Below, piece after piece: positions 1-64,000 of a stretch of DNA of 64,000 nt (positions within the stretch are counted from its first letter, which is position 1; each line of letters begins with the position of its first letter). Below the pieces are notes generated by a model that had not been told where the DNA came from, did not search any database, and saw only the letters and a program-made list of their open reading frames with translations. Origin of the DNA: a virus (taxonomy: Duplodnaviria > Caudoviricetes). The translations under genes were made by a program, and so were the position numbers. Location: positions 146,532 through 210,531 of IMG/VR virus record IMGVR_UViG_3300031414_000007. The stretch is one strand, 5' to 3'.

Positions 1-782
1 ATTTTCAGAGAGGCCAGTACGCGGCTATAACAGCTTGCGTTACCAGCGTGACATTCATCGACGAACAGCGTACCGTAGTTCTCGTTCAGCAACTTGAGTC
101 GCTTCTTCGAGTTCTTACTGTCAGAGATCAGAGACTGATAGGTCACGAGGATGATCTGGAAGTTCTTATAGTCGTCCAGAGTCTTCGGGAATCCATACAG
201 CTTCTTACCGTGCTTCTCTTCCAGCTCAGGCAAGTTCGTCATCGCTTCGATAGTTTCTAAGAAACCATCAAGGAAGTCCTTCTGGTCAGCCATAATGACT
301 GTACGGAATCCAGAGTGACATGCACCAGCAGTACCGATAACTGTCTTACCAGAACGAGGCGGTGCTTTGAATACACCACACAGTTCGCCGAACATCTTCT
401 CGAACGGCTCTTCCTGATATTCACGCAGCTTGCCTGTGAACTTCACTTTGTAGTCGTAAGGCACACGCGACGTACCGTTAACGAACTTCACTTCTTTCAG
501 GCTTAACCCTGCTGTCTTTTCGAAACGGTGCATCTCACCATAAGGAATCGACACATAACGCTTACCCTTAATGTCAGAGTATTTCGCCAGCACGGTTATA
601 TCAAGCAGACCGCCCTTTGAACACTGGCGGCATTCATCGGACGGTCGTATAGAACGAAACTCACAGTTCTTGCACACGGCATTTTCGAACTCATAGTGAG
701 TCATCTTCTTGATGATGTTGTCTGCGTCCACAACCTTAACTGGAATGTGCAGACGGCTATCGACCAATACTTTGGCAGTCAC
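1..782 (-). CDS. uvsW: Superfamily 2 (UvsW-like) DNA helicase, 5' part; runs off the left edge of the window
   Basis: Not in the ORF track; translated by hand from GTG at 782 (TAKVLVDSRLHIP...). Open to base 1. Q-motif LREYQ, Walker A APPRSGKT, Walker B DECH, N-terminal CxxC...CxxC. Confidence 0.8.
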   Translation of the reverse strand, partial: MTAKVLVDSRLHIPVKVVDADNIIKKMTHYEFENAVCKNCEFRSIRPSDECRQCSKGGLLDITVLAKYSDIKGKRYVSIPYGEMHRFEKTAGLSLKEVKFVNGTSRVPYDYKVKFTGKLREYQEEPFEKMFGELCGVFKAPPRSGKTVIGTAGACHSGFRTVIMADQKDFLDGFLETIEAMTNLPELEEKHGKKLYGFPKTLDDYKNFQIILVTYQSLISDSKNSKKRLKLLNENYGTLFVDECHAGNASCYSRVLASLK

Positions 783-784
783 AT

Positions 785-1330
785 CTATTTCCTTGAGTTC
801 GGCAGACCGTACTCACGCTGATTGATGATGTTCATCGTATCGACAAGTGCTCTGTATGCGAAGCCGCACTTATCAATGTCCTTGATATACAGGTCAAGCT
901 CTTCCTTGAGCAACTCAAGCTGATCAGCGTAGCGGTAGTATTCGGCCATAATGTTTCTGACACAACGCTCGCGTTCTTTCGCAGCGCCGACGGCTTTCAG
1001 ATCTTTTGCATACGTGACCGAGGCGTAATCCTGAAACCGTTCCAACATATCATTTAACAGTTTCGAGGCTGTATGGATATGCGTCATAATCTCAGTCATA
1101 CGGCTTCGGTACGATTGATCTTGAATTATCGACTCGGCTACTTTGTTCAGTGCCTGCGGGTCAGAGATGTTTAACGTTCTGACCTTACGCATCTTAAACA
1201 GTTTACGCGCTTCGTCTTGCAGCTCGGCCAAAGGTTGCTGAAAAATATCGTTGGTCTTATAAATATCTCTCAGCTTCTTATAGCGCTTGTCGTTCTTGAC
1301 CTTTATTCGAATGCGCTTTAGGTCGTCCAT
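785..1330 (-). CDS. Helical protein, possible UvsY-like recombination mediator
   Basis: 181 aa, predicted all-helical, directly upstream of the UvsW-like helicase as in T4 gene order. Function is inferred from context only. Confidence 0.35.
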   Translation of the reverse strand: MDDLKRIRIKVKNDKRYKKLRDIYKTNDIFQQPLAELQDEARKLFKMRKVRTLNISDPQALNKVAESIIQDQSYRSRMTEIMTHIHTASKLLNDMLERFQDYASVTYAKDLKAVGAAKERERCVRNIMAEYYRYADQLELLKEELDLYIKDIDKCGFAYRALVDTMNIINQREYGLPNSRK

Positions 1331-1776
1331 TAATCACCTTTGTCAGTTACGAGAATAGGACTCTCAGGAGTCTTGTGTGGCATAGCAAAGAAACTACCAT
1401 GCTCGTCTCGATAAATTAGCAGACCCCCAGAAGGACCTTCGATAGGACAGGTGAAGTTGTATAGTTTTTCGAGCGGAGGCATGTAGCCTACAGTCACTGC
1501 GTTAAACGTACACCACTTCGCGGAGACTTCAAGCAGTGAGCCAACAACAGTGTCGGCTAGGCGCAGATACGATTGCTTGAAGTGGTAGCTATGTTCTATA
1601 GGCGCAACGCTATCAATATCCAGCGAGTCACCATACACAGCTTTATAAATCAGACAGAAACGACGACGCCCGCGCGGGGCATTAGGTATTTCATACAGAA
1701 CATCATGTATGAGCGAACAAACGTCCCCAATGAGGACGTTTTTCTTAATAGCCAGTTTGGCCAGACGTGCCGTCAT
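1330..1776 (-). CDS. Hypothetical protein
   Basis: 148 aa, translationally coupled to both neighbours. Confidence 0.6.
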   Translation of the reverse strand: MTARLAKLAIKKNVLIGDVCSLIHDVLYEIPNAPRGRRRFCLIYKAVYGDSLDIDSVAPIEHSYHFKQSYLRLADTVVGSLLEVSAKWCTFNAVTVGYMPPLEKLYNFTCPIEGPSGGLLIYRDEHGSFFAMPHKTPESPILVTDKGD

Positions 1777-2951
1777 GCTGGCAGATACCCAAAGTACAAC
1801 AGCGTGTGCGTGTCGAACTTATAGTTCAGGCTGAATGCGTTCAGGCTATTGATGTTCGCACCATGGAAGCCCATGTTGTGTCGTTCTTCACGCCCGATGT
1901 TACGCAGCAACTCACGGATGATACGCATGTCAAGCGAGGTACTAAACTCTTTCTCAACAGGCTTCGCCAGCTTCAAGCTGTCCTGCACACTACCGCTATC
2001 GTTACCAAACTTGAGTTTGAACTCTTGCTTCTTAACTAGGAGCTTCGCGTTCGTGTTACCTTTCTTCTCAATCAACGTCGAGATGTTGGCGAACGGTGCA
2101 GACAGGTCACCCTTAATCACACAACCAATCAGCGGCTTGCCGAGCTGTGCAATCATGTTGTCCATGTAACGATAGTCTTCATCGCTTGCCTGAATCGGAG
2201 GCAGTGTCAGAACAAACGACTCCGCTTCGGCTGCGAATGAACTGCTGTCTACGTGGAACGTTACCTTCTCTTCTCCGCAGAAGCGATAAATCAAATCGAA
2301 CATTTCGCCAGTCAGACTGAAACGGAACGGCTTCACTTTCTTTTTCAGTGCAGCGCGATAGCGAGATGAAGTCCAGTGACCAGGACTGACGAGGCTCAGG
2401 CTCTCACCGTCACAGATAACACGACACATCACGGTCTGGCCTGTGATTGTATCTTTCAACCGAGTCAGCTTAACGCCCTGAGTCATCGCGTCGATAACTT
2501 CACGCGTCATCTCATGGCCACCTTCGATATGGTGATGCAGACCCTGTTCGACCATTGGAATCTGCTCGGCCGATACCGGACGCAGTTTCACTTCTGCTTT
2601 GTACTTGCCTTTCTGTTCGCTGATGTTCAACGTCTTACCGTCGAACTCAACGTTCAGCTCTTTACGCTTGCTGATCAGACCGGTCAACTGAATCGGGTCG
2701 ATGTTCATTACCGTGTCAGCGTCGGCGGTCGCGCCGGGAACGAGATAAGCGACGAAGGTATCGGGAGTACGACCCAGAACGAACACGTCGGACTTATACG
2801 TCACCAGCAGGTGGATGTGAGTCAGCTTGTCGTCCGACTCAGAGAAACGCGTTACGCTATCAACACGTTTAAGAATATCTGACAGGAACGTACCGTTCAG
2901 CGTTAGGCTGCATTTCTTAGCGGGGTTCTTCGGCAATCGACAAGTCTTCAT
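1773..2951 (-). CDS. dnaN: DNA polymerase sliding clamp (beta-clamp/DnaN-like)
   Basis: 392 aa with three repeated alpha/beta units of clamp size. It lies downstream of the DNA polymerase and a DnaX-like loader is present in the window. Confidence 0.6.
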   Translation of the reverse strand: MKTCRLPKNPAKKCSLTLNGTFLSDILKRVDSVTRFSESDDKLTHIHLLVTYKSDVFVLGRTPDTFVAYLVPGATADADTVMNIDPIQLTGLISKRKELNVEFDGKTLNISEQKGKYKAEVKLRPVSAEQIPMVEQGLHHHIEGGHEMTREVIDAMTQGVKLTRLKDTITGQTVMCRVICDGESLSLVSPGHWTSSRYRAALKKKVKPFRFSLTGEMFDLIYRFCGEEKVTFHVDSSSFAAEAESFVLTLPPIQASDEDYRYMDNMIAQLGKPLIGCVIKGDLSAPFANISTLIEKKGNTNAKLLVKKQEFKLKFGNDSGSVQDSLKLAKPVEKEFSTSLDMRIIRELLRNIGREERHNMGFHGANINSLNAFSLNYKFDTHTLLYFGYLPA

Positions 2952-3210
2952 CTCTATCCTCTAAAACAAATTGTAGTGTGCCCTGTATATTTACAGCATT
3001 GAGGCGTTTGCCGGATGCTGCAATCAGGCCATTCAGAACGCCAACGAAGTCAGCGCTGTAACAGTCAGGTGCTATCTGGTGAACATAAATATCATCAGGC
3101 ACGTCACCCGGGTTAAGCTGCCAAGCAGTACGCAAGGCAGCACCCATGAATGCCGGACGTTCTACCAGATGCTTGTTCAGGAATGAACATACATCTTCGG
3201 CCGTCATCAT
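2917..3210 (-). CDS. Hypothetical protein
   Basis: 97 aa, coupled to the polymerase stop (ATGA overlap). Confidence 0.55.
   Translation of the reverse strand: MMTAEDVCSFLNKHLVERPAFMGAALRTAWQLNPGDVPDDIYVHQIAPDCYSADFVGVLNGLIAASGKRLNAVNIQGTLQFVLEDRDEDLSIAEEPR
2988..2996 (-). promoter_or_regulatory. CTGTAAATA box upstream of the clamp gene
   Basis: Exact motif about 37 nt before the start. Confidence 0.6.
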
Positions 3211-6200
3211 TTTTTCGCAATCCCCTTAAGAGCAGATTTGAGCATAGACTTACTGAGTTTGATTTTCTTCTTAGGCGCGGCTCCCTCTGTAGATGCAGCG
3301 GCTTTCTTCGCAGCTTCTTCCGCTTTGTACTTCTCGAACGTTTTAATGTTCTTCGGAAGTTCTGCCAGCCACTCCTTGATGTTCTTCTTGTCCTTGTTGG
3401 TGAGAGGATTAACTTTGTCCATGCTACGAATTTTAATATCGTTAGCCCAAAGCTGTTTCTTCATCCAATCGGACATGAGATGATACTGGTCTTCCATAAT
3501 GCTGTCCAGTGTCTTCTCAACATCGAGGTCTTTCTCACCCAGCTCGTCACGCTTAATCTCAAGTCCGTCTTTAATGAGCTTCCTGAGTTGAACGTAAGAG
3601 AAGTTCCAACCCTGCACGTCTTTCTCTGACGCACCGATTTCAAAGTCAATCTCAGGTACGGACGTGAACTCAAACCCTTCGTGACGCTTCTGCACAACTT
3701 CGACCACTGCGCTGGTCATCGCACGTTCGATCATATCGAGCGCAAGGAAGATCCATTTGTAATCGCAGTCAACGGTCAAGGAGTCGTGTACAGATACGTT
3801 CATGTCAAAGTCAGGGTACTCGCCGTTCGCTTTCCAATACTCATACTTCATACGGTCCAGAATACGAATCGCGGACATCATCAGGTCAGAACCGAAGCCC
3901 TGAACTGGACTGTTTACCGCACGGCGGTCACACGCTGCATGAACCATATTGGCTTCACGATGCGACTCAGGTAACATCAGGCCCCATAGATGGCGACGAC
4001 GACCAACCGGCGACTCAACAAAGAAGTTCTCATGTGCAAACTTCTTAATCTTATCGAACCATTTTAAGCCTACCGGGAATCGTGTTAAGAACTTGCCTTT
4101 GATTTCTGCAATCTCAGACACTTCACGCCCTGTTGACTTCGCAAGACCTTTATCACCCTGCTGATAGATCAGGCCGAAGATTACGGTCTTAACCGCGTTA
4201 CGTACGGACTTGGTTACGTCCATTACGTTTGGAATACCGAAGAAGTAAGCGGCGTTGATTTTGTGAACGTCACCCTCAGCTTCGACGCGGTGCTCAATCC
4301 ATGGGTCCGGTACTGTACGGAAACGATGACGCAGCTTACGGCCTTGCTCAAATACGTCTGCAACGCCCTGGTCACCTGAGATGATTGACCAACCACGAAC
4401 TTCGTGCGCCGAGTAGTCGACCTTGATAAGCAGGCGATTCTTACGCGCAATCAGAATACGTTTGATCAACTTACCCATCTCACTACGAGACGGTACCTGT
4501 TGCAAGTTCGGGTCAGACGCTGAGGTACGACCCGTTACAACTCCAAGATAACCATACGTCGGTCTGATTGAACGGTCATGTTTGAAGTCTTCTGATTCAC
4601 CCCAGAGCTTGAGCAGGCTGTTAACGTAGGCGTTCTTGAGCTTGTACGCTTTACCGAGTTTGGTGTAGAGGGACACAAGCGGTATATCAGCATACGCTGC
4701 CTGGAAGTCCTTGTCGAGCTTACCCGCCTTCTTGCCGTTCTCACGTAACTGTTCCCCTTCTTTCAGAGGCTTGAGCTTCATCACATCGAAGAACAGAATC
4801 TGTTTGTGTTCCGACTTCGACATATCGAACTTGGTCACTTCGACTTTGCCCATAAGACCCATCTTAGGAACATTGTCGTCTTTGCAAATAACCTTGTTCG
4901 CAGCCTTAACCTCAGGGCTGTTCATGAACTCACGCTCTACGTTTCGAATTTCTTCGTTGATAGGGCTGTTCGGTAGGTTGAGCTTAAACAGGTAATCAAT
5001 GTCTGCGCCTGCACCTGTCGTTTCAAGAATCGAGAACGCATGAATCTGGTCGGAGATTTGCTCACTGACCATCGACTCATACTTCTTGTATTTAATATCG
5101 TTGGCTCGCTTTTGCTGTTGCTCTGCAATACGGAACGGAACGATAACGTCGAGACCCGCATACTCCTGCACCGATTCGTCGAGGTCAACGTCTGCGATTG
5201 TCGCTCGCATCTCTTTACCGAACGACACTTCGTGGTACACCTGACAACCAAACTGCATCGTCAGGTTAGCCAAGTTATAATAACCGCTACCGGTAACGTT
5301 CAACAACGACTTGGCGTTTTCATCGAACGCAAACTCACCCGCCTGAATATCCCAAACGTTTGCTGCATAACTACGAATGCCGAAGTTAGAGCGCATTACG
5401 TTCAGGTCGAACTTCGCGTTGGTGTAGATTTGATACTTGTTATCGTTGTCCTCGAAATAATCTTTGAACAACTCACTTACCCTACGCAGTTCTTTCGGAC
5501 TGAATGGACTGTCACGGTGATAGATAGGAACAACATACGCCTTCTGACCGTCAGATGATAACTGCACCGTCAAGATTTTATTCTTAATACGATTCAGGTT
5601 CTCTGTTTCGGTATCGACTGCAACCTTCTTGGCGCGCTTCATACGCTTCAAGATTTTCTCAAGTTGCTTGACCTTCGTTACATACACGAGGTCCCAGTTA
5701 CGCTTCTTACCACACGTAACTTCATCGATCTTATAGCGCATCCCCTTGTTAAGCCACGGCAACATCCAGCGAGCCATGTAGCCTAACGTATACGATGAAC
5801 CTTTGATGTGCATCGGGTTCAACACGGTGTGATAGCTGACGTTCGGCACATGGATAAAGCTGTGCTTCTTACCGTCGTACTTCACCTTCGTTGGAATCTC
5901 AACACCGTACCAGTGCTCGTAGTGATCTTTCGAGAACTGTATTTTCTCGCTGTTCAGTGCTTTGAACGGCGCTTTGCCGAAAGTCAGAACATAGTCTGGC
6001 TTGTACTCAACAATCAAATCACGAATACGATCCGCAAACGCTTGGTCTGCGTCTTCTTTGAACTGCTCGCCCTTGTCATACGTCTTGAACATGTTGTACG
6101 AGACAACAAGGAAGTTCCAGTCGTCAAGAGTTGTCTTGGTCGGAAACGTATCTTCAAGATACTGCATCTGATTCAGGAACAACTCACCTTCCGTACTACT

Positions 6201-6377
6201 GAATATTTTGCCGCTACGCAAATCTTCGGTAGGCATATGGTCTAGGACGAGAAGTGCTTTACCACCTTTGGCACTTTTACTTATGTGTTTTAGTATTCGA
6301 ACACCGTCATACGTCTGCTGGTCAGCAAACTGTTCAGGTGGATCGAAGTCAAGAGCTACGTGCTTGATTTTCACCAT
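3207..6377 (-). CDS. polA: Family A DNA polymerase: N-terminal UDG-like domain, 3'-5' exonuclease, polymerase
   Basis: ExoI VAVDTETE; TGRTSASDPNLQQVP; motif A KVDYSAHEVR; motif B RNAVKTVIFGLIY; motif C VHDS. The N-terminal ~200 aa follows a UDG-fold pattern (KPDYVLTFGKAPF, VPNVSYH). Confidence 0.93.
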   Translation of the reverse strand: MVKIKHVALDFDPPEQFADQQTYDGVRILKHISKSAKGGKALLVLDHMPTEDLRSGKIFSSTEGELFLNQMQYLEDTFPTKTTLDDWNFLVVSYNMFKTYDKGEQFKEDADQAFADRIRDLIVEYKPDYVLTFGKAPFKALNSEKIQFSKDHYEHWYGVEIPTKVKYDGKKHSFIHVPNVSYHTVLNPMHIKGSSYTLGYMARWMLPWLNKGMRYKIDEVTCGKKRNWDLVYVTKVKQLEKILKRMKRAKKVAVDTETENLNRIKNKILTVQLSSDGQKAYVVPIYHRDSPFSPKELRRVSELFKDYFEDNDNKYQIYTNAKFDLNVMRSNFGIRSYAANVWDIQAGEFAFDENAKSLLNVTGSGYYNLANLTMQFGCQVYHEVSFGKEMRATIADVDLDESVQEYAGLDVIVPFRIAEQQQKRANDIKYKKYESMVSEQISDQIHAFSILETTGAGADIDYLFKLNLPNSPINEEIRNVEREFMNSPEVKAANKVICKDDNVPKMGLMGKVEVTKFDMSKSEHKQILFFDVMKLKPLKEGEQLRENGKKAGKLDKDFQAAYADIPLVSLYTKLGKAYKLKNAYVNSLLKLWGESEDFKHDRSIRPTYGYLGVVTGRTSASDPNLQQVPSRSEMGKLIKRILIARKNRLLIKVDYSAHEVRGWSIISGDQGVADVFEQGRKLRHRFRTVPDPWIEHRVEAEGDVHKINAAYFFGIPNVMDVTKSVRNAVKTVIFGLIYQQGDKGLAKSTGREVSEIAEIKGKFLTRFPVGLKWFDKIKKFAHENFFVESPVGRRRHLWGLMLPESHREANMVHAACDRRAVNSPVQGFGSDLMMSAIRILDRMKYEYWKANGEYPDFDMNVSVHDSLTVDCDYKWIFLALDMIERAMTSAVVEVVQKRHEGFEFTSVPEIDFEIGASEKDVQGWNFSYVQLRKLIKDGLEIKRDELGEKDLDVEKTLDSIMEDQYHLMSDWMKKQLWANDIKIRSMDKVNPLTNKDKKNIKEWLAELPKNIKTFEKYKAEEAAKKAAASTEGAAPKKKIKLSKSMLKSALKGIAKK

Positions 6378-6416
6378 CTAGTCCTATCAGAGTGTGTAAC
6401 GCAAATCGATGGCTGT

Positions 6417-6425
6417 TATTTACAG
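6417..6425 (-). promoter_or_regulatory. CTGTAAATA box upstream of DNA polymerase
   Basis: Exact motif about 40 nt before the start, just after a terminator. Confidence 0.7.
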
Positions 6426-6436
6426 ATTTAGAAATG

Positions 6437-6463
6437 AAAAAGGGCACCCGAAGGCACCCTTTT
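6437..6463 (-). terminator. Intrinsic terminator, cUUCGg loop
   Basis: GGGTGCC-TTCG-GGTGCCC followed by a T-run on the minus strand. Confidence 0.8.
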
Positions 6464-6472
6464 GGTTAAATA

Positions 6473-7615
6473 TTACAGCGTAGATACGGTCGCACGAAAC
6501 ACCTGATACGCGCTCTGATAATCAGAGAATGTACCCAGCTGCTCAAATGCAGACTTAGGCAGATCGCTCGGTGCGCCCGCGGACGAATCATACTTGGCAA
6601 CAGTGAACGTACCACGACCACGAGCCTGTTTGATAGAGCCAGTCATTGTCGCAGTCGGTCCGAACACAACACCCGTCTTGCTACCGGCACCCATCACAAG
6701 GATGCAATCTTCATCACCACCCATGTTAGCAACGGTAGCAGTCACGCTACGTTTCGGCGCAGGCAGTTGCATGGCTTTGAACATAGCTCTTACGTTCTCA
6801 CCATCACCACCCTTCATCAGCGCAGCATACAGGAAGTCATAGCCGTTAGCGCTCGATGCGTTGCTGGTGCTAGGCATTCGAAGTTCAGCGGCAGTGCGCT
6901 CGCCTTTCTTAGCGGCCGCAGCAATCTCAGCGTCAGTTGCATCTTTGGTGGCCAGCAGTTTGATGACGTTTTTGATTGAACGCAGTTCGCCCAGATGAAT
7001 CTGAACCTTCTTGACCTTTTTAAGATGGTCACCGACGAAGGTCATCAACCAGCCTTTCTGCTGCATGACAACAGCCACTTCCAGTTTCTTATACTGGAAA
7101 GAGAACTGCTTGCCGGAAGCATATAAGAACTTACCAGCACCCGCAACAGGCTCAACAGCGCGGATGAAGTCAGGCGCATAGTCACGCGCATCGCTTCTGA
7201 TCAGACTGGAGTACGCAGGAGAGAACGTGCCTACGGTAGTTACCGGAGCCTGCGGCTTCCCAGCACGAGGCTTAGCGACGACTTTGTTCGGGTCAGTTGC
7301 TTTGATCTTGATTGCACGAAGACCGTTAATGGTAGCCACCAGCGTCTTGGCTTTATACAGGTTCTTCATCGCAGTGACAAGATTCTTGCCAGCAGCTTTC
7401 TTCGCAAGAGCGGTAGTTGCTTCTGCGTCGTTCAGCAGGTCAAGGACAGCGGACAGCTTCGCAGTGTCCAGCTCTTTGATTTTAACCAGCTCGTCAATCT
7501 TCTTAACGATAAGTTTTGCGTTCTTACCGAAAAGGATTTCAGCGTTGGCGATCTGCGTTTTGTTCGCAGCAGAGACCGACACAACAGTGCCGGACGGGAG
7601 AGTGATTTCGTGCAT
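6473..7615 (-). CDS. Probable virion protein, Ala/Lys-rich
   Basis: 380 aa; N-terminal VVSVSAA motif similar to the tag on other putative virion proteins. Confidence 0.5.
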   Translation of the reverse strand: MHEITLPSGTVVSVSAANKTQIANAEILFGKNAKLIVKKIDELVKIKELDTAKLSAVLDLLNDAEATTALAKKAAGKNLVTAMKNLYKAKTLVATINGLRAIKIKATDPNKVVAKPRAGKPQAPVTTVGTFSPAYSSLIRSDARDYAPDFIRAVEPVAGAGKFLYASGKQFSFQYKKLEVAVVMQQKGWLMTFVGDHLKKVKKVQIHLGELRSIKNVIKLLATKDATDAEIAAAAKKGERTAAELRMPSTSNASSANGYDFLYAALMKGGDGENVRAMFKAMQLPAPKRSVTATVANMGGDEDCILVMGAGSKTGVVFGPTATMTGSIKQARGRGTFTVAKYDSSAGAPSDLPKSAFEQLGTFSDYQSAYQVFRATVSTL

Positions 7616-7624
7616 TGCTGTTCC

Positions 7625-8191
7625 TTAACGTTTCTTGTTGGTCCAGTTGTTCTGCTTAACAGGCGCAGGTGAGGTGTTCTCTTCCGTGATTTCGTCGTCG
7701 GCGTCTTCTTCCTCTTCCTCGACGTCATCTACTTCCTGCTCCGGCTCAGGTTGCGGTTCAGCCTGTTTAACAGGAGTAGTCTCCATCACAGACGCAGCGA
7801 GAGGTGCCTGAGACACAGTATTTACAGTAGCAACCGGCTCTGCCTCTACGGCCTGACGCGCTTTAGCTACTTCACCAACAGCGTGTTCGTGAATAACGTC
7901 AGTGGTAAGCAACGCACCCTTATCCTTCAGGATTGCATCTGCTTTCTCTTGATCCCATTGATCCCACAGGATATCAAGAGTCTTGTAGCCATAGTTCATG
8001 CCCTTCGGCAGCTTACCGCGACCATTGAACGGCAGCCCATTAGAAGGAGTAGCTGGCTCGAACTCGTCCATCATCTCCCACTTACGTTTAGCTTCGATAC
8101 ACTTCGGGCCCCAGACGCCATCGCAGGCACCGTCGTACAGACCAAGCATGGTCATGATGACCTGTAGCTTCTGATAGAATTTGTTCAGCAT
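7625..8191 (-). CDS. Peptidoglycan-binding (PG_binding_1-like) protein with acidic low-complexity tail
   Basis: LQVIMTMLGLYDGACDGVWGPKCIEA matches the LQ..L..LG......DG.FG..T..A signature. Confidence 0.6.
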   Translation of the reverse strand: MLNKFYQKLQVIMTMLGLYDGACDGVWGPKCIEAKRKWEMMDEFEPATPSNGLPFNGRGKLPKGMNYGYKTLDILWDQWDQEKADAILKDKGALLTTDVIHEHAVGEVAKARQAVEAEPVATVNTVSQAPLAASVMETTPVKQAEPQPEPEQEVDDVEEEEEDADDEITEENTSPAPVKQNNWTNKKR

Positions 8192-8207
8192 AACGTGTTG
8201 TCCTATT

Positions 8208-8232
8208 AAAGAAGGAGGGGCCGAAGCCCCTT
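8208..8232 (-). terminator. Intrinsic terminator after SNF2 gene
   Basis: AGGGGC-TTCG-GCCCCT. Confidence 0.65.
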
Positions 8233-8237
8233 ACCTT

Positions 8238-11200
8238 TTAGACTGATTTGTTTTTCGACATGGTCAATTTCAACTTGTCGAGTGCGCCAGTGACCTTCTT
8301 GATGTTCGTGACGGTGTAGCCTGCTTTCACGATCTTATTGATACGTGCTTTTGCAGTAGCCGCATTCTTCACGAACCCAATCCACATACCTGGCGCCTGG
8401 TCGAACGTACCGAACTTACGAGTGTTCGGGATTTTCGTGCCGACGAAGCGTTTCATCTGCGGGTTGGTCTTCAGGTCGAACATGATACGCAGTCTGTCTT
8501 CCATGATCATCGGGTATGCCTTGACGTGTTTCTTATCGGAGGCAGACTTGTGACGAACGAGGAAGAACTTCGGCAGTTGCTCTTGACCTTTCGTTGCCAG
8601 CTTGACGTTGAAGCCCATACGCGGAGTAGACTCGTCAAAGAAGTCCAGTACGAACTCCAGACGCTTCTCCGACATACGGTCGAATTCCAGCTTCTTCTTA
8701 ACTTCGATGAAGTCCAGCATCGCTTCAAAGTCAGCGTAGTACGCACAGTCGTAGTAAACGTAATCGCCGAACTCAACGAACTCGAAGTCCTTGAGTGCTT
8801 TCGCATCAGGGTCAGTCGCGTTCGCATACAGTGCCACAAATCCGTTGTACACGGTAGGAGTCAGCTCCAGTGCCATATCAGCACCAGTCGCTTCTGCAAC
8901 AGCTTTCGCACCAGGCTTCATACGAGTCGTAGTGTTAGCCAAAGGAGGCAGGTCAGCAGACTTACGGCGACGAACTTTCTTGGCAGCTTCTTCAACACCT
9001 TCGTTGATTGGCTTACCAGTCTCTTTGTTCGAAGCGCGTTTGGCAGCACGGGCAGCTTTACGCGCCTGAGCTTCAACCTTCTTCTCTGTCTCTTTCGTAT
9101 CAGCCGTCTGCGTTTCATCAGCAACGGTGTCTTCAACTTCAACACGGTTAGCTTCTGCGTTTGCACGTTTGCGATCTTTCTCGTTCGCCCACGGCTTACG
9201 CTGTTCAAAGAAACGTTTCAGGTCGTTCTTGTCTACCTTAGTGGCAATGTGAACTTTGGTCGCAGGAATTGCAACGGTCTCACCAGAGCCAGCCAGACGA
9301 ACACGAACGGTACTGATAGGACTATCGCCACGCAGCTTGCCGTCAACCATACGCACAGTCACAGACACGACAACACCGTTACCGAACTCAGTCACGACAG
9401 GTGCACGATTCAGAGAATCTTTCAGCCCTTCGCCGCTAGTGAAGTTACGGTTACGCGCCCAATCTAACAGACGCTCAGTGCCCCAGCCATTACGATCAGG
9501 GATCTTCTGGTTAGCAACAAGCGGAGTCTGATCCATCACGCGGAAGTCAGTCAGAGCCGGAGTAGCTGGCAGAGCCTGCATTGCTGCAACCGTTGTACGG
9601 CGCATCTCCTGGAACTCTTGAGATTCGATTTCGTTCAGGTCACGCTTCGCAAGGAAGTAGTCACCGAAGTCTTCCATCGTGTTGTTGTCGATCAGCAGCT
9701 TCGCGCTCATTTTGATCGGGTCGAGCTTGTACTGATCGAGTGCTTCGTAACGCTGGTTGCCTTTCTCGTCGAAGCGAGTCTTCTCCAGAGTTTTCCACAT
9801 CAGACGAGCAACCTTACCAACCTCCAAGGTCTTGTTCGTCATAACCCAGTCGATGAACACAACTTCACGAGCCATGTCACCCGGCTTACCGTTCTCGTCC
9901 AGCTTCGCAGCAGCAACGTCAGGACGGAAGATACGCGCAGTAGACTGATCGTAAGTACCCGGTGACCACGGAGTATCGCAGCGGATGATGCGGCTACCCA
10001 TCTGCATGTTGTGGCCTTCGGAGATTGCCTGCTCGTTCGCAATCAGAATCTGGACGTTGTTGTCAGTTTTGAATGCGTCGAGGTTAGCGTCTTTGTTCTG
10101 ACCCAGCTTACCAACTTCACCATGATACACCACAGCAACTTTCTTATAGTTGGCTGGCAGTGCGTTGTAGATGGCGTTTGCTGCACGAACGTAACGCGTA
10201 AAGACAATCAACTTGCCCTGTACTTCTGGCTTCCAGTAGTCCGGATCGTCCGGAGGCGGAACCATTGAAGGCGGCAGCGCTTGACGCTTGAACTCTTCGG
10301 ACTGCTTACGTGCCAGATACTTCTGACCGTTATAGACAGCAATGTCCAGTTCACGCGGCTCTACGCCTGGCTTCCATTCGAAGATCTGTTGCTCGCCGAT
10401 CATGCGGTCGCGTTCTGGCTGCACTTCGAAGTGCTTACGAATACGGTCGATGATGGTCAGCACTTTCGCAGAAACGAAGTTGGTAACGCCAGCGGCTTCA
10501 AACGTCATGCGAGCAACGTCATCACCCATCGGGTCAGTCAGCATCATTTCCATGCGCTGGAAGTACATGTTCAGGTCAGCGTTGCTTGCCAGCAGTGCGC
10601 CTAAATCATCACCCTCTTCGATCTCGTCTTCGTCAATATCGTCAGCGGCCGTGGCTTCTGCACCACCAGCTTCGTCGTCATCGTCATCGCTGCTACCGGC
10701 TTTCTTCTTCGCAGACTTGGCAGCTTCGTCCAACTTCTCCAGCACTTCTGCGTACATTGCGTTATACACTTCCTGGTGCAGCGCAGAGTTTGGAACTGAC
10801 GGATCATCGATCTCAACCTGAATGAAGGTATCAATCGGGTTCGGCAGCATGAACGCCCAATGCTTACGCTTGAACGAGATGAACGCTGTATGGTTTGCCA
10901 TACGTGAGTGCGCACGACGAATCATTTCAATGTCGTCTTTCGCGCCGTCATATGCAACGTCCAGTGAGTCACCGAACATAGCAGGCGTCATCAGTGCAGC
11001 CTGACCAACAATATCACGCACACGGTCAGTTACCAGCGTACCAGTAGCGATACGTGCATAGCGAACGGACGGAGCAGTGAACACCGCTTTGGTGTTGAAG
11101 TGAACCTGAGAGCCAGCCTGACCACCAGAGAAGTTCTTCACTTTATGCGACTCGTCGAGCAGCACATAGCTGAACTTGAAGCGGTTAACGAACTCTACAG

Positions 11201-14087
11201 CACCACGCACACGAACACGCACACCGCCAATGTCAACGTTGAACGTACCAGTTTGCAAATAGCTCAGGCCGACGATGAAGATAGTGTTACGAGGTGACTG
11301 AGAGATCACGTCGTACATACGTTCTTCGCCCCACGTGTTCACGGTATCAGCAGTAATAGGCACTGCGTTCCAGCCGTCAACGATTTTGTGTAGGTCGTCA
11401 CACCAGTTCGCTACGAGGTTGGAAGGACAGATGATCAGAGGGCGAATGCCTTCTTCACCTAAGTCATCCAGCTCTTTGATTGTGGCTGCAATATCAGTCA
11501 GACCGATGATTGTCTTACCACCGCCAGGCGCGATAAAGATTGTTGCAAAGCGCGGACGACGACGCAGAGTTTTGTGCGCTTCGACCTGATGCGGCAGTAA
11601 TGCTGCACCGTCTTTCAGACCTGGGATGCGAATATCATCAATGGTGATACCGCTGTCAGGTTTCAGGCGTTCGATCTCAGTCTCGGCCGATTCGAAAATC
11701 TCAAGAGACTTAGGAATCACATCGCTGTACATCGTAGCGAATGGCAGGATGATCTGTTGCAGACGACCTGAGCCTGGAGCTTGTTCGCTTTCAATCAGAG
11801 AACTAAACAATTTCTTGCGATCGGCGCGTACAAGCGACTGCGCCATTTCACGGTACACCGCACCACCGAAGTAGTTGTTAAGGCGTGCCATGTCAGACAG
11901 CTTGGACTTCTCACCCATCACAAAGTAGTGGGTGTGAGACGGCAGTGATTCGGTGGCAGCCTGAATGCTTCCCATCTCGCTCATGGAAGTTGCAATCAGG
12001 TTAGAACCACGCAGACCAGCAGCATCGTTCAGCACACGAATCATGATACGCAGCATCGTCAGAGCAGGGCGCTCGTTAGACAGGTCTGGTACCGAGAAGT
12101 CGTTAGCGATCAGATTCTCATAGAGGTCTTTGTCCATCGGGCTTTCAGACAGAGCCGCATCTTCTGCGTCCATGCCGATTGCTTTACGTGCATTCTCCAC
12201 CAGCGTTTTCAGGTCAGGAACTTGTTTGTTCTTGAGCATGAACTCGTAGGTCTGGCAGGTCTGCGCGATGATGTTCAGCAGCTCAGGCAGGTTAGAACCT
12301 TCTGTGGAGTTGTATTTGATCGTGGACTCACTCACACTCTCAACCAACTTACCGCTACCGGACTCAACTTTGGCAGCTTCAATCAGCGTGTCATACGACG
12401 GACGGAACAGAGCCATACCACCAGATGCCTGATTGTGATAAATGTTACCAATCACGTTCGCAGCAGAACGGAAGTTAGGCGCTTCACCCGGCTCCGCAAA
12501 GTCGTAGCCGAGAGCATCAGCAACGTCCAGAGAGTTAGGTGACTTCATGCCGACAGTACGAGTTTCGTTAACTGCCAGCCCGCCGCCGTTCGAGGTGTTC
12601 ACGATCAGAGAGAAGTCAGGGTCGATACCGATGCACACGTCACTGAAACGAGACAGTGATTTGGCTTTCGTCTGCACATCACGGTCGAAGTCCAGATTAC
12701 CGTTCTGGATAGCGAACATGTTGGTACGCAGCGTGTCGTGCTCAGTAGATAGCGGCACACCTTTTTCGAACAGGTCTTCGAGGACACCGTTGAGCGTGGT
12801 TTCGTAGGTCTTAACCATCTCAATGTCAATGTCTTCACGACGAGGCAGCACAGCCATCGTACCGTTAGGCATGATAGTCATACCGTGTTCATCAGCAACC
12901 ACGTCGTTAACCACGTAGCCGAATTTCTCACGCAGCTTTTTCAACTCAGGAAGAGAAGTGGCAGAAGTCACATAACGCGGAATACGAGCAGCACGGGTGA
13001 TACCAGTACGAGTAGAACCAGCAACACGGAAGTAGTAGCTCGCCCAACCCTGGAACCAACGATACAGACACATGGTCTGAGTGTCAGCACCCTGAGAGAT
13101 ATACTCCACCAGCTCTTTTTCGAAGTTAACAATCAGGCCACCTTCGACACGAATGTCGGTTGCCAGTGCTACTTCGTTGAAATCGACAGGCGTATCGTGA
13201 CTGATCTTCATCGCTTGCAGCTTGCGATCAATCATCTGTTTGCCGGGGATAGAGCGGATGCCGATTGTCATGAAATCGCCCAGGCCGTCAACTACGGATT
13301 TTTCCAAGTTGCGGAACAGGTCAATATCAATGCCGTTCATTGATGGGTGAATAGAACGCAGAGCAGCGTTATACACAGACCAGTCTTTGTCGAGCGGGAT
13401 ACGAATCATCTTCGTATCGAATGCGTTGGCGTTAGTGCGCTCAGTGCCAAAGATATCCTTATAGATAGTCTTCGCCACACGAATTGCAGACTGCGCAATA
13501 TCGGAGCTGTAGGTACGCAGGTTGGCGCTTTCGAAGTTCGCGTCGTTATCAACACGAGGACGGTCGCTACCCTGATTGTTCAGAACGTTGAAGTTACCGT
13601 TCGAAGCCAGCGGGCTGGTGGGGCACGGAGTACCAGACATGATAATGTCTTTGCCGCCAGGGAAGCGCGTACTGTTTTCGATGATAGCGCCAGAAGATGC
13701 AGACAGATGCTCGGCCAGAGCGGTCTTGATCTCACGACTCAGCTTATCGCCGTTCAACATCATGTTGATTTTCAGCGAGGACGCTTCGACGTTGTTCTTG
13801 ATGCGCTTAACGAAATCGTCAGGAGAGACTTCCAGCATATCTTCGAACTCTGCACCGTTAGTAACGATGTAGTTGATCAGGTCGAAGGCCGCGTAGATGC
13901 GAGCTACGGTAGAAGCGGTGAATACAGCCAGCGCCTCATAGTTACGACGGGACTTCCCTGTCGCGTACATCTTCGACGTCTTGGCGTCGAATTCGGGCGG
14001 CAAGGGCTTGATAGCAAGTGCCTGATTAAACGTATCGGCAATTTGCTGGGTAGCCGTTGCTGACGTACTAATCATCTGATTCATCAT
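8238..14087 (-). CDS. Giant SWI2/SNF2-family ATPase/helicase (1949 aa)
   Basis: LLPHQ, Walker A APGGGKT, DESH, motif V ISEGHNMQ, motif VI PWSPGTYDQSTARIFR; about 800-aa N-terminal extension of unknown function. Confidence 0.85.
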   Translation of the reverse strand: MMNQMISTSATATQQIADTFNQALAIKPLPPEFDAKTSKMYATGKSRRNYEALAVFTASTVARIYAAFDLINYIVTNGAEFEDMLEVSPDDFVKRIKNNVEASSLKINMMLNGDKLSREIKTALAEHLSASSGAIIENSTRFPGGKDIIMSGTPCPTSPLASNGNFNVLNNQGSDRPRVDNDANFESANLRTYSSDIAQSAIRVAKTIYKDIFGTERTNANAFDTKMIRIPLDKDWSVYNAALRSIHPSMNGIDIDLFRNLEKSVVDGLGDFMTIGIRSIPGKQMIDRKLQAMKISHDTPVDFNEVALATDIRVEGGLIVNFEKELVEYISQGADTQTMCLYRWFQGWASYYFRVAGSTRTGITRAARIPRYVTSATSLPELKKLREKFGYVVNDVVADEHGMTIMPNGTMAVLPRREDIDIEMVKTYETTLNGVLEDLFEKGVPLSTEHDTLRTNMFAIQNGNLDFDRDVQTKAKSLSRFSDVCIGIDPDFSLIVNTSNGGGLAVNETRTVGMKSPNSLDVADALGYDFAEPGEAPNFRSAANVIGNIYHNQASGGMALFRPSYDTLIEAAKVESGSGKLVESVSESTIKYNSTEGSNLPELLNIIAQTCQTYEFMLKNKQVPDLKTLVENARKAIGMDAEDAALSESPMDKDLYENLIANDFSVPDLSNERPALTMLRIMIRVLNDAAGLRGSNLIATSMSEMGSIQAATESLPSHTHYFVMGEKSKLSDMARLNNYFGGAVYREMAQSLVRADRKKLFSSLIESEQAPGSGRLQQIILPFATMYSDVIPKSLEIFESAETEIERLKPDSGITIDDIRIPGLKDGAALLPHQVEAHKTLRRRPRFATIFIAPGGGKTIIGLTDIAATIKELDDLGEEGIRPLIICPSNLVANWCDDLHKIVDGWNAVPITADTVNTWGEERMYDVISQSPRNTIFIVGLSYLQTGTFNVDIGGVRVRVRGAVEFVNRFKFSYVLLDESHKVKNFSGGQAGSQVHFNTKAVFTAPSVRYARIATGTLVTDRVRDIVGQAALMTPAMFGDSLDVAYDGAKDDIEMIRRAHSRMANHTAFISFKRKHWAFMLPNPIDTFIQVEIDDPSVPNSALHQEVYNAMYAEVLEKLDEAAKSAKKKAGSSDDDDDEAGGAEATAADDIDEDEIEEGDDLGALLASNADLNMYFQRMEMMLTDPMGDDVARMTFEAAGVTNFVSAKVLTIIDRIRKHFEVQPERDRMIGEQQIFEWKPGVEPRELDIAVYNGQKYLARKQSEEFKRQALPPSMVPPPDDPDYWKPEVQGKLIVFTRYVRAANAIYNALPANYKKVAVVYHGEVGKLGQNKDANLDAFKTDNNVQILIANEQAISEGHNMQMGSRIIRCDTPWSPGTYDQSTARIFRPDVAAAKLDENGKPGDMAREVVFIDWVMTNKTLEVGKVARLMWKTLEKTRFDEKGNQRYEALDQYKLDPIKMSAKLLIDNNTMEDFGDYFLAKRDLNEIESQEFQEMRRTTVAAMQALPATPALTDFRVMDQTPLVANQKIPDRNGWGTERLLDWARNRNFTSGEGLKDSLNRAPVVTEFGNGVVVSVTVRMVDGKLRGDSPISTVRVRLAGSGETVAIPATKVHIATKVDKNDLKRFFEQRKPWANEKDRKRANAEANRVEVEDTVADETQTADTKETEKKVEAQARKAARAAKRASNKETGKPINEGVEEAAKKVRRRKSADLPPLANTTTRMKPGAKAVAEATGADMALELTPTVYNGFVALYANATDPDAKALKDFEFVEFGDYVYYDCAYYADFEAMLDFIEVKKKLEFDRMSEKRLEFVLDFFDESTPRMGFNVKLATKGQEQLPKFFLVRHKSASDKKHVKAYPMIMEDRLRIMFDLKTNPQMKRFVGTKIPNTRKFGTFDQAPGMWIGFVKNAATAKARINKIVKAGYTVTNIKKVTGALDKLKLTMSKNKSV

Positions 14088-14578
14088 TCACCCAGTTTGG
14101 TATAGTTGTCAATCATAGACTGCCACACGCTCGGTACAGGCAAGCGACGGTCTGCGGCGATATCCGATAGCACAACGGCTAATGCGTAAGCACGAAGAGG
14201 ACTAAGCCCTTCGAACTTGTCGCGCGTAAACACAGACGTGAGTTGTTCGTTGGTCAGTGTCTGATACTGCGCACGATACTCGGACAGATACGTGCCGTAC
14301 TTACCGTCATCAACCGGCATGGTATCAGGGATGCTCTGAATAGACAACAATGCTTTCGCAAGAGCGTCCATAATCAGAAGCAGGTCAGCCTGATCATACG
14401 GTGTGATATCCGGCACGTTTGAACGACCCAGCAGTTCGATGACTGACTGCGGAAGTTGGATAGGCTCTCGCGCTTGAGAGATGGACTTCATGATTCCTTC
14501 GGCAGCACCAGCATACAGCTTACCGCTATCTGCGATGCCCTTCAAAAGAGTATGAAGCCGCGAGTTTACGTCAATCAC
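14084..14578 (-). CDS. Hypothetical protein
   Basis: Start moved from 14638 to GTG at 14578, which follows an AGGAG RBS and removes the overlap with the upstream gene. Confidence 0.6.
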   Translation of the reverse strand: MIDVNSRLHTLLKGIADSGKLYAGAAEGIMKSISQAREPIQLPQSVIELLGRSNVPDITPYDQADLLLIMDALAKALLSIQSIPDTMPVDDGKYGTYLSEYRAQYQTLTNEQLTSVFTRDKFEGLSPLRAYALAVVLSDIAADRRLPVPSVWQSMIDNYTKLGE

Positions 14579-14588
14579 GGTTCTTCTC

Positions 14589-15371
14589 CTAAATAAAAAT
14601 GCTCTTGACCAAAGTGTTGAGCCTCTTCTCCACAGCATGACGTTTGTACGTGGACAGGAAGCAGGTTAGCCTGCGCGATTGCAGATGCAGCGCAATAGCG
14701 TTACCCTTAACCCGCGCACAGTCAACTCCCAAATCAATACTCCACGGATGCCAAGCACGAGGCGCAAGCATCACTTGTTGAATTGTTGGGTAAGTGTCTG
14801 GCACAACAGGCAGAGGAGACTTTGCCAGTTTCTTCGTCAAATTATCAGTTTTGAACAAGGCTTTAGGCTGTTTGTTCGAAAACCAGTAAGGAACCTGCTT
14901 GTGCAGTATCTCACCTACTTTCGGAATACCACCACGCGTTGTCTGCGGTACATACACCAGATAAATATCGATCGTGGTGTTGATGCAGTTAGCAACCCGA
15001 TTGTAGTCGCTGTTGGTTCGACTATGCACCTCAGCCAGCCTGAACTTATTGCTGAACTCAATACGTTGCAGCCATCTTTTCAAGTCAGCCTGTTGGACCT
15101 TGAGAAGCGCTTTTGCCTGCTCAAGAGAGTGCTTGGTGATCGGTGGGATAGGACGTAACAGGTACGTTGTGCTGCTACGAGCCAGAGAAGAAATAAACCC
15201 TTCTACAACGCGCTGCATACCAAGAGGTTGTGGTAGCGAATGAAAGAGGTCAACCGCTGTTTGTGTTGAGATGTACGCACCCCAAGCCTCGATGTACTCA
15301 GGGCTAACGCAGTCAGGAAAGTTGCGTAAGTCCAATCCCACGTCTGAGCCATATTTCTGCAAACGACTCAC
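14589..15371 (-). CDS. Hypothetical protein
   Basis: 260 aa, coupled to the HNH gene stop. Confidence 0.65.
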   Translation of the reverse strand: MSRLQKYGSDVGLDLRNFPDCVSPEYIEAWGAYISTQTAVDLFHSLPQPLGMQRVVEGFISSLARSSTTYLLRPIPPITKHSLEQAKALLKVQQADLKRWLQRIEFSNKFRLAEVHSRTNSDYNRVANCINTTIDIYLVYVPQTTRGGIPKVGEILHKQVPYWFSNKQPKALFKTDNLTKKLAKSPLPVVPDTYPTIQQVMLAPRAWHPWSIDLGVDCARVKGNAIALHLQSRRLTCFLSTYKRHAVEKRLNTLVKSIFI

Positions 15372-15733
15372 CGTCTACCTCCATGCAGCAGTCTTGAACC
15401 ACGTCGGTTGTTACTGCCGATCTGATTGTTATCGCAGTCATAGCAAAGCAGTTCGAGGTTATGTTTCATATTCGAACCACCCTGCGCATGACCAACTTTG
15501 TGGTTGAGAATGAGTTGTGGAGTACGAGTACCACAGCGCTCACATTGTTGTCCACGCTCGTCGATGATGCTCATTTTGAGACGTGTCCAATCACTCCTGT
15601 CCATGCGAACGTGAGTACCAGCGCGAGCACGTTCAAATCCCGTAACACCAGCAAGACGTTGAGAAGTGGACATACTTCTTCCACGACCACCCATAGTTCT
15701 TGCTGCAATACCGCCTTTTGGTCTGTATGCCAT
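15368..15733 (-). CDS. Small HNH endonuclease-like protein
   Basis: CERCG...LNHKV...GGSNMKHNLELLCYDCD (zinc-binding HNH pattern). Confidence 0.75.
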   Translation of the reverse strand: MAYRPKGGIAARTMGGRGRSMSTSQRLAGVTGFERARAGTHVRMDRSDWTRLKMSIIDERGQQCERCGTRTPQLILNHKVGHAQGGSNMKHNLELLCYDCDNNQIGSNNRRGSRLLHGGRR

Positions 15734-15755
15734 GATGATCTCCTAAATACAGTTC

Positions 15756-15764
15756 TATTTACAG
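15756..15764 (-). promoter_or_regulatory. CTGTAAATA box upstream of the HNH gene
   Basis: Exact motif. Confidence 0.65.
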
Positions 15765-15766
15765 AC

Positions 15767-16591
15767 TTAGGCGCTCGCGCTAAATATCTGAACTGTCTTC
15801 GATAGACCCGCCTGATAGGCTTGCTCAATATCTTTCGCAGCGTTACGAATGATCGTTTGCGTCTGATTCTGCGCACCAGCAATCATTTCAACAGGCAGAT
15901 TCTTTTTATTCCATGCGTTAATCTGGTGGAATACGCCAACCAGAATTGTACCAGCAGACTCAGCGAAAGGTCCCATGACTTCTTCGTTGAGAATCTCTGC
16001 CAGTTGCGACACGTCACGCAGCGCACGAAGGTCAGCGATAATCTCACGCATCTGGTTATAGAGTTGCATCAGTGCGTAAATATCACGGCTCTGCTTCTTG
16101 TCCTTATAGGCGTCTTCACAGATACGTGCCATTGACTGACACTGCTTGAACATCGTCATGTACTCGGCAATCTGGTCGTTCTCTTGTTTGATAACGTCAG
16201 GCACATCAGCCATAACCTCAAGGAACTGACCCTCAAGAGCAACCATATCGGTGCTCAAACTCCGTGACTCTTTCTTCTTCTTTTTCTTTTTGATGGTATC
16301 TACTGCATTCTCTTTCTTTTTCTTAGCTTTCTTGGGCTTTGGTTCATCCAGAGACTGCATTGCCTTTTGAGATGCTGCAATATCCGAATAGAAGTCATCG
16401 GGATCAATGTGTTTAGGCAGCACGTCTTTCGAAGGGTCGGACTTCTTTTTCTTCTTGACCTTAACGCCTTTGCTAACTGTCTTAGCTTTCTTGACGGTGG
16501 TCTTAGCTTTAACTTTCGCTTTACTCTTTTTCGCAGATGCTTTTGCAGGCTGGGCGAAAGAGCCAATGTCATCCAAGCTTATGGCCGCCAT
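15767..16591 (-). CDS. Hypothetical protein with Lys-rich N-terminus and helical C-terminus
   Basis: 274 aa with poly-Lys stretches and RBS GAGGA upstream. Confidence 0.65.
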   Translation of the reverse strand: MAAISLDDIGSFAQPAKASAKKSKAKVKAKTTVKKAKTVSKGVKVKKKKKSDPSKDVLPKHIDPDDFYSDIAASQKAMQSLDEPKPKKAKKKKENAVDTIKKKKKKKESRSLSTDMVALEGQFLEVMADVPDVIKQENDQIAEYMTMFKQCQSMARICEDAYKDKKQSRDIYALMQLYNQMREIIADLRALRDVSQLAEILNEEVMGPFAESAGTILVGVFHQINAWNKKNLPVEMIAGAQNQTQTIIRNAAKDIEQAYQAGLSKTVQIFSASA

Positions 16592-16613
16592 GTGAAAATC
16601 CTCAGTAGAAACG

Positions 16614-16640
16614 AAAAAGGGAACCCCGCGAGGCTCCCTT
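16614..16640 (-). terminator. Intrinsic terminator
   Basis: GGGAGCC...GGTTCCC followed by TTTTT. Confidence 0.7.
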
Positions 16641-16650
16641 TAGGGTTTGT

Positions 16651-17457
16651 TTAGAAGCTGTGACCTTTGATGATAGCAGCAATCTTGCCGAAGTAGTCCG
16701 GGCTGTAGCGGAACATCTTGGCATAGTAGTCCAGCAGCTTGTTAACGTCAACGCCAGCAGCGGCAGACACTGAATCAACCTGCGGGAAGTGTTTCTCGTC
16801 CAACTCGTCGCCAGACAGAACAGCTACCATGCTCATGGAAGTAATCTGCTCTTCCTGACCCTGATCGTCAACAACGATGAAGCTGTTGTCGTCAGTTACG
16901 TTAGCAGCAACGAAGCCAACTTTCAACGCACCTGAGTTAGACACGAAGCTAACCATATCACCGCCAACAACGCTGGACAGTTCCAGATTGTGGCGAGCAA
17001 CGGCCTGAGCCAGAGTAGGCATAGACGCCTGCAGGTTAACAGTAGCCGCGCCTGACACAGAACGAATCATGTCGATCAGTTCAGAGTTGTCGTTCGCGTT
17101 GCTTTCGCGTACCAGAACGTCTTCACCGCTTTCGCTACGGCGAACGGCCCACATGCGCTCGGACTTGTCCATGTACATGTTTTTCGACAGAGCCTGGAAC
17201 TCGTCACCCATCTGCGACACAGGGATAACGTCCTGCATACGGCTGAGGATGGTACGAACGAAGCTGGTGGTTTTACCCTGCTCGATCATAGAAGACGCAC
17301 CTTCAACAGGCATGTATTCACGATTGCAGGAAGCGCTTACGATGGCGCCGAAGTTGTCTGCGATATTCTCGCCGACGTTGTGAGTTACTTGCACGATGGC
17401 CACGCTCTGGTTGTCGTTGAGCTGGTCAATCTGTTTGATGAAAGCCTTCATTGTCAT
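16651..17457 (-). CDS. Probable virion structural protein
   Basis: 268 aa, preceded by the CTAATTT motif; internal SVSG/SVSA motifs. Confidence 0.55.
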   Translation of the reverse strand: MTMKAFIKQIDQLNDNQSVAIVQVTHNVGENIADNFGAIVSASCNREYMPVEGASSMIEQGKTTSFVRTILSRMQDVIPVSQMGDEFQALSKNMYMDKSERMWAVRRSESGEDVLVRESNANDNSELIDMIRSVSGAATVNLQASMPTLAQAVARHNLELSSVVGGDMVSFVSNSGALKVGFVAANVTDDNSFIVVDDQGQEEQITSMSMVAVLSGDELDEKHFPQVDSVSAAAGVDVNKLLDYYAKMFRYSPDYFGKIAAIIKGHSF

Positions 17458-17480
17458 CTCCTGAATGTTTCGACAATATG

Positions 17481-17487
17481 AAATTAG
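17481..17487 (-). promoter_or_regulatory. CTAATTT late-type box
   Basis: Intergenic, 24 nt before 17457. Confidence 0.55.
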
Positions 17488-17499
17488 TAAACTTAGGGT

Positions 17500-18696
17500 T
17501 TAGCCTGTCACGCGATACCGCGCATTGACCCAGATACTGCGGTTACCAACAGTAGCCCATTTGGTTGTTGGGCTGTTTGTGATGCCGAGCTTGCCAAGTG
17601 CGCGAGCACCGTCAATCGCACCAGAACCCTGAGAACCATCACCGTCGTTGATTCCGGCCTTAGACAGTTTGTTCTTCAAGTTCGTAACAGGACCTTGAAT
17701 CTGCGTTTCAAGTCTGCCTAAAGCAGCCTCAATCGAAGGTGTTCGGTCCATGTTTAAGTTGACGACTTGCCCCGTAAAGTCGAATGCCATTTGCCCTTCT
17801 GCCTGTAACTGAGCAGCGAGCGCATAGTAGCAACTACAGGTAATCCAGCCATCTAAGATTGTGCCTTGCATGTTCGTGCCACTAAAGCCAGTAACACGCG
17901 GGCCAATCATATTGAACAGCGCAAGACCACGATAGAGATAACCAATCAGGTCAGCTTGCGTGTACTCCAGTTCAGGAATAACGTTATGCTGACGTGCTTT
18001 GTTGATGTGGTCTTCCACCAGCGATGCAGCAATAAGAACCTGAGGCGTCACTGCCCAGAGCTTATATGTCAGCATCTTGGTTGTCTTGCGTGTCGCAGAG
18101 GTGTAGTGCGCGATTAAACTAATCGGCTCAAGGCGACGAGTAGCAACCCACACAGGCACCTGAAACACGCAGGTCTTTGCACGGTTCACAATCATCTTCA
18201 CACCCGCATCGCCGGAGTCGATATCGGATGCAACGATTTGGTTATTGAGTGCGAGCTGGAATCTCAGCTTATCGCCACGAGTATCGAAGTGGAACGGCAA
18301 CGTCAGTTCAAACGTTTCGTTATCACCGAACAACGTAACGATATCCGTAACACGGTTTTCAGTCAGTGGTTCAACAATGAGTTCCTGACTGGACTGCATG
18401 ATCCCTTCTTCGGAATCATAACGCCATTTGACTGTCAGACGTTTATCGTCCACCAGCCCCATGTTAGGAATCGCAACATCAGCAGTCCAATAGCCAGGAA
18501 CTTCTCCCGGCGTTGCGACTACTTGAGCCAGCACCGATTTATCGTCAGGGTCAATGAGGCTTACGACAGGCCCCATATCGTCTGACTGCGGATAAACGGG
18601 CTGGTCTAGATCATCGAAGAAACTCTCCTCGAGGACCAGTACGTTACCTTCTGTTGTGCGCATATCAGTCTGCCTTAGTGAGTCCCAGATACTCAA
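17500..18696 (-). CDS. Probable virion structural protein (possible head-tail adaptor)
   Basis: 398 aa with a beta-rich N-half and helical C-half, in the late cluster. The specific role is a guess. Confidence 0.4.
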   Translation of the reverse strand: MSIWDSLRQTDMRTTEGNVLVLEESFFDDLDQPVYPQSDDMGPVVSLIDPDDKSVLAQVVATPGEVPGYWTADVAIPNMGLVDDKRLTVKWRYDSEEGIMQSSQELIVEPLTENRVTDIVTLFGDNETFELTLPFHFDTRGDKLRFQLALNNQIVASDIDSGDAGVKMIVNRAKTCVFQVPVWVATRRLEPISLIAHYTSATRKTTKMLTYKLWAVTPQVLIAASLVEDHINKARQHNVIPELEYTQADLIGYLYRGLALFNMIGPRVTGFSGTNMQGTILDGWITCSCYYALAAQLQAEGQMAFDFTGQVVNLNMDRTPSIEAALGRLETQIQGPVTNLKNKLSKAGINDGDGSQGSGAIDGARALGKLGITNSPTTKWATVGNRSIWVNARYRVTG

Positions 18697-19771
18697 TCAG
18701 ATTGCGTAGCTGGTCGTTATACCCACCTTCGATTAGCGCTCGCGCCATTGCGACGTGGTTCGAGTTAATCGTCCGCACCACTTTAGCCTGATACTCAGGA
18801 ACGTTCTGCATGTTCTGACTCAGGTTGTAGAAGTAACTACGAACGAAGTTGGTTCGTTCCACGTTGCTCGCTTCCATATCGCTTGTGTCCTGCGTAGGAG
18901 TTAGCAGCAGGTAGAGCGCAGCAAGTAGTTCCGGACTCTGGTCAACTATAGGAGATACCAACGAGGCAGCAATCTTCGTCAGTCCTTTCGCAACAAAATC
19001 AACCACAGTCTTCTCGATGAACGCTGTACCAGCTTTACCTACGTTTGGCAAATACAAGCCAGGCAGGATGTAGATGCAGAAGTAAAGCGGAAAGTCTTTG
19101 CGCATCACGTCAGAGATAAGCATCTCCGAGTAGTCTTTCCAGATGTTGACGTTGAAGTGCCATTCATCGTAAGGCACGGTACGCATCAGGTTCGACACTG
19201 ACAGATCTTTCACTTGGTTCGCCTGAGATGCAAGATCGCGAGCGCTTTGCGAAGGGCCAAGATTCGAACTTGATACCAGCTGGACGTAGTTGCGTGTAAC
19301 AGCACCAACAGTGTTGTACACAACGTTCAGCATTTCAACACCATTACCGTTCAGTGCAAAGATAACCGAACGAGGAAGACCGATAGTGATGTACTCGTTA
19401 TTATTGTCAACGCCCCACAAGCGCCAGTAACGCCCGCGACCGAGTTGAGTCATCGGCTGCGGGAGAATACGATTAGCGCGAGGTTTCAGGCAGAACGTGA
19501 AGCAGATACCGCTGTCAATCATGATCACTGAATCATCAGGACGATTCGAATAACCCATCGACATATCGTTATCCGTCGAGTACACGTTCACCAGAGTGAA
19601 GTTCAGCGACTTGGTGAAAGGCATCTGAGCTTCAATCAAATAGGCGAGGACTTGACGAATGATAGTATCAAGCACATAAGGAGAAGCGCTACGCATTTGT
19701 TGTGGCCGATACTGACCACCATACGTATTCTCCTTAAATGTGCGATCTACCTTGAAATGCGTTAACGCCAT
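18665..19771 (-). CDS. Hypothetical protein (late cluster)
   Basis: 368 aa, coupled to the upstream gene. Confidence 0.6.
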   Translation of the reverse strand: MALTHFKVDRTFKENTYGGQYRPQQMRSASPYVLDTIIRQVLAYLIEAQMPFTKSLNFTLVNVYSTDNDMSMGYSNRPDDSVIMIDSGICFTFCLKPRANRILPQPMTQLGRGRYWRLWGVDNNNEYITIGLPRSVIFALNGNGVEMLNVVYNTVGAVTRNYVQLVSSSNLGPSQSARDLASQANQVKDLSVSNLMRTVPYDEWHFNVNIWKDYSEMLISDVMRKDFPLYFCIYILPGLYLPNVGKAGTAFIEKTVVDFVAKGLTKIAASLVSPIVDQSPELLAALYLLLTPTQDTSDMEASNVERTNFVRSYFYNLSQNMQNVPEYQAKVVRTINSNHVAMARALIEGGYNDQLRNLIEYLGLTKAD

Positions 19772-21060
19772 TACTTGACCGACTGTTTCAGCAGGCGTTT
19801 CTGTTGCGGGTTCAGGCCCATAACATCTGCAATCTCGTCGATCTTACGCAGAGTCAGGACGCCTTTCGCAGTACCACCAGAACCGGTCAGAGAGATCTTA
19901 ATGAACTCACGACCGTTACGGCCGCTGACCATCTGATGCACAACGCTGTTCTTACCACCACGTCCTGCACGAAGCGCAGTAGAGGCCATGCCCAGGATTT
20001 CAGTAACAGCTTCTTTCTTCTCGGTCGGGCTGAGGCCAGGAACGAGACGCACATACAGGCTATCATTCTGAACACGCACGTTGTCGAAGATTTCTTTCTT
20101 ACGACCGCGAATTGTGTGCTGTTGCAGACCCAGCGTAGTGGTATCACGCAGGTTCTGAGTAGAACGGTTGATTGGCTTACGCTCACTGTAGTTCAGGAAG
20201 CCGTCGAGAGCCATCAGGTGGTTGATGGTACGCTTCATTTCAGGAGCAGTAGCAATCTGACGACCCATCGGGAAGCTACCTGGAACTTTCTCGTCAACGA
20301 TTGACGTCAGGAAGTTTTCGCTGATACCGTTAGCGACCGCGATTGTGGTAGACAGTACCAGAGCATAGTTCGGGTAGTGCATACCGTCAGAGTTCACGAA
20401 GTTGTCGATGAACACATAGGTCTGGAAACAGATCGGGTCAGTACCGGACGCGATGAAAGTACGAGTACGAATCTTCGAATAGTCTTCTTTATTCAGAATC
20501 TTCGACAGGTAGTTGGCGATGGTTGCAGCCAACTTGGTATGTTCTTTCGGCGCGCCGTTTTTAACGTCGATGCTCATGAGCTTAACCAGTTTGGTCTGCT
20601 GGTCTTTTGCCTGAGTAATAACGTTGAGCAGAGACTTAGCGGCTGCGTTCTGATCTTTGAATGCGCTGAAAGTCTTGCTGTTAAGAATCTGGTAGGCAAC
20701 GGACAGTTCACCAATTGCCTGAGACAGTTGGCTTACCTGCTGGTTGTATTGAGCTTTGCTCTTAACGTCAGAAATATCGATCTTAGACAGGTCGATAACT
20801 TGGTTCAGGTCAATCGCTTTTGCCTGTTTGCCTTTGATTGAGCCTTCGATATCGGAAAGTTCGATGGCCTTAGCGCTGACGGACAGGAGTTTCTGCGGGA
20901 TTGTAACTGACGTGGCGTTTGCGATAACTTTATCGAGTACGTTACGGAACTCTTTCGCTGTGCGGGCACCACGTAAGGCAGTCATGTTCCCAGAGCTATA
21001 GTCAACAGATGCGCTGATACTGCTAACTTCATTGTTTTTGGCAGTCTTAGCCATGATCAT
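19771..21060 (-). CDS. Probable virion structural protein
   Basis: 429 aa, CTAATTT motif upstream, N-terminal VSSISAS motif. Confidence 0.55.
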   Translation of the reverse strand: MIMAKTAKNNEVSSISASVDYSSGNMTALRGARTAKEFRNVLDKVIANATSVTIPQKLLSVSAKAIELSDIEGSIKGKQAKAIDLNQVIDLSKIDISDVKSKAQYNQQVSQLSQAIGELSVAYQILNSKTFSAFKDQNAAAKSLLNVITQAKDQQTKLVKLMSIDVKNGAPKEHTKLAATIANYLSKILNKEDYSKIRTRTFIASGTDPICFQTYVFIDNFVNSDGMHYPNYALVLSTTIAVANGISENFLTSIVDEKVPGSFPMGRQIATAPEMKRTINHLMALDGFLNYSERKPINRSTQNLRDTTTLGLQQHTIRGRKKEIFDNVRVQNDSLYVRLVPGLSPTEKKEAVTEILGMASTALRAGRGGKNSVVHQMVSGRNGREFIKISLTGSGGTAKGVLTLRKIDEIADVMGLNPQQKRLLKQSVK

Positions 21061-21090
21061 CCTCTACTGGGTCTAGTAATCATATCGAAT

Positions 21091-21099
21091 AAAAATTAG
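21091..21099 (-). promoter_or_regulatory. CTAATTTTT late-type box
   Basis: Intergenic, before 21060. Confidence 0.6.
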
Positions 21100-21167
21100 C
21101 GACTCAGGCGTGTTTTGTCCGATATAGTGTTCGCACTGACTTTACAAATTTTGGTCGCTATAGACGC

Positions 21168-21197
21168 AAAAAGGGGCAGCCGAAGCCACCCCTTTTT
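21168..21197 (-). terminator. Intrinsic terminator after the H1-like gene
   Basis: GGGGTGGC-TTCG-GCTGCCCC followed by TTTTT. Confidence 0.8.
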
Positions 21198-21229
21198 GTT
21201 TCGTAGTAATGTCTTACCGACCAGGTCGA

Positions 21230-21907
21230 TTAAACAGTTACTTTACCTTTTTTCTTGGTCTTTGCTGCTTTTTTCGCGCCGGCTTTCTGAGCTGCGGTAC
21301 CTTTGTGGTGTACCTGCTTCTGGGTAGTTTCTTTACCCTTTTTCAGACGCGGCAGCGGTTTCAGCTTCGGCTTAACCAGAGTTACTGCTTTCGGAGCGAC
21401 TTTCGGCGTTACCAGTTTGCCGTCTTTGATCATCGGCTTACGAGCTTTACGCGCGGCCAGACGAGCTTTCTGCTTCGCAACCAGGTTGCGGTAGCCGGCT
21501 TTCTGTTTGGCTTTCAGGTTGCTCAGAGCGATGGTCTGACGTTTCAGCAGCAGCTTACGTACCGCGCCCTGAGAGCTTGCGGTAGTTTTCAGGCCGGCCT
21601 GATATTTAGCCAGACGCTCTTTCAGACGCTGTTCGATAGACTTCGCTTTGCCTTTAGCTTTCTGCTTACGCAGGTGCGTGGCGCGCTCGTTGTCGAACTT
21701 TTTGTCCGCAGTGGTTTTCTTCGCAGCAGGCTTTTTAGCTTTAGCAGCTTTCGGAGCCTTTGCAGCTTTAGGTGCTTTCGCAGCCTTAGGCGCTTTGGTG
21801 GTTTTCGCCTTTTTGGTACCAGTAGCTTTGGTAGCTTTCGCTTTCTTAGCTTTGGAACCGCCTTTAACCGGATCGGTCGGAGATGCAAGTTTGCGTTTTA
21901 CGGCCAT
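21230..21907 (-). CDS. Histone H1-like Lys/Ala-rich DNA-binding protein
   Basis: 225 aa, extremely basic, (KAPKAA)x3 plus KKPAAKK; has its own promoter motif and terminator. Confidence 0.7.
   Translation of the reverse strand: MAVKRKLASPTDPVKGGSKAKKAKATKATGTKKAKTTKAPKAAKAPKAAKAPKAAKAKKPAAKKTTADKKFDNERATHLRKQKAKGKAKSIEQRLKERLAKYQAGLKTTASSQGAVRKLLLKRQTIALSNLKAKQKAGYRNLVAKQKARLAARKARKPMIKDGKLVTPKVAPKAVTLVKPKLKPLPRLKKGKETTQKQVHHKGTAAQKAGAKKAAKTKKKGKVTV
21743..21796 (-). repeat. Three tandem 18-bp coding repeats (KAPKAA)
   Basis: Codons 38-55 of the H1-like ORF. Confidence 0.8.
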
Positions 21908-21972
21908 GATTATATCCTCAAGTTACAATTGAACTTTCGTCCTGTGGACATTAAGTTTTGAAATCAGCATGT

Positions 21973-21981
21973 AAAAATTAG
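21973..21981 (-). promoter_or_regulatory. CTAATTTTT late-type box
   Basis: Intergenic, before the H1-like gene. Confidence 0.55.
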
Positions 21982-22023
21982 TATATTCCCTAATACTTTC
22001 GTCAGGAATTTTCCTAAATCTTT

Positions 22024-23097
22024 TTACATAGCAGCATACCCTATTTCAGATAACACCGCGTTAAGTTCCTTGCGAGCACGGATGCGCAAGGACTTTTTAA
22101 TCCCAGAAGCCTTCAGGTAATCCTTTAGGCCATCTCGTGGGTCAATGTCCGCAAGCGCCAGCTCACTAACATCAACTGTATCTATATTATCGAGATCGAC
22201 ACGTTTATTCGTGGAATTTATTTGGGAAATGTTTGGGACGCGAGTACGGATATCTGCTGGGATCGACACGGTATCTTTAACAACAAGACGGTAGCGAATC
22301 GCAGGGTTTACTTCCAGACGTGACCAGTCTTTCTGATTTTCAATTGCAACTGTTTCCAATCTAAACCCAGGCTTGCTGTCAACAAACTTCTGTTGTACCA
22401 CCAGCTCACCTTTCTTATAATGCACACGGATATGAATGAATCCTTTCGGCAGTGCTTCGCCAAACGTTTTCTGATACGGCGACCCGCAGTAAGTGAAACG
22501 TTTCTTTTCCAGAACCTGATGCAGGTGGATGTGTCCGCTGATTGTATAATCACGCGGGTCTACTTTGATATCCTTCTTTGTTTTAAGAGGGCGTCCGTTA
22601 TCGCCAAGCGCGCCTACAGCTTCAACGTGACAGAAGTTGAGGCAAGGCTTCTTATGCTTGATGCTTTCTTTCGCAGGGTGTGGCAGGAAGTTAACAACGA
22701 TGCCGTCAATCTCAACCTGCTTTGGTCGGAGATAGATATGCAACGACTTGAGGAAGTCCCATTCGCAGAATGTCTTGATCAAGTCCATGCTGGTGCTCGA
22801 CATATCGGCCCAGTCGTGGTTGCCACCACAGTACCACGTTTCGATAACGCCTTCGTATTTGAGGAAGAACTGGAGCAGCTTGCGCTTTGTCTCGTCATCC
22901 ATTTTAAACTTGTCGGTTATGTCACCAGGAACAAAGATGTGACGAATGCCATGCTCTACAGCGTACTGATAAATACGGTCGATCGTTTCAAGCTGACGGT
23001 CAACGTGATCAGTAGGGAAATGATTAGCAAGCCCCTCGAAGTGCCAGTCAGCGGTCACCAGAGCCTCTAACATCTCAGATACTTTTTTCTTTTTCAT
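22024..23097 (-). CDS. sbcD: SbcD/Mre11-like nuclease subunit
   Basis: Motifs DWH, GDITD, GNHD, H, GHIH. Start moved to ATG 23097 because a promoter motif and terminator lie inside the track's N-terminal extension. Confidence 0.9.
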   Translation of the reverse strand: MKKKKVSEMLEALVTADWHFEGLANHFPTDHVDRQLETIDRIYQYAVEHGIRHIFVPGDITDKFKMDDETKRKLLQFFLKYEGVIETWYCGGNHDWADMSSTSMDLIKTFCEWDFLKSLHIYLRPKQVEIDGIVVNFLPHPAKESIKHKKPCLNFCHVEAVGALGDNGRPLKTKKDIKVDPRDYTISGHIHLHQVLEKKRFTYCGSPYQKTFGEALPKGFIHIRVHYKKGELVVQQKFVDSKPGFRLETVAIENQKDWSRLEVNPAIRYRLVVKDTVSIPADIRTRVPNISQINSTNKRVDLDNIDTVDVSELALADIDPRDGLKDYLKASGIKKSLRIRARKELNAVLSEIGYAAM

Positions 23098-23126
23098 CAA
23101 TACAATCCACGAGTTTCTTTGACTGC

Positions 23127-23135
23127 TATTTACAG
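23127..23135 (-). promoter_or_regulatory. CTGTAAATA box upstream of sbcD
   Basis: Exact motif between the terminator and ATG 23097. Confidence 0.7.
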
Positions 23136-23145
23136 AATCAAAATG

Positions 23146-23171
23146 AAAACGGGCAGCATAAGCCACCCGTT
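23146..23171 (-). terminator. Intrinsic terminator
   Basis: CGGGTGGC-TTAT-GCTGCCCG followed by TTTT. Confidence 0.75.
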
Positions 23172-23175
23172 AGGT

Positions 23176-25062
23176 TTACTTCATTTTAGCGAGGCGTTCA
23201 CGACGTGCTTTAGCTTCCTCACGCATGTAGACGGCTTCTTCTTTTGCTTCTGCAAGAGCTATTTCAAGCGCACGATCACAGATGGCTTGAATTACATGCT
23301 CCGGAGATTCACTTGGCTCAACCAGAAAATTACCGCTACGCGATAGCACCTCAGTATCAGGATAGAGTTCCTCTCTGGCCTGAGTTATACACAGCTCCTC
23401 GTCGATGCGGTAGATTAACGTGGCCAGCTCGGTCTTCTTGAACTTGTTCTCCTTACGCTCAAACAGAGGACGCAGTTTAGGGTGGAAGTCTCTGCGAGCA
23501 TCAATAGCCACATACTTCCACCCATCAAATACCTTCTGCGCACATTCATAGTAGCGAGCATCTACACTGTCCTTGTATCGCTCAAGGCTTGCGCGTGTTG
23601 CAGCAGGGCAGATAGGAGACATGTTGGCGAGTGAGCCGATGGCGGGAGCAAGCACGTACTCGTCTCTATAGCTATCACCTACCACGTATTCTTCGTCTAC
23701 ATATTTGGTCTGCACTTCGCCTGTATTAACGCGGCACGCATTGTACCAGAATGCACTTTCAGGATTTTTGGTATACTTAACGAACGACCAAATCTGCGAG
23801 AGTGCGGCAGGATATGACCAGTTCTGGATGTTCTCTTCCCTGTTTCCGTAGAAGTCCACATCACCAAGATTCGCGTCCAAGAAGTTCTGACGTTTTGTGT
23901 GAGGCAGCTTGTCAATGAAGATTTCCATAGCTCTAGGCCTATGCGTCAGGTACTGCCACAACTTGATCACAGTCGGGTCTTCAACACCAAGTGTATCAAA
24001 AACTATATCGAGATAGTCGCCGAACTCTTGGTAGTGTTTATTCACAAGCAGCTCGGTAGCGGTGCGCACATAAAACATAGGCTGCCCCCACTTCTCACGC
24101 GCGAGCGCAAGAGCAATGCTCGGATATCGGTCCATATAACTCCGTGCAATGTCTTCTCCGTCTTTAGTGCGCTTTGCAGCAATCAAACGTTTAACAAACG
24201 TGTTGACGTCACCATGAATAAGAGGACTTTCGAGATCATAGTCAAACTCCTCCCAGCGGCGATCTGGATAGAGCTTGCTGCTTAGTTCGTATATGCCTTT
24301 ACGTTCAGTTGTTGCTAGGAACGGATTGATGTGCTCGTCAAGCCACTCCTGCAGCACGTGGACGAAAGGCATCTTAGCATCAGGATAGGCAAACTCGACC
24401 AGATAAAGAGCGTTCACCTTTTCAGAGCCTACGAATCGATCGGACGCTTTAATCTTAGCCTTCTTCTCAAAGTAAGGCTTAGCTAGGCAGCGACCAATAG
24501 GCTTGTTGATGTTCTTGTCTGATGGGTCAATCAGATAGGCAACCAGAGTACCACCAGCGATATCCTGTTTGACATACTTCTTGTTCGAACCTGTCTTCAC
24601 GTTCATGCAGCTAACCCAACCACGATCGGTGGACATACCTGCAATGTCGTATGGGTGCATTGAGATACAAATGAGTTGACGATTACGCGTAGCATTCACA
24701 ATAGACTTACGGTTCGGGTCAGAGTCGAACATCTTTTTGAGTTCTGGATTGTTCGACAACACACGACCAATCTTAACGATTCGACCATGCTTGTCCTTTC
24801 CTGCACCTGTCAGGTAATCGACGAGAACAATATCTTTCTCTGCCAGCGCGTCTACGATCTGAATCGGCGGCTTGACGTTTTGCGCAACGTTTTTGATCAC
24901 GTTGTCGCTCTTTGCGTCTATATAGATACGCATGGCCTTGTGGCCTTTCTTACCGCTAATCTTTTCGAAAAGATTGAGCAAAGTCGTATTAGGCTTCCAA
25001 CCTTTTCTGTACTTGCGGTACAACGAAGGAGGGAGAGCGGACAGACTGACTTGAATTTCCAT
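23176..25062 (-). CDS. Tagged probable virion/internal protein of unknown function
   Basis: 628 aa, starts MEIQVSLSA, CTAATTT upstream; motif SMHPYDIAGMSTDRGWVSCM. Confidence 0.6.
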   Translation of the reverse strand: MEIQVSLSALPPSLYRKYRKGWKPNTTLLNLFEKISGKKGHKAMRIYIDAKSDNVIKNVAQNVKPPIQIVDALAEKDIVLVDYLTGAGKDKHGRIVKIGRVLSNNPELKKMFDSDPNRKSIVNATRNRQLICISMHPYDIAGMSTDRGWVSCMNVKTGSNKKYVKQDIAGGTLVAYLIDPSDKNINKPIGRCLAKPYFEKKAKIKASDRFVGSEKVNALYLVEFAYPDAKMPFVHVLQEWLDEHINPFLATTERKGIYELSSKLYPDRRWEEFDYDLESPLIHGDVNTFVKRLIAAKRTKDGEDIARSYMDRYPSIALALAREKWGQPMFYVRTATELLVNKHYQEFGDYLDIVFDTLGVEDPTVIKLWQYLTHRPRAMEIFIDKLPHTKRQNFLDANLGDVDFYGNREENIQNWSYPAALSQIWSFVKYTKNPESAFWYNACRVNTGEVQTKYVDEEYVVGDSYRDEYVLAPAIGSLANMSPICPAATRASLERYKDSVDARYYECAQKVFDGWKYVAIDARRDFHPKLRPLFERKENKFKKTELATLIYRIDEELCITQAREELYPDTEVLSRSGNFLVEPSESPEHVIQAICDRALEIALAEAKEEAVYMREEAKARRERLAKMK

Positions 25063-25089
25063 TGGGGATCTCTGTGTTCGGGTGATGAT

Positions 25090-25098
25090 AAAAATTAG
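25090..25098 (-). promoter_or_regulatory. CTAATTTTT late-type box
   Basis: Intergenic, before 25062. Confidence 0.6.
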
Positions 25099-25120
25099 CG
25101 TAGAAACGACAAACGCCCCT

Positions 25121-25630
25121 TCAGGAGCGTCTATTGAATTTTAGCCAGTCTTTCCACCAATACGTAACGGGCTTGTTTTGCTTGAGCGCGTAGTCAATAC
25201 AGTTCTGTGTTCCTGATGGTGCACCACAACATAATGAAATCAGACGATCTGTTTCATCAACCATGTAGTGATTGCGTTTGTTGAGTGCGAAGCCTGCTTG
25301 ACCGTCCATGTGAAGCCAGTCTTCTTTTGATGTGACTATTCTTACTTCGTGGCTTTTATTAAGAAGACCGTCAAGTTCAATCACGCTACTGATTGGCCAG
25401 CGAGCATTGAACCCAGGATAAGGTAGACAGGAAACAACTTTATGTCCTTGGGATATTGCGGCAGTCGCTACAGCCATATCAAAGCCAAGAGCGCACCCGA
25501 CGTAGATGATTGCATCGTCGTCCAGTGCGAGTAATCTGCGATGTGCGAAAGTATACAGGCGATCTTTTGCCTTAGGGCTGAATCCACCCAACGATTGTGG
25601 GCGATGACCAGTGAAGGATATCTTTTCCAT
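25121..25630 (-). CDS. SLOG-superfamily (YspA/DUF1273-like) nucleotide-binding protein
   Basis: ISFTGHRP, GCALGFD, RNHYMVD, SGTQNCIDYA match the YspA-like SLOG pattern. Confidence 0.8.
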   Translation of the reverse strand: MEKISFTGHRPQSLGGFSPKAKDRLYTFAHRRLLALDDDAIIYVGCALGFDMAVATAAISQGHKVVSCLPYPGFNARWPISSVIELDGLLNKSHEVRIVTSKEDWLHMDGQAGFALNKRNHYMVDETDRLISLCCGAPSGTQNCIDYALKQNKPVTYWWKDWLKFNRRS

Positions 25631-25636
25631 ACAGAG

Positions 25637-25645
25637 TATTTACAG
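25637..25645 (-). promoter_or_regulatory. CTGTAAATA box upstream of the SLOG gene
   Basis: Exact motif only 6 nt from the ATG. Confidence 0.6.
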
Positions 25646-25669
25646 AAGCACGTCCGTGTGCCGATACAA

Positions 25670-26035
25670 TTAGACCGTTACTTCGAGGTCATGATCGCCT
25701 GAGTTCCATACGAGTTCGCGGATGTTACGAGGCATGATGATACAACCCGAAGAGGCAGTACCCGGAGCCTTGATGCTATCGCCGTGCATCTGAAATGCAG
25801 AGCGACCGAACATCTCGTTCTCTTTTGCAGGAGTCAGGTCCATAGCATACGGTCCTGTCTTCTGGCTGGTACGAGGTTTGTTCAGAGTGTAGCGTCCCAC
25901 AGGCAAAGGGCCCATGCCAACTACGTTCTGAGACTCGTGTTTGTTTTTGTGTTCGCCTTTACCTGCATAGCCACGAGCGACCAGCTGGTGTTGAGCGTTG
26001 AACAGTTCACCTGTCGTTTGTTTATAAATCCACAT
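25670..26035 (-). CDS. DUF2778/Tlde1-like L,D-transpeptidase-fold protein
   Basis: GPLPVGRY, GRSAFQMHGD, ASSGCI (catalytic His...Cys). Start set at ATG 26035 after AAGGAG. Confidence 0.75.
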   Translation of the reverse strand: MWIYKQTTGELFNAQHQLVARGYAGKGEHKNKHESQNVVGMGPLPVGRYTLNKPRTSQKTGPYAMDLTPAKENEMFGRSAFQMHGDSIKAPGTASSGCIIMPRNIRELVWNSGDHDLEVTV

Positions 26036-26075
26036 ACGATGCTCCTTACATTTTGATGTGGTTTTCAACTAAAGT

Positions 26076-26108
26076 AAAAATGGGCCAACACCTTTCGATG
26101 TAAGCCCA
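26076..26108 (-). terminator. Intrinsic terminator after the ART-like gene
   Basis: TGGGC...GAAA...GCCCA followed by TTTTT. Confidence 0.6.
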
Positions 26109-26117
26109 AGATCACGA

Positions 26118-26627
26118 TCATTCCTTAATCATCTTGACGCGTGTGTGATCAAAGATGCCGAAGGTAGGCACATCGTTGTGCTCACCCTCATTACCTTTAA
26201 TCGAGTCATACCCAGCAAGTTTGAGTATCTTGCTGATCTCGGTATACTCGTCCCACCACATATAAACCCTTTTGTGTTGCGATGAAGGGATTAGGTTGTT
26301 GAGCGCGTCTAATCGTTTGACAAGAGTTATCGCCTCATCTTTGCCTACCAAATGCAACTGGAAGGCTTCCATGATAAGTTGTTTAACCCTTCTATAAATC
26401 TCAGCGAACTTTACTTCCGTCCACAGAGAACGGAACTTCAAGGTAGCATAGTGACCAGGGTCCGCATGAAACTTGTAGAGACGCCCACCTTCTGCGTACA
26501 GTTCGGCATACGCACGATCTGGAGTTACCCAAGTCATGTGTTGCTTCTTCGCACGTTCCTCATTCCAGTCTTCTGCAAGACCTCGATAGTAGGTGGTGGG
26601 CGCACTCAGACTGACAAAGATCTGCAT
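26118..26627 (-). CDS. Tagged ADP-ribosyltransferase-like protein
   Basis: Starts MQIFVSLSA; YYRG...WVTPDRAYAELYA...GYDSIK..E...FGIFD resembles ART-fold strands. Confidence 0.5.
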   Translation of the reverse strand: MQIFVSLSAPTTYYRGLAEDWNEERAKKQHMTWVTPDRAYAELYAEGGRLYKFHADPGHYATLKFRSLWTEVKFAEIYRRVKQLIMEAFQLHLVGKDEAITLVKRLDALNNLIPSSQHKRVYMWWDEYTEISKILKLAGYDSIKGNEGEHNDVPTFGIFDHTRVKMIKE

Positions 26628-26630
26628 CTG

Positions 26631-27593
26631 TTACCAGTTGGTGTCTTTGATATTCGACTCGCCCAGAGCACGTTTGAAAGAGTCAGGCGTCAGGCCGTAT
26701 TTAGCCATATCAGATTTCTTAACCACCAGCTTCTGACCACGCTTGTTGGTAAAGACGCCTTTGCCTTTCTCAACAGTACCAGTCCACCCAGCAGCAGAAG
26801 TGATAGGCTTACCGCCATTCAGTTCTTTCAGCATACGCTTGGACATACGCGTATCTTTATCCCACTGCTTGGACTGACCTGCCAGATGCTTGTTTGCCGC
26901 ATCATCAATCTGGCCAGGAGTTCTGTGGCGAGTACCGCCGGTCAGAGCTTTTTCGCGTTGAGCTTTGATGGCTTTCTTCTTCTCAGGAGTGAACGCACCA
27001 GTAATAGCACCTTTCATTTTCTTGATAGGAGCTTTAGCCGCAGCTTTGGTTGTGGTCTTGCTGCCCAGCGCGTCGAAAGCGGCTTCTTTAACAAACTTAG
27101 GCTTGAATGCACCACGTTTGCCTGTGATACCAAACTCGGTCAGCTTAGTGCTACGAATCTGTTTAAGCGCAGCAGCAGAGCCAACACCTGTTTTAATGTC
27201 AGCAGCAGACAGAGGCAGATTCAGTCCACCAAGACCATGTTTCTTGGCGTGAGAGTTCGCTTCACGAATCAGAGCTTTCGCCTGTTTAATGTCTGCGGTA
27301 GCTTTGGTCTTCTCAGTCTTGCGAGTTTCCATCAGCGCAGTACGCTTAGGACCTTTAGCAGTCTGACGCGCTTTGGTGGAAGCAGTATTCGATTTGATGC
27401 TGGCGGTGATGCCAGAGACTGCGGCAGTTTTAGCTTTCTTCAACAGACCGAGAACAGCTTGCAGTTCTGCTTTCTTCGCGGAGTTAACAACCAGAGTCTG
27501 AACGCCACCGACTTTAGCGATCTTGTACGAAGGTTTCTTTGCGGCAGACTCGGACGCTACAGTCTGCTCAACGTTGATTTTGATAAGTGCCAT
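26631..27593 (-). CDS. Basic Lys/Ala-rich probable internal virion protein
   Basis: Start set at ATG 27593 (MALIKINVEQTVASESAA), which removes the overlap with the upstream gene. Confidence 0.6.
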   Translation of the reverse strand: MALIKINVEQTVASESAAKKPSYKIAKVGGVQTLVVNSAKKAELQAVLGLLKKAKTAAVSGITASIKSNTASTKARQTAKGPKRTALMETRKTEKTKATADIKQAKALIREANSHAKKHGLGGLNLPLSAADIKTGVGSAAALKQIRSTKLTEFGITGKRGAFKPKFVKEAAFDALGSKTTTKAAAKAPIKKMKGAITGAFTPEKKKAIKAQREKALTGGTRHRTPGQIDDAANKHLAGQSKQWDKDTRMSKRMLKELNGGKPITSAAGWTGTVEKGKGVFTNKRGQKLVVKKSDMAKYGLTPDSFKRALGESNIKDTNW

Positions 27594-27603
27594 TTTGGGT
27601 TCC

Positions 27604-28206
27604 TCAAACCAGGGCTCTGCCTGGGAGTTCGAAGTTCTTACCGGCTGAGTAATCACCCAGCGCCTGATAGAGAGAGTTGCGCAACATCTGATTGATGATG
27701 TCCGAGTTATGTGCCGAAGCGTCTTTGAAAGCCACCTCGATCGATTCGTTTCTCGGATTCAATACAGCATAACGCAGCGGGCAGATCTTTTGCGCTTCAC
27801 ACCACGCGTCGATTTTAATCTGCAAATCAGGCGTGATTGGAATACGAAAGTCTGACAGTTGAAACACAACGCTCTGGATAGGAGGAGGTGATGACTCTGA
27901 CTTAACAGTGTCAGTGCCTAGCTTCTCCATAGCCATCGCCGCGTTATACACGGAGGAGAACTTGGTCTTCAACGTGTTTGTTTCGACGAGCTTATAGCTA
28001 TTCGCCGCAAGCCCTTGACGACGCAACTTGGCAATCTTAACAACATAATCACCTGAGTCGTCAGAAGCAAATGCAACGTAAGCGTAGAACGCAAAGCCAG
28101 ACGCTTCACGCAGCAACTTATGATCTAAGGCGCGGTCGCCTATGATAACATTCAGTTGTTGCAGACCCATCTGGACTTCGCGTGACAGTGAAACGTAGAT
28201 TTGCAT
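27604..28206 (-). CDS. Tagged hypothetical protein
   Basis: 200 aa, starts MQIYVSLSR. Confidence 0.65.
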   Translation of the reverse strand: MQIYVSLSREVQMGLQQLNVIIGDRALDHKLLREASGFAFYAYVAFASDDSGDYVVKIAKLRRQGLAANSYKLVETNTLKTKFSSVYNAAMAMEKLGTDTVKSESSPPPIQSVVFQLSDFRIPITPDLQIKIDAWCEAQKICPLRYAVLNPRNESIEVAFKDASAHNSDIINQMLRNSLYQALGDYSAGKNFELPGRALV

Positions 28207-28544
28207 TAGCGCAGACGAGCGAGAGCCTGTTTAGCTTTTGCCAGAGTCTGTTCGTAGTTCGCTTCGTCGTCGAACTCAGGCTCCATACGAATCTCGATGC
28301 CAGAGATATTGAACCCAACATCTTCGTCTTCGTCTTTGGTCACCATGCCGAAACGTGCAACGCCGTTTTTGTAGCTGATGAAACGGAAGTCGAGAATATC
28401 TTCCGGGCCACCCAGGTCAGACGGCATGCCGTCGTCCAGCAGATCGAAGAACTCTTTCTTCGTCAGTTTGCTGAACACTGCATTGATAGCAGAGGCCGAT
28501 TCTGACTTAACAGCTTCTTCGAGATTCAGTTTGATAAGGGACAT
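28206..28544 (-). CDS. Small acidic probable virion protein
   Basis: 112 aa, starts MSLIKLNLEEAVKSESASA. Confidence 0.6.
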   Translation of the reverse strand: MSLIKLNLEEAVKSESASAINAVFSKLTKKEFFDLLDDGMPSDLGGPEDILDFRFISYKNGVARFGMVTKDEDEDVGFNISGIEIRMEPEFDDEANYEQTLAKAKQALARLR

Positions 28545-28546
28545 GG

Positions 28547-29119
28547 TTAGTGTACTCCAACTTGTTTAGTGATTGTGATAACACGCTGGTACCAACCATA
28601 GATGTTATCTTCCTGAGTTTCATCTGCCTTTGCAATGTTCTTCAACTTCGCAATACGGCAGCCGTTGTAGGCATAAGCCAATACTTTAATGTCGCGTACT
28701 TTGACATAGGCAGCAAGAGCAGCCAGCGTCTTCGGACCAACATTCGCAGCGGGAGTAAAGTCAGGATAGAGTTTGCCTCGGCCGTTTAAGATGTTCAGTT
28801 GGTCTTGCAGTTCAGCGATTGCTGCTGGTGGGCCTGAATTAACAGCGTAGTCGAATACCCACAGTGCCAACTCTTGGCTGTACTTCGCAATTTCATCACA
28901 CTTGCAGAAATCCCAGAAGTTAGCGCTGTAGATCTTATACGCAATCTCATAAGGCAGGTCTTGCATCGCACCCTTGTAACCATAGGCACGAGCGTTCTTT
29001 TCAGTGACGCCCCAACGAGTAGGACCGCCACGGTCAGCAGCACGGTTAGTGTACTTCGAGCCACCTTCGCGATCAATAACCTCAGCGATAGCGTTCTTTC
29101 TAAACGTCAATGCGTCCAT
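28547..29119 (-). CDS. Endolysin, glycoside hydrolase family 108 with PG_binding_3 domain
   Basis: REGG..YTNRAADRGGPTRWGVT; DYAVNSGP; DG/VGPKTL-like motif; C-terminal GWYQR. Confidence 0.88.
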   Translation of the reverse strand: MDALTFRKNAIAEVIDREGGSKYTNRAADRGGPTRWGVTEKNARAYGYKGAMQDLPYEIAYKIYSANFWDFCKCDEIAKYSQELALWVFDYAVNSGPPAAIAELQDQLNILNGRGKLYPDFTPAANVGPKTLAALAAYVKVRDIKVLAYAYNGCRIAKLKNIAKADETQEDNIYGWYQRVITITKQVGVH

Positions 29120-29144
29120 AATAAAGCCCTCTGTTAGACAGACT

Positions 29145-29152
29145 AAAATTAG
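29145..29152 (-). promoter_or_regulatory. CTAATTTT late-type box
   Basis: Intergenic, before the endolysin. Confidence 0.6.
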
Positions 29153-29154
29153 CG

Positions 29155-29997
29155 TTAGATGAACAAGTTTGTCTTCTTAAACTTCATCTTAGGGCGAGTG
29201 CCTGGGTCAGACACGATAGCCTCAAAATCGGTCGTATCGAGTTTGCAAAACGCACGGAAGTGAGGGCTGTAGAAGAACGCTTTGTCCAGCACAGGAGATT
29301 CATCAACACCTGTTTGAGTCTGAGCAAATACGCCATCATAAGACGGGAACGAAATGCCTGGCTGTCCATTAGCCCCACTTACCGTAGTAGATGTTGGGAG
29401 ACCCATCAACGCATACCCGAAATTTGGTGTTTCTGCGGCTGCGTATGTTCTGAATGTACAAGCACCAGTAGACCCACCAGCTGAGGCAGTAGTGGCCGCA
29501 GTCTCACCTGTCGCCCTTACATATCTAATACCGATGAATCCTGTAGCATACTGACCGTACGGGCAGTTACCGTCATGCAAATTCATTGGAGGTAATTGAA
29601 TCGGCTGCCCAGCAATCATACCGCTTGTCAAAAAGATAGTTGTTAGTCCACCTGACACAAGCAGCGAATAGGACTGAGCCGCAGCAATGCTACTGTTACC
29701 ACTAAGACCCCATGCGGTGTTCTGTTGAACAATATCCGTGTCATTGGTTAGGGCGACGGATGTGGCCTGTATGTATTTCAAGCAGGTGAAGTGGTACTTG
29801 TTTGACTTGCGGCCTCGAATGGGATTGAGAAATCCATTGAAGCCTAATACAGCCCGCGCCGTTCTGGCGAGTGCGTTGGCTTTTGTCATGTCTGTAAGCG
29901 TTGAGAAGTCTGAGGGTTCTCGACTATCATACAGAAAGACGTTTGGCATAGTGGGTGAGGGCCCAGCTAAGCCAGCGAATGAAGATATGTACTGCAT
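29155..29997 (-). CDS. Probable tail fibre/structural protein
   Basis: 280 aa rich in Gly/Thr/Ser/Ala; CTAATTT upstream. Confidence 0.4.
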   Translation of the reverse strand: MQYISSFAGLAGPSPTMPNVFLYDSREPSDFSTLTDMTKANALARTARAVLGFNGFLNPIRGRKSNKYHFTCLKYIQATSVALTNDTDIVQQNTAWGLSGNSSIAAAQSYSLLVSGGLTTIFLTSGMIAGQPIQLPPMNLHDGNCPYGQYATGFIGIRYVRATGETAATTASAGGSTGACTFRTYAAAETPNFGYALMGLPTSTTVSGANGQPGISFPSYDGVFAQTQTGVDESPVLDKAFFYSPHFRAFCKLDTTDFEAIVSDPGTRPKMKFKKTNLFI

Positions 29998-30044
29998 AGT
30001 TTCTACCTCGGGTAGGTTGTTAACAAGGTGCTACGCTCTAAGGT

Positions 30045-30052
30045 AAAATTAG
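30045..30052 (-). promoter_or_regulatory. CTAATTTT late-type box
   Basis: Intergenic, after a terminator and before 29997. Confidence 0.6.
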
Positions 30053-30065
30053 TGCCAAGATCGAC

Positions 30066-30085
30066 AAAAGGGGCCGAAGCCCCTT
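30066..30085 (-). terminator. Intrinsic terminator ending the sbcC operon
   Basis: AAGGGGC-TTCG-GCCCCTTTT. Confidence 0.8.
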
Positions 30086-30425
30086 AGAATGTCCAACGTG
30101 TTAACCAAGCGATTAAACCTGAGAGAATACCAATGTGAGACAGATACGCATACTGCAACACGTAACCCTTTACGTAGTGTTTGAGTCCACCAGCATACAT
30201 CCCATCATAAACGGCAGCTATTATGGTGAACGACATTACGTAGGTGAATACGTGCCACTTCGTCATCTCCATTACTTCATTGCAGAACACAATCAGAAAG
30301 AGAGCGACGGCCATGAGGTATACAGTGCGTTTGATTTCCGTCAGGTTGATACCAAGCACGACAGGACGCATCAGAAACGCAGCGAGTATCGACACCCAGA
30401 TTAACGTTTCGTAATCGGTTGACAT
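30084..30425 (-). CDS. Small integral membrane protein (about 4 hydrophobic segments)
   Basis: Hydrophobic stretches TLIWVSILAAFL, YLMAVALFLIVFC, VFTYVMSFTIIAAVY, IGILSGLIAWL; start at ATG 30425 abuts the upstream stop. Confidence 0.65.
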   Translation of the reverse strand: MSTDYETLIWVSILAAFLMRPVVLGINLTEIKRTVYLMAVALFLIVFCNEVMEMTKWHVFTYVMSFTIIAAVYDGMYAGGLKHYVKGYVLQYAYLSHIGILSGLIAWLTRWTF

Positions 30426-30426
30426 A

Positions 30427-31140
30427 TTAGACACCCTGATTAGCAAGATAGGTATCGGTAATGTTCGAGGTCTTCTCTACGTTACCACGAATGTAACCTA
30501 TCTCGAATACCTGAACGTTGTGTTTGACAACAGCTTCACCAACTGTTTCACACGCGCCGCTATTTAGATCGAGGAAGGCCTGACACAAACGCTCTGCTAC
30601 AGGCTTGGCCAAGATCTTCATCAGCGTGTGCTTTTGGATTGCAGTCAGCTTGATAGGCAGTGCGTCGATCTCACGCTCGATATTCTTACGACCGCCGTGA
30701 TAAATCCAACGACAGATAGTTGCAGTCAAAGGCTTTTGGTGAGTCTTCGAAGGCAACGTGTAGATGTAAGTCATCAGTCGGTAGAACAGGCTGCCGTCGA
30801 TTGCGCGTTTCTTGAGGTCATCAAGATACTTACCGACAGGACTCAGCTTGCCTTTCTGTGGTTCCATCTGGTCAAGTTTGAGATCAACGTCAAGTCCATA
30901 TCGACGCAGCGTTTCAGAATGGCCGAACACAAAGACAATGTGATCAGGCATATCACGAATAGCAACAGCGTTACGGCTATACTCTTTCTCGCCGACAACG
31001 AACATGTACTTACGATATTTCTTGGCAGGGTCAATGACACCACCAAGTGGAACGAAGGTCACACGATCGGCCTGACCTTTCTTTCTCAGCCAGCCCAGCA
31101 CCTGCTCAGGGCTTTGCCGCGTTACTGCGATTACAGGCAT
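30427..31140 (-). CDS. Hypothetical protein
   Basis: 237 aa in the SbcC operon. Confidence 0.65.
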   Translation of the reverse strand: MPVIAVTRQSPEQVLGWLRKKGQADRVTFVPLGGVIDPAKKYRKYMFVVGEKEYSRNAVAIRDMPDHIVFVFGHSETLRRYGLDVDLKLDQMEPQKGKLSPVGKYLDDLKKRAIDGSLFYRLMTYIYTLPSKTHQKPLTATICRWIYHGGRKNIEREIDALPIKLTAIQKHTLMKILAKPVAERLCQAFLDLNSGACETVGEAVVKHNVQVFEIGYIRGNVEKTSNITDTYLANQGV

Positions 31141-31142
31141 CG

Positions 31143-31466
31143 TTACTCCACCGTGTTAAGGGCTTGTGCCGTGTACTCACGCAGAGTACGTTCGATATTC
31201 TGCGCCAGCGTCGGGTGACAGATAAGCTGGTGGTCTTTCATGTACACACGCAGCGAAGGACGCATCACCTTGCGAACCTGTGGATAGAGACCGAAGATTT
31301 TATGCAGAGGAGTCTTGTAATAAAACTCCTCCTGCTCGTCCATGCAGTTAATGTTTGCCACAACTTCGTACTTGGCAAAGATAGCTGGGTTACGATTGAT
31401 GTACGCAGGTTCAATCGGCACACCGCCTTTCTCGTGATCGCTATTGAGATTACCGAAGATCATCAC
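31143..31466 (-). CDS. Hypothetical protein
   Basis: 107 aa, coupled to the sbcC stop. Confidence 0.6.
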   Translation of the reverse strand: MMIFGNLNSDHEKGGVPIEPAYINRNPAIFAKYEVVANINCMDEQEEFYYKTPLHKIFGLYPQVRKVMRPSLRVYMKDHQLICHPTLAQNIERTLREYTAQALNTVE

Positions 31467-33793
31467 ATTACCTTACGCGTTAACTTAGACACACCACCCT
31501 GCTTGGTGATAGTCCATTGATTGTCAGAGAAGTGCTCAACGTCCAGAGGAGTAATCCAATAAACGTTAGGAATGATTTGCTTGAGAATCGGGAGGAAATT
31601 CTTCACGATATGATCGCGTGTCGCATCACTACATGAGTTCTCAGGTTCATCGAGCACAATAAAGTTTGTACGTCGATTAGCAGGAATGAATGGCATGATC
31701 GCAACAGCAAACAACAAGCGGAAACAGTTTGTCTCTGCACCACTCATGATTGCAATGTCAGTCGTCTTCTTCGACACCAGACGAGTAACGGTTGCACCAA
31801 CACCCTGCTTGGTAGTAAACAGTTCGAAGTGCATAGGCTCAGGGAACACCAGACCAGAGTATTCGTTCAGCTTCTTCTCAATCTGTTTGAGACGGCCTTC
31901 AACCGCTTTCAGTTTGAGAGCATTGTTGCTGTACGCCTTATACAGGACTTCGAATACCTTGCGCTTGTCGATCAGAGGTTGCAGGTCTGCGAGCTTGTTG
32001 CGAAGTTCACGTAACGTTTCTTCGTAGTGTTCGTGCTCCTGAATGCGCATCTGGATGTTCTGCGCCTTACGCTCTTTCTTCTCAATGTCTGCGATCAGCT
32101 TCTCAACTTCGCCGCTAACCTTTTTGTACTCACCATCAATCAGATAGAACTCACGGTCAGGCTTACCAACGCCTTTGATTGCAGCACGAAGGTCTTTCAG
32201 AATCTCAAGATCCTTGATTCGGTTCTTGATTGTCTTACGGGCTTTCTTAGGCTGCTTAACCGCTTTAGGTTTCTTGAGCGCATCACGCTTGGCCACCAGC
32301 TTCTCATACTTCTTCGCTGTCTCGAACTGTTCTTCGATTTCATCCAGCTTAGTGCCGACTGCATTGAGTTGCTTTTCAAGGTCTTTACGTTTATGCTTCG
32401 GCTTCTTGACCTTCTCTGCCTGCAATTCAGTGAGCTGGTCATTCAGCTTGTAGTAGTCGAGAGCTTCGATGCACTCGTCAATGATCGACTGAGCTTTCGT
32501 TGCAGCGCGAGCCATAGCTTTAAGGTCAACATCTTGCCCACAGGTAGGACATGAGTTGCCGTCGTGATCGTGTTCCTGAAACGCACGATACGCCTGAACT
32601 ATTGCTTTGGATTCTGCGCGGGCATCTTGTGCCTCTTCCTGAGTTCGTTTAGGAGCTTTGAGCTTAGACAGCTTTTTACTGAGCTTGTCCACGGCTTCTC
32701 GCCAGTCGTCGTACTCTTCCTGTTGTTCATCGACTTTCTCCAGTAACGCTTCGAGGCTCTCTTCCTCTTTTATCAGTGCTCCGTGCTTCTTACGCAGCTT
32801 CTTGTTGTCAAGCGCCGCAACGTCACCGAGTGCTTTGATTTTCTTTTTGACTTCTGATAGCTCGGACTGATATTCGTCCAGTGCTTCCACAAAGTCATCG
32901 TAACGGTCATGCTCAATCAACAGACCACGTAAGGTATTCAGTTCACCTTTGAGATCGTCCGTCTCGATACCTAACGTGTCGAGTTCATGCTTGAGCTTCT
33001 CGTACTTCTTCGCGGTTGTGCGCTGAGTACCTAGTTCAATCAGGAGTTCCGACAGTTCGTTACGTTTGGCTTTCATCTTATCCGACTGCTTGATGATTGC
33101 AGTCAGCGTGTTCTTTTCTTCGGCGTGAATCGACAGCGCATTTTGTTTACGCTGTGTAACGTCCAGCATGTCCGCCAGACCTTTCGATTCTGTCTCGGCA
33201 TCTTTAGCCAAGTCCAGTTTCTTCTTCAACGCCGCACGAATGTTATCGAACACATCCAGATTGAATAACGAGGTCAGGTATTTTAAACGATCAGCAGGTT
33301 GCGCACGTTGGAAGGGATGCGGTATCTGCGACTGAATGTAGGCATAGCTGTAGAACTCGTCTTTCGACAACGGCCAATGCTTTGAGATCCACGAACGCGC
33401 TACGTCCTGACGACCTACCTTCTGGTCTTCACCGTTGTAATAAACTTTGTAGCTCTTGGCTGTTTGCTCGATACGAACAATACCGCCCAACGGAGATTGC
33501 CATGACAGATCGATAACGCTGCCCTTACTGAGCATGTTACCCTTGTCTTTCTTTTTCAGAGCGAGAGGGTCAGCTTCGTAAAGCAGCGTAGGTATTGCAC
33601 CGAACAGGAGACTTTTGCCTACGCCGTTCGTATTGTCTTTAACGTTTGGACTGTCGAGGTTTCTGCCGCAGATAGTTGCGAAGCCTTCACTGTCCAATGT
33701 GTCAATATCAAGTTCTTTGTACACACCAACATCGCGGAGATGAATCTCTTTTAATCCGATGCCGTGGTTCTGCTTTTGCTTCGCTTTGGCCAT
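31463..33793 (-). CDS. sbcC: SbcC/Rad50-like SMC ATPase
   Basis: Walker A NGVGKS, coiled coils, zinc hook CPTCG, signature MSGAE, Walker B IVLDEPE. Confidence 0.92.
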   Translation of the reverse strand: MAKAKQKQNHGIGLKEIHLRDVGVYKELDIDTLDSEGFATICGRNLDSPNVKDNTNGVGKSLLFGAIPTLLYEADPLALKKKDKGNMLSKGSVIDLSWQSPLGGIVRIEQTAKSYKVYYNGEDQKVGRQDVARSWISKHWPLSKDEFYSYAYIQSQIPHPFQRAQPADRLKYLTSLFNLDVFDNIRAALKKKLDLAKDAETESKGLADMLDVTQRKQNALSIHAEEKNTLTAIIKQSDKMKAKRNELSELLIELGTQRTTAKKYEKLKHELDTLGIETDDLKGELNTLRGLLIEHDRYDDFVEALDEYQSELSEVKKKIKALGDVAALDNKKLRKKHGALIKEEESLEALLEKVDEQQEEYDDWREAVDKLSKKLSKLKAPKRTQEEAQDARAESKAIVQAYRAFQEHDHDGNSCPTCGQDVDLKAMARAATKAQSIIDECIEALDYYKLNDQLTELQAEKVKKPKHKRKDLEKQLNAVGTKLDEIEEQFETAKKYEKLVAKRDALKKPKAVKQPKKARKTIKNRIKDLEILKDLRAAIKGVGKPDREFYLIDGEYKKVSGEVEKLIADIEKKERKAQNIQMRIQEHEHYEETLRELRNKLADLQPLIDKRKVFEVLYKAYSNNALKLKAVEGRLKQIEKKLNEYSGLVFPEPMHFELFTTKQGVGATVTRLVSKKTTDIAIMSGAETNCFRLLFAVAIMPFIPANRRTNFIVLDEPENSCSDATRDHIVKNFLPILKQIIPNVYWITPLDVEHFSDNQWTITKQGGVSKLTRKVM

Positions 33794-33996
33794 TAGATAT
33801 ACTCGAAGGTTTCTTCCTGAATAAGACCTTTACCGTGAATCTGCTCGAACACTTCGATCTCGTCATCGGTATACGGCTCGGCTGCTTCTGCAATCACATC
33901 GTAACTGACAGATTCGTCTTTGCGGCCTTCACCGTAGTAATGAACAGGCTTGACGATGCGCCAGACAGGGACTTGGATTAGTTCGCGCTTTAACAT
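33793..33996 (-). CDS. Hypothetical protein
   Basis: 67 aa, translationally coupled on both sides. Confidence 0.55.
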   Translation of the reverse strand: MLKRELIQVPVWRIVKPVHYYGEGRKDESVSYDVIAEAAEPYTDDEIEVFEQIHGKGLIQEETFEYI

Positions 33997-34205
33997 TAGT
34001 GGAATACCGCAGTTGGTTCAACCCACAATTCAGCAGCGTTATACTTTTTACGCAGCTCGTTCAGTACGGTATCAGACACAGGGCTGGTGGACGAGAAGAT
34101 GCACTGAGGCACTTTCTCTTCCTGTCCTGTTACCGGATTAATATCGTGGTCGTGACGCATTACGTTCCAGCGTTTGCTTACGTGGATATTGATAGTGTGT
34201 TCCAT
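33996..34205 (-). CDS. Hypothetical protein
   Basis: 69 aa, first gene after a CTGTAAATA motif. Confidence 0.55.
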   Translation of the reverse strand: MEHTINIHVSKRWNVMRHDHDINPVTGQEEKVPQCIFSSTSPVSDTVLNELRKKYNAAELWVEPTAVFH

Positions 34206-34241
34206 AGTTGTATGCCCAGGTTTGGTATGAAAGATACTGCT

Positions 34242-34250
34242 TATTTACAG
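34242..34250 (-). promoter_or_regulatory. CTGTAAATA box heading the sbcC operon
   Basis: Exact motif after a terminator. Confidence 0.7.
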
Positions 34251-34267
34251 TTTCTAGGCGTATAGAC

Positions 34268-34304
34268 AAAAAGAAGGGCCACCAGCAATGGCAGCCCCGT
34301 CTTT
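34268..34304 (-). terminator. Intrinsic terminator
   Basis: GC-rich stem followed by TTCTTTTT. Confidence 0.6.
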
Positions 34305-34752
34305 AATAGCGTCTTGGTTTCTTCGGCTTCTTAATCTTGACCGACTTCGGACGTTTGATACGCTGCAAGGCCTTACGTGCCTCAGCAATCTGACCAGACA
34401 GAGTAGCACGTTGTTTCTTCACGGCATCCGTATCTTGGTCTGTGCCTTTCAGTTTATCAAGGCGGTTCCATTCTTTGACCAAACGATCAACGACAGCAGC
34501 ACGACTGACACGTTGCTGGTTGGTACGCACAATATCCTGCTGCGTCTTTACCGAGCGTTGCGCTTCTAATACTTTGGCACGTCCTGACTCAATGCCTTTC
34601 GTATCACCGTCAGACTGTTTTTCGTTGAGCGTCTTACGTGCCACGGTTGCTCTGCGTTGTGCTCCTTTCAGATCATCACGCGAGTTCTCTAAACTGACTT
34701 TCGTTTCTTCAAGTGGGCTGGTACGCGCACTCAAGCTAATGAGGATTTTCAT
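34303..34752 (-). CDS. Tagged basic coiled-coil protein
   Basis: 149 aa, starts MKILISLSA; GGAG RBS. Confidence 0.65.
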   Translation of the reverse strand: MKILISLSARTSPLEETKVSLENSRDDLKGAQRRATVARKTLNEKQSDGDTKGIESGRAKVLEAQRSVKTQQDIVRTNQQRVSRAAVVDRLVKEWNRLDKLKGTDQDTDAVKKQRATLSGQIAEARKALQRIKRPKSVKIKKPKKPRRY

Positions 34753-34768
34753 AACGGCTCCAGAAATG

Positions 34769-34795
34769 AAAAAGGGCAGCCGAAGCCACCCTTTT
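34769..34795 (-). terminator. Intrinsic terminator
   Basis: GGGTGGC-TTCG-GCTGCCC followed by TTTTT. Confidence 0.8.
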
Positions 34796-34883
34796 GTAGA
34801 ATGGCGCGCTATGCACCCGACTGTTAAGTCTACTACGGTTATTTTACCTCGCAGTAGTCAGCGAGGAGATTGGGATCACCTCC

Positions 34884-35420
34884 TCATGCTGATTGAAGAT
34901 CGACAACTTCCTCGTCTTCTATATCAGCGGCAGACCACGAACGAAGCACGGACGCATTGCCGCGATTGCCCGTCAGCATAGATTTAACTGCTGGTTTGGC
35001 ATCGCGCTCTGCATAGTAGTTGCTAAGAGCGTTCTCATTAGCGAACCACAAAATGGAGTGACCACCTTTAGGGCAGATCAGGAATTGTGCTGGACGCTGC
35101 GGAACGTTCAACGTCATATAAAAATCACCAGCACCAGTAGGACCCATCATAGGCATGGGTTTCATGATCTGCATAAAATCGTTGGCATCTTTAAGGCGAG
35201 TATCGCCTAACAGCCAGAGAGCACCTTCTTCACCTTCACGCACGGCAGACAATGTACCTTTGCGAGTAGTGATTGAACCGAATACATCCTGATCAAATCG
35301 AGCCAGACCAAAGATAAGCGATGCGAGTTTCTTTAAATCAGGAGTGGTGCATGGGCTATCAATTTTCGCCATGCCCTCAGACCCAATTGTAATCTTCGAC
35401 AGTGATACAAAGATTTCCAT
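34884..35420 (-). CDS. Tagged hypothetical protein
   Basis: 178 aa, starts MEIFVSLSK. Confidence 0.65.
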   Translation of the reverse strand: MEIFVSLSKITIGSEGMAKIDSPCTTPDLKKLASLIFGLARFDQDVFGSITTRKGTLSAVREGEEGALWLLGDTRLKDANDFMQIMKPMPMMGPTGAGDFYMTLNVPQRPAQFLICPKGGHSILWFANENALSNYYAERDAKPAVKSMLTGNRGNASVLRSWSAADIEDEEVVDLQSA

Positions 35421-35488
35421 TTATTGTCTTCCAGAGCTGTATGATTAATTGTAGTTAAAATTATCGTTCAGTCAGACATTTCTGAAAT

Positions 35489-35520
35489 AAAAATGGGCAG
35501 CACTTTGGCCACCCATTTTT
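35489..35520 (-). terminator. Intrinsic terminator after dnaX
   Basis: ATGGGTGGC...GCTGCCCAT followed by TTTT. Confidence 0.7.
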
Positions 35521-35530
35521 CACTTATTTA

Positions 35531-36814
35531 TCACTTCTTCTTTTTCTTTTTCTTCTTAGGCTCGTCGTCTTCTTCGTCGTCGTTGCCTAAATCAACAGTC
35601 AACTTACCGCTGTAGATGTTCGCCATCACTTCGGTAATTCCAGTCTCCAGCATAATATCTGCCGGCACCGAAGTTGAGTTGAATGCCACTTCTGCATCAG
35701 CCAGAGCTTTCTGCAAATACACCAAACTGACCAGATTGACTTTGATGTTGTCTTTCTTGATCATGTTCATGAACATCTTGAGGCCCGCAGACTGCCACTT
35801 GTTCGTTTCGGCGTAATGCCCCAACACACCGTGAATAATCCAACGAGCTTTCGCTACGATTGCACGAGGGTTGTTTGCTTCCCGCAGGAACTGAATAACG
35901 CCTATCAGGTCCATACTGAGATAAGCACCGATCATCTGAACGGCTTTCGCTTCCATGTCGATTTCTGGATCAGCAGCAGCCAGTTCAGCAACGAGGTTCT
36001 TATCAAAGTCTTCACCACCACGAACAGAGGCGTAGATGTTTTGCAGCATGGTGATTGCACCACGCATTTGTCCACCAGCGTACTCTGCTACCTGATGAAG
36101 TGCCGCTTCTGCTTTATCACGCGCCTTGTCTTTCTTCGGCAGGATATCAAGCTGACCACTGATCTCAATCAGGCGTTTATGAATCACGTCAGTTGCAATC
36201 GGTCTGATCGGCAGTTGCGTCATACGACTGATCATCGTGCCTTTCATCTTCTCAGGGTTCGTTGTTACGAAGATGAAGACTACGTGCGCTGGAGGCTGTT
36301 CGGTAATCTTGAGCAGCTTGGATTCAGCAGCACTGGACATGAGGTGCGATTCATCGAAGATGAACACACGACGTTTGAACATAGGGCTTAACGGGGCCGA
36401 GTCAACAATCTTCTGTGAGCCTTCAACTTTACCTGCATCGCCGCCCATATCGAACTCTTGTTCGTCAGGATGTGCGCCACGGTCGTGCATCTCACACGAA
36501 CGACACTTACCGCAGGCGGAGAACGAATCGCAGTTGATGTACTTCGCAACCAGACGTGCGAACGTTGTCTTGCCTGAACCGAGATGACCTGTGATGATCA
36601 TTGTTGACGGAATCGTTTTCGACTTCTGCCAACCTTTCATGATCTTCACGATGTGGTCTTGACCAACGTAATCTTCGATACGCTTCGGTCGGAACTGATC
36701 TGCAAAGTTAACCGTGGTCAACTCAACAGACTCGGAAGAACCGCTTTTCTTTTTCGATGGCTTATCGTCACCGAACGAACGCGACTTCTTCTTTTTCTTT
36801 TCTTCTTTCGCCAT
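35531..36814 (-). CDS. dnaX: Clamp-loader ATPase, DNA Pol III gamma/tau-like
   Basis: QFRPKRIEDYVGQ, Walker A GHLGSGKTT, zinc site C...CGKCRSC, DESH, AESKLLKITEQPP. Confidence 0.9.
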   Translation of the reverse strand: MAKEEKKKKKSRSFGDDKPSKKKSGSSESVELTTVNFADQFRPKRIEDYVGQDHIVKIMKGWQKSKTIPSTMIITGHLGSGKTTFARLVAKYINCDSFSACGKCRSCEMHDRGAHPDEQEFDMGGDAGKVEGSQKIVDSAPLSPMFKRRVFIFDESHLMSSAAESKLLKITEQPPAHVVFIFVTTNPEKMKGTMISRMTQLPIRPIATDVIHKRLIEISGQLDILPKKDKARDKAEAALHQVAEYAGGQMRGAITMLQNIYASVRGGEDFDKNLVAELAAADPEIDMEAKAVQMIGAYLSMDLIGVIQFLREANNPRAIVAKARWIIHGVLGHYAETNKWQSAGLKMFMNMIKKDNIKVNLVSLVYLQKALADAEVAFNSTSVPADIMLETGITEVMANIYSGKLTVDLGNDDEEDDEPKKKKKKKK

Positions 36815-36850
36815 TTTACTTCGCCCTTTATTTTGATGCGTTACACCAGT

Positions 36851-36859
36851 AATTTACAG
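36851..36859 (-). promoter_or_regulatory. CTGTAAATT box upstream of dnaX
   Basis: One-mismatch motif after a terminator. Confidence 0.6.
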
Positions 36860-36868
36860 ATTTTAGAC

Positions 36869-36906
36869 AAAAAGAAAGGACCACATCTCAAAGTGAGAGG
36901 GTCCTT
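36869..36906 (-). terminator. Intrinsic terminator
   Basis: AAGGACC...GGTCCTT followed by TCTTTTT. Confidence 0.6.
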
Positions 36907-36953
36907 ATTTATAAGGTGTTGGATGATAACACATCGGCAGTGGGCGCTGACGA

Positions 36954-37151
36954 TTAGGCAAAGCACATTTCCCAGCGTGGTACAACGCGGAAGAACTGCT
37001 TAAAGTTGGACGGCGGATTCTTCTTGATTGATTCAAGTTTCTGTTCCACTACGTCATAATCTTTTATGCCACTCTCTACGGTGTGAGTGGTGAATGTACC
37101 GTCAGCCTGAATCAAGTCGGCGACAACACGGTAGCTTGGTTTACGAAGCAT
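36954..37151 (-). CDS. Hypothetical protein
   Basis: 65 aa, AGGAG RBS and CTGTAAACA motif upstream. Confidence 0.6.
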   Translation of the reverse strand: MLRKPSYRVVADLIQADGTFTTHTVESGIKDYDVVEQKLESIKKNPPSNFKQFFRVVPRWEMCFA

Positions 37152-37191
37152 CTATTCTCCTGTGTAAAAATTTTCTCGTTCTTCTGAATTA

Positions 37192-37200
37192 TGTTTACAG
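37192..37200 (-). promoter_or_regulatory. CTGTAAACA box upstream of the 65-aa ORF
   Basis: One-mismatch motif. Confidence 0.55.
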
Positions 37201-37580
37201 TTTACTGTGAGTAGTCACACAAGGATAAAGTCAGACAAATCTTAAACTCCAATAGGCTCTCAATCAAGAACATATTGGAGTCCACCCTAGCCAGATGACG
37301 GTCTAGCCAGGGCTTTCTCCCCGTGTCTTTCAATTGCACCGACACGGTAGCGCTCGCGGTCTTACGCTCTCTGCGGCTTGCGAACATATCGGCAGGTAGC
37401 AGGGTTCGCAGCCTAGAGCAGCCGCTTTCGGCCATTAGCGATAACGCGGTGTTACGCTAGTTGGCCTGACTCTGTGGCCGAGTCTGTACAAAAAAGAGTT
37501 CGGCCTATCCCCAAATTCGGCAAAAGAAACAGGCCGAACTAAACAGTCAGCGCAAACTCCCTATGCACTGTTTTGTACTG
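37200..37580 (-). ncRNA. Candidate large structured non-coding RNA (about 380 nt)
   Basis: At least eight stems in a gene-free gap; G-U pairs fit the minus strand; CTAATTT motif at 37585-37591 just upstream. Confidence 0.55.
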
Positions 37581-37584
37581 TAAC

Positions 37585-37591
37585 AAATTAG
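37585..37591 (-). promoter_or_regulatory. CTAATTT late-type box before the candidate ncRNA
   Basis: No ORF follows; the structured region begins about 7 nt downstream. Confidence 0.5.
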
Positions 37592-37619
37592 AAACATCCT
37601 GCAATAAATCAGACAATTC

Positions 37620-38207
37620 TTAGTCTAACATTGGAATAAGATTTTGCAGGAAATGCTCACGATCAAACGACGAAATTCTGTGCGGATGATCGATGTGCAT
37701 GTTCCATGGTTTGTTAAACAACAGGACGCTACGAGGCAGCACCAGTTGTTCACCGACGCGAGTGAACTTGTCACGCACGGCAGTAACAGGATTATCATCG
37801 ACAAGGACGTAGGTACCTTCGCCGTGTACTTCGTTCAGGTACGCAATCTTGTCAGGATGCTGGCGGCTATCCAAAACATGAATGTGATCGAACAACGACA
37901 GGTGCTTCTCCAAAGACTTGCGCGTGTTGCGCTCACCTTTATCATGATAGCCTCGATGCGTACAAATGCCTGCACTGAAACCATCACGTACCAACATCGC
38001 AACTGTCTGGATGAAGTAGTCACGCATGTTGGCTTCAAGCATAAAGCGTCCGTCTTCCAACATATCAATAAACGGCTGCTTACCATTCTCAGGCGTGATG
38101 TAGGAATCGGTGCCTGGATAGATCCCCCAGTTCATCAGATAACACAACATAAAGTTATGCGTGTCGAATGCTGTGTCGTCCATGTCGAAGAAAATCTTCT
38201 TAATCAT
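37620..38207 (-). CDS. HAD-family 5'(3')-deoxyribonucleotidase-like phosphatase
   Basis: Motif I FFDMDDT, motif II CTHR, K, motif IV LVDDNP, FNKPWN. Confidence 0.8.
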   Translation of the reverse strand: MIKKIFFDMDDTAFDTHNFMLCYLMNWGIYPGTDSYITPENGKQPFIDMLEDGRFMLEANMRDYFIQTVAMLVRDGFSAGICTHRGYHDKGERNTRKSLEKHLSLFDHIHVLDSRQHPDKIAYLNEVHGEGTYVLVDDNPVTAVRDKFTRVGEQLVLPRSVLLFNKPWNMHIDHPHRISSFDREHFLQNLIPMLD

Positions 38208-38551
38208 TAGTGCCTCGTACTTTTGACAACCAAAGGAATGTCATTGATGAAAGCGAGAGTTAGCAACTCACCGTTATGGCGCAATCGCATTTCATCGGCA
38301 TTCATTACGACAACAATATCGGCGAGAGGATCTACCTTGAACGTTGGGACTTCGATAAGCTGTGCTTCCACTTCGCTTTCTTCGTCGTCAACAACGTAAT
38401 AGCCTCCATACATTAATACAGTGTCACCCGAATCTACAAGATGACCAACGATACACTCGTCACCATCAATAACCATATGCAGTGGTTGATCGATGTAGTA
38501 ACCGTTACCGTCATCTGAGTCGAACTCAAAGTCGAAGTCCTCGTCGCCCAT
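38207..38551 (-). CDS. Acidic hypothetical protein
   Basis: 114 aa, coupled to the HAD gene. Confidence 0.6.
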   Translation of the reverse strand: MGDEDFDFEFDSDDGNGYYIDQPLHMVIDGDECIVGHLVDSGDTVLMYGGYYVVDDEESEVEAQLIEVPTFKVDPLADIVVVMNADEMRLRHNGELLTLAFINDIPLVVKSTRH

Positions 38552-38554
38552 AGT

Positions 38555-39130
38555 CTATGCCCTCAAATCAACCAAGATAGATGCAGACAAATCTCGGAGC
38601 ATGTCACGACCGAGAGGTGTGTACATTGTTTGGGAAACTACAATTCGTTCAAGGAAGAGGCGAGAACTGATAACGTCCTGCCCTGTGCGCTGTTGAACGA
38701 AATCAATGATGGCTGATGGTGGTTGAATGAGGAACGTTAAGATCTCAGCGTCGTGCAGGACGCTACCCATCTCTGTAACAGGACGCATCTCTGTTTCCTG
38801 ATCGAGAATGTATGAGATCACACGGTCTTCATTACCAATATTGCGATGTGTTTTAAAGAACTTGCGAGCAGCACTCACGGTGCGCATAAAATCGTAGTCC
38901 GAAGAAGTCGGCATACGGAGAAAGAGTGAAGCTAAGAGCAGGTTTATTTCTAACTGCGGGCCTTGCTCGATGTTTAACATGGCATGAGAGGTCAGTACCA
39001 CATCTAACGAGAAGTCACGAGTGTAGAGCGGGTGAGAGTTCGCTGTCTGATCAAAGTAGTCGAGAGCCATGTGCAGCCCTCGACGTTTTAACAGGTGCTC
39101 TGCCTTGATACGGTTCAGGCGGTGCATCAC
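38555..39130 (-). CDS. Hypothetical protein, possible degenerate HD-domain fold
   Basis: Helical; LLLASLF and LHDAE at HD-like spacing, but the HD dyad is missing. Confidence 0.4.
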   Translation of the reverse strand: MMHRLNRIKAEHLLKRRGLHMALDYFDQTANSHPLYTRDFSLDVVLTSHAMLNIEQGPQLEINLLLASLFLRMPTSSDYDFMRTVSAARKFFKTHRNIGNEDRVISYILDQETEMRPVTEMGSVLHDAEILTFLIQPPSAIIDFVQQRTGQDVISSRLFLERIVVSQTMYTPLGRDMLRDLSASILVDLRA

Positions 39131-40101
39131 TCGGCGCCACGAATCTCTTTGAGAGAGTTCTTGATCGCTTTACGCAGCGTCTTACCAGTGTCGATGCCGT
39201 CGATGTGACGAGCGAACACATTCGCAAACAACGTGGTAGGATTCTTCATGATTGCTTTGTCGAGATCAGGACGACCCTCAGCAATCTGAATCTCACCAGG
39301 CCAGAGTTCAGCAACTGCCTGACTGTCGTTAGCGGCAATCAGCTCCAGCTCACGGACCGAGATACTGTTCTGGCGAGCAATCGTACGGAAGATCATGTCA
39401 ACGAAAGGAAGCAGGTCTTCGGACACAACGTTCTTCACGTCTTTCGCATCACCAGCTCGCTGGAAATCTTCCAGCAGACCTTCGAGGTGAGTCTGCGTGA
39501 TCTTCTGGACGTTACGCAGTTTCTTGAACAGCATCATCCAGCGCACTTTGCGTTTGGAACTCAGCAGGTGAGTCCACACTGATTCGCCTAAGGCAATCAT
39601 CAGTTTGTTGTAGACGTCAACCGATACGCAATCACGATCAACAAAGACCGTGATCTCGTCATGCCACTCGTCCTTCTTGAACTTGGTTCGGAAGGAGTGA
39701 GTCTTCGACCCTGACTGCTGGACGAAGTTGATTTGCTTGCAGCGACGAATAGCTTCCTGAAGGCCATACTTAGCAATCACCTTCGGAAGTTTTTTCACTG
39801 CCAGACGACAGGCTTTAGCGACTTCTGCTTCGCGCCCGTAGAGAGCGAGGCGAGGCAGACCACCATAGACAGGCATTGATGCGTAAGGTCGGACAGTGAC
39901 GCCACACACGGACATACCCGGCTCAGGGTCTGGACCCAAGACCGCAAGCACGTCACCTGCCTTAGGACTGAACTTGATCGTTTCTGTTTCCGGCGCACCA
40001 AGCGTGTTAGCCAGAATGCCAACAGTGTTGCCGGTTGCCAGAACAAGATGATTCTTATTACCCTGCCTTACGACAAGGTAATCATTTTCACTATGTTTCA
40101 T
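39127..40101 (-). CDS. Hypothetical protein
   Basis: 324 aa with phage-typical codon usage. Confidence 0.7.
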   Translation of the reverse strand: MKHSENDYLVVRQGNKNHLVLATGNTVGILANTLGAPETETIKFSPKAGDVLAVLGPDPEPGMSVCGVTVRPYASMPVYGGLPRLALYGREAEVAKACRLAVKKLPKVIAKYGLQEAIRRCKQINFVQQSGSKTHSFRTKFKKDEWHDEITVFVDRDCVSVDVYNKLMIALGESVWTHLLSSKRKVRWMMLFKKLRNVQKITQTHLEGLLEDFQRAGDAKDVKNVVSEDLLPFVDMIFRTIARQNSISVRELELIAANDSQAVAELWPGEIQIAEGRPDLDKAIMKNPTTLFANVFARHIDGIDTGKTLRKAIKNSLKEIRGAE

Positions 40102-40109
40102 AACGGCCT

Positions 40110-40628
40110 TTAAAAGATTGAGTCAGCGATATTGTAGGTGTGGACTTCCGCGGTATGCTGACGGAAGATACGACCTTCGGATTGCTCGAACGTTGCAGGA
40201 CGCCAGTCTTCTTTGGCTTCAATGGAGACGATGACTTGCTCGTCCCACATATCACCATCTTCGAGAGTCCCGGCGATCATACGAAGCGCAGCAGGTCGGT
40301 CTTTGCCGAGATGCGCCAGCTCCGCAATCATGACACGCGGCTTGGTACGATCACCAAGTTCATCGAGCGCCCAGCCAAGCTCAGACAGAGAACGAATCTG
40401 GTACGCTTCGACTTGAGCGTTACCACGATACTCGTCTGGTCCGAAATAAACAATTTCAAAATCGTTGACGTCGGTTTGACTGACAAAGAAGTGAGGTGCG
40501 TCCACCATAATAGAAGGTGAGGCGCACATCTGGAGCATGCCCATATATGGATTAGGAATCTCACGGGCTTCTACCGAACAGGACTTCCCAGCAAAACTTT
40601 GGATTATGCTGTGTGCGAGATTATTCAT
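40110..40628 (-). CDS. Hypothetical protein
   Basis: Start moved to ATG 40628 (MNNLAHS) after GAGG; removes the overlap with the 64-aa ORF. Confidence 0.6.
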   Translation of the reverse strand: MNNLAHSIIQSFAGKSCSVEAREIPNPYMGMLQMCASPSIMVDAPHFFVSQTDVNDFEIVYFGPDEYRGNAQVEAYQIRSLSELGWALDELGDRTKPRVMIAELAHLGKDRPAALRMIAGTLEDGDMWDEQVIVSIEAKEDWRPATFEQSEGRIFRQHTAEVHTYNIADSIF

Positions 40629-40635
40629 TGTAACC

Positions 40636-40830
40636 TCAGTTCTCAGGAGTAGGTTTGGCAGGGCTTGGCGTATACATAAAACCATAGCCCACCATTTTGT
40701 TTTGTTGACGCTTTGCTTGCTGCTTGCGTTTGATCTCGGCGTCACGCTTGTCCAGCTCGTCAAAGATACCTACGCGGCGAGCATAACGAAACTTCGGATG
40801 TACGGAGATATGTTTGACGATAGCTGTCAT
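40636..40830 (-). CDS. Small basic hypothetical protein
   Basis: 64 aa, GAGGA RBS and CTGTAAA motif upstream. Confidence 0.55.
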   Translation of the reverse strand: MTAIVKHISVHPKFRYARRVGIFDELDKRDAEIKRKQQAKRQQNKMVGYGFMYTPSPAKPTPEN

Positions 40831-40858
40831 GCGTTATTCCTCTATGTTGATTGCTGTT

Positions 40859-40867
40859 AGTTTACAG
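40859..40867 (-). promoter_or_regulatory. CTGTAAACT box upstream of the 64-aa ORF
   Basis: Core CTGTAAA retained. Confidence 0.5.
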
Positions 40868-40869
40868 TA

Positions 40870-41394
40870 TCAATCACTCTTGCCCATTTGGCGTTCGAGC
40901 ACGTAAGCCAGATAGTCATCCCACGTAGCGAAACCATCTTTGGCCAACATACGGTCAAACTCGCGGTCAGACTTAGATCCCTTAGGAAAGCGAATCTTGT
41001 TGGACAATCGTTGCAGTCGGTCGTACATGAACCGAGACTGTTTGACAATCGGGTTCTTTTCCGGCAAGTGATTTTGCAACAGCTTGTAACTGAACACCAA
41101 CGGAAAATCTTTGTTAGGTACTGTCTCTCCTAGCAAACGATGCACCGTGTTCAGGTACTGCTCGATTTGCGCGTGACATTCCTGGTGAGCGTAGTACCAG
41201 TCGTCCAGTGATGCAAGTCCATAAGTTTCCTCATAAACCATTGCGTCATACATGACCATGAGAATCGGCTTCTCTTCCTTCTTTTCTTTGTACGCCTGAA
41301 ACAAAACTGGGCAAGTCCCATATTTGTTTTGCAGCATCGTTTCCAAGATTGCTGCGAAGCGTACAACTTCATATTCGGTAAGTACCTTACTCAT
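40870..41394 (-). CDS. Hypothetical protein
   Basis: 174 aa, GGAG RBS. Confidence 0.65.
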   Translation of the reverse strand: MSKVLTEYEVVRFAAILETMLQNKYGTCPVLFQAYKEKKEEKPILMVMYDAMVYEETYGLASLDDWYYAHQECHAQIEQYLNTVHRLLGETVPNKDFPLVFSYKLLQNHLPEKNPIVKQSRFMYDRLQRLSNKIRFPKGSKSDREFDRMLAKDGFATWDDYLAYVLERQMGKSD

Positions 41395-41397
41395 ACT

Positions 41398-43014
41398 TCA
41401 CTCCGAGAATATCTTTTTGTCAGAAAACTTCTTGAGCACAAACTCGGCACAATCGCTCGTCACGCTGTCTCCATCAACGCAGAGTAGCGCACCGTCATGC
41501 TCAAGGGAATACACACCCTTGACGTTCGGACAATTAAGAATAGCATCGAACAAATACAAACTCTCCCAGCCAGACAGCATGTGGTTGAGAATGCGTTTGT
41601 CAATCTTCTTGCCTGTGTCGTCAGGATCAGGATCGTAGTTAGATCCTGTCGGGCACTGGAGTACCCCATACTCGGGTCTTCGTGCATTTTTATTCTTGCG
41701 GAACTTAGACCGATACACGTTAAGCAATTCTTTGATCGCAAGATACAGAGGAGTCATCCTCGTGTTCCAGTCTAAGATTTCCTCTTTCACTCTCGAAGCT
41801 GGTACGAAGCGAGCTAACTCTTTATAGACGTTGCTGTACTTCGTTGGTTCAAGTTGACCTGCCGAAAAAATTGTACCATACAAACAAACCTTGGCTGCGC
41901 GTCTGTCAAGTTTCATAATGCGGCTAATGTCGTCAACAGAACTAATCTGGTCGAACATCGCACACGCAATACCGTAAGCGTCAAACTCCCTACGCAACAC
42001 GTTGAACTGGCTGGACTTCATATCCCAGTTAGTGCCAATCGTGTAGCACTGCTCCTTCAAGTCCGAAGGTAAGTTCTGGAACCCACCACCGACCTCGAAC
42101 AATCGCCCGCCAATCTGAGACAGCCTATACTTCGGCCAGTAGCGAACGACAAGAGGTTTCTCGCTAACGATCTGAACAGGACCCGACACTATGGTATCGA
42201 GTAACGTTTTCACCTGCAGGTATTGCTTCTTCGCCTTGTGATTAGCAATCAACGATTTGTCTTCTAAATAAGCAAGTATAGGGTCGATGTTCACTTCATT
42301 AGGCATCAGCTTATCAAGTACCTGTCGATAAAGAGCACGGCCACTAAGCACCTTAGAGTTTCCTCTGTCTCGGTTGCGATCAAGCGAACTAAGATCGTGC
42401 GTAGGGCGTTTGAAAGGCAGCTTAGAATTTTTCTGAATCTGTGACCACACTGTCACACCATAATCCTCTCTTAAAATTTTAAGAGGACTATAGAAACGAA
42501 TGCGGTACAAAATATCGTAATGCGACTGCGGCTTAAAATGCCCGTACATCCCGTCTAAGATTTCAGGACGCATCCTAAACTCCCGACTAAGGCCCTTTTC
42601 TTTGTTGTAAGGCTTCGTTTCAAATACGTTAGCCATCAACCACTCAAGGGACCTACCGTACGTGCCTTTTTTAGACTTGGCATATCGCCCGACAGCAACA
42701 TTATCGCCACCTCGCTTGTGTCCGAAGACCATCGGTAGCTTTTCTTTTCCTAATGAGCTTGGAAACGGCACCCAGACCCGTCCAAACTTCTTTTTCTTGT
42801 GTTTACGTGCAGGATAAAGACTGCATTGAAGAATGTGCCAGAAGAATAAGTTCAATTGAGCACGAAACTCAGATCGCTCGCTCTCGGGGCCGTCGTAGGG
42901 ACAGGCATCAAGAACATGTTTTCGCACCCACAAAACAACTTCCTTCTCCTGGTAAGAGGGGTTCGTGATTAATACTGGCCCCTGACCGGAAACGATTCGT
43001 TTTTTCATGTTCAC
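41398..43014 (-). CDS. Minimal superfamily-A polymerase-fold protein (no exonuclease domain)
   Basis: GGRLF..GGGFQNLP, motif A WDMKSSQ, motif B RRAAKVCLYGTIF, motif C LEHDG, in correct order and spacing. Confidence 0.6.
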   Translation of the reverse strand: MNMKKRIVSGQGPVLITNPSYQEKEVVLWVRKHVLDACPYDGPESERSEFRAQLNLFFWHILQCSLYPARKHKKKKFGRVWVPFPSSLGKEKLPMVFGHKRGGDNVAVGRYAKSKKGTYGRSLEWLMANVFETKPYNKEKGLSREFRMRPEILDGMYGHFKPQSHYDILYRIRFYSPLKILREDYGVTVWSQIQKNSKLPFKRPTHDLSSLDRNRDRGNSKVLSGRALYRQVLDKLMPNEVNIDPILAYLEDKSLIANHKAKKQYLQVKTLLDTIVSGPVQIVSEKPLVVRYWPKYRLSQIGGRLFEVGGGFQNLPSDLKEQCYTIGTNWDMKSSQFNVLRREFDAYGIACAMFDQISSVDDISRIMKLDRRAAKVCLYGTIFSAGQLEPTKYSNVYKELARFVPASRVKEEILDWNTRMTPLYLAIKELLNVYRSKFRKNKNARRPEYGVLQCPTGSNYDPDPDDTGKKIDKRILNHMLSGWESLYLFDAILNCPNVKGVYSLEHDGALLCVDGDSVTSDCAEFVLKKFSDKKIFSE

Positions 43015-43406
43015 ATCATGATTACCTGATTTTTCTATCGTTTCTTTACAGTTTCAGACAACTCTTAACCCGAAAGCTACTACAGCGCTAATGCTAGGAA
43101 GGCTAAGGCTACAGCAGGCTTGCTACAACGCTCATGGCATGCTTCAACAATAGTTCTACAGGTACATCTTTAGGCGGCACGTTTCAGAGACATAGAAAAT
43201 AAAGAAACCATGTCCTCAGCAGCCCGAACTATAGTCCATACGCACTATAGGCAGCGATCTAGCGGAAATCCCTAGGTCGTCTAAACCGTGTAAATTTTCC
43301 GTCAAAAACAGTCCGTTTTTTAACCAAACGCCCTTTTTGACTCTGAAAATGAGGAAAATCCGAGAAAAATCAAGGACTTTCCCCTCTTTTGAAACGAAAA
43401 ATCAGA
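43015..43406. other. Non-coding locus with short repeats and helically phased A/T tracts; candidate replication origin or packaging site
   Basis: Six GCTA copies in 43076-43125, ACTATAG twice, eleven A/T tracts about 10.4 bp apart in 43292-43401. Confidence 0.45.
43043..43051 (-). promoter_or_regulatory. CTGTAAAGA box upstream of the PolA-fold gene
   Basis: Core CTGTAAA retained. Confidence 0.5.
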
Positions 43407-44066
43407 TCACTTTTTCTGTGAGACGCGTTTTCCGAGCTTAATCCCGATTTGAGTCAGAATTTTCTTAACTGTTTCACCGTCATGCTCTTCCATAGCAGTG
43501 GCTAGGCGTTCGCCCTGTTCGCGCGATAGCTCAGGCATAACCATTTTAAGCATCTGCGAACGCAGTTTTGCGCTCTTTGATTTGCCTTTCGAGACAGACA
43601 CGCCTTCATTCGCCTTAAGCGCACTGCTAATCGCTTTCTGCACACGACGATCACCAAAAATGTCGCCGAATATGTCACCGAACAGGTCCTTGAACGACAA
43701 TCCGCCGCCCATAATGTCGTCTTTCGTGAAACGAACAGGCACACCCAGCGCATTCACTTTATTGCAATGCACCGATTCAACCTGATTCGTTGTACGTCCA
43801 CCGGCAAGGAAGTTCTCGTCAGGGCGTGACGCTTTGCCCTCAGCGCCCGGCTTACTATTGCCGTTGCGTAAATCCGGGTCGCCTTCAACCTGTTTGTTTT
43901 GATCAAACATATCGTCGGCTGTTTCGCTTTGATTTGGGTCGAACGGGATCTTGCCTGTCAGCTTGTTTGCGTCAGGCCAGCTATCAGGAATATCAGAAGC
44001 AGGCTGTGCCTTGTTCGTCATATCACCGTTCGCTTCACCACTCAAACTGATCTTAATACGAGCCAT
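43407..44066 (-). CDS. Tagged probable virion protein
   Basis: 219 aa, starts MARIKISLSG; internal VSVSK. Confidence 0.6.
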   Translation of the reverse strand: MARIKISLSGEANGDMTNKAQPASDIPDSWPDANKLTGKIPFDPNQSETADDMFDQNKQVEGDPDLRNGNSKPGAEGKASRPDENFLAGGRTTNQVESVHCNKVNALGVPVRFTKDDIMGGGLSFKDLFGDIFGDIFGDRRVQKAISSALKANEGVSVSKGKSKSAKLRSQMLKMVMPELSREQGERLATAMEEHDGETVKKILTQIGIKLGKRVSQKK

Positions 44067-44075
44067 GCTAATCTC

Positions 44076-45185
44076 CTATCGAATTTTATAGCCTTTGAAA
44101 ATGTTATACGCAATCTCTTTGCGCTGTACGGGACGAGTGACGCACACCCATTCCCACTGATCGTTTTTCGCTGTGCGTTTCTTCGGTGCTTCCATAACTT
44201 TCAGCACGTAGTTTTTGAAAGGCAGAACGAGAATGTCTTCCGGCTCAATCGCGCCGCTGCGAGCAGGCAGAACTACCGTGATGTTGCCGACAGTCAGTTC
44301 CTGATCGTAGTTGAGCACGTTTGCTTCTTCGCTGATGTTGCCTTTAACAGGCGGAACACCTAAGTCAAAGATCATGGTGCAGTGCGTGAATGCCTCAATG
44401 CCTTTGACGCGAATCGTTACATGCTTGCCGCGCCAGCGTTCCAGATTCTCTGCTGTCAGATCGACTTCAACGCCGTTCACTAGCAGCATAGGACGTGGGA
44501 AAGCAGGAAGCAGAGTTTCATTCAGACGTACCGAATAAGTCGCCTGCGTAAAGTATTTTGGAATAAGCTGATCAAAATCAGCGTAGCCGTCTTTACGTAC
44601 CTGCCTGAATGTTGCGGGGCTGGTGGACTGATCAAGAGTATAGCCAGTCAGCTCTTTAATGTGATGATGCGTAGCGATGTTGTAGACAAAGCCAGTGCTG
44701 ATAAAGCCGGGCACAACACCCTGACGGAAACAGATACCGCAGTTCGCAACGTTGCCGCCGTCCCATTTAACGTCGAACTCCTCACCTGAGTCTACGCCCA
44801 TGATATCGGCTGCGTCCATAACGGCGTTCATGCCATCATCAATATCGTCGAGGGTTACTGCTTGACGTCCACCGCCAAACATGCCCTTGCCTACGGTATC
44901 GATCTTAACGCCGCCTGACATTGAATCAGATTCTCGGCCAAGGCTTTTCATGCCTGCCGGAATATTGTCCATAATGTCGTTCTCAACCTTGTTGCAACTA
45001 CAGGTGAGACCCATCTTCGCTTTCTTGAAGATGACAATATCGGTGGCGTCAACCGCAAGCGCCTGTTCGACTTTGGATTGCACGACCTTCTGAATACTGT
45101 CGAGGCGTTGCTGGACACGTTCAGTTTCGTAGGTCTTGTGCCTGTCATAGGTATTTCGTGGTCTCCCACGTTCAATCCAGCTCAT
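44076..45185 (-). CDS. Probable virion structural protein with CxC/CxxC motifs (possible neck/head-closure)
   Basis: 369 aa; CSC...CGICFRQG; CTAATTT upstream. Confidence 0.45.
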   Translation of the reverse strand: MSWIERGRPRNTYDRHKTYETERVQQRLDSIQKVVQSKVEQALAVDATDIVIFKKAKMGLTCSCNKVENDIMDNIPAGMKSLGRESDSMSGGVKIDTVGKGMFGGGRQAVTLDDIDDGMNAVMDAADIMGVDSGEEFDVKWDGGNVANCGICFRQGVVPGFISTGFVYNIATHHHIKELTGYTLDQSTSPATFRQVRKDGYADFDQLIPKYFTQATYSVRLNETLLPAFPRPMLLVNGVEVDLTAENLERWRGKHVTIRVKGIEAFTHCTMIFDLGVPPVKGNISEEANVLNYDQELTVGNITVVLPARSGAIEPEDILVLPFKNYVLKVMEAPKKRTAKNDQWEWVCVTRPVQRKEIAYNIFKGYKIR

Positions 45186-45208
45186 AAAAGTTCTCCTCTG
45201 TGTGCTTG

Positions 45209-45215
45209 AAATTAG
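45209..45215 (-). promoter_or_regulatory. CTAATTT late-type box
   Basis: Intergenic, before 45185. Confidence 0.55.
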
Positions 45216-45284
45216 TGACTAAGAATTTAGGACCTTCTGCCTAGCAAATACTTATTTATAGCATGTTAAATCACGGAGCCTAAC

Positions 45285-45833
45285 ATGCGTATTCTTTCAG
45301 GCGACCCGGGAAAGGTTAACTTCGCGTTGTCTGTTCAGGAGTTTAAGGACAATCGCATTAACATACTCGGCACCCGGATGTTTCAGCATCCTATTCAAAA
45401 CCTGCATTACGATATGCGCCAGCCGGTCAAAGAGTTCATGAAGGAACTCGAAGACATATGGAAGCGCTATGGACCGTTTGATGCGATGTGCTTTGAACGA
45501 TTCCAGTCGCGCGGATTGGGCGGCAACACCATTGAAGCAATCAGTCTTATGCTTGGTGTGCTGTCAATGTTCGCGCTGAAAAAGAATTGCCCGATCGATT
45601 TGATCACGGCCAGTCAGTGGAAGAACGCGTTTAACCGCACTATGGACCTAAAGGGCTATTACGCGGAATACAATCTGACTTCGAAAAAGAGCCGCAAAGC
45701 GATTCACGAATTTGACGCAAGCCTTATTGGCATGTATACCTTCTACCGACAGACGAATCGGAAACCTTTTGTGGGCTTCAACAGAATCGTTGACGTTTAC
45801 GTTCCGAAGTTCTTGGCAGCACCTGTACTGTGA
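45285..45833 (+). CDS. ruvC: RuvC-like Holliday junction resolvase
   Basis: ILSGDPG, CFERFQ, TASQWK, HEFDASLIG (RNase H fold acidic tetrad). Confidence 0.85.
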   Translation: MRILSGDPGKVNFALSVQEFKDNRINILGTRMFQHPIQNLHYDMRQPVKEFMKELEDIWKRYGPFDAMCFERFQSRGLGGNTIEAISLMLGVLSMFALKKNCPIDLITASQWKNAFNRTMDLKGYYAEYNLTSKKSRKAIHEFDASLIGMYTFYRQTNRKPFVGFNRIVDVYVPKFLAAPVL

Positions 45834-45840
45834 GGCAAAC

Positions 45841-46206
45841 ATGAAACACGAACAACTGCTCGCTCTCGTTAAAGATGTAGTGTCTGAATTTGGCACTCCT
45901 GTATACCTCGATCGTGGTCAGGTTGGCGAGAACAGCCGCACGTATGCCACTATCGAAACTCTGATCAACGTTCAGTCCGACGCACAAGGCACGACGCTGC
46001 TGCAAGATCTGAAAGCGAAGATCGCAGAGTATGTTGAACTGCTGCGTACCGAAGGCACGACGCGCTCTATTGACGGAGCCGTTCAGCGCCTGGAACCTGT
46101 TACTCAGGGTCAGAAGTTTACCTACCGCGACCCGATGGTAAACGAAATTCCCAACGGTGTGCTGTACTCTGTCTCCATTGGTTTTCCCATGTTTGTGGCC
46201 AATTAA
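45841..46206 (+). CDS. Hypothetical protein
   Basis: Start moved to ATG 45841 (MKHEQLL) after GAGG. Confidence 0.6.
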   Translation: MKHEQLLALVKDVVSEFGTPVYLDRGQVGENSRTYATIETLINVQSDAQGTTLLQDLKAKIAEYVELLRTEGTTRSIDGAVQRLEPVTQGQKFTYRDPMVNEIPNGVLYSVSIGFPMFVAN

Positions 46207-46207
46207 T

Positions 46208-46216
46208 CTGTAAATA
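46208..46216 (+). promoter_or_regulatory. CTGTAAATA box upstream of 46253
   Basis: Exact motif. Confidence 0.65.
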
Positions 46217-46252
46217 TCCTTACTTGGTTAACATGGCTCGTGGGATATAGAA

Positions 46253-46945
46253 ATGGCGAAGTTGAAGAAAGAACAAAAGACAGTTGTGGCTAAAAAACCT
46301 GCGAAGGTCAAGCAGTCCAAAGCCGTCAAAACAAATAAAGGAAAAGCAGTAGCTATTCATGTTGTTCAGGACACGCGTCCGATTGTGCATTGCCCTGAAA
46401 TGGAAGACAAGCCTCAACCGTTTCGTTTTCGTGGCCAGTGCCCGATCACAACATGTCAGTATTGCACCCGCGAAACGCCCAACGGCTGCATGGCGCTTGA
46501 CCGCAAAGAAGCTGCCGACCGTTCAATCTCTAATAGGGAGATCGCTTATTACAAACGTGGCCTCTTCCCAGAACTCAAAGAGATGGATCAAAAGCAGTTG
46601 GACAATACGATTCGACGCGCACAAAATCGTACCCGTACTGCTATCTGTCTTACTATGTTTATTGCCGGGATTGATGATAGTGATTGCGATAGGTCTTTTC
46701 AGTATGTAGAAGGCCGCAGTCGCATTGTCGATCAGGTTCATAACTATCTGGTGCAAACGTTCAATGACTACCGTCCGTGGATGCTGGCGTATCTCGACGA
46801 CGAAGAACGTTTCTCTCAGATGGTAGGCAAGATAACCAATTCTGACTTTAATTTAGGTATGGCACTGCGGTTAACGCCTCGTAAGTATCAGACGTTCTGC
46901 CAGTCGCTGCAAAACCTTAAACAATCTGGAGACTCAAATGAGTGA
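46253..46945 (+). CDS. Hypothetical protein with Lys-rich N-terminus and Cys cluster
   Basis: 230 aa; CPITTCQYC...GC; CTGTAAATA upstream. Confidence 0.65.
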   Translation: MAKLKKEQKTVVAKKPAKVKQSKAVKTNKGKAVAIHVVQDTRPIVHCPEMEDKPQPFRFRGQCPITTCQYCTRETPNGCMALDRKEAADRSISNREIAYYKRGLFPELKEMDQKQLDNTIRRAQNRTRTAICLTMFIAGIDDSDCDRSFQYVEGRSRIVDQVHNYLVQTFNDYRPWMLAYLDDEERFSQMVGKITNSDFNLGMALRLTPRKYQTFCQSLQNLKQSGDSNE

Positions 46946-48707
46946 AATTTTCTCTCTCGATCAGTATCGCGCTATGATTAAGCGCAACATCCTGAGCGAG
47001 CCTCAGATGCTGGTGAAGAACCAAACCCAACCGCTGGGCCAAATCTCTTTCCAGTGCCCTGGTGACAACTTCAAAATGAAGGACGTCATCATCCCAGCAA
47101 CTCGTAACGCCGTTGACCTGACTCAACAGGCACCGTTGGAAAATCTGCTGGCGTGTAGCCAACTGAAATCTCTGATTCAGTTGCAGCGCATCGCGCTGCT
47201 TAACCCTGAAGAGATGCCGCAGCCGGGTGAAGGTATCTCTCAGCCTTCTCTGTCTCAGCCGCCTGTCGCTGGCGCGCTGTCTGTTGACGGCACAACTATC
47301 CCGAACGCTGTTGTGATTGTTGAGCAGAACGGTAACGTTTGGACCAGCACTTCTAACGGCAGCGGTGTCTTCACTGTTGACGTGTCTGGTCTGGAAGAAG
47401 GCCCGTTCTCTATCACTGTAACTGCGACCGGTTATACTCCTGCGCGTTTCGACTACGAAGCAGGTCCGCAACCACGGCAGCCAATGCCTGAACCGACTGT
47501 ACATGCTGTCTTTAAAGAGACGACTGTTTCGGGAACGACTGTTGCGAATGCTAATATCGTTGTATCTGTGGCGAGCAAACAGTTCACGGGTCAGGCTGAC
47601 GATGCTGGTGCGTTCTCTGTGAACGTTGACCCGCTGCCGTTTGGCACTATCTACCTGACGCTCACTGCTGATGGATATCTGGACAAGCAGGTTGATGTTG
47701 TTGTCGATAGTGTTGCCGGACTGGCTCAGATTGATGCAACCGCATTCCTGGCTACTGACCTGTCTGGTAAAGCAAACCCTAACGGTGAAGTCGAAATCAT
47801 GATCGACGGCCAGTCCAATCAGTTCGCTACTGCTGATGCACAGGGCAACTGGACTGCAACTGTCGGCGCGATTAAAGGCGCTGTGTCTATTCGTGCTCTG
47901 GAAATTGATGGGTACGATGAAGCGACTGCAACCATGCAACCGACCAAGCGTCAGTTTGGTGCAATCGTTGTTGATGACGCTGATGCGTTCGGCGAGACCC
48001 GTACCGAAGTCACAGGTAGTATTGCTGGTCTGAATGCCGAAGCGAATGACATTGCTGTTACCGTAACAGTTCAGGCTGGCGTGTACGAAGGTACTGTCAA
48101 TCTGGCTTCTGGCACTTTCAACATCTCTGGTGTTGATGCAAAAGCTGGTGTGGGTTCTACTGGTGTGGTCAACGTTACCTCTGCGTTCTACGAAGATGGT
48201 TCAACGTCGTTCACTATTCTGGAAGAGTTCTCTCCGCCTACGTTGCAGCAAGCACAGGATGGCCAGACTGTGGTAGTCGGCGATACAGCCGCTTCTACTC
48301 AGGTTAAAATCACGATGAACGGCGAAACCAAAACTGCGTCTTCAAATGCGCAGGGTGCGTTCAGCGTTGGCGGCTTCACTAACGTTGTCCCAGGTCCGGT
48401 CACCATCGAACTGTCTCGCGCTCAATATCTGACTGCAGCCTTCCAGGTCACTCAGGTAGTTCAAGCGCTGGCGCAACTCGACGCTGATCTGAAAGCTGGT
48501 GAAGAGACTGTTGCAGGTCAAGCAACTCCTGGCTCCAATGTTACCTTGACGCAGGGTAGCGTTACTGGTGACGCAGTAGCAGATGCAAGCACTGGTGAGT
48601 TCATTATTACGCTGTCCGGCCCTCTGGTTGAAGGTCAGGCTCAGCTTGTGGCGCAACATGCTGGTTATGTTGACTACACCGACACCTTAGCTGTCGCGGC
48701 AGCTTAA
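46938..48707 (+). CDS. Ig-like repeat virion decoration protein (Hoc-like architecture)
   Basis: About six repeats of a ~80-aa beta-sandwich pattern (G.T...A.V.V......G.F...) after a ~90-aa N-terminal domain. Confidence 0.7.
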   Translation: MSEIFSLDQYRAMIKRNILSEPQMLVKNQTQPLGQISFQCPGDNFKMKDVIIPATRNAVDLTQQAPLENLLACSQLKSLIQLQRIALLNPEEMPQPGEGISQPSLSQPPVAGALSVDGTTIPNAVVIVEQNGNVWTSTSNGSGVFTVDVSGLEEGPFSITVTATGYTPARFDYEAGPQPRQPMPEPTVHAVFKETTVSGTTVANANIVVSVASKQFTGQADDAGAFSVNVDPLPFGTIYLTLTADGYLDKQVDVVVDSVAGLAQIDATAFLATDLSGKANPNGEVEIMIDGQSNQFATADAQGNWTATVGAIKGAVSIRALEIDGYDEATATMQPTKRQFGAIVVDDADAFGETRTEVTGSIAGLNAEANDIAVTVTVQAGVYEGTVNLASGTFNISGVDAKAGVGSTGVVNVTSAFYEDGSTSFTILEEFSPPTLQQAQDGQTVVVGDTAASTQVKITMNGETKTASSNAQGAFSVGGFTNVVPGPVTIELSRAQYLTAAFQVTQVVQALAQLDADLKAGEETVAGQATPGSNVTLTQGSVTGDAVADASTGEFIITLSGPLVEGQAQLVAQHAGYVDYTDTLAVAAA

Positions 48708-48759
48708 TCCTTTTACAGGGGCTTCGGCCCCTAATAGAAATGAAATTCGGAGATTTACA

Positions 48760-49413
48760 ATGAGCAAGCAAAAGACTACCGTACAGCCGATTACTCTCGC
48801 AACCTATAACGAGCGCTACGGCAAAGACACAGTTGCACCGATGTATGTCGCTAACCGTACCGAGCCGCGTGGCAACGTAATGTTCAGCGCGAAAGACGAT
48901 CTCGGCCAGCCAGTGCCTGTACTCGTACCTGCAACTTTCATCCCGATCGATCTGACCCAGCAGGCTACTAAAGACAGCCTGTTGCAGTCTACTCACCTGC
49001 GTCGCGCCCTGACTATGGGCCAGCTGGTTATCATCGACACCAAGAGCGCCGAAGAGTATCTGCGTAACAGCAAGATCGCTCAGACCGAGATGCGTAATCT
49101 GAATAAGATGAACGCGTCTATCGCTGCTGACCTGGGCGAAGAAACTGGCGAACTGGCTGCAATCGATCTGGGCGGCGGTAGCAAGAAGAAAGAGATCCTG
49201 TTCGAAGACGGTGATCAGTATTCTTCTAACCAGTTCGTTAACGCATTCATCATGCGAGCGCAAGAAGACAGCGGCGAGTCCGACGACAATCTGGAACGTG
49301 AATTCCTGTCTCGCGGTCTCGGCCTGCCTGTGTCTGAGCTGAACATTCTGCGCGAGCATATCACTCGTCCGGCAATCGTTGAGCTGATCGTTCAGGCGCT
49401 TGACGACGCGTAA
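48760..49413 (+). CDS. Protein sharing the N-terminal domain of the Ig-repeat protein
   Basis: V.N.T.P.G...F.......V..PAT....DLTQQA....LL....L aligns with residues 25-88 of the upstream ORF. Confidence 0.65.
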   Translation: MSKQKTTVQPITLATYNERYGKDTVAPMYVANRTEPRGNVMFSAKDDLGQPVPVLVPATFIPIDLTQQATKDSLLQSTHLRRALTMGQLVIIDTKSAEEYLRNSKIAQTEMRNLNKMNASIAADLGEETGELAAIDLGGGSKKKEILFEDGDQYSSNQFVNAFIMRAQEDSGESDDNLEREFLSRGLGLPVSELNILREHITRPAIVELIVQALDDA

Positions 49414-49428
49414 TCCAAAGCTACAAAC

Positions 49429-49467
49429 AAAAAAAATGGGAGGCCCCGAAAGGAGTCTCCCATTTTT
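49429..49467. terminator. Bidirectional terminator between convergent genes
   Basis: A-run, ATGGGAG...CTCCCAT stem, T-run. Confidence 0.8.
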
Positions 49468-49468
49468 A

Positions 49469-49639
49469 TTACTGCTGCTGTTCTCTCATGCGATCAAGAA
49501 ACGCTTTACCTGCGCCTGGCACAAGCACTCGCGGCTCGAAAGGAATCTTATTGATTCTGCGCTGCATGTTACGGCGAAAGCGTTCACGTAGTGCCTGAAC
49601 GGTGTGTTGCTTAAACTGTGATCTGAATTTCAAAGCCAT
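49469..49639 (-). CDS. Small basic protein (56 aa), missed by the ORF track
   Basis: Hand translation MALKFRSQFKQHTVQALRERFRRNMQRRINKIPFEPRVLVPGAGKAFLDRMREQQQ; AGGA RBS; fills the gap between primase and the terminator. Confidence 0.6.
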   Translation of the reverse strand: MALKFRSQFKQHTVQALRERFRRNMQRRINKIPFEPRVLVPGAGKAFLDRMREQQQ

Positions 49640-49640
49640 T

Positions 49641-50699
49641 CTACTTTCCTTTCTTCTCTATTGCCTTTGGTCTATTCCACCCAAGTTCTTTCGCAGGCAT
49701 GATGCACTTCTTACCGTGAATATCACGCAGCGTCATACGAACTTCTTTGATCAACTTGAATGGTGCGTTGTCGGGGTCGAGCTTAATCAGCTTGCCGTCT
49801 TCATCAAACTCACGAGGTAGTTTAAAGTGCTTGACCGGTACTGGTGAGTTACGTTCAAATTCATCTTTGATCTTTGTGCGCAACAACTTCCCACCACCAT
49901 CGTTATCTGTCATCGTATAGACAACACTCACGCCAAGCATTTCAATCGTTCTGCGTTTCGTTTCACCAAACTGCTCTGCACCGAGAACAGCCAGCGCTGG
50001 TATTCCGTATGACAGGAGAGCCAGAGCATCTCGCGGACCTTCGACAAGAACGATGTAGCGCAACTTGTACTTCTTCAAACACTCTTTGACCAGAGGCAGT
50101 GGGAACAGGCCTTTGTCTTTTGCCCAATCGCCTTGCGAGTTCACATAGCTGGTGCCGTTCATTTGCTTACGCAGATAAGCTGCAATCCCACCTATGTATT
50201 TCGTTCCATGCTTACACGGAAAGAAACAAACGTTTGTGCCTGTATGCTGCGCATTAAGCAGACCACCAGCAGCACGAACAAGCGCACCCGGATATCCACG
50301 CCACTCAACATCAAGCGGCCACTCCATGTATGACTTACGTCCGAGTGCTTTCATCAATAGACCGACAGACGGATAGGTACCAATCTTCGAGCCAATCTGA
50401 TCATACGTTTTAAGCAAGGCACTGAGCGAGTTCGTTCCTGCGTCTTTTAACGCCCAGCCTTTGATCTCTTGCAGTCGAGCGTGAGCCGCTAATTTATTCC
50501 AGCCGCCTTTCTCGCCACAGCCGAAGCAGTGAAAGAATCCGAGTGGTATCTCCATGCCTACAGAAGTGTAAATACCACAACTAGGAGTCTTATCACTGTG
50601 GAACGGACAGCACACCATAACAGTGTCGCCGTTATATTTCTTCTCGCCCGGCAGTTTACCTATTTCGTCAAGAATTATCTGATGAACGTCTTCTGCCAT
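49641..50699 (-). CDS. dnaG: DnaG-type DNA primase
   Basis: Zinc finger CPFHSDKTPSC...CFGC; TOPRIM LVEGPRD and DNDGGG. Confidence 0.9.
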   Translation of the reverse strand: MAEDVHQIILDEIGKLPGEKKYNGDTVMVCCPFHSDKTPSCGIYTSVGMEIPLGFFHCFGCGEKGGWNKLAAHARLQEIKGWALKDAGTNSLSALLKTYDQIGSKIGTYPSVGLLMKALGRKSYMEWPLDVEWRGYPGALVRAAGGLLNAQHTGTNVCFFPCKHGTKYIGGIAAYLRKQMNGTSYVNSQGDWAKDKGLFPLPLVKECLKKYKLRYIVLVEGPRDALALLSYGIPALAVLGAEQFGETKRRTIEMLGVSVVYTMTDNDGGGKLLRTKIKDEFERNSPVPVKHFKLPREFDEDGKLIKLDPDNAPFKLIKEVRMTLRDIHGKKCIMPAKELGWNRPKAIEKKGK

Positions 50700-50738
50700 A
50701 CCATCCTCTGTCTATTTCGTAATTTACGCATATAAGCA

Positions 50739-50747
50739 TATTTACAG
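50739..50747 (-). promoter_or_regulatory. CTGTAAATA box upstream of primase
   Basis: Exact motif. Confidence 0.7.
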
Positions 50748-50764
50748 ATATAGGGATAACTAGA

Positions 50765-51100
50765 ATGGGTAACCAGCATCGTTATGTAGCTTCGGTAGAA
50801 CGTCGCTTTTATGGACCTCAATGGTTGGCGCTATGCGACCTGATTAAGGTAGAGCCTCAGACGTGTGGTGCGTTCGCAAAGAACGGCCATATGATGGGAC
50901 TGACTCTGCCTAAAGAGTTTGATGTTGAAGCTGCAACAAAGAGCCTGCGCCTTGTCTACGCAGTCAAGGAAGAAGACGTGGCCGTGCGCTGTTACCTGTT
51001 CGGTACTCGCTACTACAAGTTCGTTTTCTTTGAACAAACAATTGCCGTAAGCGAGGATGATTATGAGAACGTTCGCAAACGTACCAGCGCGAGTCAATGA
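50765..51100 (+). CDS. Hypothetical protein
   Basis: 111 aa, divergent from primase. Confidence 0.55.
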   Translation: MGNQHRYVASVERRFYGPQWLALCDLIKVEPQTCGAFAKNGHMMGLTLPKEFDVEAATKSLRLVYAVKEEDVAVRCYLFGTRYYKFVFFEQTIAVSEDDYENVRKRTSASQ

Positions 51101-52148
51101 TACCCGCGCTCTGTCTCGCATAGGCAAGATGATCGATGCGGCACTCGACGTAAAAAATCAAGAGAAGCGCTGGCCAAAGAAACGCGTCAGCCCTTCAATG
51201 TTTCCTATCTGCGCGATTCAAGAAACTGCCAAACTGATTTACCAGAAGCACAACAAGTGCATGACAGGTGAGTCTGGTACGTTGCTGAACATCTTTGCGA
51301 AAGCAGGGACAGGGATGCACGAATCGTTACAGAACGCACTGGGTCATAGTGGTCAGATGGTTGGCCACTGGAAATGTACGAACGAAAAATGCCCTGAATA
51401 CCCAAAGACCAAAGGTAAAATGGTTGACGGTAAATATAAGAAGGGCAAGTACACGCGAACTCGAAGCACGAACAATCGCTGTCCGACGTGTGATAAACCC
51501 ATGGCTTATGCAGAACTAAAAGTCCTGTATAAGTCACTCAAGGGTTACGTCGATGGACTGATTGATAATCTTGATGGCACGTATAGCCTGATCGATTTGA
51601 AATCGACTATGGTGACCAAAGCTGCTGACGGATCTTTCTTCGTTAAGTATCACCGCTTCCAGATCGCAACATACGCATACCTGCTGAAAAAACGTTACGG
51701 CTACAACATCGTGGACTATACCCTGGTTTACGTGCCACGCGACAACCCGAAGAAGTTTGTCGAAAAGACCTTTGTGTTTGACGAGGCAGAGTCGAAACGT
51801 GCCAAAGACTTTATGATGGAACAAATACGCGCATGGGATGCTGCGGTAAAATCGGCGCGCACTGGTGATCTGCTGCCAGCTATTAAACGAAAGCCGTGCA
51901 AGAGCGCTGAGTATTATTGGGACGAGTTCCACGGATATGACACATGCCCTTTTGTTGACTATTGCTTTATTCAATCACACATGATTGACTTCATGAAGAA
52001 GTTAGAGCAGCGAATCATGGCCAACCCCGACCTAACTTATATGGAAATTGTAAGCACTGGTCGGAAAACTCAACAACAAGGTCTGCTGCCGGACAAGCCG
52101 AAGAAGTCGCAACGTCCGAAGCATATCGTAAAAACATTTGAGCTATGA
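51057..52148 (+). CDS. Cas4/RecB-like PD-(D/E)xK exonuclease with Fe-S cysteines
   Basis: SPSMFPIC, GYVDG...IDLKS, QIATY, C-terminal C...CPFVDYC. Confidence 0.8.
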   Translation: MIMRTFANVPARVNDTRALSRIGKMIDAALDVKNQEKRWPKKRVSPSMFPICAIQETAKLIYQKHNKCMTGESGTLLNIFAKAGTGMHESLQNALGHSGQMVGHWKCTNEKCPEYPKTKGKMVDGKYKKGKYTRTRSTNNRCPTCDKPMAYAELKVLYKSLKGYVDGLIDNLDGTYSLIDLKSTMVTKAADGSFFVKYHRFQIATYAYLLKKRYGYNIVDYTLVYVPRDNPKKFVEKTFVFDEAESKRAKDFMMEQIRAWDAAVKSARTGDLLPAIKRKPCKSAEYYWDEFHGYDTCPFVDYCFIQSHMIDFMKKLEQRIMANPDLTYMEIVSTGRKTQQQGLLPDKPKKSQRPKHIVKTFEL

Positions 52149-52555
52149 GCATACAAAAAGATTATGAACGATCACTGCGCCGACTTAAGGAGTCTGTCTA
52201 TCGCACTGAACAGTTAGGTTATGTTGTGCCTCGCTGTGTTGATATTGTTCTCTCAAAGTTGAAGCCGCCTGAGACTGTATCGTCTAGGAAGTATCTGGTC
52301 ATGTTGCTGCTGTTTAGTCAGACCTGTGACAACCTACGATCTGCTTTGACAATGAGAGAGCAACTGGTAGTCAAGATGGCCATACTCAGTCGCAAACACC
52401 CAACGCCAGAGATTCAACGTCGCATCAGACGTCTTGAAGAACTGGTCAATAATCAGGATAGGAATATCGAAAGTCAGAGGCTGCTGCTTGATTACAGAGC
52501 AAACGTCCTGCTGGATATCCTTGACGGGAAAGAACCCAACTCACGATACACTTGA
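52145..52555 (+). CDS. Hypothetical helical protein
   Basis: 136 aa, coupled to the upstream stop. Confidence 0.6.
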   Translation: MSIQKDYERSLRRLKESVYRTEQLGYVVPRCVDIVLSKLKPPETVSSRKYLVMLLLFSQTCDNLRSALTMREQLVVKMAILSRKHPTPEIQRRIRRLEELVNNQDRNIESQRLLLDYRANVLLDILDGKEPNSRYT

Positions 52556-52562
52556 GGTACTC

Positions 52563-53039
52563 ATGGAAATTTATGTAAGCCTGAGTCAGGACTCTACAGA
52601 CAAGAACCGCAACAAGGTATCGAGTCCGGAGTCCAACACCGGCCGCGTTGACGTGTCTGAATATGCGTCACTGGAAAAGAAACTGCGTCTACGTGAAGAA
52701 GCTGTCGATAAAGAGAAACTCGCTCAGAAGGCTGGTGGCGGGGATTCTGTAAAGGGTAAGAAAGGCGCCAAGAAGAAAGGCGATGACAAACCCGAAGAAG
52801 ACGATACTGACATTGATACCGACACTGATACAGATGGAGGCGATGATGATACAGATGACTCTTCCGATGACAGTGGAGACGACTCCGATGGAGACGCTAA
52901 AGCTAAGAAAGGTGGAAAGAAATCTAACAAGTCTGGAGATGCGGACGACGAAGACGCAGAAGACCCTGACGCAGACGAACCCGAAAGTGATGACGGGGAT
53001 GCAGATGCTGAAAGCATTGATGACGAGGACCTCGAATAG
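52563..53039 (+). CDS. Tagged, highly acidic low-complexity protein
   Basis: Start moved to ATG 52563 (MEIYVSLSQ) after GAGG; Asp-rich C-half. Confidence 0.65.
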   Translation: MEIYVSLSQDSTDKNRNKVSSPESNTGRVDVSEYASLEKKLRLREEAVDKEKLAQKAGGGDSVKGKKGAKKKGDDKPEEDDTDIDTDTDTDGGDDDTDDSSDDSGDDSDGDAKAKKGGKKSNKSGDADDEDAEDPDADEPESDDGDADAESIDDEDLE

Positions 53040-53535
53040 CGATCCCGTCGATGTGCCGAAGACGCATGATGCGATGATCGAAGTTCTGATCGCTATTCGC
53101 TACATGTGCACCAAGCGGATGATCTATCCTGTAGTTGCTGCTACCATAGAACAGCGTAACGACTTTCTGGTGATGAACAAGCTGACTTTCCAGATGAAGC
53201 CGAGCATGTTCTACAGCGCTATTCAGGATAGCAACTGCAAAGTGAATGTGTGTTGGCTTATGCGAGCCTTCACACGCACTGCACTGCATTTTGGTCTGAT
53301 GCCAATCATCGCGGACAGAAGCGGTGACTTCCAGCCTCTGGTGAGTCGCTTCTTCACTCAGGACGATCCTGATTTTGCGTATCGACGTTTCTATGACGTG
53401 CGTAAGCTGCCGTCAGTAACAGACATTCGTAAGCCCCGCCTGTATACGCTTAACGGAGTTAACTATGGCGTACAAGTCACAAGCCAAGAAACCGAAGAAG
53501 TCAAAAGCTGCGAAAGAAGCAGATACTCGGAATAA
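53020..53535 (+). CDS. Hypothetical protein (start uncertain: 53020 or 53074)
   Basis: Globular C-terminal part of track ORF 52783..53535; the upstream part is a shadow of the acidic gene. Confidence 0.5.
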   Translation: MTRTSNSDPVDVPKTHDAMIEVLIAIRYMCTKRMIYPVVAATIEQRNDFLVMNKLTFQMKPSMFYSAIQDSNCKVNVCWLMRAFTRTALHFGLMPIIADRSGDFQPLVSRFFTQDDPDFAYRRFYDVRKLPSVTDIRKPRLYTLNGVNYGVQVTSQETEEVKSCERSRYSE

Positions 53536-54121
53536 GGCACACAAGCAAGCGAAGCGCGGTAAGCTCGCTCAGGCAGTGAAGACTCTCAGTGCTGCATCTG
53601 CCAAATCGCGCCGCATGACTAAAGGTGAGAAACGTGCAATTCAGTTGCAGCCGTTCAAACCTCAGATTGTGCCTCAGCCTCCGAAAACTCCTCTGATGGA
53701 AAAAGGTCTGTCGCTTACTGCGCTTATGCGCTCGACACCTCGCCTGATGAAAGAGAACGCGATGGAGTGTTACGTTAACACTGTGAAACGCGGTAAGACT
53801 AACAAAGGTCTGCCGATGATCATGGCTAACGTTCGACACAAAGATCCACTGCGCCCTAATAAAACAGTGCGCATTCACAAGCCGATGATTATCGGTCTGG
53901 ATGACCCGTACAAGCCTATCTCAAAACAAAAGCGTGTGCTGGTCAGTTGTCCTTGTGAGAACTTTGTTTTCATGTGGGAGTATGCGAACGCCGAACACGG
54001 CTGTGCGCGAATCATTTACGGTAATGGCGAACCGCCGGACTTCACTAACCCCGGTCATGCGCCCGGTCTGTGCAAACATCTGATGGCTTTGGCCGATCAA
54101 GTCAAACGCAATGGAGATTAG
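53465..54121 (+). CDS. SWIM-type zinc-finger protein with basic N-terminus
   Basis: VSCPCENF...CKHL. Confidence 0.65.
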   Translation: MAYKSQAKKPKKSKAAKEADTRNKAHKQAKRGKLAQAVKTLSAASAKSRRMTKGEKRAIQLQPFKPQIVPQPPKTPLMEKGLSLTALMRSTPRLMKENAMECYVNTVKRGKTNKGLPMIMANVRHKDPLRPNKTVRIHKPMIIGLDDPYKPISKQKRVLVSCPCENFVFMWEYANAEHGCARIIYGNGEPPDFTNPGHAPGLCKHLMALADQVKRNGD

Positions 54122-54123
54122 TT

Positions 54124-54657
54124 TTGAATATCTTCACATCTGATACGCACTACGGAGCCGAACGCACTCTTCAATTTAGTCGCCGCCCATTTGGCAGTGT
54201 TCTTGAGATGGATAAAACCATGCTCGACCGCTGCAATGAGATAGCTACTGAAAAAGATACACTGTACCACGTAGGTGACTTTGGTTCCTATGAGATGGTG
54301 CAACATATCTGTGCGCCTGTCATTTTGATTTGCGGTAACTACGAGATCAATGACATGCACAAACAGTTTGCTTCGGACTTCGATGCTTTCCGTGCGCACC
54401 TGATGCGTTTGGGTTTTGTTGACGTTGTTCGAGACAGTCTGGAAGTGGATGGAATGTATCTCAACCACTACCCAACTAAGCGCCGCGTTGACCAGTTCAG
54501 CCTGTTCGGTCATATTCACGGATTACAGATGGTCAAACGCAATGCGTTAAACGTTGGCGTTGACTGTCATCATTACGCGCCTGTTGATGCAGAGCGCCTA
54601 CAGTTCTTCCGTAATGCAATCGAAAATCATTACGACGAAGACGTGTTTGGTTCATAA
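54124..54657 (+). CDS. Calcineurin-like metallophosphoesterase
   Basis: FTSDTH, VGDF, GNYE, H, GHIH; probable TTG start at 54124 after GGAG. Confidence 0.8.
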   Translation: MNIFTSDTHYGAERTLQFSRRPFGSVLEMDKTMLDRCNEIATEKDTLYHVGDFGSYEMVQHICAPVILICGNYEINDMHKQFASDFDAFRAHLMRLGFVDVVRDSLEVDGMYLNHYPTKRRVDQFSLFGHIHGLQMVKRNALNVGVDCHHYAPVDAERLQFFRNAIENHYDEDVFGS

Positions 54658-54666
54658 GGAGATTGC

Positions 54667-54942
54667 ATGTTCTTTAAAAATCCTGCCATGGGCGTTGTGC
54701 CCAATCAGCCGATCATTCACTCTATTACGGAGATGCACCGTCGTGTTGCAGAACTGAACGGTGAGCTGATTGCTGCTGGCTGTACTGTGGTCGAGAACTG
54801 CGGTGAGATGTTGATTGAAGTACCTGCTGGAGCATCCGCCACTGTTGACGGAATTATGCAGCGTCACATCGACATGTTCAAAGGCCCGATTATCAGCCGC
54901 CCTGCGCGTTTGCAAATCGGAGGTGAAGATGCAGAAGCGTAA
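54667..54942 (+). CDS. Hypothetical protein
   Basis: 91 aa, AAGGAG RBS. Confidence 0.6.
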   Translation: MFFKNPAMGVVPNQPIIHSITEMHRRVAELNGELIAAGCTVVENCGEMLIEVPAGASATVDGIMQRHIDMFKGPIISRPARLQIGGEDAEA

Positions 54943-55363
54943 GTTCGATCCGAACGAACCTTACTCAGTATCTCTGTCGTTTGGTCCGCATATCGTTCAC
55001 GGCCATGCGCAAGACAGCGCGTTTGGTCAGGTGATGCAGAACATGTTGCTGCGCGAGATCAACAAATCATGCGAAGCGATGTTCAAGACTCTGGCTGATG
55101 TTCCTGTCGCTGCTGCTCCTACGTTTGATTGTGCCGAAGTAGAGGCAAGCAACATTCTTGCGGCTGTTCAACGTTGGCACGAAATGATTGCCAATGAGCC
55201 ACTCGTGAAAGAGTTCGAACCGTGCTTTGTGCCAGACTGGATGCGTCCTGGTCTTCGTGCTAAAGGCATGACTGATGAACAGATTGATAAGATCGTTATC
55301 ACTGGCATCGAGCCTTCGTTTGAAGATCGCCCAGGCATCGTATTCAAAACGGTGAGTGCCTAA
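54929..55363 (+). CDS. Hypothetical protein
   Basis: Start moved to ATG 54929 after GGAGG. Confidence 0.6.
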   Translation: MQKRKFDPNEPYSVSLSFGPHIVHGHAQDSAFGQVMQNMLLREINKSCEAMFKTLADVPVAAAPTFDCAEVEASNILAAVQRWHEMIANEPLVKEFEPCFVPDWMRPGLRAKGMTDEQIDKIVITGIEPSFEDRPGIVFKTVSA

Positions 55364-55578
55364 TGGCCTGCGCCGGTTGTGGCCGTCGTAGCTCTCGCAT
55401 TAGCTATCACGGCGCCTCTGCTCCTCAAGTTGAAATCGAAGAGGACGATACGTTAAGCGCTGCGCGTTTAACTCCAATGGGTTGGGTACGCACCTGCGTT
55501 AAATGCGGGAAAGTATCTGAGCCTTCACCCTTTGCAGAAAACATCAATAAGCCATGTGACTGCACTTTAGACGAGTGA
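55363..55578 (+). CDS. Small Cys-rich (zinc-ribbon-like) protein
   Basis: CAGC, CVKC, CDC in 71 aa; TAATG coupling. Confidence 0.55.
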   Translation: MACAGCGRRSSRISYHGASAPQVEIEEDDTLSAARLTPMGWVRTCVKCGKVSEPSPFAENINKPCDCTLDE

Positions 55579-56309
55579 TCATGATGAACAATCTCGTTGG
55601 AACAGCGTGTGCCTTAGACTCCTGCCGCTTCTATGCAGAGAATATGGTGCACATACAATTCGGCAGTTCTCTTTGTCCTGTGTCGCCTCAACCGCCATAC
55701 AATCAACCTGTCAATAATCGCAATCTGCATTCGTGGATTGAAAGTATTGAACTGGCGTTTGACAATGCAATCAGTCGTACCGATCTGCAATTCCAGTACG
55801 CAGGCATTCTCTATCGTTTCCGTTCTATCTACGGGAACTATGTGGCCCAATACCGCGATGACATTTCGGCTGGTCGTCAGTATCGTGCGAAAGTAGGAAC
55901 TCCGTTGGATGCGGTGCCGGAGCGGATTGAGGGCGAACATGCGAAAGAGTTTGCTTCTCGCTTCTTCAACTACACGGCAGGCCAAGTGACCGCGTTCTTA
56001 TACATGGTCTGTCTCGATCAGTATGCTCGTGAACAAACAGACTGCTATCTACCTGACCCACCACGAGCATTCGATTTGCCTCAGAACATCTTCAACGAAA
56101 GCCCTACCGCTTTCACGAAGACACACGACGTTCTGGTTAATCATCTGATGGAAGCGATGTTGCAGACGCATAGCGATACGCTGGACATTCATGTGTCGTT
56201 GCGTGATTACGGTCTGTCTGTTATCTTCCCGCTGGTGGCTGAGTGTCGCAATGTGATTTACGCCACCTGGCCAATCCCTAATGCCAAAGGACAAAAAGCA
56301 AATGTCTGA
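55575..56309 (+). CDS. Hypothetical protein
   Basis: 244 aa in the operon. Confidence 0.6.
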   Translation: MIMMNNLVGTACALDSCRFYAENMVHIQFGSSLCPVSPQPPYNQPVNNRNLHSWIESIELAFDNAISRTDLQFQYAGILYRFRSIYGNYVAQYRDDISAGRQYRAKVGTPLDAVPERIEGEHAKEFASRFFNYTAGQVTAFLYMVCLDQYAREQTDCYLPDPPRAFDLPQNIFNESPTAFTKTHDVLVNHLMEAMLQTHSDTLDIHVSLRDYGLSVIFPLVAECRNVIYATWPIPNAKGQKANV

Positions 56310-56835
56310 TGTTATTCTGTTTGACAATCAGAAAGACTGGGAAGACTTCGGTAGCGCGGTCTACGAAGAATTTCGTCTGAACGTGATGACAGGCAGTAGC
56401 AGCGCCAGTCAGATTCCTACAGTCGCACCGTTCGAAGACGTGAAACACCAACTCAGTTATTCGAACATTCTGCCTGAGGGTGAGCAATCGCCTATCGTTG
56501 TGCTGGACATCCTGATCATGGAAGTTGAACTGGCCGAAGGTGAATCGCGCAACTATAATGCAGACAGTCTGGACGAAGCTGTGCGCAAAGTTGTATCACT
56601 GTATCAGGCTCGCGCTCGTGATCTAGACTGCCACCTGACTGGTAACTTCATTACTGCCGATCATAAAGTTAATGGTGCGCTGTTGCGTATCTACCGTAAT
56701 CAGGACTTCGTGTGCAAAGGCCATCCTGAACTTCTGCACGGACGTCCTCTGGGCATGTTCCATTGTGACAAGTGCGGTGAGATGCAAATGGCCGGAGCAT
56801 TCCACTTGCCTAAAGAGGAAACTCAAAATGGTTAA
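56281..56835 (+). CDS. Hypothetical protein with C-terminal CxxC
   Basis: 184 aa; the start may be ATG 56302 (MSDVILF). Confidence 0.6.
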   Translation: MPKDKKQMSDVILFDNQKDWEDFGSAVYEEFRLNVMTGSSSASQIPTVAPFEDVKHQLSYSNILPEGEQSPIVVLDILIMEVELAEGESRNYNADSLDEAVRKVVSLYQARARDLDCHLTGNFITADHKVNGALLRIYRNQDFVCKGHPELLHGRPLGMFHCDKCGEMQMAGAFHLPKEETQNG

Positions 56836-57295
56836 AGGCGGACTGTGGCGCGTCTTCCCTGATTACGACTCAGAGGAGATGCTGCTCAAACTCGGTGCTG
56901 CTATCGGTATCGACCGTGACAGTGATGACGTGCCTGATGAATTGCACGTTACTCTGGCTTACGATGAATCGAACCCTGACGTTGAAGCAGAGCAAAACGA
57001 TGCGGGCCAGTTCTTTGGCACCGTTGCCTCTGCTGAATTGTTCGGCGAAGGTCAAGATAAGATTCTGGTGCTCGTACTCGAATCGCCTGACCTGCAACAG
57101 GAACACGCTCGTATTCATGCGTGTGGTGCTGCCAAGTTTGCGCACACTCCATACCGCCCGCATGTGACGTTACTCAAACATGCAAAAGACAGCCAAGCTG
57201 AATATCTCAACCAGATCATTCAGCATCCGGGCCGTCCTCCAATCACTCTGCGCTTCATCGAAGAAGATCGCAAGGTGCTGGAGAAGCGTAGCTAA
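56828..57295 (+). CDS. acb1: 2H phosphoesterase, Acb1/T4 gp57B-like anti-CBASS nuclease
   Basis: Two HxT motifs (LHVTLAY, PHVTL) and LVLVLESPDL...H....GA...PY.PH, matching T4 gp57B LVLVLDSEYL..RH...GA...Y.PHITL as recalled; start at ATG 56828. Confidence 0.75.
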   Translation: MVKGGLWRVFPDYDSEEMLLKLGAAIGIDRDSDDVPDELHVTLAYDESNPDVEAEQNDAGQFFGTVASAELFGEGQDKILVLVLESPDLQQEHARIHACGAAKFAHTPYRPHVTLLKHAKDSQAEYLNQIIQHPGRPPITLRFIEEDRKVLEKRS

Positions 57296-57299
57296 AACC

Positions 57300-57326
57300 T
57301 AGCGGTGGCCTTGGGCTGCCGCTTTT
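57300..57326 (+). terminator. Intrinsic terminator after acb1
   Basis: AGCGGTGGCC-TT-GGGCTGCCGCT followed by TTT. Confidence 0.65.
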
Positions 57327-57346
57327 GTCATTCTGGAGAAATTTCT

Positions 57347-57664
57347 ATGAAAATCTATGTAAGCCTTTCCCATGAGATTCGCGTTGGTCGTCAAGACTCT
57401 GATCAAGTTGATGTGCTTGAAACAACTGATGGCCAGAGACGTGCTGTTGAGCAACAAGAGAAAGAGCGCATTGTTGAAGAATATGGCATCGACACCCCTA
57501 AGGAGGAGATTGACGAAAAAGAGAAGGAACGCATTGAGCGCGAAGAGGAAAAGCGCGACGAAAACAAGACCAAAGCACCGGAAGATTTGGGTCAGCGTAA
57601 GCCGGAATCTGAACTCACTGGTTCTGAGATTCAAGACCAGCATGATAACCTGACAAAGATCTAG
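57347..57664 (+). CDS. Tagged small acidic protein
   Basis: Start moved to ATG 57347 (MKIYVSLSH) after GGAG; Glu-rich. Confidence 0.65.
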   Translation: MKIYVSLSHEIRVGRQDSDQVDVLETTDGQRRAVEQQEKERIVEEYGIDTPKEEIDEKEKERIEREEEKRDENKTKAPEDLGQRKPESELTGSEIQDQHDNLTKI

Positions 57665-57668
57665 GAAT

Positions 57669-57677
57669 CTGTAAATA
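57669..57677 (+). promoter_or_regulatory. CTGTAAATA box upstream of the sigma factor
   Basis: Exact motif. Confidence 0.7.
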
Positions 57678-57697
57678 AGAGTCAAAGCAACTAACAG

Positions 57698-58747
57698 GTG
57701 TATTTGACCATGAACAATAAGTCGAATCTCACAGGCGGTCAGATAGAAAGCGTCATGGACACAATGCTTCATGACTGCCTGCGTGAGATTGTTGAGAACA
57801 CGGACATATTCGATGTGCAACTGACCTATCTGTTGAACATGATTACGTCGAATAAAAAGCGAAAGCCGTACAACGCTGAGACGCGGGACCGTGCTATCAG
57901 CCTTCTGATTAAGGCGCTGTCTGTGCCTCGCGATCAGAAAATGATTTATATCCAGGAGCTTAAAATGGAGCGTAACTTCATTTACGTCTTCCTGGAAAAT
58001 GTAATTAAGCGATACTACACAACGTATGTAGATCTCTATCGGGGTTTCATTTCGACGCAAGATGCTGTTAAGCGCGAAGCGTATTCGAAACGCCTGAATG
58101 CCTACGTGAAGATGTTTGGGGCAGAGTCTCGCTCCAAACTCTTTATCGCGTTGTGTCGTTTGAACGATCTTCTGCCGCAGTTCATGGAATACTTCCACTC
58201 GGTAGTTGCTGACTTCTATAGACTATGCAGCAAGCAAACAAAATTTTATGTTGATACGAACCGCGGTAAGCTGTATGACAGCAAAGACGTGCGCCAGAAC
58301 TTCCTGCGCAACGTTATCGTGGCTATCAACAAGTATGACTCCTCTCGCGGTGCGATTGTGAGTTATACGAAGTGGTGGATCTTGAACGCCCAAACCTGTA
58401 GTAGCAGCGAGCATGAATACGGCATCGCTTATACTATTCCCCAGACTCAACGTAAGAAACTGGCGACAGGTGAAGATACCACTTCTCTGAATTTCTCGGT
58501 AAGTCTCGATACTCCTGCGAACGAATCTGATGAAGGTGCGGACGCGTCCCTACATCAAAAAGTGAGTGACCATCATCACTTAGAAGATCACGTAGATAGT
58601 GAAAGACGTACTGAAAAACTGAGGCTGCTTATTAAGCGCGTAGACCCACTCGGCGTTGCACGATTGACGATGGATGTGGGTGAGGAGTTCGATAAGTTCG
58701 AACTTGATATGATGCGCAAACATATGCAGGCTCAAGGGCTAGCCTAA
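57698..58747 (+). CDS. Phage sigma70-family factor lacking region 4
   Basis: DVRQNFLRNVIVAINKYDSSRGAIVSYTKWWI matches region 2.2-2.4; SLDTP matches the region 3.2 entry; the protein ends about 75 aa later with no HTH. Start may be ATG 57710. Confidence 0.75.
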   Translation: MYLTMNNKSNLTGGQIESVMDTMLHDCLREIVENTDIFDVQLTYLLNMITSNKKRKPYNAETRDRAISLLIKALSVPRDQKMIYIQELKMERNFIYVFLENVIKRYYTTYVDLYRGFISTQDAVKREAYSKRLNAYVKMFGAESRSKLFIALCRLNDLLPQFMEYFHSVVADFYRLCSKQTKFYVDTNRGKLYDSKDVRQNFLRNVIVAINKYDSSRGAIVSYTKWWILNAQTCSSSEHEYGIAYTIPQTQRKKLATGEDTTSLNFSVSLDTPANESDEGADASLHQKVSDHHHLEDHVDSERRTEKLRLLIKRVDPLGVARLTMDVGEEFDKFELDMMRKHMQAQGLA

Positions 58748-58749
58748 AA

Positions 58750-58758
58750 CTGTAAACA
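58750..58758 (+). promoter_or_regulatory. CTGTAAACA box upstream of SSB-recA
   Basis: One-mismatch motif. Confidence 0.6.
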
Positions 58759-58796
58759 GTGATCACATAAGCACAACTCAATATTGAGGAACAACA

Positions 58797-60059
58797 ATGG
58801 CACGTGGATTTGGTGACATTCAAGATAACAGCAAACGCGATAGTTTGCGTGAATCAGAAATCTTTGAAATCTTCCCGCTGGCGAAGAAAGCAAACGGCAA
58901 CTGGGTTTCAATTCGTCTGTTAGATCTCGACCTGCTTCCGATTAAGAAGCACTGGATCAAGATCATGGGCGGGAAAGACAAAGACAAAGAGATCAAAATC
59001 CCGCGCATGTGCGTTAGCTTCGACCCGGACAATCAGAACAAACCTCTGAACGGTATGAAGTGTCCGTACTGCGGCATCGCTCACGGCAACGACGAATCTG
59101 GTGCACCGGCGCAGTACGACTATAAGTGGTACGCACAGGCAATCATTCGTGACGAGCAGGCTGCTGCGCCGCGTAAAATGCCGAAGATGACCAAGAAAGA
59201 AGAGAAGTCCGGCAAGAAAGAAATGGGCAGCGAGTCTTGGACTCCTGTGCAGTGTATTCCTCTGTCTAACTCTCTGGCTGGTAAAATCCGCGAGCTGGGT
59301 GAACGTAATATTCACACGGTCAAAGACAAAAAGTCTGGCAAGAAGTCTAAGCAGGCGTTTCAGGTTAACCATCCGAAGTATGGCTGCGATATTGAAATCA
59401 AATACAACGCCAAAAAATCTCCGGCAGAGCGTTACACCATCGAACGTGGCGATCATACTCCACTGACGAAAGAAGAACAGGCGTACCTGACCTGGGACTT
59501 CGACAACTGGAACGAAATCTACGACATGCTGGGCCGTCTGAACGAAGAAGCTGCTATGGCTGACTTCAAGAAGATGGACGTTATCGGCGTTAACACCAAC
59601 GATTCTGACGATGGTGATGACGATGACGATGACGACGATGCTATGGCGCTGGGCCGCAAAAAGAAAGGCGGCAAAGCGGACAAGAAAAAACGTCGCAGCG
59701 ATGATGACGATGACGACGAAGATGACGACGATGATGAAGATGATCGTCCTTCCAAGAAGTCTAAAAAGGCGACCAAGTCTCGTAAGATGTTAGACGATGA
59801 CGAGGACGATGACGACGAAGACGACGAAGATGATCGTCCGTCGAAGAAAAAGAAATCTTCGAAAGACAAAAAGTCCTCGAAGGTTAAGTCTAAGAAGTCT
59901 AAGAAGTCAGATGATGACGACGAAGACGACGAAGACGAAAAGCCTAAGAAGAAGAAAAAGTCTTCTGACAAGGTGAAGTCTTCCGTTAAGAAGAAAAAGA
60001 AATCTTCTGACGACGATGACGACGACGCGCCGAAGAAAAAGAAGAAAAAGAAAAAGTAA
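58797..60059 (+). CDS. T4 gp32-like single-stranded DNA-binding protein with long Asp/Lys block tail
   Basis: IRLL, KKHWIK, C...CPYC, WYAQAIIRD, YGCDIEIK; sits between sigma and recA. Confidence 0.7.
   Translation: MARGFGDIQDNSKRDSLRESEIFEIFPLAKKANGNWVSIRLLDLDLLPIKKHWIKIMGGKDKDKEIKIPRMCVSFDPDNQNKPLNGMKCPYCGIAHGNDESGAPAQYDYKWYAQAIIRDEQAAAPRKMPKMTKKEEKSGKKEMGSESWTPVQCIPLSNSLAGKIRELGERNIHTVKDKKSGKKSKQAFQVNHPKYGCDIEIKYNAKKSPAERYTIERGDHTPLTKEEQAYLTWDFDNWNEIYDMLGRLNEEAAMADFKKMDVIGVNTNDSDDGDDDDDDDDAMALGRKKKGGKADKKKRRSDDDDDDEDDDDDEDDRPSKKSKKATKSRKMLDDDEDDDDEDDEDDRPSKKKKSSKDKKSSKVKSKKSKKSDDDDEDDEDEKPKKKKKSSDKVKSSVKKKKKSSDDDDDDAPKKKKKKKK
59601..60056 (+). repeat. Low-complexity coding region of alternating poly-Asp/Glu and poly-Lys blocks
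   Basis: GAY-rich and AAG-rich blocks; DDEDDRPSKK occurs twice. Confidence 0.85.
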
Positions 60060-60067
60060 TGTGAAAC

Positions 60068-60094
60068 AGGGTGGCTAACGCCGCCCTTTCTTTT
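60068..60094 (+). terminator. Intrinsic terminator after SSB
   Basis: GGGTGGC-TAAC-GCCGCCC followed by TTTCTTTT. Confidence 0.7.
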
Positions 60095-60116
60095 CTCTAA
60101 TCTGGACCACCCAACA

Positions 60117-62645
60117 ATGGCGAAAACGAACAACAAGGCTGAGAAGAAAGCTGAGAAGAAAGCTAAAGTCAAAGCCGGTAAGACAAAAGGCAAAGCAGTC
60201 GCCTCTGATGATATTGGCGGCGTAGAAGTAGCAGGCTTTGACCTTGGTAGTCTGATGGACGATGTGCTCGACGGCATCGAGAAGAAAACGAAAGTAAGCT
60301 CACAGGACGCAGCGCGACACGCACCTCGTATCTCTACTGGTGTGCTTGCGCTTGATATGTACCTTGACGGCGGCATCGTACCTGGCGGCTGGTATACTTT
60401 CAGCGGCGGTGAGCAGTCCTGTAAGTCAACAATGACCATGAGTATCATGGCGAGCCTGATTCGTCTGAAATACTCTGGCATTAGCGTAGTGTTCGACTAC
60501 GAAGGTTCTACTGATGCTGACTACGTTGCTGGCCAGCTCAAAACGTTTGGCGTTACTGTTGACGCGAAGACCATCTTTGGTGTGCGTGACGGTGACGACG
60601 GCAACTGGATTATCAAACCGCGTATTCGCTACTACGCGCCGGACAACGGTGAGCGCTTCTTCGATTATATGTCGATGTTGCGTCGTCGTCTGCCTGATAA
60701 GATCGTCGATAAAGACGGTAGCTCGTACTACATCTTTGAGAACAACAAAGAGAACGCCAAGAAGGTTGCTGGCAAGTACGATAAGAAGTGGTTCAGCCGT
60801 AACAACCAGTTCAAAGTTCCTGCGTCTGACGGTCACATGCAGGCTATGGTTATCGTTGACTCCTATCCTGCGATGATGCCGGATCAGGTCGATGATGACG
60901 ATGGCTCAAAAGCAATGGCACTGCAAGCGCGTATGTTCTCTGACGGCATCAAACGTTTCCGTGGCGGTATGCGTCGTAAGATGATGACTATCGTTGGCGT
61001 TAACCAGTTGCGTCAGAAACCTGCTGTGATGTTCGGTAGCCCTGAGTATGAGCCAGGCGGTGATGCGTTGAAGTTCTATTGCTTCGACCGTGACACTCTG
61101 ATTCGTACCAACCACGGCGTGATGACTGCCCCTGATATTGCGCAACTGCTGAAAGACGGCGTTAAAGTTTGCGTTGAATCGTTCGATGGTTATCAGCAAA
61201 TCAATGGCGCATGGAAAGTTGAAGACGCCCCGTTCCCAATCGAACTGTCTGCTGGCGGCCATAGTTACATCGGTAGTGCGGAGCACCGTCAGTTTGTTCT
61301 GGTACCTGGCGTAACTGCTGATGGCACGAATGTGTTCTATCCTGAGTGGCGTACTCTGAACGAGATGGCTACTGGTGGGCACGAAGGCGTATACGCTGGT
61401 CTGCGTGTCCCGCCTGTCAAAGAACTGAAACAGAACGTACCTGATGCGTTCGATGAAGCAAGCCAGCTTGTAAGCAGTCTGCTTGCTAACTGCGATCCGG
61501 TAAGCGTTCAACTGCCTCTGGCTGCGCACGGTGATACTACCTATGCAGCGAACGTGCTGACCATTGACGTAGTTGGTGAGAGCACTGATTCTTCCGACTT
61601 CTCGTTCTGGGCTAAGAAGCTGCTGGACATTGGCGTATTCGCTTACGCTGATGAACGTGGTATTCACATGCCTGGTCTGAACAAGCATGAGCTGGAAGAA
61701 GCTGTTGCGCAGGATGCTGACGGTGCGTTCCGTGGTCTGTCTTATGCCGCCACCTGTCGTCAACGTCAAACGCAGATGCTGATTGCTATTGCTGATCGCT
61801 TCCCGGAACTGACTCGCTATGTTCTGGACTATCAGTTGCAGGTAGGCGAAGCTAAAATCTATCTGGCTCCAGAGAACGACTTTGCCGAAGCGCTTGACCT
61901 GATTCTGCATCGTGAGATTGACGGGTACGATGACCTGTACGATCTGCTGATGCAGCAACTGGCTTACGTTGAAGACTGGTACAACTTCGATAGCTCTATC
62001 TTGCCTGTGCCGTTCTCGCTGAAAGTGCTGAACAAAGAAGTTGAGTTCTGGGATGTTAACGTTGCCGAGACTTCTGTGGTTATCACCAACGGCTTCGTAT
62101 CGCATAATAGTGATGTGCGCGTTCGTCTGGCTTCTCGTGCAGTACCTGATGCAGGCTGGACAAAACTCAAAGACGCACCTGGTGTTGTCGGTGAGAAGTC
62201 TGTCACTATTGAGGGCGGTACTGACCGCTATCGTTTCATTGCTGCTAAGACCATCAAGAACAAGATGGGTGGCATCCCGAACCAGCAGACTTGGTTGCGT
62301 CTGTGGGAAGCTGACGGTAATGGTGAAGCGCGCGGCTTCGACCCTGTGTTCGATACGTGGCACTATCTGAAAGTTCTCGGCCTGATCAACGGCACACGTA
62401 AGAGCTTTAAGATCAAAGCGCCTTGCCCTCTGGCTTCCGAAGTCAAGATGGACTGGGATGACTTCCGCACTCTTATCAACGGCACCAAGACACAAGTTGT
62501 CGATGTGTGTAAGAAGCTGAAAGTCAAACCTGCCGGCCTGCGTCTGTGGTGCTTCAAGTTCGTGCAATCTGCGAAAGGCAAAGAAATGTTGAAAGCGTCT
62601 ATCAGTAAGTCTGCGAAGACTTCTGGTGATGAAGACGACGAGTAA
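60117..62645 (+). CDS. recA: RecA/UvsX recombinase containing an intein
   Basis: ISTGVLALD, GGEQSCKST, VIVDS, VNQLRQK, GGDALKFY / SDVRVRL, KTIKNK. Confidence 0.9.
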   Translation: MAKTNNKAEKKAEKKAKVKAGKTKGKAVASDDIGGVEVAGFDLGSLMDDVLDGIEKKTKVSSQDAARHAPRISTGVLALDMYLDGGIVPGGWYTFSGGEQSCKSTMTMSIMASLIRLKYSGISVVFDYEGSTDADYVAGQLKTFGVTVDAKTIFGVRDGDDGNWIIKPRIRYYAPDNGERFFDYMSMLRRRLPDKIVDKDGSSYYIFENNKENAKKVAGKYDKKWFSRNNQFKVPASDGHMQAMVIVDSYPAMMPDQVDDDDGSKAMALQARMFSDGIKRFRGGMRRKMMTIVGVNQLRQKPAVMFGSPEYEPGGDALKFYCFDRDTLIRTNHGVMTAPDIAQLLKDGVKVCVESFDGYQQINGAWKVEDAPFPIELSAGGHSYIGSAEHRQFVLVPGVTADGTNVFYPEWRTLNEMATGGHEGVYAGLRVPPVKELKQNVPDAFDEASQLVSSLLANCDPVSVQLPLAAHGDTTYAANVLTIDVVGESTDSSDFSFWAKKLLDIGVFAYADERGIHMPGLNKHELEEAVAQDADGAFRGLSYAATCRQRQTQMLIAIADRFPELTRYVLDYQLQVGEAKIYLAPENDFAEALDLILHREIDGYDDLYDLLMQQLAYVEDWYNFDSSILPVPFSLKVLNKEVEFWDVNVAETSVVITNGFVSHNSDVRVRLASRAVPDAGWTKLKDAPGVVGEKSVTIEGGTDRYRFIAAKTIKNKMGGIPNQQTWLRLWEADGNGEARGFDPVFDTWHYLKVLGLINGTRKSFKIKAPCPLASEVKMDWDDFRTLINGTKTQVVDVCKKLKVKPAGLRLWCFKFVQSAKGKEMLKASISKSAKTSGDEDDE
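61080..62108 (+). mobile_element. Intein (343 aa) inserted after ALKFY of RecA
   Basis: Starts CFDRDTLIRT (Cys1); block B SAEH; block F/G FWDVNV...TNGFVSHN followed by Ser+1. Confidence 0.88.
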
Positions 62646-62652
62646 TAAACGC

Positions 62653-62677
62653 GGGAGGGCTTCGGCTCTCCCTTTAT
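62653..62677 (+). terminator. Intrinsic terminator after recA
   Basis: GGGAGGGC-TTCG-GCTCTCCC followed by TTTATT. Confidence 0.75.
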
Positions 62678-62694
62678 TCGTGTAAGGAGAACCA

Positions 62695-63117
62695 ATGCGT
62701 ACTCAAATCTTTACCGCTGATATTGTTAACCTGCAAACGACCACAACCAACGAAGAAACAGGCGAAGAGATTGTCACACAAACAATCGTGCCTAACGTCG
62801 AAGGTGAACTGACAATCAGTGTTGGTGAACTGTCTCGTCTGTCTGAAAGTCTGAGCGAGCCTACCGACGCTGACTGCCGCCTGATTGTTATCGTGTCTCC
62901 TGATGCGACACCTGTGTTCTACGACGAAGCGCTGTCCAGTTACTTCGACCCAATCGAGCGCGTCGCTGATATTCAGGCAGGCAACATCGGCACCATCAAC
63001 GGTCTGCAAGTCATCCGCGGCCTGCAGGGCGATCACCCTTACGTTGCAGTTGTCGAAGTACGTGACGCTGATACCGTAGAGATCGTTCGCTACAACGCGT
63101 CTGTAGTAAAACTGTAA
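62695..63117 (+). CDS. Hypothetical protein
   Basis: 140 aa, AAGGAG RBS. Confidence 0.65.
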   Translation: MRTQIFTADIVNLQTTTTNEETGEEIVTQTIVPNVEGELTISVGELSRLSESLSEPTDADCRLIVIVSPDATPVFYDEALSSYFDPIERVADIQAGNIGTINGLQVIRGLQGDHPYVAVVEVRDADTVEIVRYNASVVKL

Positions 63118-63120
63118 ATA
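63112..63120 (+). promoter_or_regulatory. CTGTAAATA box upstream of the repeat-containing leader
   Basis: Exact motif overlapping the upstream stop. Confidence 0.6.
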
Positions 63121-63155
63121 CTAAGTGGGAGTCATACTCCCACGTTCTCTGGCTT

Positions 63156-63207
63156 GATAGGCAATGCGCCACAAGCAAAACAAACTAACTCGATAGGCAA
63201 TGCGCCA
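63156..63207 (+). repeat. Perfect 16-bp direct repeat GATAGGCAATGCGCCA, two copies, 20-bp spacer
   Basis: Copies at 63156-63171 and 63192-63207; the second abuts the RBS of the next gene. Confidence 0.85.
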
Positions 63208-63217
63208 GGAGTGATTT

Positions 63218-63919
63218 ATGAAAAAGATTCAGACTAACATTTTACCCACCGAAGCCCTGCACGGACTAATCCACGGGTACGCGCGTCACGCCAAACAGCC
63301 TGACGCTGCGAACAAGACGTTGTTCTATGTTGACGTCACTGAACGCAGTGCTAACGATGCACTGTACTCTATTCTTCGCCGCGATATTCCTTCAAACATC
63401 ATCGGTACTGCCTACGATTGTCTTGTTGGTTTCCGTGGACATACAGCTCCTGCTCAACTTCCCATCGTGCTGTCGGAGAGTTTATATCACATAGGTTTGG
63501 ATAGACTCGCTAGTTCCCTGGCTGGAATTTTTGACGCTCTCGGCCGTACCGTGCATACTAACGACACGCAGATCACTATTTACGGTGAACCTGCAATTGA
63601 GAAACTTCTGTCTATTGTTCGAGATACGCAGTTTAAGAGTTTCTTGGAAGTGTGCAACCCTGAACTTGCTTGTGGTGACTTCGACCTACAGTCCAATATC
63701 ACTGTAGACAACTTTGTGTCTATGGCAATCGACCCGGACTTTGAAAAGCGTATTCCTGATAGCCCCGGGACCACCTATACATTTGGTCGTGACTTCATGT
63801 TTATGCACTATGAAGACCTGCATAAAGTTATTCAGATGCTGCGTAAATATAAAAAGAATTGCACCCTGCATCCTGATTTGATGCGCTACTATTTCATGAA
63901 CGTAATCTGTAAATACTGA
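63218..63919 (+). CDS. Hypothetical protein
   Basis: 233 aa, AGGAG RBS. Confidence 0.65.
   Translation: MKKIQTNILPTEALHGLIHGYARHAKQPDAANKTLFYVDVTERSANDALYSILRRDIPSNIIGTAYDCLVGFRGHTAPAQLPIVLSESLYHIGLDRLASSLAGIFDALGRTVHTNDTQITIYGEPAIEKLLSIVRDTQFKSFLEVCNPELACGDFDLQSNITVDNFVSMAIDPDFEKRIPDSPGTTYTFGRDFMFMHYEDLHKVIQMLRKYKKNCTLHPDLMRYYFMNVICKY
63907..63915 (+). promoter_or_regulatory. CTGTAAATA box at the end of the last gene
   Basis: Exact motif followed by hairpins and a terminator. Confidence 0.5.
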
Positions 63920-63967
63920 TCAACAACCGAACACAATTGCTGTGTGTAGTCTCGCCCGACTTGGGCA

Positions 63968-64000
63968 GGGGAGAGCCGGATGGCCTCCCCATTTTTTTTT
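63968..64000 (+). terminator. Intrinsic terminator
   Basis: GGGGAG..GCC-GGAT-GGC.CTCCCC followed by a T9 run. Confidence 0.7.

What the first reader, a model, noticed from the sequence alone, without database searches (positions are those of the whole stretch)
23176..57664. Shared N-terminal tag M-x-I-x-[VI]-S-L-S on eight unrelated proteins: candidate capsid-targeting/maturation signal
Seen: proteins starting at 25062 (MEIQVSLSA), 26627 (MQIFVSLSA), 28206 (MQIYVSLSR), 34752 (MKILISLSA), 35420 (MEIFVSLSK), 44066 (MARIKISLSG), 52563 (MEIYVSLSQ) and 57347 (MKIYVSLSH) share an 8-9 residue N-terminus and have no evident similarity beyond it. They are 105-628 aa long and range from basic to very acidic. 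They are scattered over 34 kb on both strands, and codon choice varies, so the motif is held at the protein level. Two of the starts are hidden inside longer ORFs in the track. Established: T4 internal proteins and Alt carry an N-terminal capsid targeting sequence of about 10 aa that is removed by the prohead protease gp21 (cleaving after L/I-x-E); phiKZ/SPN3US proteases cut after S/A/G-x-E; P1 DarB uses an N-terminal packaging signal. Inference: this is a modular address label for loading cargo into the head for injection, possibly cleaved at an S-x-S site rather than after Glu. It would predict the phage's injected arsenal from sequence and could be used to package foreign proteins.
Basis: partly seen in the sequence, partly recalled or inferred. 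Interest (0 to 1): 0.9.

Follow-up and report, generated by a model that had tools for sequence, protein, structure and literature searches.

The report
Shared capsid-address-like tag, jumbo phage
Nine otherwise unrelated proteins of this Erwinia/Dickeya-type jumbo phage, including an ADP-ribosyltransferase and a Nudix hydrolase, start with the same eight residues. The tag most likely loads them into the phage head for injection, as phage T4's capsid-targeting sequence does, but no virion data exist yet.

Summary
All eight window proteins start M-x-I-x-[VI]-S-L-S, and a ninth (a Nudix hydrolase) lies elsewhere in the genome. The core hexamer occurs 10 times at ORF starts against 0.08 expected. 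Ser and Leu codons vary, so selection acts on the peptide.

The phage belongs to the "Lupandier" hairy jumbo myoviruses (Alexandravirus/AD1-like), not to the phiKZ/SPN3US group. The tag is kept on orthologues in five genomes of four to five genera, on about 15 unrelated families.

AlphaFold2 leaves tag residues 1-7/8 unstructured, outside the fold, in the two families modelled. One carrier is a stand-alone ART-PolyVal ADP-ribosyltransferase. Its homologues in a T4-like contig carry, at the same position, a T4-type capsid targeting sequence (MKTFKQFITE; T4 has MKTYQEFIAE), inside an array of seven such genes.

Several tagged genes share a promoter-like motif (GCTAATTT) with the sheath, head and endolysin genes. 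Conserved S-x-S-(A/G/S) sites also occur in the major capsid protein, the head protease and a scaffold-like protein, which hints at a Ser-x-Ser cleavage rule.

Verdict: most likely a new, sequence-unrelated variant of the T4 capsid-targeting/propeptide principle. Packaging and cleavage are inferred, not shown. This scan has noted CTS-like tags in other phages before.

The parts
23176..25062 (-). P0001, 628 aa, tag MEIQVSLS; large cargo of unknown function. Orthologues and paralogues occur in JA29 (two copies) and Yoloswag.
   Evidence: A GCTAATTT promoter-like motif lies 37 nt upstream.
25092..25099 (-). Promoter-like motif GCTAATTT upstream of P0001. The same motif lies 31-50 nt upstream of the sheath, head-cluster and endolysin genes.
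26118..26627 (-). P0002, 169 aa, tag MQIFVSLS followed by a stand-alone ART-PolyVal-type ADP-ribosyltransferase. R15, the W33-V-T35 region and E147 are conserved.
   Evidence: AF2 gives pLDDT 92 with residues 1-7 below 50. Foldseek gives weak matches to AcrIF11, a cyanophage pre-ejectosome chain and other ARTs.
27604..28206 (-). P0003, 200 aa, tag MQIYVSLS, function unknown. It lies in the endolysin operon.
34303..34752 (-). P0004, 149 aa, tag MKILISLS; very basic (pI 10.8), Lys/Arg-rich, no Pfam family. Tagged orthologues occur in all five genomes.
34884..35420 (-). P0005, 178 aa, tag MEIFVSLS followed by a beta-rich domain of unknown function.
   Evidence: In alignment A2, M1, I3, L7 and S8 are invariant down to 33% identity. 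AF2 puts residues 1-8 below pLDDT 50. Orthologues in AD1, Y3 and JA29 sit under GCTAATTT.
43407..44066 (-). P0006, 219 aa, tag variant MARIKISLS (one residue longer), largely low-complexity. The Y3 orthologue starts MRVMISLNS.
52563..53039 (+). P0007, 158 aa, tag MEIYVSLS; extremely acidic (pI 4.1) low-complexity protein. Tagged orthologues occur in all five genomes.
57347..57664 (+). P0008, 105 aa, tag MKIYVSLS; acidic Glu/Lys-rich protein. The Y3 orthologue starts MEMLISLS.
8238..14087 (-). 1949-aa SNF2-type helicase with a tag-like N-terminus (MMNQMISTSA; Y3 MINISTSA). Candidate large cargo comparable to P1 DarB.
28206..28544 (-). 112-aa protein with a longer leader variant, MSLIKLNLEEAVKSES-ASA.
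26631..27593 (-). About 320-aa paralogue with the leader MALIKINVEQTVASES-AA.
16651..17457 (-). 268-aa protein of the head gene cluster with four S-x-S-(A/C/G) sites conserved in five genomes. Candidate scaffold or core protein cut at several places.
29146..29153 (-). GCTAATTT motif upstream of the endolysin gene. Downstream, genes run without gaps on the minus strand from 29119 to 26118 and include P0003 and P0002.

Best explanation
M-x-[IVL]-x-[VI]-S-[LIV]-S is a modular N-terminal capsid-targeting propeptide of this jumbo-phage lineage (Alexandravirus, Sasquatchvirus, Salmondvirus, Yoloswagvirus).

Inferred mechanism. Tagged proteins are made late. The short, extended, alternately hydrophobic tag docks them onto the assembling prohead core. 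The head maturation protease (G000 117758-118537) then removes the tag, probably after the second Ser of an S-x-S site followed by a small residue. The freed cargo stays in the head and enters the host with the DNA. The cargo includes an ART-PolyVal ADP-ribosyltransferase, a Nudix hydrolase, basic and acidic low-complexity proteins and a 628-aa protein, and perhaps the 1949-aa SNF2 helicase.

What is shown: the tag exists, is N-terminus-specific, is conserved as a peptide, lies outside the fold in the two families modelled, and sits where T4-like phages put their CTS on homologous cargo.

What is inferred: head packaging, the cleavage site, late timing and injection.
For: 1. Non-random, strictly N-terminal motif.
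2. Selection acts on the peptide. Within families, tag identity is 76% against 55-60% for the rest. There are 117 synonymous differences in codons 2-8. M1, I3, L7 and S8 are invariant at 33% overall identity.
3. About 15 unrelated families carry the tag in five genomes, and carriers differ between genera. That is the hallmark of a portable module.
4. The tag is outside the fold. AF2 puts residues 1-7 (P0002) and 1-8 (P0005) below pLDDT 50 next to confident domains. The Pfam NUDIX domain starts at residue 22 of the ninth carrier.
5. Tag swap on homologous cargo. P0002 is an ART-PolyVal relative. Its homologue P0069 lies in a T4-like contig (Gp23, Portal_T4 and gp19 families). That contig has seven genes starting MKTFKQFI-x-E, close to the T4 CTS MKTYQEFIAE (concept in PMC9026906 and PMC3012670). 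Other metagenomic relatives carry SLS-type tags on two different ART genes in a row.
6. ART-PolyVal domains also sit inside 2000-5000-aa polyvalent proteins. A weak Foldseek match falls on a cyanophage pre-ejectosome chain.
7. The promoter-like motif GCTAATTT lies 31-50 nt upstream of the sheath, head-cluster and endolysin genes. It also lies upstream of tagged P0001, the P0005 family and Yoloswag 199138. P0002 and P0003 lie in the endolysin operon.
8. Conserved S-x-S sites are over-represented (0.63 against 0.18-0.44 for 13 other residues) and 22 of 43 are followed by A, G or S. They occur in the major capsid protein (LALSES-TGE, also in PaBG as LALSSS), at the head protease N-terminus, and four times in a head-cluster protein. 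PaBG virion proteins are known to be processed (PMC7412058).
Against: There are no virion proteomics or N-terminal data for any carrier. The Y3 records label a few genes as virion structural proteins, but none of the tagged ones.

Most carriers lie among replication, recombination and lysis genes rather than in the head module. That GCTAATTT is a late promoter is inferred from its neighbours only, and most tagged genes lack it directly.

The S-x-S enrichment is modest and S-x-S is a common tripeptide. The second capsid-protein site is not conserved in PaBG.

PaBG, Lu11, NCTB and RSL1 share the head genes but show no enrichment of the tag.

The tag has no sequence similarity to the T4 CTS, and no T4 gp21-type or HK97-type protease family was detected.
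Confidence: 0.6

Rival explanations
1. The tag directs proteins to another destination or partner than the head interior. Examples are the tail or its 'hairs', the baseplate, the membrane-bound assembly site, or a shared chaperone or docking protein, through beta-strand addition.
For: The tag has the alternating hydrophobic pattern of a beta-strand. These phages have an unusual hairy tail morphology (PMC6143709). One tag-like carrier (p224, KMPT-N domain) lies between tail-tube genes.
Against: The cargo consists of enzymes and low-complexity proteins typical of injected or internal proteins. The homologous ART cargo in a T4-like phage bears a head-targeting CTS. Proteins of 105 aa with low-complexity sequence cannot build long fibres.
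Confidence: 0.13
2. The tag is a processing or turnover signal unrelated to virions: an N-terminal degron or activation propeptide. It would be read by a phage peptidase (for example the 324-aa 'peptidase' at window 39127-40101) or a host protease, and would time the activity of host-takeover enzymes.
For: The phage encodes an extra peptidase of unknown type (phrog_17197). An ART may need to be kept inactive until needed. The conserved S-x-S-small motif looks like a protease site.
Against: This does not explain why structural head proteins carry the same S-x-S sites. It also does not explain why T4-like homologues use a capsid-targeting sequence at the same place. The low-complexity acidic and basic carriers have no obvious activity to regulate.
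Confidence: 0.1
3. The shared N-terminus serves expression rather than sorting. It would be an optimal translation-initiation region or nascent-peptide context, spread by recombination of gene-start cassettes.
For: Some carriers also share upstream DNA: a hairpin followed by CATTTCTGGAG in front of 34752 and 57347.
Against: There are 117 synonymous differences within tag codons and Ser uses both codon families, so the constraint is on amino acids. Upstream regions are otherwise dissimilar. Most highly expressed structural genes lack the tag.
Confidence: 0.05
4. The tag is a historical remnant: the carriers descend from one ancestral gene whose body diverged beyond recognition, and the N-terminus is a structural element of each fold.
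For: The carriers cluster within 34 kb, and some neighbours are true paralogues (28206-28544 and 26631-27593).
Against: The carriers belong to demonstrably different superfamilies (ART, Nudix, SNF2, KMPT-N). The tag is outside the fold in AF2 models. ART homologues elsewhere lack it or carry a different tag.
Confidence: 0.03

Closest known systems
Phage T4 capsid targeting sequence (CTS, MKTYQEFIAE) of internal proteins IPI/IPII/IPIII, and the propeptide of Alt (Mullaney & Black 1996; reviewed in PMC9026906 and PMC3012670)
   Same: A leader of about 8-10 residues at the very N-terminus of otherwise unrelated proteins. The leader is conserved while the cargo is hypervariable between related phages. 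The cargo includes an ADP-ribosyltransferase (Alt in T4, ART-PolyVal here). The leader ends at a probable head-protease site. The carrier genes lie outside the core head module, near the lysozyme gene.
   Different: There is no sequence similarity. This tag looks beta-strand-like with Ser-x-Ser, not a leader ending in Leu/Ile-x-Glu. The phage lineage is different (HK97-type capsid protein, no detectable gp21-type protease family). There are more and larger cargo types. Packaging is not demonstrated.
Propeptides of phiKZ/SPN3US head and ejection proteins, cut after S/A/G-x-E (PMC5694885, PMC7411985)
   Same: A jumbo phage with many candidate internal proteins and a small residue at the position three before the cut.
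   Different: This phage is not a chimallivirus (PMC7412058). Glu follows the tag in only 3 of 8 carriers and is not conserved in orthologues (SLSRE here, SLSKA in AD1). phiKZ-type propeptides are long and not a shared 8-mer.
P1 DarB and the Dar system, packaged through N-terminal signals (PMC9024508)
   Same: A very large helicase-containing protein with an N-terminal packaging determinant. Here the 1949-aa SNF2 helicase has a tag-like start.
   Different: P1 loading is hierarchical through DarA/Hdf and does not use a short shared peptide. No homology was tested.
Polyvalent proteins of phages and conjugative elements carrying ART-PolyVal (Pfam PF18760)
   Same: The same catalytic domain. By the family's published description (from memory) these proteins are thought to travel with the DNA into the recipient cell.
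   Different: Here the domain stands alone (169 aa) and, under this reading, delivery is provided by a detachable 8-residue tag instead of fusion into a giant protein.

Membership tests
T4-type capsid targeting sequence (CTS) system | A short leader shared at the extreme N-terminus by otherwise unrelated proteins of one phage | tested here: met
   Nine carriers with no similarity beyond the tag.
T4-type capsid targeting sequence (CTS) system | Sequence resembles MKTYQEFIAE | tested here: not met
   The tag is M-x-I-x-[VI]-S-L-S. The T4 sequence was confirmed. True CTS-like tags were seen only in the T4-like contig L078.
T4-type capsid targeting sequence (CTS) system | Leader ends in the cleavage motif of the prohead protease (Leu/Ile-x-Glu for gp21) | tested here: not met
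   No conserved Glu. An alternative S-x-S-small motif shared with the capsid protein, the protease and a scaffold-like protein is suggestive only.
T4-type capsid targeting sequence (CTS) system | gp21-type (Peptidase_S77) prohead protease | tested here: not met
   PF03420 and PF04586 give no match in the 79%-complete genome. A different 'head maturation protease' (phrog_18299) is present.
T4-type capsid targeting sequence (CTS) system | Leader is dispensable for, and outside, the cargo fold | tested here: met
   AF2 puts residues 1-7 and 1-8 below pLDDT 50. The NUDIX domain starts at residue 22. ART homologues align from about residue 9.
T4-type capsid targeting sequence (CTS) system | Carriers are present in virions, processed, and injected | not testable with these tools
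   No proteomics for these phages is held. The Y3 paper is not in the library. PaBG mass spectrometry covers only 14 abundant proteins.
T4-type capsid targeting sequence (CTS) system | Late expression together with head proteins | tested here: inconclusive
   GCTAATTT is shared with the sheath, head and endolysin genes for some carriers, and two carriers lie in the endolysin operon. No transcript data.
ART-PolyVal ADP-ribosyltransferase (PF18760), for P0002 | Significant match to the family model | tested here: inconclusive
   No direct Pfam hit at E <= 0.1. phmmer hits at E 1e-18 to 1e-26 fall on proteins that pass the PF18760 cut-off.
ART-PolyVal ADP-ribosyltransferase (PF18760), for P0002 | Conserved Arg / Ser-Thr / Glu catalytic positions and an ART fold | tested here: met
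   R15 is nearly invariant, E147 is invariant, and the W33-V-T35 region is conserved in alignment A1. AF2 gives pLDDT 92. The best Foldseek rows are AcrIF11 (6kyf) and other ARTs, at weak E-values.
phiKZ/SPN3US-type propeptide | Cleavage after S/A/G-x-Glu by a phiKZ gp175-type protease in a chimallivirus | tested here: not met
   The phage belongs to the Lupandier group. S-x-E follows the tag in 3 of 8 carriers and is not conserved.

The most novel reading that the evidence does not exclude
A second, independently evolved capsid-address code. An 8-residue strand-like tag ending in Ser-x-Ser is read by a non-T4 head protease. It lets a lineage of cultured Erwinia/Dickeya jumbo phages load a changeable arsenal into the head: ADP-ribosyltransferases, a Nudix hydrolase, acidic and basic low-complexity proteins, and possibly a 1949-aa SNF2 helicase. 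The injected proteome could then be read from sequence, and foreign proteins could be packaged by adding eight codons.
Probability: 0.5. Interest if true: 0.7.

Novelty: new variant of a known kind. Interest (0 to 1): 0.6.

Why it matters
If true, capsid targeting by a short detachable leader is not a T4 peculiarity. It would be a convergent solution with a different peptide code and a different protease.

It would give a sequence-only list of the proteins these phages inject. That list includes enzymes likely to act against host defence or transcription.

Relatives of this phage that carry the same tag (AD1, Y3, Alexandra, the pEa_SNUABM series) are in culture. The idea can therefore be tested directly by virion mass spectrometry and tag-GFP fusions, and the tag could become a tool for packaging proteins into these phages.

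Tried and rejected
1. Chimallivirus / phage-nucleus import signal. Rejected: the phage belongs to the Lupandier group, not to phiKZ-like phages.
2. Pfam and PHROGs on the eight carriers gave no function. The Atlas search gave the ART lead for P0002 only.
3. tblastn of ART homologues against cultured phages found only the Erwinia/Dickeya clade. The T4-like evidence therefore rests on metagenomic contigs.
4. T4-type and HK97-type protease and capsid Pfam families gave no match.
5. Complex prediction of the head protease with residues 1-40 of P0004 returned no verdict (score 0.01). It counts neither for nor against.
6. Foldseek of the P0005 model returned nothing meaningful.
7. The tag in PaBG, Lu11, NCTB and RSL1 is not enriched.
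8. The Y3 paper with virion mass spectrometry is not held, and the GenBank notes carry no mass-spectrometry flags.
9. The ORF at 59008 (MRGILISLSLS) is an antisense artefact inside the gene at 58797-60059.
10. CTGTAAATA is abundant but sits upstream of primase, HNH and other genes, not of tagged genes.

Full report
**What is there.** The window is part of a 210.5-kb IMG/VR phage record, estimated 79% complete. Its nearest cultured relatives are Erwinia phage pEa_SNUABM_30 (93% nucleotide identity) and Dickeya phage AD1 (genus Alexandravirus). More distant ones are Y3, JA29 and Yoloswag. These are the "Lupandier group" of hairy jumbo myoviruses. They are unrelated to phiKZ/SPN3US (PMC7412058; PMC6143709).

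A ninth carrier, MMINVSLSAK, lies at G000 97114-97572. It is a Nudix hydrolase whose Pfam domain begins at residue 22.

**More than chance, and a peptide-level signal.**
- I.[VI]SLS occurs 13 times in the six-frame translation against 1.8 expected. Ten of these have a Met 2-4 residues upstream against 0.08 expected.
- In an unbiased tally of 1885 candidate ATG starts, this pattern is the top recurrent N-terminus and recovers exactly the nine proteins. The same tally in PaBG returns only noise.
- Ser uses both codon families.
- Among orthologues, codons 2-8 show 117 synonymous differences. The tag is 76% identical against 55-60% for the rest of the proteins.
- In the P0005 family, M1, I3, L7 and S8 stay invariant down to 33% overall identity.

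**A portable module.** Whole-genome scans of AD1, Y3, JA29 and Yoloswag find the tag on orthologues and on further, genus-specific proteins. That gives about 15 unrelated families in all. Among them is a second ART-PolyVal-type gene in JA29.

Looser versions occur on several other proteins:
- the 1949-aa SNF2 helicase (MMNQMISTSA);
- two KMPT-N domain proteins (MLILLSESA, MVLSVSA);
- two paralogues with a 16-residue leader ending in SES-A.

More distant metagenomic relatives use S-V-A, S-L-A or N-L-A in place of S-L-S. PaBG, Lu11, NCTB and RSL1 show no enrichment.

**The tag is an appendage.** The AlphaFold2 model of P0002 has mean pLDDT 92, with residues 1-7 below 50. The model of P0005 has mean pLDDT 79, with residues 1-8 below 50. 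Remote homologues of P0002 align from about residue 9.

**What the cargo says.** P0002 hits proteins at E 1e-18 to 1e-26 that pass Pfam's ART-PolyVal threshold. Many of those hits are domains inside 2000-5000-aa polyvalent proteins. R15 and E147 are conserved. The best, though weak, Foldseek rows are the ADP-ribosyltransferase anti-CRISPR AcrIF11, a cyanophage pre-ejectosome chain, and other ARTs.

The other carriers are a Nudix hydrolase, a very basic Lys/Arg-rich protein (pI 10.8), very acidic low-complexity proteins (pI 4.1-4.7) and proteins of unknown fold. From general knowledge of T4, this mixture resembles its Alt and internal proteins.

**Tag swap on homologous cargo: the strongest argument.** Stand-alone homologues of P0002 from other phages carry one of two things immediately before the conserved Y-R-G strand. 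Some have an SLS-type tag (MQIQLSLSG, MRIIISLSG, MKIFVSLAS and others). Others have an N-terminus of the form M-K-T-F-K-Q-F-I-x-E.

One of the latter, P0069, lies in a T4-like contig (Gp23, Portal_T4, gp15 and gp19 families). In that contig seven genes start MKTFKQFI-x-E, six of them in a row and two of them ART-PolyVal relatives. The T4 CTS is MKTYQEFIAE. Its role in loading unrelated internal proteins and foreign proteins, and its removal by gp21, are established (PMC9026906 and PMC3012670).

So two phage lineages place different short leaders at the same position on the same enzyme family, each within an array of otherwise unrelated tagged genes.

**Timing.** GCTAATTT occurs 14 times in the genome. 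Ten copies lie 31-50 nt upstream of an ORF start on the same strand. These include the tail sheath, two head-cluster genes, the endolysin and tagged P0001.

In AD1, Y3, JA29 and Yoloswag the motif again precedes sheath, head and endolysin genes. It also precedes the P0005 family and another tagged gene. P0003 and P0002 follow the endolysin without gaps. This fits late expression but does not prove it.

**A candidate cleavage rule.**
- The capsid protein has LALSES-TGE at residues 29-37. This is conserved across the group (PaBG has LALSSS).
- It also has VHSHS-G, ending at residue 67, about 18% of the chain. PaBG's capsid protein loses about 20% of its mass on maturation, but this second site is not conserved in PaBG.
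- The head protease begins IRSES-F.
- A 268-aa head-cluster protein has four conserved S-x-S-(A/C/G) sites.
- In an unbiased count over 148 proteins with orthologues in all four other genomes, conserved S-x-S is 1.4 to 3.5 times more frequent than the same pattern for 13 other residues, after normalisation. Of 43 sites, 22 are followed by A, G or S.

**Against.** No virion data exist for any carrier. Most carriers lie among replication and recombination genes. The distant relatives lack the tag. The complex prediction gave no verdict.

**Comparison and verdict.** Functionally this looks like the T4 CTS system. It is not a member by sequence, cleavage motif or protease family. I rate it a new variant of a known kind, with confidence 0.6 for head targeting and lower (about 0.4) for cleavage after S-x-S.

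This scan has reported CTS-like tags in other, mostly T4-like or uncultured phages. The present case differs in its peptide chemistry and in occurring in cultured, testable phages.

Noticed in passing
window 7827, 15764, 23135, 25645, 34250, 46208, 50747, 57669 and others (G000-wide): CTGTAAATA occurs 24 times in 210 kb (about 1.6 expected). It often lies 15-50 nt upstream of genes such as primase, HNH endonuclease and the 169-aa gene at 25121-25630. It is probably a second promoter class, distinct from GCTAATTT.
   Followed up: partly
window 21093-21100, 25092-25099, 29146-29153; G000 111056, 125801 and others: GCTAATTT lies 31-50 nt upstream of the sheath, head-cluster and endolysin genes and of some tagged genes. 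It is conserved in AD1, Y3, JA29 and Yoloswag and is a candidate late promoter element.
   Followed up: partly
L078:10001-13538 and 15615-15980 (T4-like metagenomic contig): Seven genes start MKTFKQFI-x-E, six of them consecutive. They form a large CTS-type internal-protein array between the sheath and tail-tube/portal genes and include two ART-PolyVal genes and a DUF5662 protein.
   Followed up: partly
G000 108071-108745, 116634-117800, 123871-125787 (outside the window): Three proteins carry the Pfam KMPT-N domain (PF20294) near the N-terminus. Two of them follow a tag-like leader, and they lie in or next to the head and tail modules.
   Followed up: partly
window 21175, 23152, 34775, 35496, 57304: A near-identical GC-rich hairpin (GGTGGC-loop-GCTGCC followed by a T-run) recurs 11 times in the genome. 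It probably acts as an intrinsic terminator and stands directly in front of two tagged genes.
   Followed up: no
window 59008 (-): A 62-aa ORF starting MRGILISLSLS matches the regex but is antisense inside the 420-aa gene at 58797-60059. It is conserved in AD1 only for that reason and is not a carrier.
   Followed up: yes
window 39127-40101 (-): A 324-aa protein of phrog_17197, annotated 'peptidase', has no Pfam or PDB sequence match. It is conserved in Y3, AD1 and a distant metagenomic relative (L093), and its type and role are unknown.
   Followed up: partly
window 43407-44066 (-), P0006: The protein contains the short repeat FGDIFGDIFGD within an otherwise low-complexity sequence.
   Followed up: no
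L090:1965-3511 (metagenomic contig): Three adjacent genes start MKIQLSMSK, MQIQLSLSG and MKVELGLSE. The first two are different ART-PolyVal-type genes. This extends the tag to an uncultured relative.
   Followed up: partly

Follow-up and report, generated by a model that had tools for sequence, protein, structure and literature searches.

A structured RNA with covariation support, probably a stand-alone non-coding gene, behind a late-type promoter box of Enterobacterales jumbo phages

Described systems and searches for known RNA classes

Large structured RNAs with no assigned role are uncommon, and their study has repeatedly opened up new biology, as ribozymes, riboswitches, pRNA and RNA cages show. 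The pRNA of phi29-like podoviruses measures 117–174 nt and forms a ring via interlocking loops. The ‘6S’ element at lambda PR'-tR' and the put elements of HK022 are small, act in cis and precede the late operon. CsrB carries roughly 18–22 GGA motifs. In bacterial RNase P RNA the conserved regions CR-I to CR-V are collinear, and CR-I and CR-V form the long-range helix P4. For ROOL and GOLLD, the formation of oligomeric cages is reported in a preprint (bioRxiv 10.1101/2024.12.08.627333). In reviews, phiKZ and PA5oct are the only phages for which non-coding RNAs are mentioned, and literature searches found no description of the RNA treated here.

This RNA is encoded in a 64,000-nt stretch of phage DNA (the window), part of a 210.5-kb viral contig with an estimated completeness of 79%. 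On sequence grounds, its source was assigned to an Erwinia jumbo phage of the Alexandravirus type. A scan of the whole window with Rfam 15 gave no match at the gathering score, and cmscan of a 581-nt region with all 4227 Rfam models at E ≤ 10 gave nothing better than E 0.58. The sub-threshold chance matches (RydC, ctRNA_p42d, Lambda_thermo) scored 15–19 bits against cut-offs of 48–50. The models covered RNase P RNA, tmRNA, group I/II introns, 6S, CsrB/RsmB, ToxI, pRNA, GOLLD, ROOL, riboswitches and ribozymes. ARAGORN found no tRNA or tmRNA gene in the window or in the 210-kb record. An initial annotation, made from the sequence of the window, had reported no signature of tRNA, tmRNA, RNase P or group I/II introns and had proposed a novel RNA. 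The first point was borne out by ARAGORN and the Rfam scan, and novelty agrees with the outcome at E ≤ 10, where, chance matches aside, no Rfam family was matched. In these comparisons the RNA appears as a previously undescribed family, and no relation to a curated one was detected.

Further classes were considered individually. A CsrA/RsmA sponge of the CsrB/RsmB type was judged unlikely because the RNA carries only five GGA motifs, which is about the number expected by chance and includes three conserved in at least 17 of 19 sequences, where ten or more are required. No CsrA gene was found in the phage record (79% complete). A retron or other RNA associated with a reverse transcriptase was rejected, as the 210-kb, 79%-complete record gave no RVT_1 match and the neighbouring genes encode a HAD-like hydrolase and a clamp loader; Pfam searches of the same record for RtcB and Sigma70_r2 likewise gave no match. 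A small RNA acting by base pairing with phage mRNAs was also rejected: judged by the best duplex energies, seven conserved segments of the RNA paired with 248 phage start regions no better than shuffled segments did.

The locus and its promoter boxes

The gap between the flanking genes (37152–37619, 468 nt) is unannotated, and every gene surrounding it lies on the minus strand (Table 1). The initial annotation had seen no convincing open reading frame in it. This was upheld among the relatives, in which no ORF was conserved by position or frame on either strand and none of the 22 annotated phages carries a credible gene in the gap. A 77-aa ORF (37202–37435, minus) was discarded, its position and frame not being kept in relatives and no Pfam match being found. 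Two small ORFs deposited in relatives overlap the structured RNA; they are probably spurious annotations. The RNA is present in a single copy in the phage genome.

The HAD-like neighbour contains a DMDDT motif I and a VDDNP motif and looks like a nucleotidase-type HAD enzyme of the 5'(3')-deoxyribonucleotidase kind; sequence comparison with PDB and NCBIfam gave no informative match. The idea that it might be an RNA-end-healing partner of the RNA was dropped because the two motifs fit a HAD enzyme of this type.

Table 1. Features of the RNA locus in the order of transcription, with the stems that the initial annotation had listed (last column). Positions are those of the window.
Feature	Position	Strand	Remarks	Stem in initial annotation
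HAD-like protein, 195 aa	37620-38207	minus	directly 5' of gap	
CTAATTT, class A (late-type) promoter-like box	37585-37591	minus	6 nt upstream of first P1 base	
5' domain: P1, hairpin 1, hairpin 2	37486-37578	minus	consensus fold	
Closing helix P1	37578-37571 / 37493-37486	minus	invariant	37486-93/37571-78 (long-range pair)
Hairpin 1, conserved AUAGGGAGU loop	37570-37564 / 37554-37548	minus	3 double-change pairs	
Hairpin 2	37540-37525 / 37512-37497	minus	8 double-change pairs	37497-506/37531-40
U-tract directly 3' of hairpin 2	37490-37495	minus	6 U; partly shared with P1	
Middle domain	37366-37485	minus	includes GACUC/GAGUC and GGCC/GGCC stems	
GACUC/GAGUC stem		minus	invariant; in competition with GGCC/GGCC pairing	37468-72/37480-84
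UAACAC hairpin	37458-37451 / 37445-37437	minus	middle domain	37436-45/37451-59
GGCCG/CGGCU hairpin	37433-37429 / 37424-37420	minus	middle domain	
Middle-domain closing helix	37419-37415 / 37370-37366	minus	3 double-change pairs	
GCUACC-loop hairpin	37413-37404 / 37385-37375; invariant loop 37400-37395	minus	6 double-change pairs	37375-85/37404-13
GUAAGAC element, single-stranded	37359-37365	minus	precedes pseudoknot	
H-type pseudoknot	37321-37353	minus	helix A, helix B, A-rich third loop	
Pseudoknot helix A	37353-37350 / 37339-37336	minus	95.8-100% paired	
Pseudoknot helix B	37347-37342 / 37326-37321	minus	92-94% paired	37321-27/37341-47
GGAG(A)AAG linker, then hairpin H	37284-37320	minus	follows pseudoknot	
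Hairpin H	37313-37302 / 37295-37284	minus	9/12 pairs double-changed (24 sequences)	37285-95/37302-12
Hairpin T	37244-37283	minus	ACUCCAA...UUGGAGU stem invariant; inner hairpin variable, covarying	37246-54/37273-81
Conserved 3' tail AAGAUUUGUCUGACUUUA	37226-37243	minus	alignment	
CTGTAAA, class B promoter-like box of 65-aa gene	37194-37200	minus	3' limit of RNA gene	
65-aa protein gene	36954-37151	minus	directly 3' of gap	
Clamp-loader-like protein, 427 aa	35531-36814	minus	DNA_pol3_delta2/AAA	

Enrichment of 7-mers was determined upstream of 248 crude gene calls in the record, and CTAATTT and CTGTAAA were the two most enriched. CTAATTT had 14 of its 21 genome copies at most 120 nt upstream of a start codon, 10.7-fold over expectation. 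It stands 23–48 nt before start codons, often right after a terminator hairpin, and is limited to the large minus-strand gene block. We regard it as late-type because the genes for the tail sheath, a PAAR protein and the endolysin lie behind it; several large proteins of unknown function are encoded there as well. CTGTAAA was found upstream of start codons in 27 of 48 genome copies (9.1 times expectation), and it precedes the genes for DNA polymerase, sliding clamp, SbcD, primase, SSB, an HNH endonuclease and the clamp loader (36853). In the GenBank record of phage Lu11, the CTGTAAA before the clamp loader is labelled ‘putative middle/late promoter’. Two promoter classes are thereby mapped for the first time in phages of this kind, a late-type one with CTAATTT and a replication-type one with CTGTAAA.

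The CTAATTT box at the RNA, which the initial annotation had placed about 7 nt before the first paired base and interpreted as a late-type promoter, was confirmed in its position, and the roughly tenfold enrichment, the structural and lysis genes behind the box and the use of CTGTAAA by replication genes bear out the interpretation. All 19 relatives share the box unchanged, and it also occurs in Yoloswag, SNUABM_5 and JA29. In the sense direction, the stop codon of the HAD-like gene is followed by CTAATTT (37591–37585), the RNA, CTGTAAA (37200–37194), and the Shine-Dalgarno sequence and coding region of the 65-aa gene. The RNA thus lies directly behind the late-type box and is split from the next gene by a CTGTAAA box. 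In JA29 the late box is followed by an RNA of only ~290 nt, which a strong terminator (GC stem and T9) separates from a CTGTAAAT box and the clamp loader; in JA11 (Salmondvirus, like JA29) a strong terminator likewise closes the RNA ahead of the next promoter. The gene downstream of the RNA varies by genus, encoding the 65-aa protein here and a transmembrane protein in Rivsvirus and Yoloswagvirus.

Fold, conservation and distribution of the RNA

A blastn search with the gap matched 45 phage records, all of them Erwinia/Dickeya jumbo phages of 260–267 kb, with Erwinia phage pEa_SNUABM_30 (Alexandravirus) as the closest match (96.8%). In the most distant matches the alignment was limited to the gap, and the flanking genes did not align. 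The nucleotide identity of the RNA equals or exceeds that of the neighbouring genes; against SNUABM_25, for instance, it is 66.8% for the RNA and 59.5% and 49.5% for the flanking genes.

On the minus strand the gap folded with a minimum free energy of −168 kcal/mol (z = −5.87), compared with z = −3.78 for the plus strand. Nineteen homologous gaps were aligned, comprising this one and 18 from relatives in Alexandravirus, Sasquatchvirus (Y3) and the SNUABM_25/13 group. RNAalifold predicted 107 pairs in this alignment, 32 of them with compensatory changes, and a minus-strand consensus of about 13 helices. For the curated structure of 98 pairs, three short helices that were invariant or in conflict were dropped and a pseudoknot helix was added. 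Across the 19 phages 96.5% of its pair cells were canonical, compared with 33–45% in slid controls with the 3' partners shifted by 1–3 columns, although such cell counts overstate the number of independent events because the sequences derive from only about eight independent lineages. Compensatory double changes were found in 33 of the 98 pairs, against 5–10 in the slid controls. The curated structure contained 222 G-U cells but only 8 A-C cells. The selected molecule is therefore the minus-strand RNA, and neither the DNA nor the opposite transcript.

The 3' core of 136 nt, with the pseudoknot included, was evaluated in two sets. With 18 sequences, 96.3% of cells were paired and 13 of 38 pairs had changed on both sides, while slid controls reached at most 4 double-change pairs; with 24 sequences the values were 95.2%, 21 of 38, and at most 8. 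In neither set did any of 500 shuffles attain values this high. The fold of the gap, consisting of a 5' domain of three helices, a middle domain with several hairpins and the 3' core, is under selection.

All eight stems of the initial annotation were recovered in the RNAalifold and curated consensus of the 19 homologous gaps (Table 1, last column). Its assignment to the minus strand, drawn from two G-U pairs in what is now hairpin H, is borne out by the G-U to A-C ratio, and the syntenic gaps of relatives, which it had named as a source of covariation, provided it. Its wider claim of a functional structured non-coding RNA is in line with the covariation, a conservation at least equal to that of the flanking genes and the lack of a conserved ORF. 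Since P1 is invariant, covariation neither supports nor refutes it, and the same holds for the stems of GACUC/GAGUC and hairpin T, which are invariant too. Three features had not been listed in it: the pseudoknot, a terminator-like hairpin whose U-tract is reached after about 90 nt of transcript and, 3' of the RNA, a second promoter.

The three-part fold of the 5' domain was also predicted for Y3, SNUABM_25 and SNUABM_5, and the domain folds on its own with a z of −5.35. In the core, the UAAGAC part of the single-stranded element is invariant in 24 of 24 family members from six or more lineages. After it follow four strands in the order A5', B5', A3', B3', with a helix A of 4–6 bp, a helix B of 5–7 bp and loops of 2–3, 1–3 and 7–10 nt, an arrangement that corresponds to a classical H-type pseudoknot by the defining features of that class. 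Both helices covary, changing on both sides across six phage genera. Helix A reads GCGC/GUGC or GCGC/GCGC in Alexandravirus, ACGU/ACGU in Y3, GGCGCC/GGCGCC in SNUABM_5, GGCGCG/CGCGCC in Yoloswag and GUGCG/CGCAC in JA29. Helix B occurs as CCGUGU/ACACGG, CUGCAC/GUGCAG, CCCUC/GAGGG, CCCGC/GCGGG and CCCAC/GUGGG. The loop of hairpin H, GACCGUCAUC, is conserved in the Alexandravirus, Sasquatchvirus and SNUABM_25-type lineages. Hairpin T is 98% paired among the 24 sequences and has five double-change pairs in its inner part. After the conserved 3' tail, positions 37225–37201 are poorly conserved. Across genera the elements of invariant sequence are UAAGAC, the GGAG after the pseudoknot and ACUCCAA/UUGGAGU, and GCUACC and GACCGUCAUC are invariant within most lineages.

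A covariance model (R1) was built from the 136-nt core with helix A left out; helix A was still 95.8% paired in the 24-sequence alignment. R1 matched Yoloswagvirus (Yoloswag), Rivsvirus (SNUABM_5), Salmondvirus (JA29 and JA11) and metagenomic phage contigs (L090/L115 and L045/L120) with E-values from 1e-15 to 7e-6, and an Alexandravirus-like metagenomic contig (L126) with E 1.7e-33; three metagenomic phages are counted among its matches. The model accepted none of about 54 chance matches of a loose sequence pattern. PaBG and Lu11 are the nearest relatives outside the clade. No match was obtained in PaBG, and its syntenic place has no gap; Lu11 has no gap either, and its weak match (14.8 bits) was set aside as chance, since the signature motifs are missing and ORFs are overlapped. 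A pattern scan of the genomes of 185,579 species (one per prokaryotic species) gave 10 chance matches, none of which passed R1 (best E 0.016), and the RNA had no blastn match among 5,426 E. coli genomes. By these searches the family, which occurs in six or more phage genera, is confined to one clade of Enterobacterales jumbo phages.

Expression, competing readings and comparison with known systems

Hairpin 2 lies about 40 nt into the transcript and has a covarying, GC-rich stem of 15 bp. A run of 6–12 U (6 here, the length being polymorphic) starts 2–3 nt after it, an arrangement kept in five of six genera, including Yoloswag and SNUABM_5. Hairpin and U-tract together look like an intrinsic terminator or attenuator; a simple terminator scan does not flag them because the loop exceeds 8 nt. 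According to the PaBG paper, phages of this group carry genes for sigma-70-like factors but lack one for an RNA polymerase (PMC7412058), so the host polymerase is expected to read intrinsic terminators. Situated some 90 nt after the promoter, the hairpin and its U6–12 could end most transcripts before the conserved core is reached. Four residues of the U-tract are able to pair alternatively with an upstream A-run, closing the 5' domain (P1), and products of ~90 nt and of full length may therefore both exist. In SNUABM_5 the closing helix is built from other bases and the U-run is unpaired.

Six runs recorded as RNA libraries contain part of the gap, and four of these libraries, from four studies, each yielded short contigs that map to the element. 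The U-tract is spanned by three of them (37380–37550, 37336–37560 and 37436–37622); one covers 37188–37343 with 99% identity, and one runs from the core into the 65-aa gene. As these are assembled contigs in which DNA carry-over is possible, they are a weak hint at a full-length form. For the adjacent 3 kb (37700–40700) no RNA-library run was listed, which is not evidence either way.

We hypothesize that the locus encodes a stand-alone, non-coding structured RNA on the minus strand, extending from about 37578 to about 37226–37201 (roughly 350–390 nt, both ends being inferred). This explanation accounts best for the data, and we hold it to be fairly probable, because the downstream gene changes between genera, a promoter lies in between and the JA-type unit closes with a terminator. 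The same observations (a downstream gene that varies by genus, an intervening CTGTAAA box and, in JA29, an intervening terminator and promoter box) led us to reject a cis-regulatory leader or riboswitch class. A cis-acting leader could still be envisaged, in which the RNA forms the beginning of late transcripts extending into the 65-aa gene and the clamp-loader operon and acts by attenuation at hairpin 2 and the U-tract, by processive antitermination or by protection of the mRNA 5' end. Such a leader would fit the terminator-like hairpin and U-tract that separate the promoter from the remaining RNA, the contig that extends from the core to the 65-aa gene, and the Alexandravirus type, in which no terminator was found between the RNA and the downstream genes. 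It would also fit Rivsvirus and Yoloswagvirus, in which no CTGTAAA box was seen between the RNA and the next gene and that gene has no obvious promoter box of its own. We nevertheless consider it unlikely. Besides the changing downstream gene and the strong terminator of JA29 and JA11, the 65-aa gene and the clamp loader here each have a CTGTAAA box, the putative attenuator precedes the most conserved part of the RNA (the 3' core), which is the wrong order for a sensor, and about 13 helices and a pseudoknot make the RNA larger and more complex in tertiary structure than known leaders of this type. Two separate units, a late small RNA of ~90 nt and a downstream structured element with an unrecognised start of its own, seem rather improbable. 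P1, hairpin 1 with its GGAGU loop, the terminator hairpin and the U-tail resemble the typical architecture of an Hfq-type sRNA, the 5' domain folds independently, hairpin 2 and the U-tract are kept in five genera, and the hairpin 1 loop is identical in Alexandravirus and Yoloswagvirus despite their divergence. Against this division, no promoter-like box of either class is present between the U-tract and the core, the JA-type phages lack the 5' hairpin 2 and have the core directly behind CTAATTT, the hairpin 1 loop has no antisense target among the phage start regions, and contigs from three RNA libraries span the U-tract, which argues weakly in the same direction.

Descent from a known class in strongly diverged form appears very improbable, whether from RNase P-like or other tRNA-binding RNAs with a T-loop or as an imitation of a type III antitoxin RNA. 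It would draw on resemblances between short strings: GGAGAAAGCCC, GUAAGA.CGC and GGUAAACUCC resemble conserved regions of RNase P RNA, and UGCUACCU resembles the ToxI repeat. The best cmscan hits, at E 0.58, were to unrelated small RNAs. Bacterial RNase P RNA was rejected, as the order of the motifs is not collinear and no covariance model matched; the CR-I-like GGAGAAAGCCC is the 5' strand of the local covarying hairpin H, not a strand of a long-range P4 helix, and the 210-kb phage record contains no tRNA genes. ToxI was rejected in the absence of tandem repeats and of a cmscan match. The least credible reading is a DNA-level element (an origin, a pac site or an array of protein-binding sites) or a set of functionless chance hairpins. 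The region does lie within a cluster of replication genes; the asymmetry of G-U over A-C cells, however, indicates selection on one RNA strand, 33 pairs carry compensatory changes, slid and shuffled controls do not reproduce the pairing, and a promoter box stands at the 5' edge.

Returning to the stand-alone RNA, host RNA polymerase directed by a late factor of the phage would begin transcription about 6 nt downstream of CTAATTT. Some transcripts may end at hairpin 2 and the U-tract, near +90, and the others would become the full RNA. At late stages of infection this RNA may then work in trans as a folded scaffold or a decoy for proteins, with the invariant UAAGAC, GCUACC, GACCGUCAUC and GGAG elements binding a phage or host protein and not pairing as antisense. 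We favour a scaffold or decoy because of the size of the RNA, the core anchored by a pseudoknot, the loops and linkers invariant across genera and the lack of antisense targets; it is the most likely mode of action, at a little under an even chance. More specific versions are doubtful, namely a component of a late ribonucleoprotein (in packaging, assembly or the virion), a decoy against a host RNA-binding defence or nuclease, or self-assembly like that of ROOL and GOLLD; the initial annotation had suggested a virion or packaging component, a protein sponge or an anti-defence decoy as candidate roles. The RNA is well defined, with a promoter, a pseudoknot fold backed by covariation and invariant loops resembling binding sites. 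Since culturable phages of tractable plant pathogens (Erwinia amylovora, Dickeya solani) carry it, genetics, RNA-seq and pull-downs are immediately feasible.

Among known systems, CsrB/RsmB RNAs are of similar length, and the hairpin 1 loop and the linker after the pseudoknot each carry GGAG here; the RNA differs from them in its five GGA motifs and in having no Rfam match. With lambda PR'-tR' (‘6S’, Q antitermination) and HK022 put it shares a nascent RNA structure directly behind a promoter. The lambda arrangement, in which an intrinsic terminator within ~100–200 nt of the late promoter yields either a short RNA or read-through, would find its counterpart in the terminator-like hairpin. In contrast to those systems, the other CTAATTT promoters of this phage run straight into genes without such a hairpin, a conserved core lies beyond the terminator-like hairpin, and the JA-type unit ends in a terminator.

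ROOL and GOLLD are likewise phage or prophage non-coding RNAs of several hundred nucleotides with many helices, a pseudoknot, invariant loops and no known partner or target. Differences from both are the lack of a sequence or structure match to their Rfam models, a length of ~350–390 nt compared with ~580–800, a position that is not beside tRNA genes (the record has none) and the restriction to one clade of Enterobacterales jumbo myophages. The analogy with phi29 pRNA, drawn in the initial annotation, holds in so far as both are phage-encoded, stand-alone structured RNAs and pRNA works within a protein machine and not by base pairing. There is no Rfam match to pRNA, and size, fold, phage type and promoter class are all unlike those of this RNA. 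If the RNA were an essential part of a late-phase ribonucleoprotein, it would represent a pRNA-like role in a completely different type of phage.

Genes at the RNA locus and occurrence of the sequence

In all six genera (6/6), the gene for a 195-aa HAD-like protein lies directly 5' of the RNA. This protein matches PHROGs of unknown function and, more weakly, a PHROG labelled 'polynucleotide kinase'. PaBG and Lu11, the nearest relatives outside the clade, lack the RNA and have no 195-aa HAD-like gene at the corresponding locus. Small hypothetical CDSs overlap the homologous RNA in the deposited records of Yoloswag (gp204) and pEa_SNUABM_5 (pEa_SNUABM_5_00214); both are probably spurious gene calls. 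Among sequencing runs X1-X9, several 2019 runs of phyllosphere metagenomes contained the exact sequence and may be where the assembly came from; close variants were found in plant, soil and wastewater samples.

Features at the RNA locus and promoter-like boxes, with window positions unless a locus handle (L019, Yoloswag; L020, pEa_SNUABM_5) is given
Feature	Position	Strand	Description
gp204	L019:3271-3435		small hypothetical CDS
pEa_SNUABM_5_00214	L020:3286-3411	opposite	small hypothetical CDS
195-aa HAD-like protein	37620-38207	minus	HAD motif I (DMDDT), VDDNP motif
Near-duplicate copy 1	37437-37458	minus	GCGUAACACCGCG; middle-domain hairpin
Near-duplicate copy 2	37350-37370	minus	GCGUAAGACCGCG; at UAAGAC element
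CTAATTT box, examples	45209-45215, 30046-30052, 29146-29152, 25092-25098, 21093-21099, 17481-17487	minus	
Second box, examples	36853, 37194, 2990, 6419, 23129, 50741	minus	
Second box, examples	46208, 58750	plus	

Repeated motifs and alternative pairings

The RNA contains an internal near-duplicate, and hairpin H (37313-37302/37295-37284) carries a third loop containing ACCG, GACCGUCAUC. The SNUABM_5 RNA has a CACCGUCAU loop at a different position within the molecule. All of these elements may be repeated binding modules. All bases of the segment GACUC-GGCC-ACA-GAGUC-A-GGCC (37463-37484, minus strand) are nearly invariant. Its possible folds are two alternative hairpins and another small pseudoknot, and because of this near-invariance covariation has no power to choose among the pairings. 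The T-run 3' of hairpin 2 (37490-37495; columns 135-146 of A1, the alignment of homologous gaps) ranged from 6 to 12 T among the close relatives SNUABM_1, AD1, SNUABM_2 and SNUABM_39, a variation in length that resembles slippage in a homopolymer, here within a terminator-like site.

Promoter-like boxes

Throughout the whole record, CTAATTT boxes were confined to the large minus-strand block, 23-48 nt upstream of the start codon and often with G or CG directly 5' of the box. The genes downstream of such boxes include those for tail sheath, PAAR and endolysin. The box may serve as a late promoter read with a phage sigma-like factor. A second promoter-like box, consisting of an a/t-rich stretch followed by CTGTAAAT(A), was found across the record on both strands, 19-65 nt upstream of replication-gene start codons. 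The record of phage Lu11 also has this motif, with the annotation 'putative middle/late promoter'.

Follow-up and report, generated by a model that had tools for sequence, protein, structure and literature searches.

The iteron origins of lambda (ori), pSC101 and R6K (gamma) combine intrinsic bends with IHF sites, and the packaging sites of SPP1 (pacL and pacR) and lambda (cosB, with the IHF site I1) are likewise bent. Lambdoid phages exchange their origins and initiators as units. The late promoter of T4, TATAAATA, is read by the phage's own sigma-like protein, gp55. We know of no origin, packaging site or promoter that has been mapped experimentally in the PaBG/Lu11/Y3/Alexandra group of jumbo phages, some members of which are candidates for the biocontrol of fire blight and soft rot. 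In T4, the more active origins sit near the places where transcription diverges and nucleotide skew shifts, and the role of the iterons found at T4 oriE is unproven (PMC3016281).

We describe here a non-coding gap at positions 43,015 to 43,406 of a 64,000-nucleotide stretch of DNA (‘the window’), part of a 210,531-bp contig, 79% complete, from an Alexandravirus-type Erwinia/Dickeya jumbo phage. The gap lies between two genes of the minus strand. The one transcribed towards it encodes a protein of 219 aa (43407–44066, minus strand; TGA stop at 43409–43407); it matches PHROG 31583 (7e-94) and has syntenic homologues in 56 phage records. The one transcribed away from it (41398–43014, minus strand) encodes a polymerase-like protein of 536–538 aa. 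Pfam has no match for the three proteins that neighbour the gap, a sequence search of the PDB with the same three returned nothing significant, and the Atlas has no match for the 219-aa protein or for the 369-aa protein. No coding potential was found in the gap itself. An earlier, sequence-only reading of this DNA had called it one of the two largest gaps; by crude ORF calling it ranks third or fourth in the window.

We consider it about an even bet (a probability of roughly 0.5) that the gap is a transcription boundary between minus-strand units, furnished with an architectural bend. Transcripts of the 369-aa and 219-aa genes would stop at an A/U-rich hairpin and U-run (43390–43345), and some 300 bp farther on a CTGTAAA box would restart transcription, now for a second family A polymerase gene. 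A- and T-runs one helical turn apart make up both the terminator and the DNA on either side of it, and give the region its extreme predicted curvature; host IHF may sharpen the bend at a conserved AATCAAGGACTTT in the hairpin loop. The bend may serve to insulate the two transcription units from one another; alternatively, it may fold the 250-bp spacer, with its two conserved boxes and its CTGTAG repeats, onto the polymerase promoter, and so control the timing of expression. The bend sits 250–350 bp upstream of the CTGTAAA box; classical upstream curved activators lie closer to their promoters than this.

The predicted intrinsic terminator of the upstream unit is a hairpin picked out by a consensus terminator scan (43345–43390, minus strand). 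Its 11-bp stem (43384–43351) begins 22 nt past the stop codon of the 219-aa gene and pairs 43384–43374 (GGGGAAAGUCC) with 43361–43351 (GGAUUUUCCUC) across a 12-nt loop, with AAAA ahead and AUUUUC behind. The RNA folds more stably when read from the minus strand (−17.8 to −20.5 kcal/mol) than from the plus strand (−11.8), and its G·U pairs can form on the minus strand only; on the other they become A·C mismatches. All 13 pairs are largely kept in 13 relatives, three of the pairs display compensatory double changes, and a U-run stands 3′ of the stem in every clade that bears the hairpin (relatives read UGUUUUU or CAUUUUU). A stem–loop just past a stop codon, an A-run before it, a U-run after it, and covariation that preserves the stem are features of intrinsic terminators, including the bidirectional ones flanked by A- and U-runs, and it is to this class that we liken the hairpin. 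It differs from other members in several respects. The stem is A/U-rich, with three G–C pairs counted by the consensus scan and G·U at two positions in the alignment fold; the 12-nt loop is conserved to a degree that exceeds the needs of a terminator loop; and the hairpin element is at the same time the most curved stretch predicted in the genome. With an A/U-rich stem and a short U-run, the efficiency of termination is uncertain.

The hairpin lies within an array of phased A/T tracts (43285–43410), which has the highest predicted curvature of any DNA in the contig of this jumbo phage. Helical phasing of the tracts had been noticed from the letters of the DNA, and it stands up to measurement. 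Tracts of at least four bases, ten in number, are centred at 43294.5, 43306, 43319.5, 43336, 43348, 43357, 43367.5, 43388.5, 43399.5 and 43413; three-base tracts lie near 43328 and 43380, and 105 bp divide into ten intervals with a mean spacing of 10.5 bp. In a parameter-free Fourier test, the AA/TT power at 43281–43400 peaks at 10.25–10.5 bp, and its value, 4.16, is the highest among the 120-bp windows of the 210,531-bp contig; the next locus reaches 2.01. Curvature prediction, proposed earlier as a check, also ranks the array first in the contig. A wedge model with Bolshoy parameters, which serve for ranking only, assigns it 182–184 degrees (182 over the 126 bp of the array) versus a genome mean of 38–43 degrees with a standard deviation of 20–22. 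The runner-up in the contig, at 133 degrees, is the opposite edge of the same gap (42960–43044), which takes in the leader next to the promoter and the opening codons of the polymerase-like gene. None of 5000 mononucleotide shuffles matches the observed bend. Roughly 80% of it (150 of the 182 degrees) arises in the stretch that runs from the stop codon to the terminator's far end. Curvature is not general in the intergenic DNA of this phage (mean bend, 39.5 degrees in non-coding and 38.0 in coding DNA). A purely generic role in termination or promotion leaves this one extreme site unexplained.

Of 22 phage relatives, 14 have their local maximum of bend at the syntenic position, and the bend is absent from about one third of the relatives. 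The SNUABM_16/35/7/52 group, which carries a different terminator, lacks it, as do SNUABM_32 and JA11, and these phages lack the conserved boxes 4 and 6 (discussed below) too. The Yersinia phage fHe-Yen9-02 has a bend of 199 degrees at the same place, in different sequence, and in a metagenome relative the bend recurs at 189 degrees. We infer that the bend is under selection as shape. At its apex, spanning the loop and the 3′ arm of the hairpin and preceded by AAAAA, is a candidate IHF site, AATCAAGGACTTT (43368–43380, plus strand), which agrees with 12 of the 13 positions of WATCAANNNNTTR, the IHF consensus as used in PMC9452768. The match to WATCAANNNNTTR is exact in Y3, and exact on the opposite strand in the gaps of JA11 and L027; the whole contig holds only seven exact matches. 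The candidate is a lead toward IHF binding.

At the other end of the gap is CTGTAAA (43045–43051, minus strand), predicted from its sequence and placement to be the promoter of the polymerase-like gene. It is 31 nt from a GTG at 43014 and 37 nt from an ATG at 43008, and belongs to a single-box class in this phage. The class consensus, aAATCTGTAAATA, has 26 sites located 15–120 nt upstream of same-strand starts, and aAATCTGTAAATA sites agree in orientation with the local genes in 45 of 48 cases. With a leave-one-out matrix the local box scores 18.2, against a training range of 13.7–25.1. TTTACAG, the same box read on the plus strand, is kept in 22 of the 23 relative gap rows that were scanned (Yoloswag is the exception) and occurs 29–49 nt from the gene start in all of the Alexandravirus-group and Y3 relatives; in JA11 it is present farther upstream of the annotated start. 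In its position 15–120 nt before starts, its orientation with the genes and its lack of a recognisable −35 partner, the class resembles the late-type single-box promoters of T4, although the box itself differs in sequence from the T4 late box. A Pfam search of the contig for Sigma70_r2 gave no match; sigma genes have been reported for the PaBG/Lu11/Y3 group (PMC7412058).

The gene that this promoter would serve probably encodes a second, minimal family A polymerase, judging by its modelled structure. That a neighbour of the gap has a PolA fold was among the claims of the earlier reading, and structural comparison agrees: residues 199–530 align with Klenow at Z 15.4, and every top Foldseek match is a PolA enzyme. 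Motifs A, B and C are present, and an exonuclease domain is absent. Over its N-terminal 180 residues the protein bears a weak resemblance to winged-helix domains. Folded alone, the N-terminal 200 residues have no Foldseek match at E up to 0.001; VIA-align gives a best Z of 4.9, with rows of the winged-helix type only, at noise level, among them RepE, pPS10 RepA, ORC2 and DnaD. Gap, polymerase-like gene and a 174-aa gene together make up a swappable cassette of 2.6 kb (40843–43408). Identity to SNUABM_30, for example, is 97.0% up to 40842 and 95.8% from 43409, with no alignment between, and the break points are identical in many other records. Since exchange involves the whole spacer along with the polymerase-like gene, as one cassette, the cis elements of the spacer most likely serve that gene. 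The locus presents a short, delimited set of cis elements next to an unusual second polymerase, with at least four natural cassette variants available for comparison. If the bend merely insulates two operons, its function is an ordinary one, yet useful to know for annotation.

The spacer between the array and the promoter carries two conserved boxes and a set of short repeats. Box 4 (43271–43298) reads CCTAGGTCGTCTAAACCGTGTAAATTTT on the plus strand and has the core CACGGTTTAG on the minus; box 6 (43164–43184) reads ACATCTTTAGGCGGCACGTTT on the plus strand and has the core GCCTAAAG on the minus. Both are found in the Yersinia phage and in the metagenome relative L025, and both are single-copy: a search of the contig for extra copies of box 4, box 6 and the hairpin found none beyond chance. 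The short repeats (43076–43161, minus strand) share one orientation and consist of three CTGTAG and one TTGTAG; on the plus strand these read CTACAG or CTACAA, at 43080, 43109, 43123 and 43156, spaced by 29, 14 and 33 bp. CTGTAG is promoter-like in appearance. Repeated 5-mers, in 3–5 copies, are significant in close relatives (P 0.000–0.007) and in the Yersinia phage (P 0.029). They are not significant in SNUABM_34 or in other cassette types, and the idea that each cassette type has a repeat motif of its own was dropped for this reason. Six copies of GCTA had been counted within the repeat region, and all are present (43076, 43087, 43093, 43102, 43108 and 43122); at the genome density of 2.5 per kb, ∼0.12 would be expected per 50 bp. 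The term ‘iteron-like’, used earlier for these repeats, does not fit them. The motifs are only 5–7 nt long and irregularly spaced, and are not iterons in the usual sense; the longest direct repeats in the gap are imperfect, two-copy ones of 9–19 nt.

A possible but less likely reading makes the gap a replication origin (perhaps one among several) tied to the adjacent polymerase-like protein. The bend, perhaps together with IHF, and the CTGTAG/GCTAC repeats would then assemble a nucleoprotein complex, the N-terminus of the protein would bind the repeats, and initiation would either be iteron-like or proceed through an R-loop, as at oriF and oriG of T4. Much of the evidence already given is consistent with this. 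No other bend in the contig is as strong, and relatives conserve it as a shape; the conserved boxes are single-copy; the short repeats are oriented, and significant in close relatives and the Yersinia phage; spacer and polymerase-like gene swap together; and the N-terminal domain matches solely proteins of the winged-helix type, all at noise level. Replication genes are nearby, among them those for a clamp loader, a primase and a Holliday junction resolvase. The main PolA and DnaB-like helicase genes are far from the gap. Bend, box 4 and box 6 are dispensed with altogether, moreover, by the SNUABM_16/35/7/52 group, SNUABM_32 and JA11.

Comparison with the origins of T4 cuts both ways. The array is a non-coding, A+T-enriched element of ∼100 bp that lies beside phage-specific promoters of the class found ahead of replication and recombination genes. 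Like the more active T4 origins, it is also near a point where the transcribed strand switches and nucleotide skew shifts. The switch from minus- to plus-strand genes described earlier is real; it occurs at 45185/45285, 1.8 kb from the locus, which is also close to the trough in GC skew. Cumulative skew, suggested at the time as a check, makes no turn at 43 kb, where it is still falling; the trough spans 45–51 kb, with its minimum at 50745. As a test for an origin skew is uninformative here, because the strand of a gene can hardly be separated from its position; counter-oriented genes of at least 600 nt number only three. In the one clear counter-oriented gene the skew follows the coding strand, and the location of the strand switch and skew is for that reason weak evidence for an origin of the T4 type. 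Unlike oriF and oriG, the array has no promoter of the class firing into it: the only candidate, a plus-strand TGTAAA that faces the array, scores 1.7 versus 13.7–25.1, and reads TGCAAA in the Yersinia phage. Minus-strand transcription that enters the array runs into the terminator. Nor is the array, phased and curved as it is, maximally unstable. It is only moderately AT-rich (64%), its duplex ranks within the top 1.2% of windows for instability by nearest-neighbour values, and at least ten other loci are less stable.

What the locus has in common with iteron origins is its curvature, a possible IHF site, direct repeats that are short and all face one way, and an adjoining gene, swapped along with the cis region, for a replication protein that possibly binds DNA. 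In place of iterons of 17–22 bp at helical spacing, however, the locus has its short, irregular motifs, and these are significant in just one cassette type. A stronger form of the origin reading, which we regard as doubtful, holds that the 2.6-kb cassette is a portable replicon, in which a minimal family A polymerase, fused to a winged-helix-like DNA-binding domain, would recognise the CTGTAG/GCTAC repeats and boxes 4 and 6 of its own spacer, folded by an intrinsic bend with the help of IHF, and start synthesis there. The cassette types would in that case be alternative origin–initiator pairs. A true origin coupled to the polymerase-like protein would represent a new way of starting replication.

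It is improbable that the spacer is the gene of a small non-coding RNA or specifies a long regulatory leader. On this view boxes 4 and 6 would act as elements of the RNA, and the bend would belong only to the architecture upstream of its promoter. The conserved boxes are split by variable, indel-bearing stretches, as happens in RNA genes, and a hairpin between the boxes displays some double changes (alignment columns 91–99 with 112–121). The A/T tracts, with TTTACA after them, look like an UP element joined to a −35 box. Searches directed at RNAs and their promoters nevertheless came back negative. Rfam at E up to 1 has no match in 42500–44000, and a scan of the window for tRNAs and tmRNAs gave none. 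RNAalifold, applied to 43050–43305, returned an unfavourable covariation term (+0.69) and no covarying long-range fold. A sigma-70 consensus scan of 42800–43600 at 9/12 matches yielded no site, and inspection by eye around TTGACG and TTTACA revealed no workably spaced −10 box that is kept in relatives. The CTGTAAA box, finally, has no terminator ahead of it.

That the bend is a functionless by-product, A/U-rich terminator runs having happened to fall into phase at ∼10.5 bp, is no likelier in our estimation. The 42 bp of hairpin and U-run do contribute 112 of the 182 degrees, and SNUABM_16/35/7/52, with their different terminator, have no bend. Shuffles that preserve the tracts, however, match the observed bend in just 19 of 5000 cases. 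Equally strong bending occurs in fHe-Yen9-02, past the T-run and in unrelated sequence (153 degrees within 60 bp), and Yoloswag and L025 retain a bend with other sequences again.

Least credible is that the gap is a pac or other DNA-organising site bound by a small terminase or a nucleoid-like protein, a candidacy raised in the sequence-only reading and one to which nothing now points: the combination of a strong intrinsic bend and a central IHF-like site, both within a non-coding element that is unique, does recall pacL/pacR of SPP1 and cosB of lambda, the elements are single-copy, and these phages are thought to package by a headful mechanism (PMC6256631), but no terminase gene adjoins the locus (Pfam Terminase_6N and Terminase_6C have no match in the 79%-complete contig), the start points of public relatives are arbitrary or aligned, with none at the locus (PMC6256631), and the cassette is swapped among near-identical phages, which would be unusual for a site tied to a conserved terminase.

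Several minor features of the gap were also considered. Box 4 was tried as a plus-strand promoter of the CTGTAAATA class and rejected: its matrix score is 1.7 where the class has 13.7–25.1, its TGTAAA (43289) is preceded by G or A instead of the C of the class, and this TGTAAA reads TGCAAA in fHe-Yen9-02. A look-alike of box 4 at 37162 is merely part of a 5′ leader. A plus-strand ORF of 30 codons, starting from an ATG at 43349, was set aside, neither the ATG nor the frame being kept in relatives; on the same grounds, the small CDSs annotated in the gaps of SNUABM_3/40, SNUABM_32 and fHe-Yen9-02 appear to be spurious. Two further motifs from the sequence-only reading survive in part. ACTATAG does occur twice, at 43228 and 43244, but is not conserved in relatives, and the tetramers of the CTAG element are present at 43259 and 43272, with conservation that is only partial.

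The window, the final 64 kb of a 210,531-bp contig with an estimated completeness of 79%, groups by megablast with the Alexandravirus/Sasquatchvirus jumbo phages of Erwinia and Dickeya; the nearest phages are AD1, pEa_SNUABM_1, 33, 2 and 30, 2910A and Y3, each of ~260 kb. The non-coding gap at 43015–43406 separates a 219-aa gene, ending with a TGA codon at 43409–43407, from a gene for a polymerase-like protein of 536–538 aa, starting with GTG at 43014 or ATG at 43008. Both genes lie on the minus strand, and the gap's transcribed strand therefore runs from 43406 to 43015. In this direction a terminator, a cluster of repeats and a TCTGTAAATA promoter follow one another, all upstream of the polymerase-like gene. 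The best-supported reading of the gap is a transcription boundary, comprising a terminator, an architectural bend, control elements that are unexplained, and a promoter that would drive a second polymerase-like gene. The gap is syntenic, at 329–576 bp, in all relatives examined (four genera and several metagenome contigs); that of JA11 is 862 bp as annotated, the annotated start apparently lying well inside the gene. Small coding sequences annotated within the spacer (1367–1528 of the SNUABM_3 and SNUABM_40 loci, L013 and L014; 3750–4004 of SNUABM_32, L009; 2833–3224 of fHe-Yen9-02, L024) are probably not genes, as frame and start codon are unconserved among relatives.

The sequence-only reading had described an array of helically phased A/T tracts with repeats upstream, and all of the sequence items that it listed are found at the locus. 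The phasing is confirmed, and is statistically striking. The tracts (43285–43410) are spaced 10.5 bp apart on average. AA/TT Fourier power, computed over 120-bp windows and requiring no structural parameters, peaks here at 10.25–10.5 bp with the highest value of the contig (4.16, vs 2.01 at the runner-up locus). Curvature prediction, proposed as a check on the array, gives 182–184 degrees vs a genome mean of 38–43 (sd ~20) by a wedge model that sums dinucleotide wedge vectors, with Bolshoy parameters used for ranking only. The second-ranked predicted bend of the contig, 133 degrees, is the opposite edge of the same gap. When tracts were kept intact but moved, the observed bend was reached in only 19 of 5000 shuffles, so the phasing, beyond tract content, is unusual. 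Predicted curvature is 39.5 degrees in non-coding and 38.0 in coding DNA of the phage; the bend site is singular, and curvature is no general trait of the phage's non-coding DNA.

Much of this bend coincides with a hairpin, GGGGAAAGUCC-(12 nt)-GGAUUUUCCUC, that begins 22 bases past the upstream stop codon on the minus strand, preceded by AAAA and followed by AUUUUC. The hairpin contributes 112 of the 182 degrees, and 150 when the 24-bp stop-codon stretch (43410–43387) is added. A consensus scan rates the hairpin terminator-like, and predicted folding energies are −17.8 to −20.5 kcal/mol for the minus-strand RNA vs a poor −11.8 for the plus strand. Most of its 13 pairs are retained among 13 relatives, with double compensatory changes at three (e.g. 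GGAUAAACC/GGUUUAUCC in SNUABM_1), and two positions are mostly G.U, which on the opposite strand would be A.C mismatches. We take the hairpin to be a minus-strand RNA element and, on the simplest view, the upstream unit's intrinsic terminator. Its loop is conserved far beyond the needs of a terminator loop, and contains, on the plus strand, an IHF-like site, AATCAAGGACTTT, matching 12 of the 13 positions of the consensus WATCAANNNNTTR (as used in PMC9452768). The Y3 site matches exactly, as do sites within the gaps of JA11 and a metagenome relative (L027); exact matches number just seven across the entire contig. This candidate site is a lead, and IHF might assist the architectural bend within the transcription boundary. 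An imperfect direct repeat of 19 nt, TTTTGACTCTGAAAATGAG/TTTTGAAACGAAAAATCAG, flanks the hairpin on both sides (43335–43353 and 43387–43405) at a spacing of 52 bp, five helical turns; the repeat is retained in the window's closest relatives.

At the same place, just past the upstream stop, a bend of 172–220 degrees forms the local maximum in 14 of 22 phage loci. In fHe-Yen9-02 the hairpin sequence differs and a 199-degree bend follows a T7 run; the metagenome contig L025 bends by 189 degrees, and Yoloswag (L022), whose sequence is unrelated, by 173 degrees. Little or no bend is predicted in SNUABM_16, 35, 7 and 52, in SNUABM_32 and L029, and in JA11 and L026, whose gaps carry other sequences. 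Shape is thus often kept despite sequence change, which argues for selection on shape, although its conservation is not universal.

Further downstream are two conserved blocks, box 4 (43271–43298) and box 6 (43164–43184), each single-copy in the contig and kept in close relatives, Y3, the Yersinia phage fHe-Yen9-02 and L025. Between box 6 and the promoter lie 3–5 copies of a CTGTAG/GTAGC motif, all in one orientation; the GCTA copies noticed earlier are this array read from the opposite strand. In shuffling tests the repeats reach significance for the window, AD1, SNUABM_1, 33 and 2, Y3 and fHe-Yen9-02, and not for SNUABM_34 or other cassette types. They had been called iteron-like; true iterons were not found in the gap, which counts against an origin. 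The transcribed strand of the Yoloswag gap carries TAGGCGCCCG in two direct copies ~50–90 nt past the upstream stop, similar to the window's box 6 (TTAGGCGGCAC) but oppositely oriented.

The promoter-like CTGTAAA box (43051–43045, minus strand) belongs to a class derived from the contig itself. The hexamer TGTAAA is depleted genome-wide (31 and 30 copies per strand vs ~54 expected), its copies are mostly CTGTAAA, and 45 of 48 CTGTAAA are oriented with the local genes. Twenty-six lie 15–120 nt ahead of a same-strand start and yield the consensus aAATCTGTAAATA, a single-box promoter-like motif found genome-wide (in the window at, e.g. 46209, 50746, 57670, 63113 and 36858). Against a matrix made without it, the gap's box scores 18.2 (class range 13.7–25.1), and it is retained in 22 of 23 scanned rows of relatives' gaps, the exception being Yoloswag. 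Phage-encoded sigma factors are reported from this lineage (PMC7412058), in keeping with a single-box promoter specific to the phage.

The gene next to the gap (41398–43014) encodes a second polymerase-like protein of family A, lacking an exonuclease. Its 536-aa product has no Pfam match and no PDB sequence match. The PolA fold proposed for it was borne out by motifs A, B and C, visible in its alignment, and by an AlphaFold model (pLDDT 83) in which residues 199–530 match Klenow, Pol theta, Taq and other family A enzymes (Foldseek E 3e-6; VIA-align Z 15.4). The first 180 residues, folded alone, return only winged-helix-type rows (ORC2, TFIIE, RepE, pPS10 RepA, DnaD and others) at Z ≤4.9, within noise. 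The phage's recognisable PolA is 39 kb distant, and its DnaB-like helicase is far off. Identity between SNUABM_30 and the window is 97.0% as far as 40842 and 95.8% from 43409, with no alignment between, and these break points recur in many further records; spacer, polymerase-like gene and the next, 174-aa, gene are thus swapped as one unit. Their homologues share only ~45% protein identity. Joint exchange implies that the spacer's cis elements go with the polymerase-like gene, whether they control it or are used by its product. The 2.6-kb mosaic cassette (40843–43408), of which there are at least four types, is replaced in SNUABM_30, 32, 17, 35, 20, 3, 22 and 16 and in Alexandra, between flanks that remain 80–97% identical. 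The AD1 homologue (L001, 3399–5418) is annotated over 1053 nt only, leaving a 967-bp ‘gap’ whose DNA aligns with the relatives' full-length gene, a frameshift or annotation error in that record.

A replication origin, as first proposed, is a live rival to the transcription boundary, though on balance we think it unlikely. In its favour are a bend without equal in the contig and conserved in shape, boxes unique within the contig, oriented repeats, and the spacer's tie to a polymerase-like gene among replication genes. Against it, the bulk of the bend is the terminator, and one third of relatives lack both bend and boxes 4 and 6. In T4, oriF and oriG are ~100-bp units of a phage promoter and an A+T-rich unwinding element (PMC3016281); here, to the detriment of the origin reading, the array's instability is moderate (top 1.2%, at least 10 loci being less stable), and no promoter of the CTGTAAA class fires into it. 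As the earlier reading held, the global minus-to-plus gene switch is close, at a measured 1.8 kb, and the more active T4 origins are located at transcription-strand switches (PMC3016281). By the GC-skew check the locus is near the cumulative trough, but the curve continues to descend at 43 kb and is lowest over 45–51 kb. Skew is also inseparable from the influence of the coding strand: the only clear gene of opposite orientation follows its own strand (−0.151). A pac site, the other function suggested, is most improbable, with nothing specific in its favour. The global skew minimum, at 50745, falls inside a 66-bp divergent gap beside the lone minus-strand Toprim primase gene (49641–50699). This gap is among the contig's ten least stable segments and bears a CTGTAAATA box, and the locus (49641–50765) is a candidate alternative origin.
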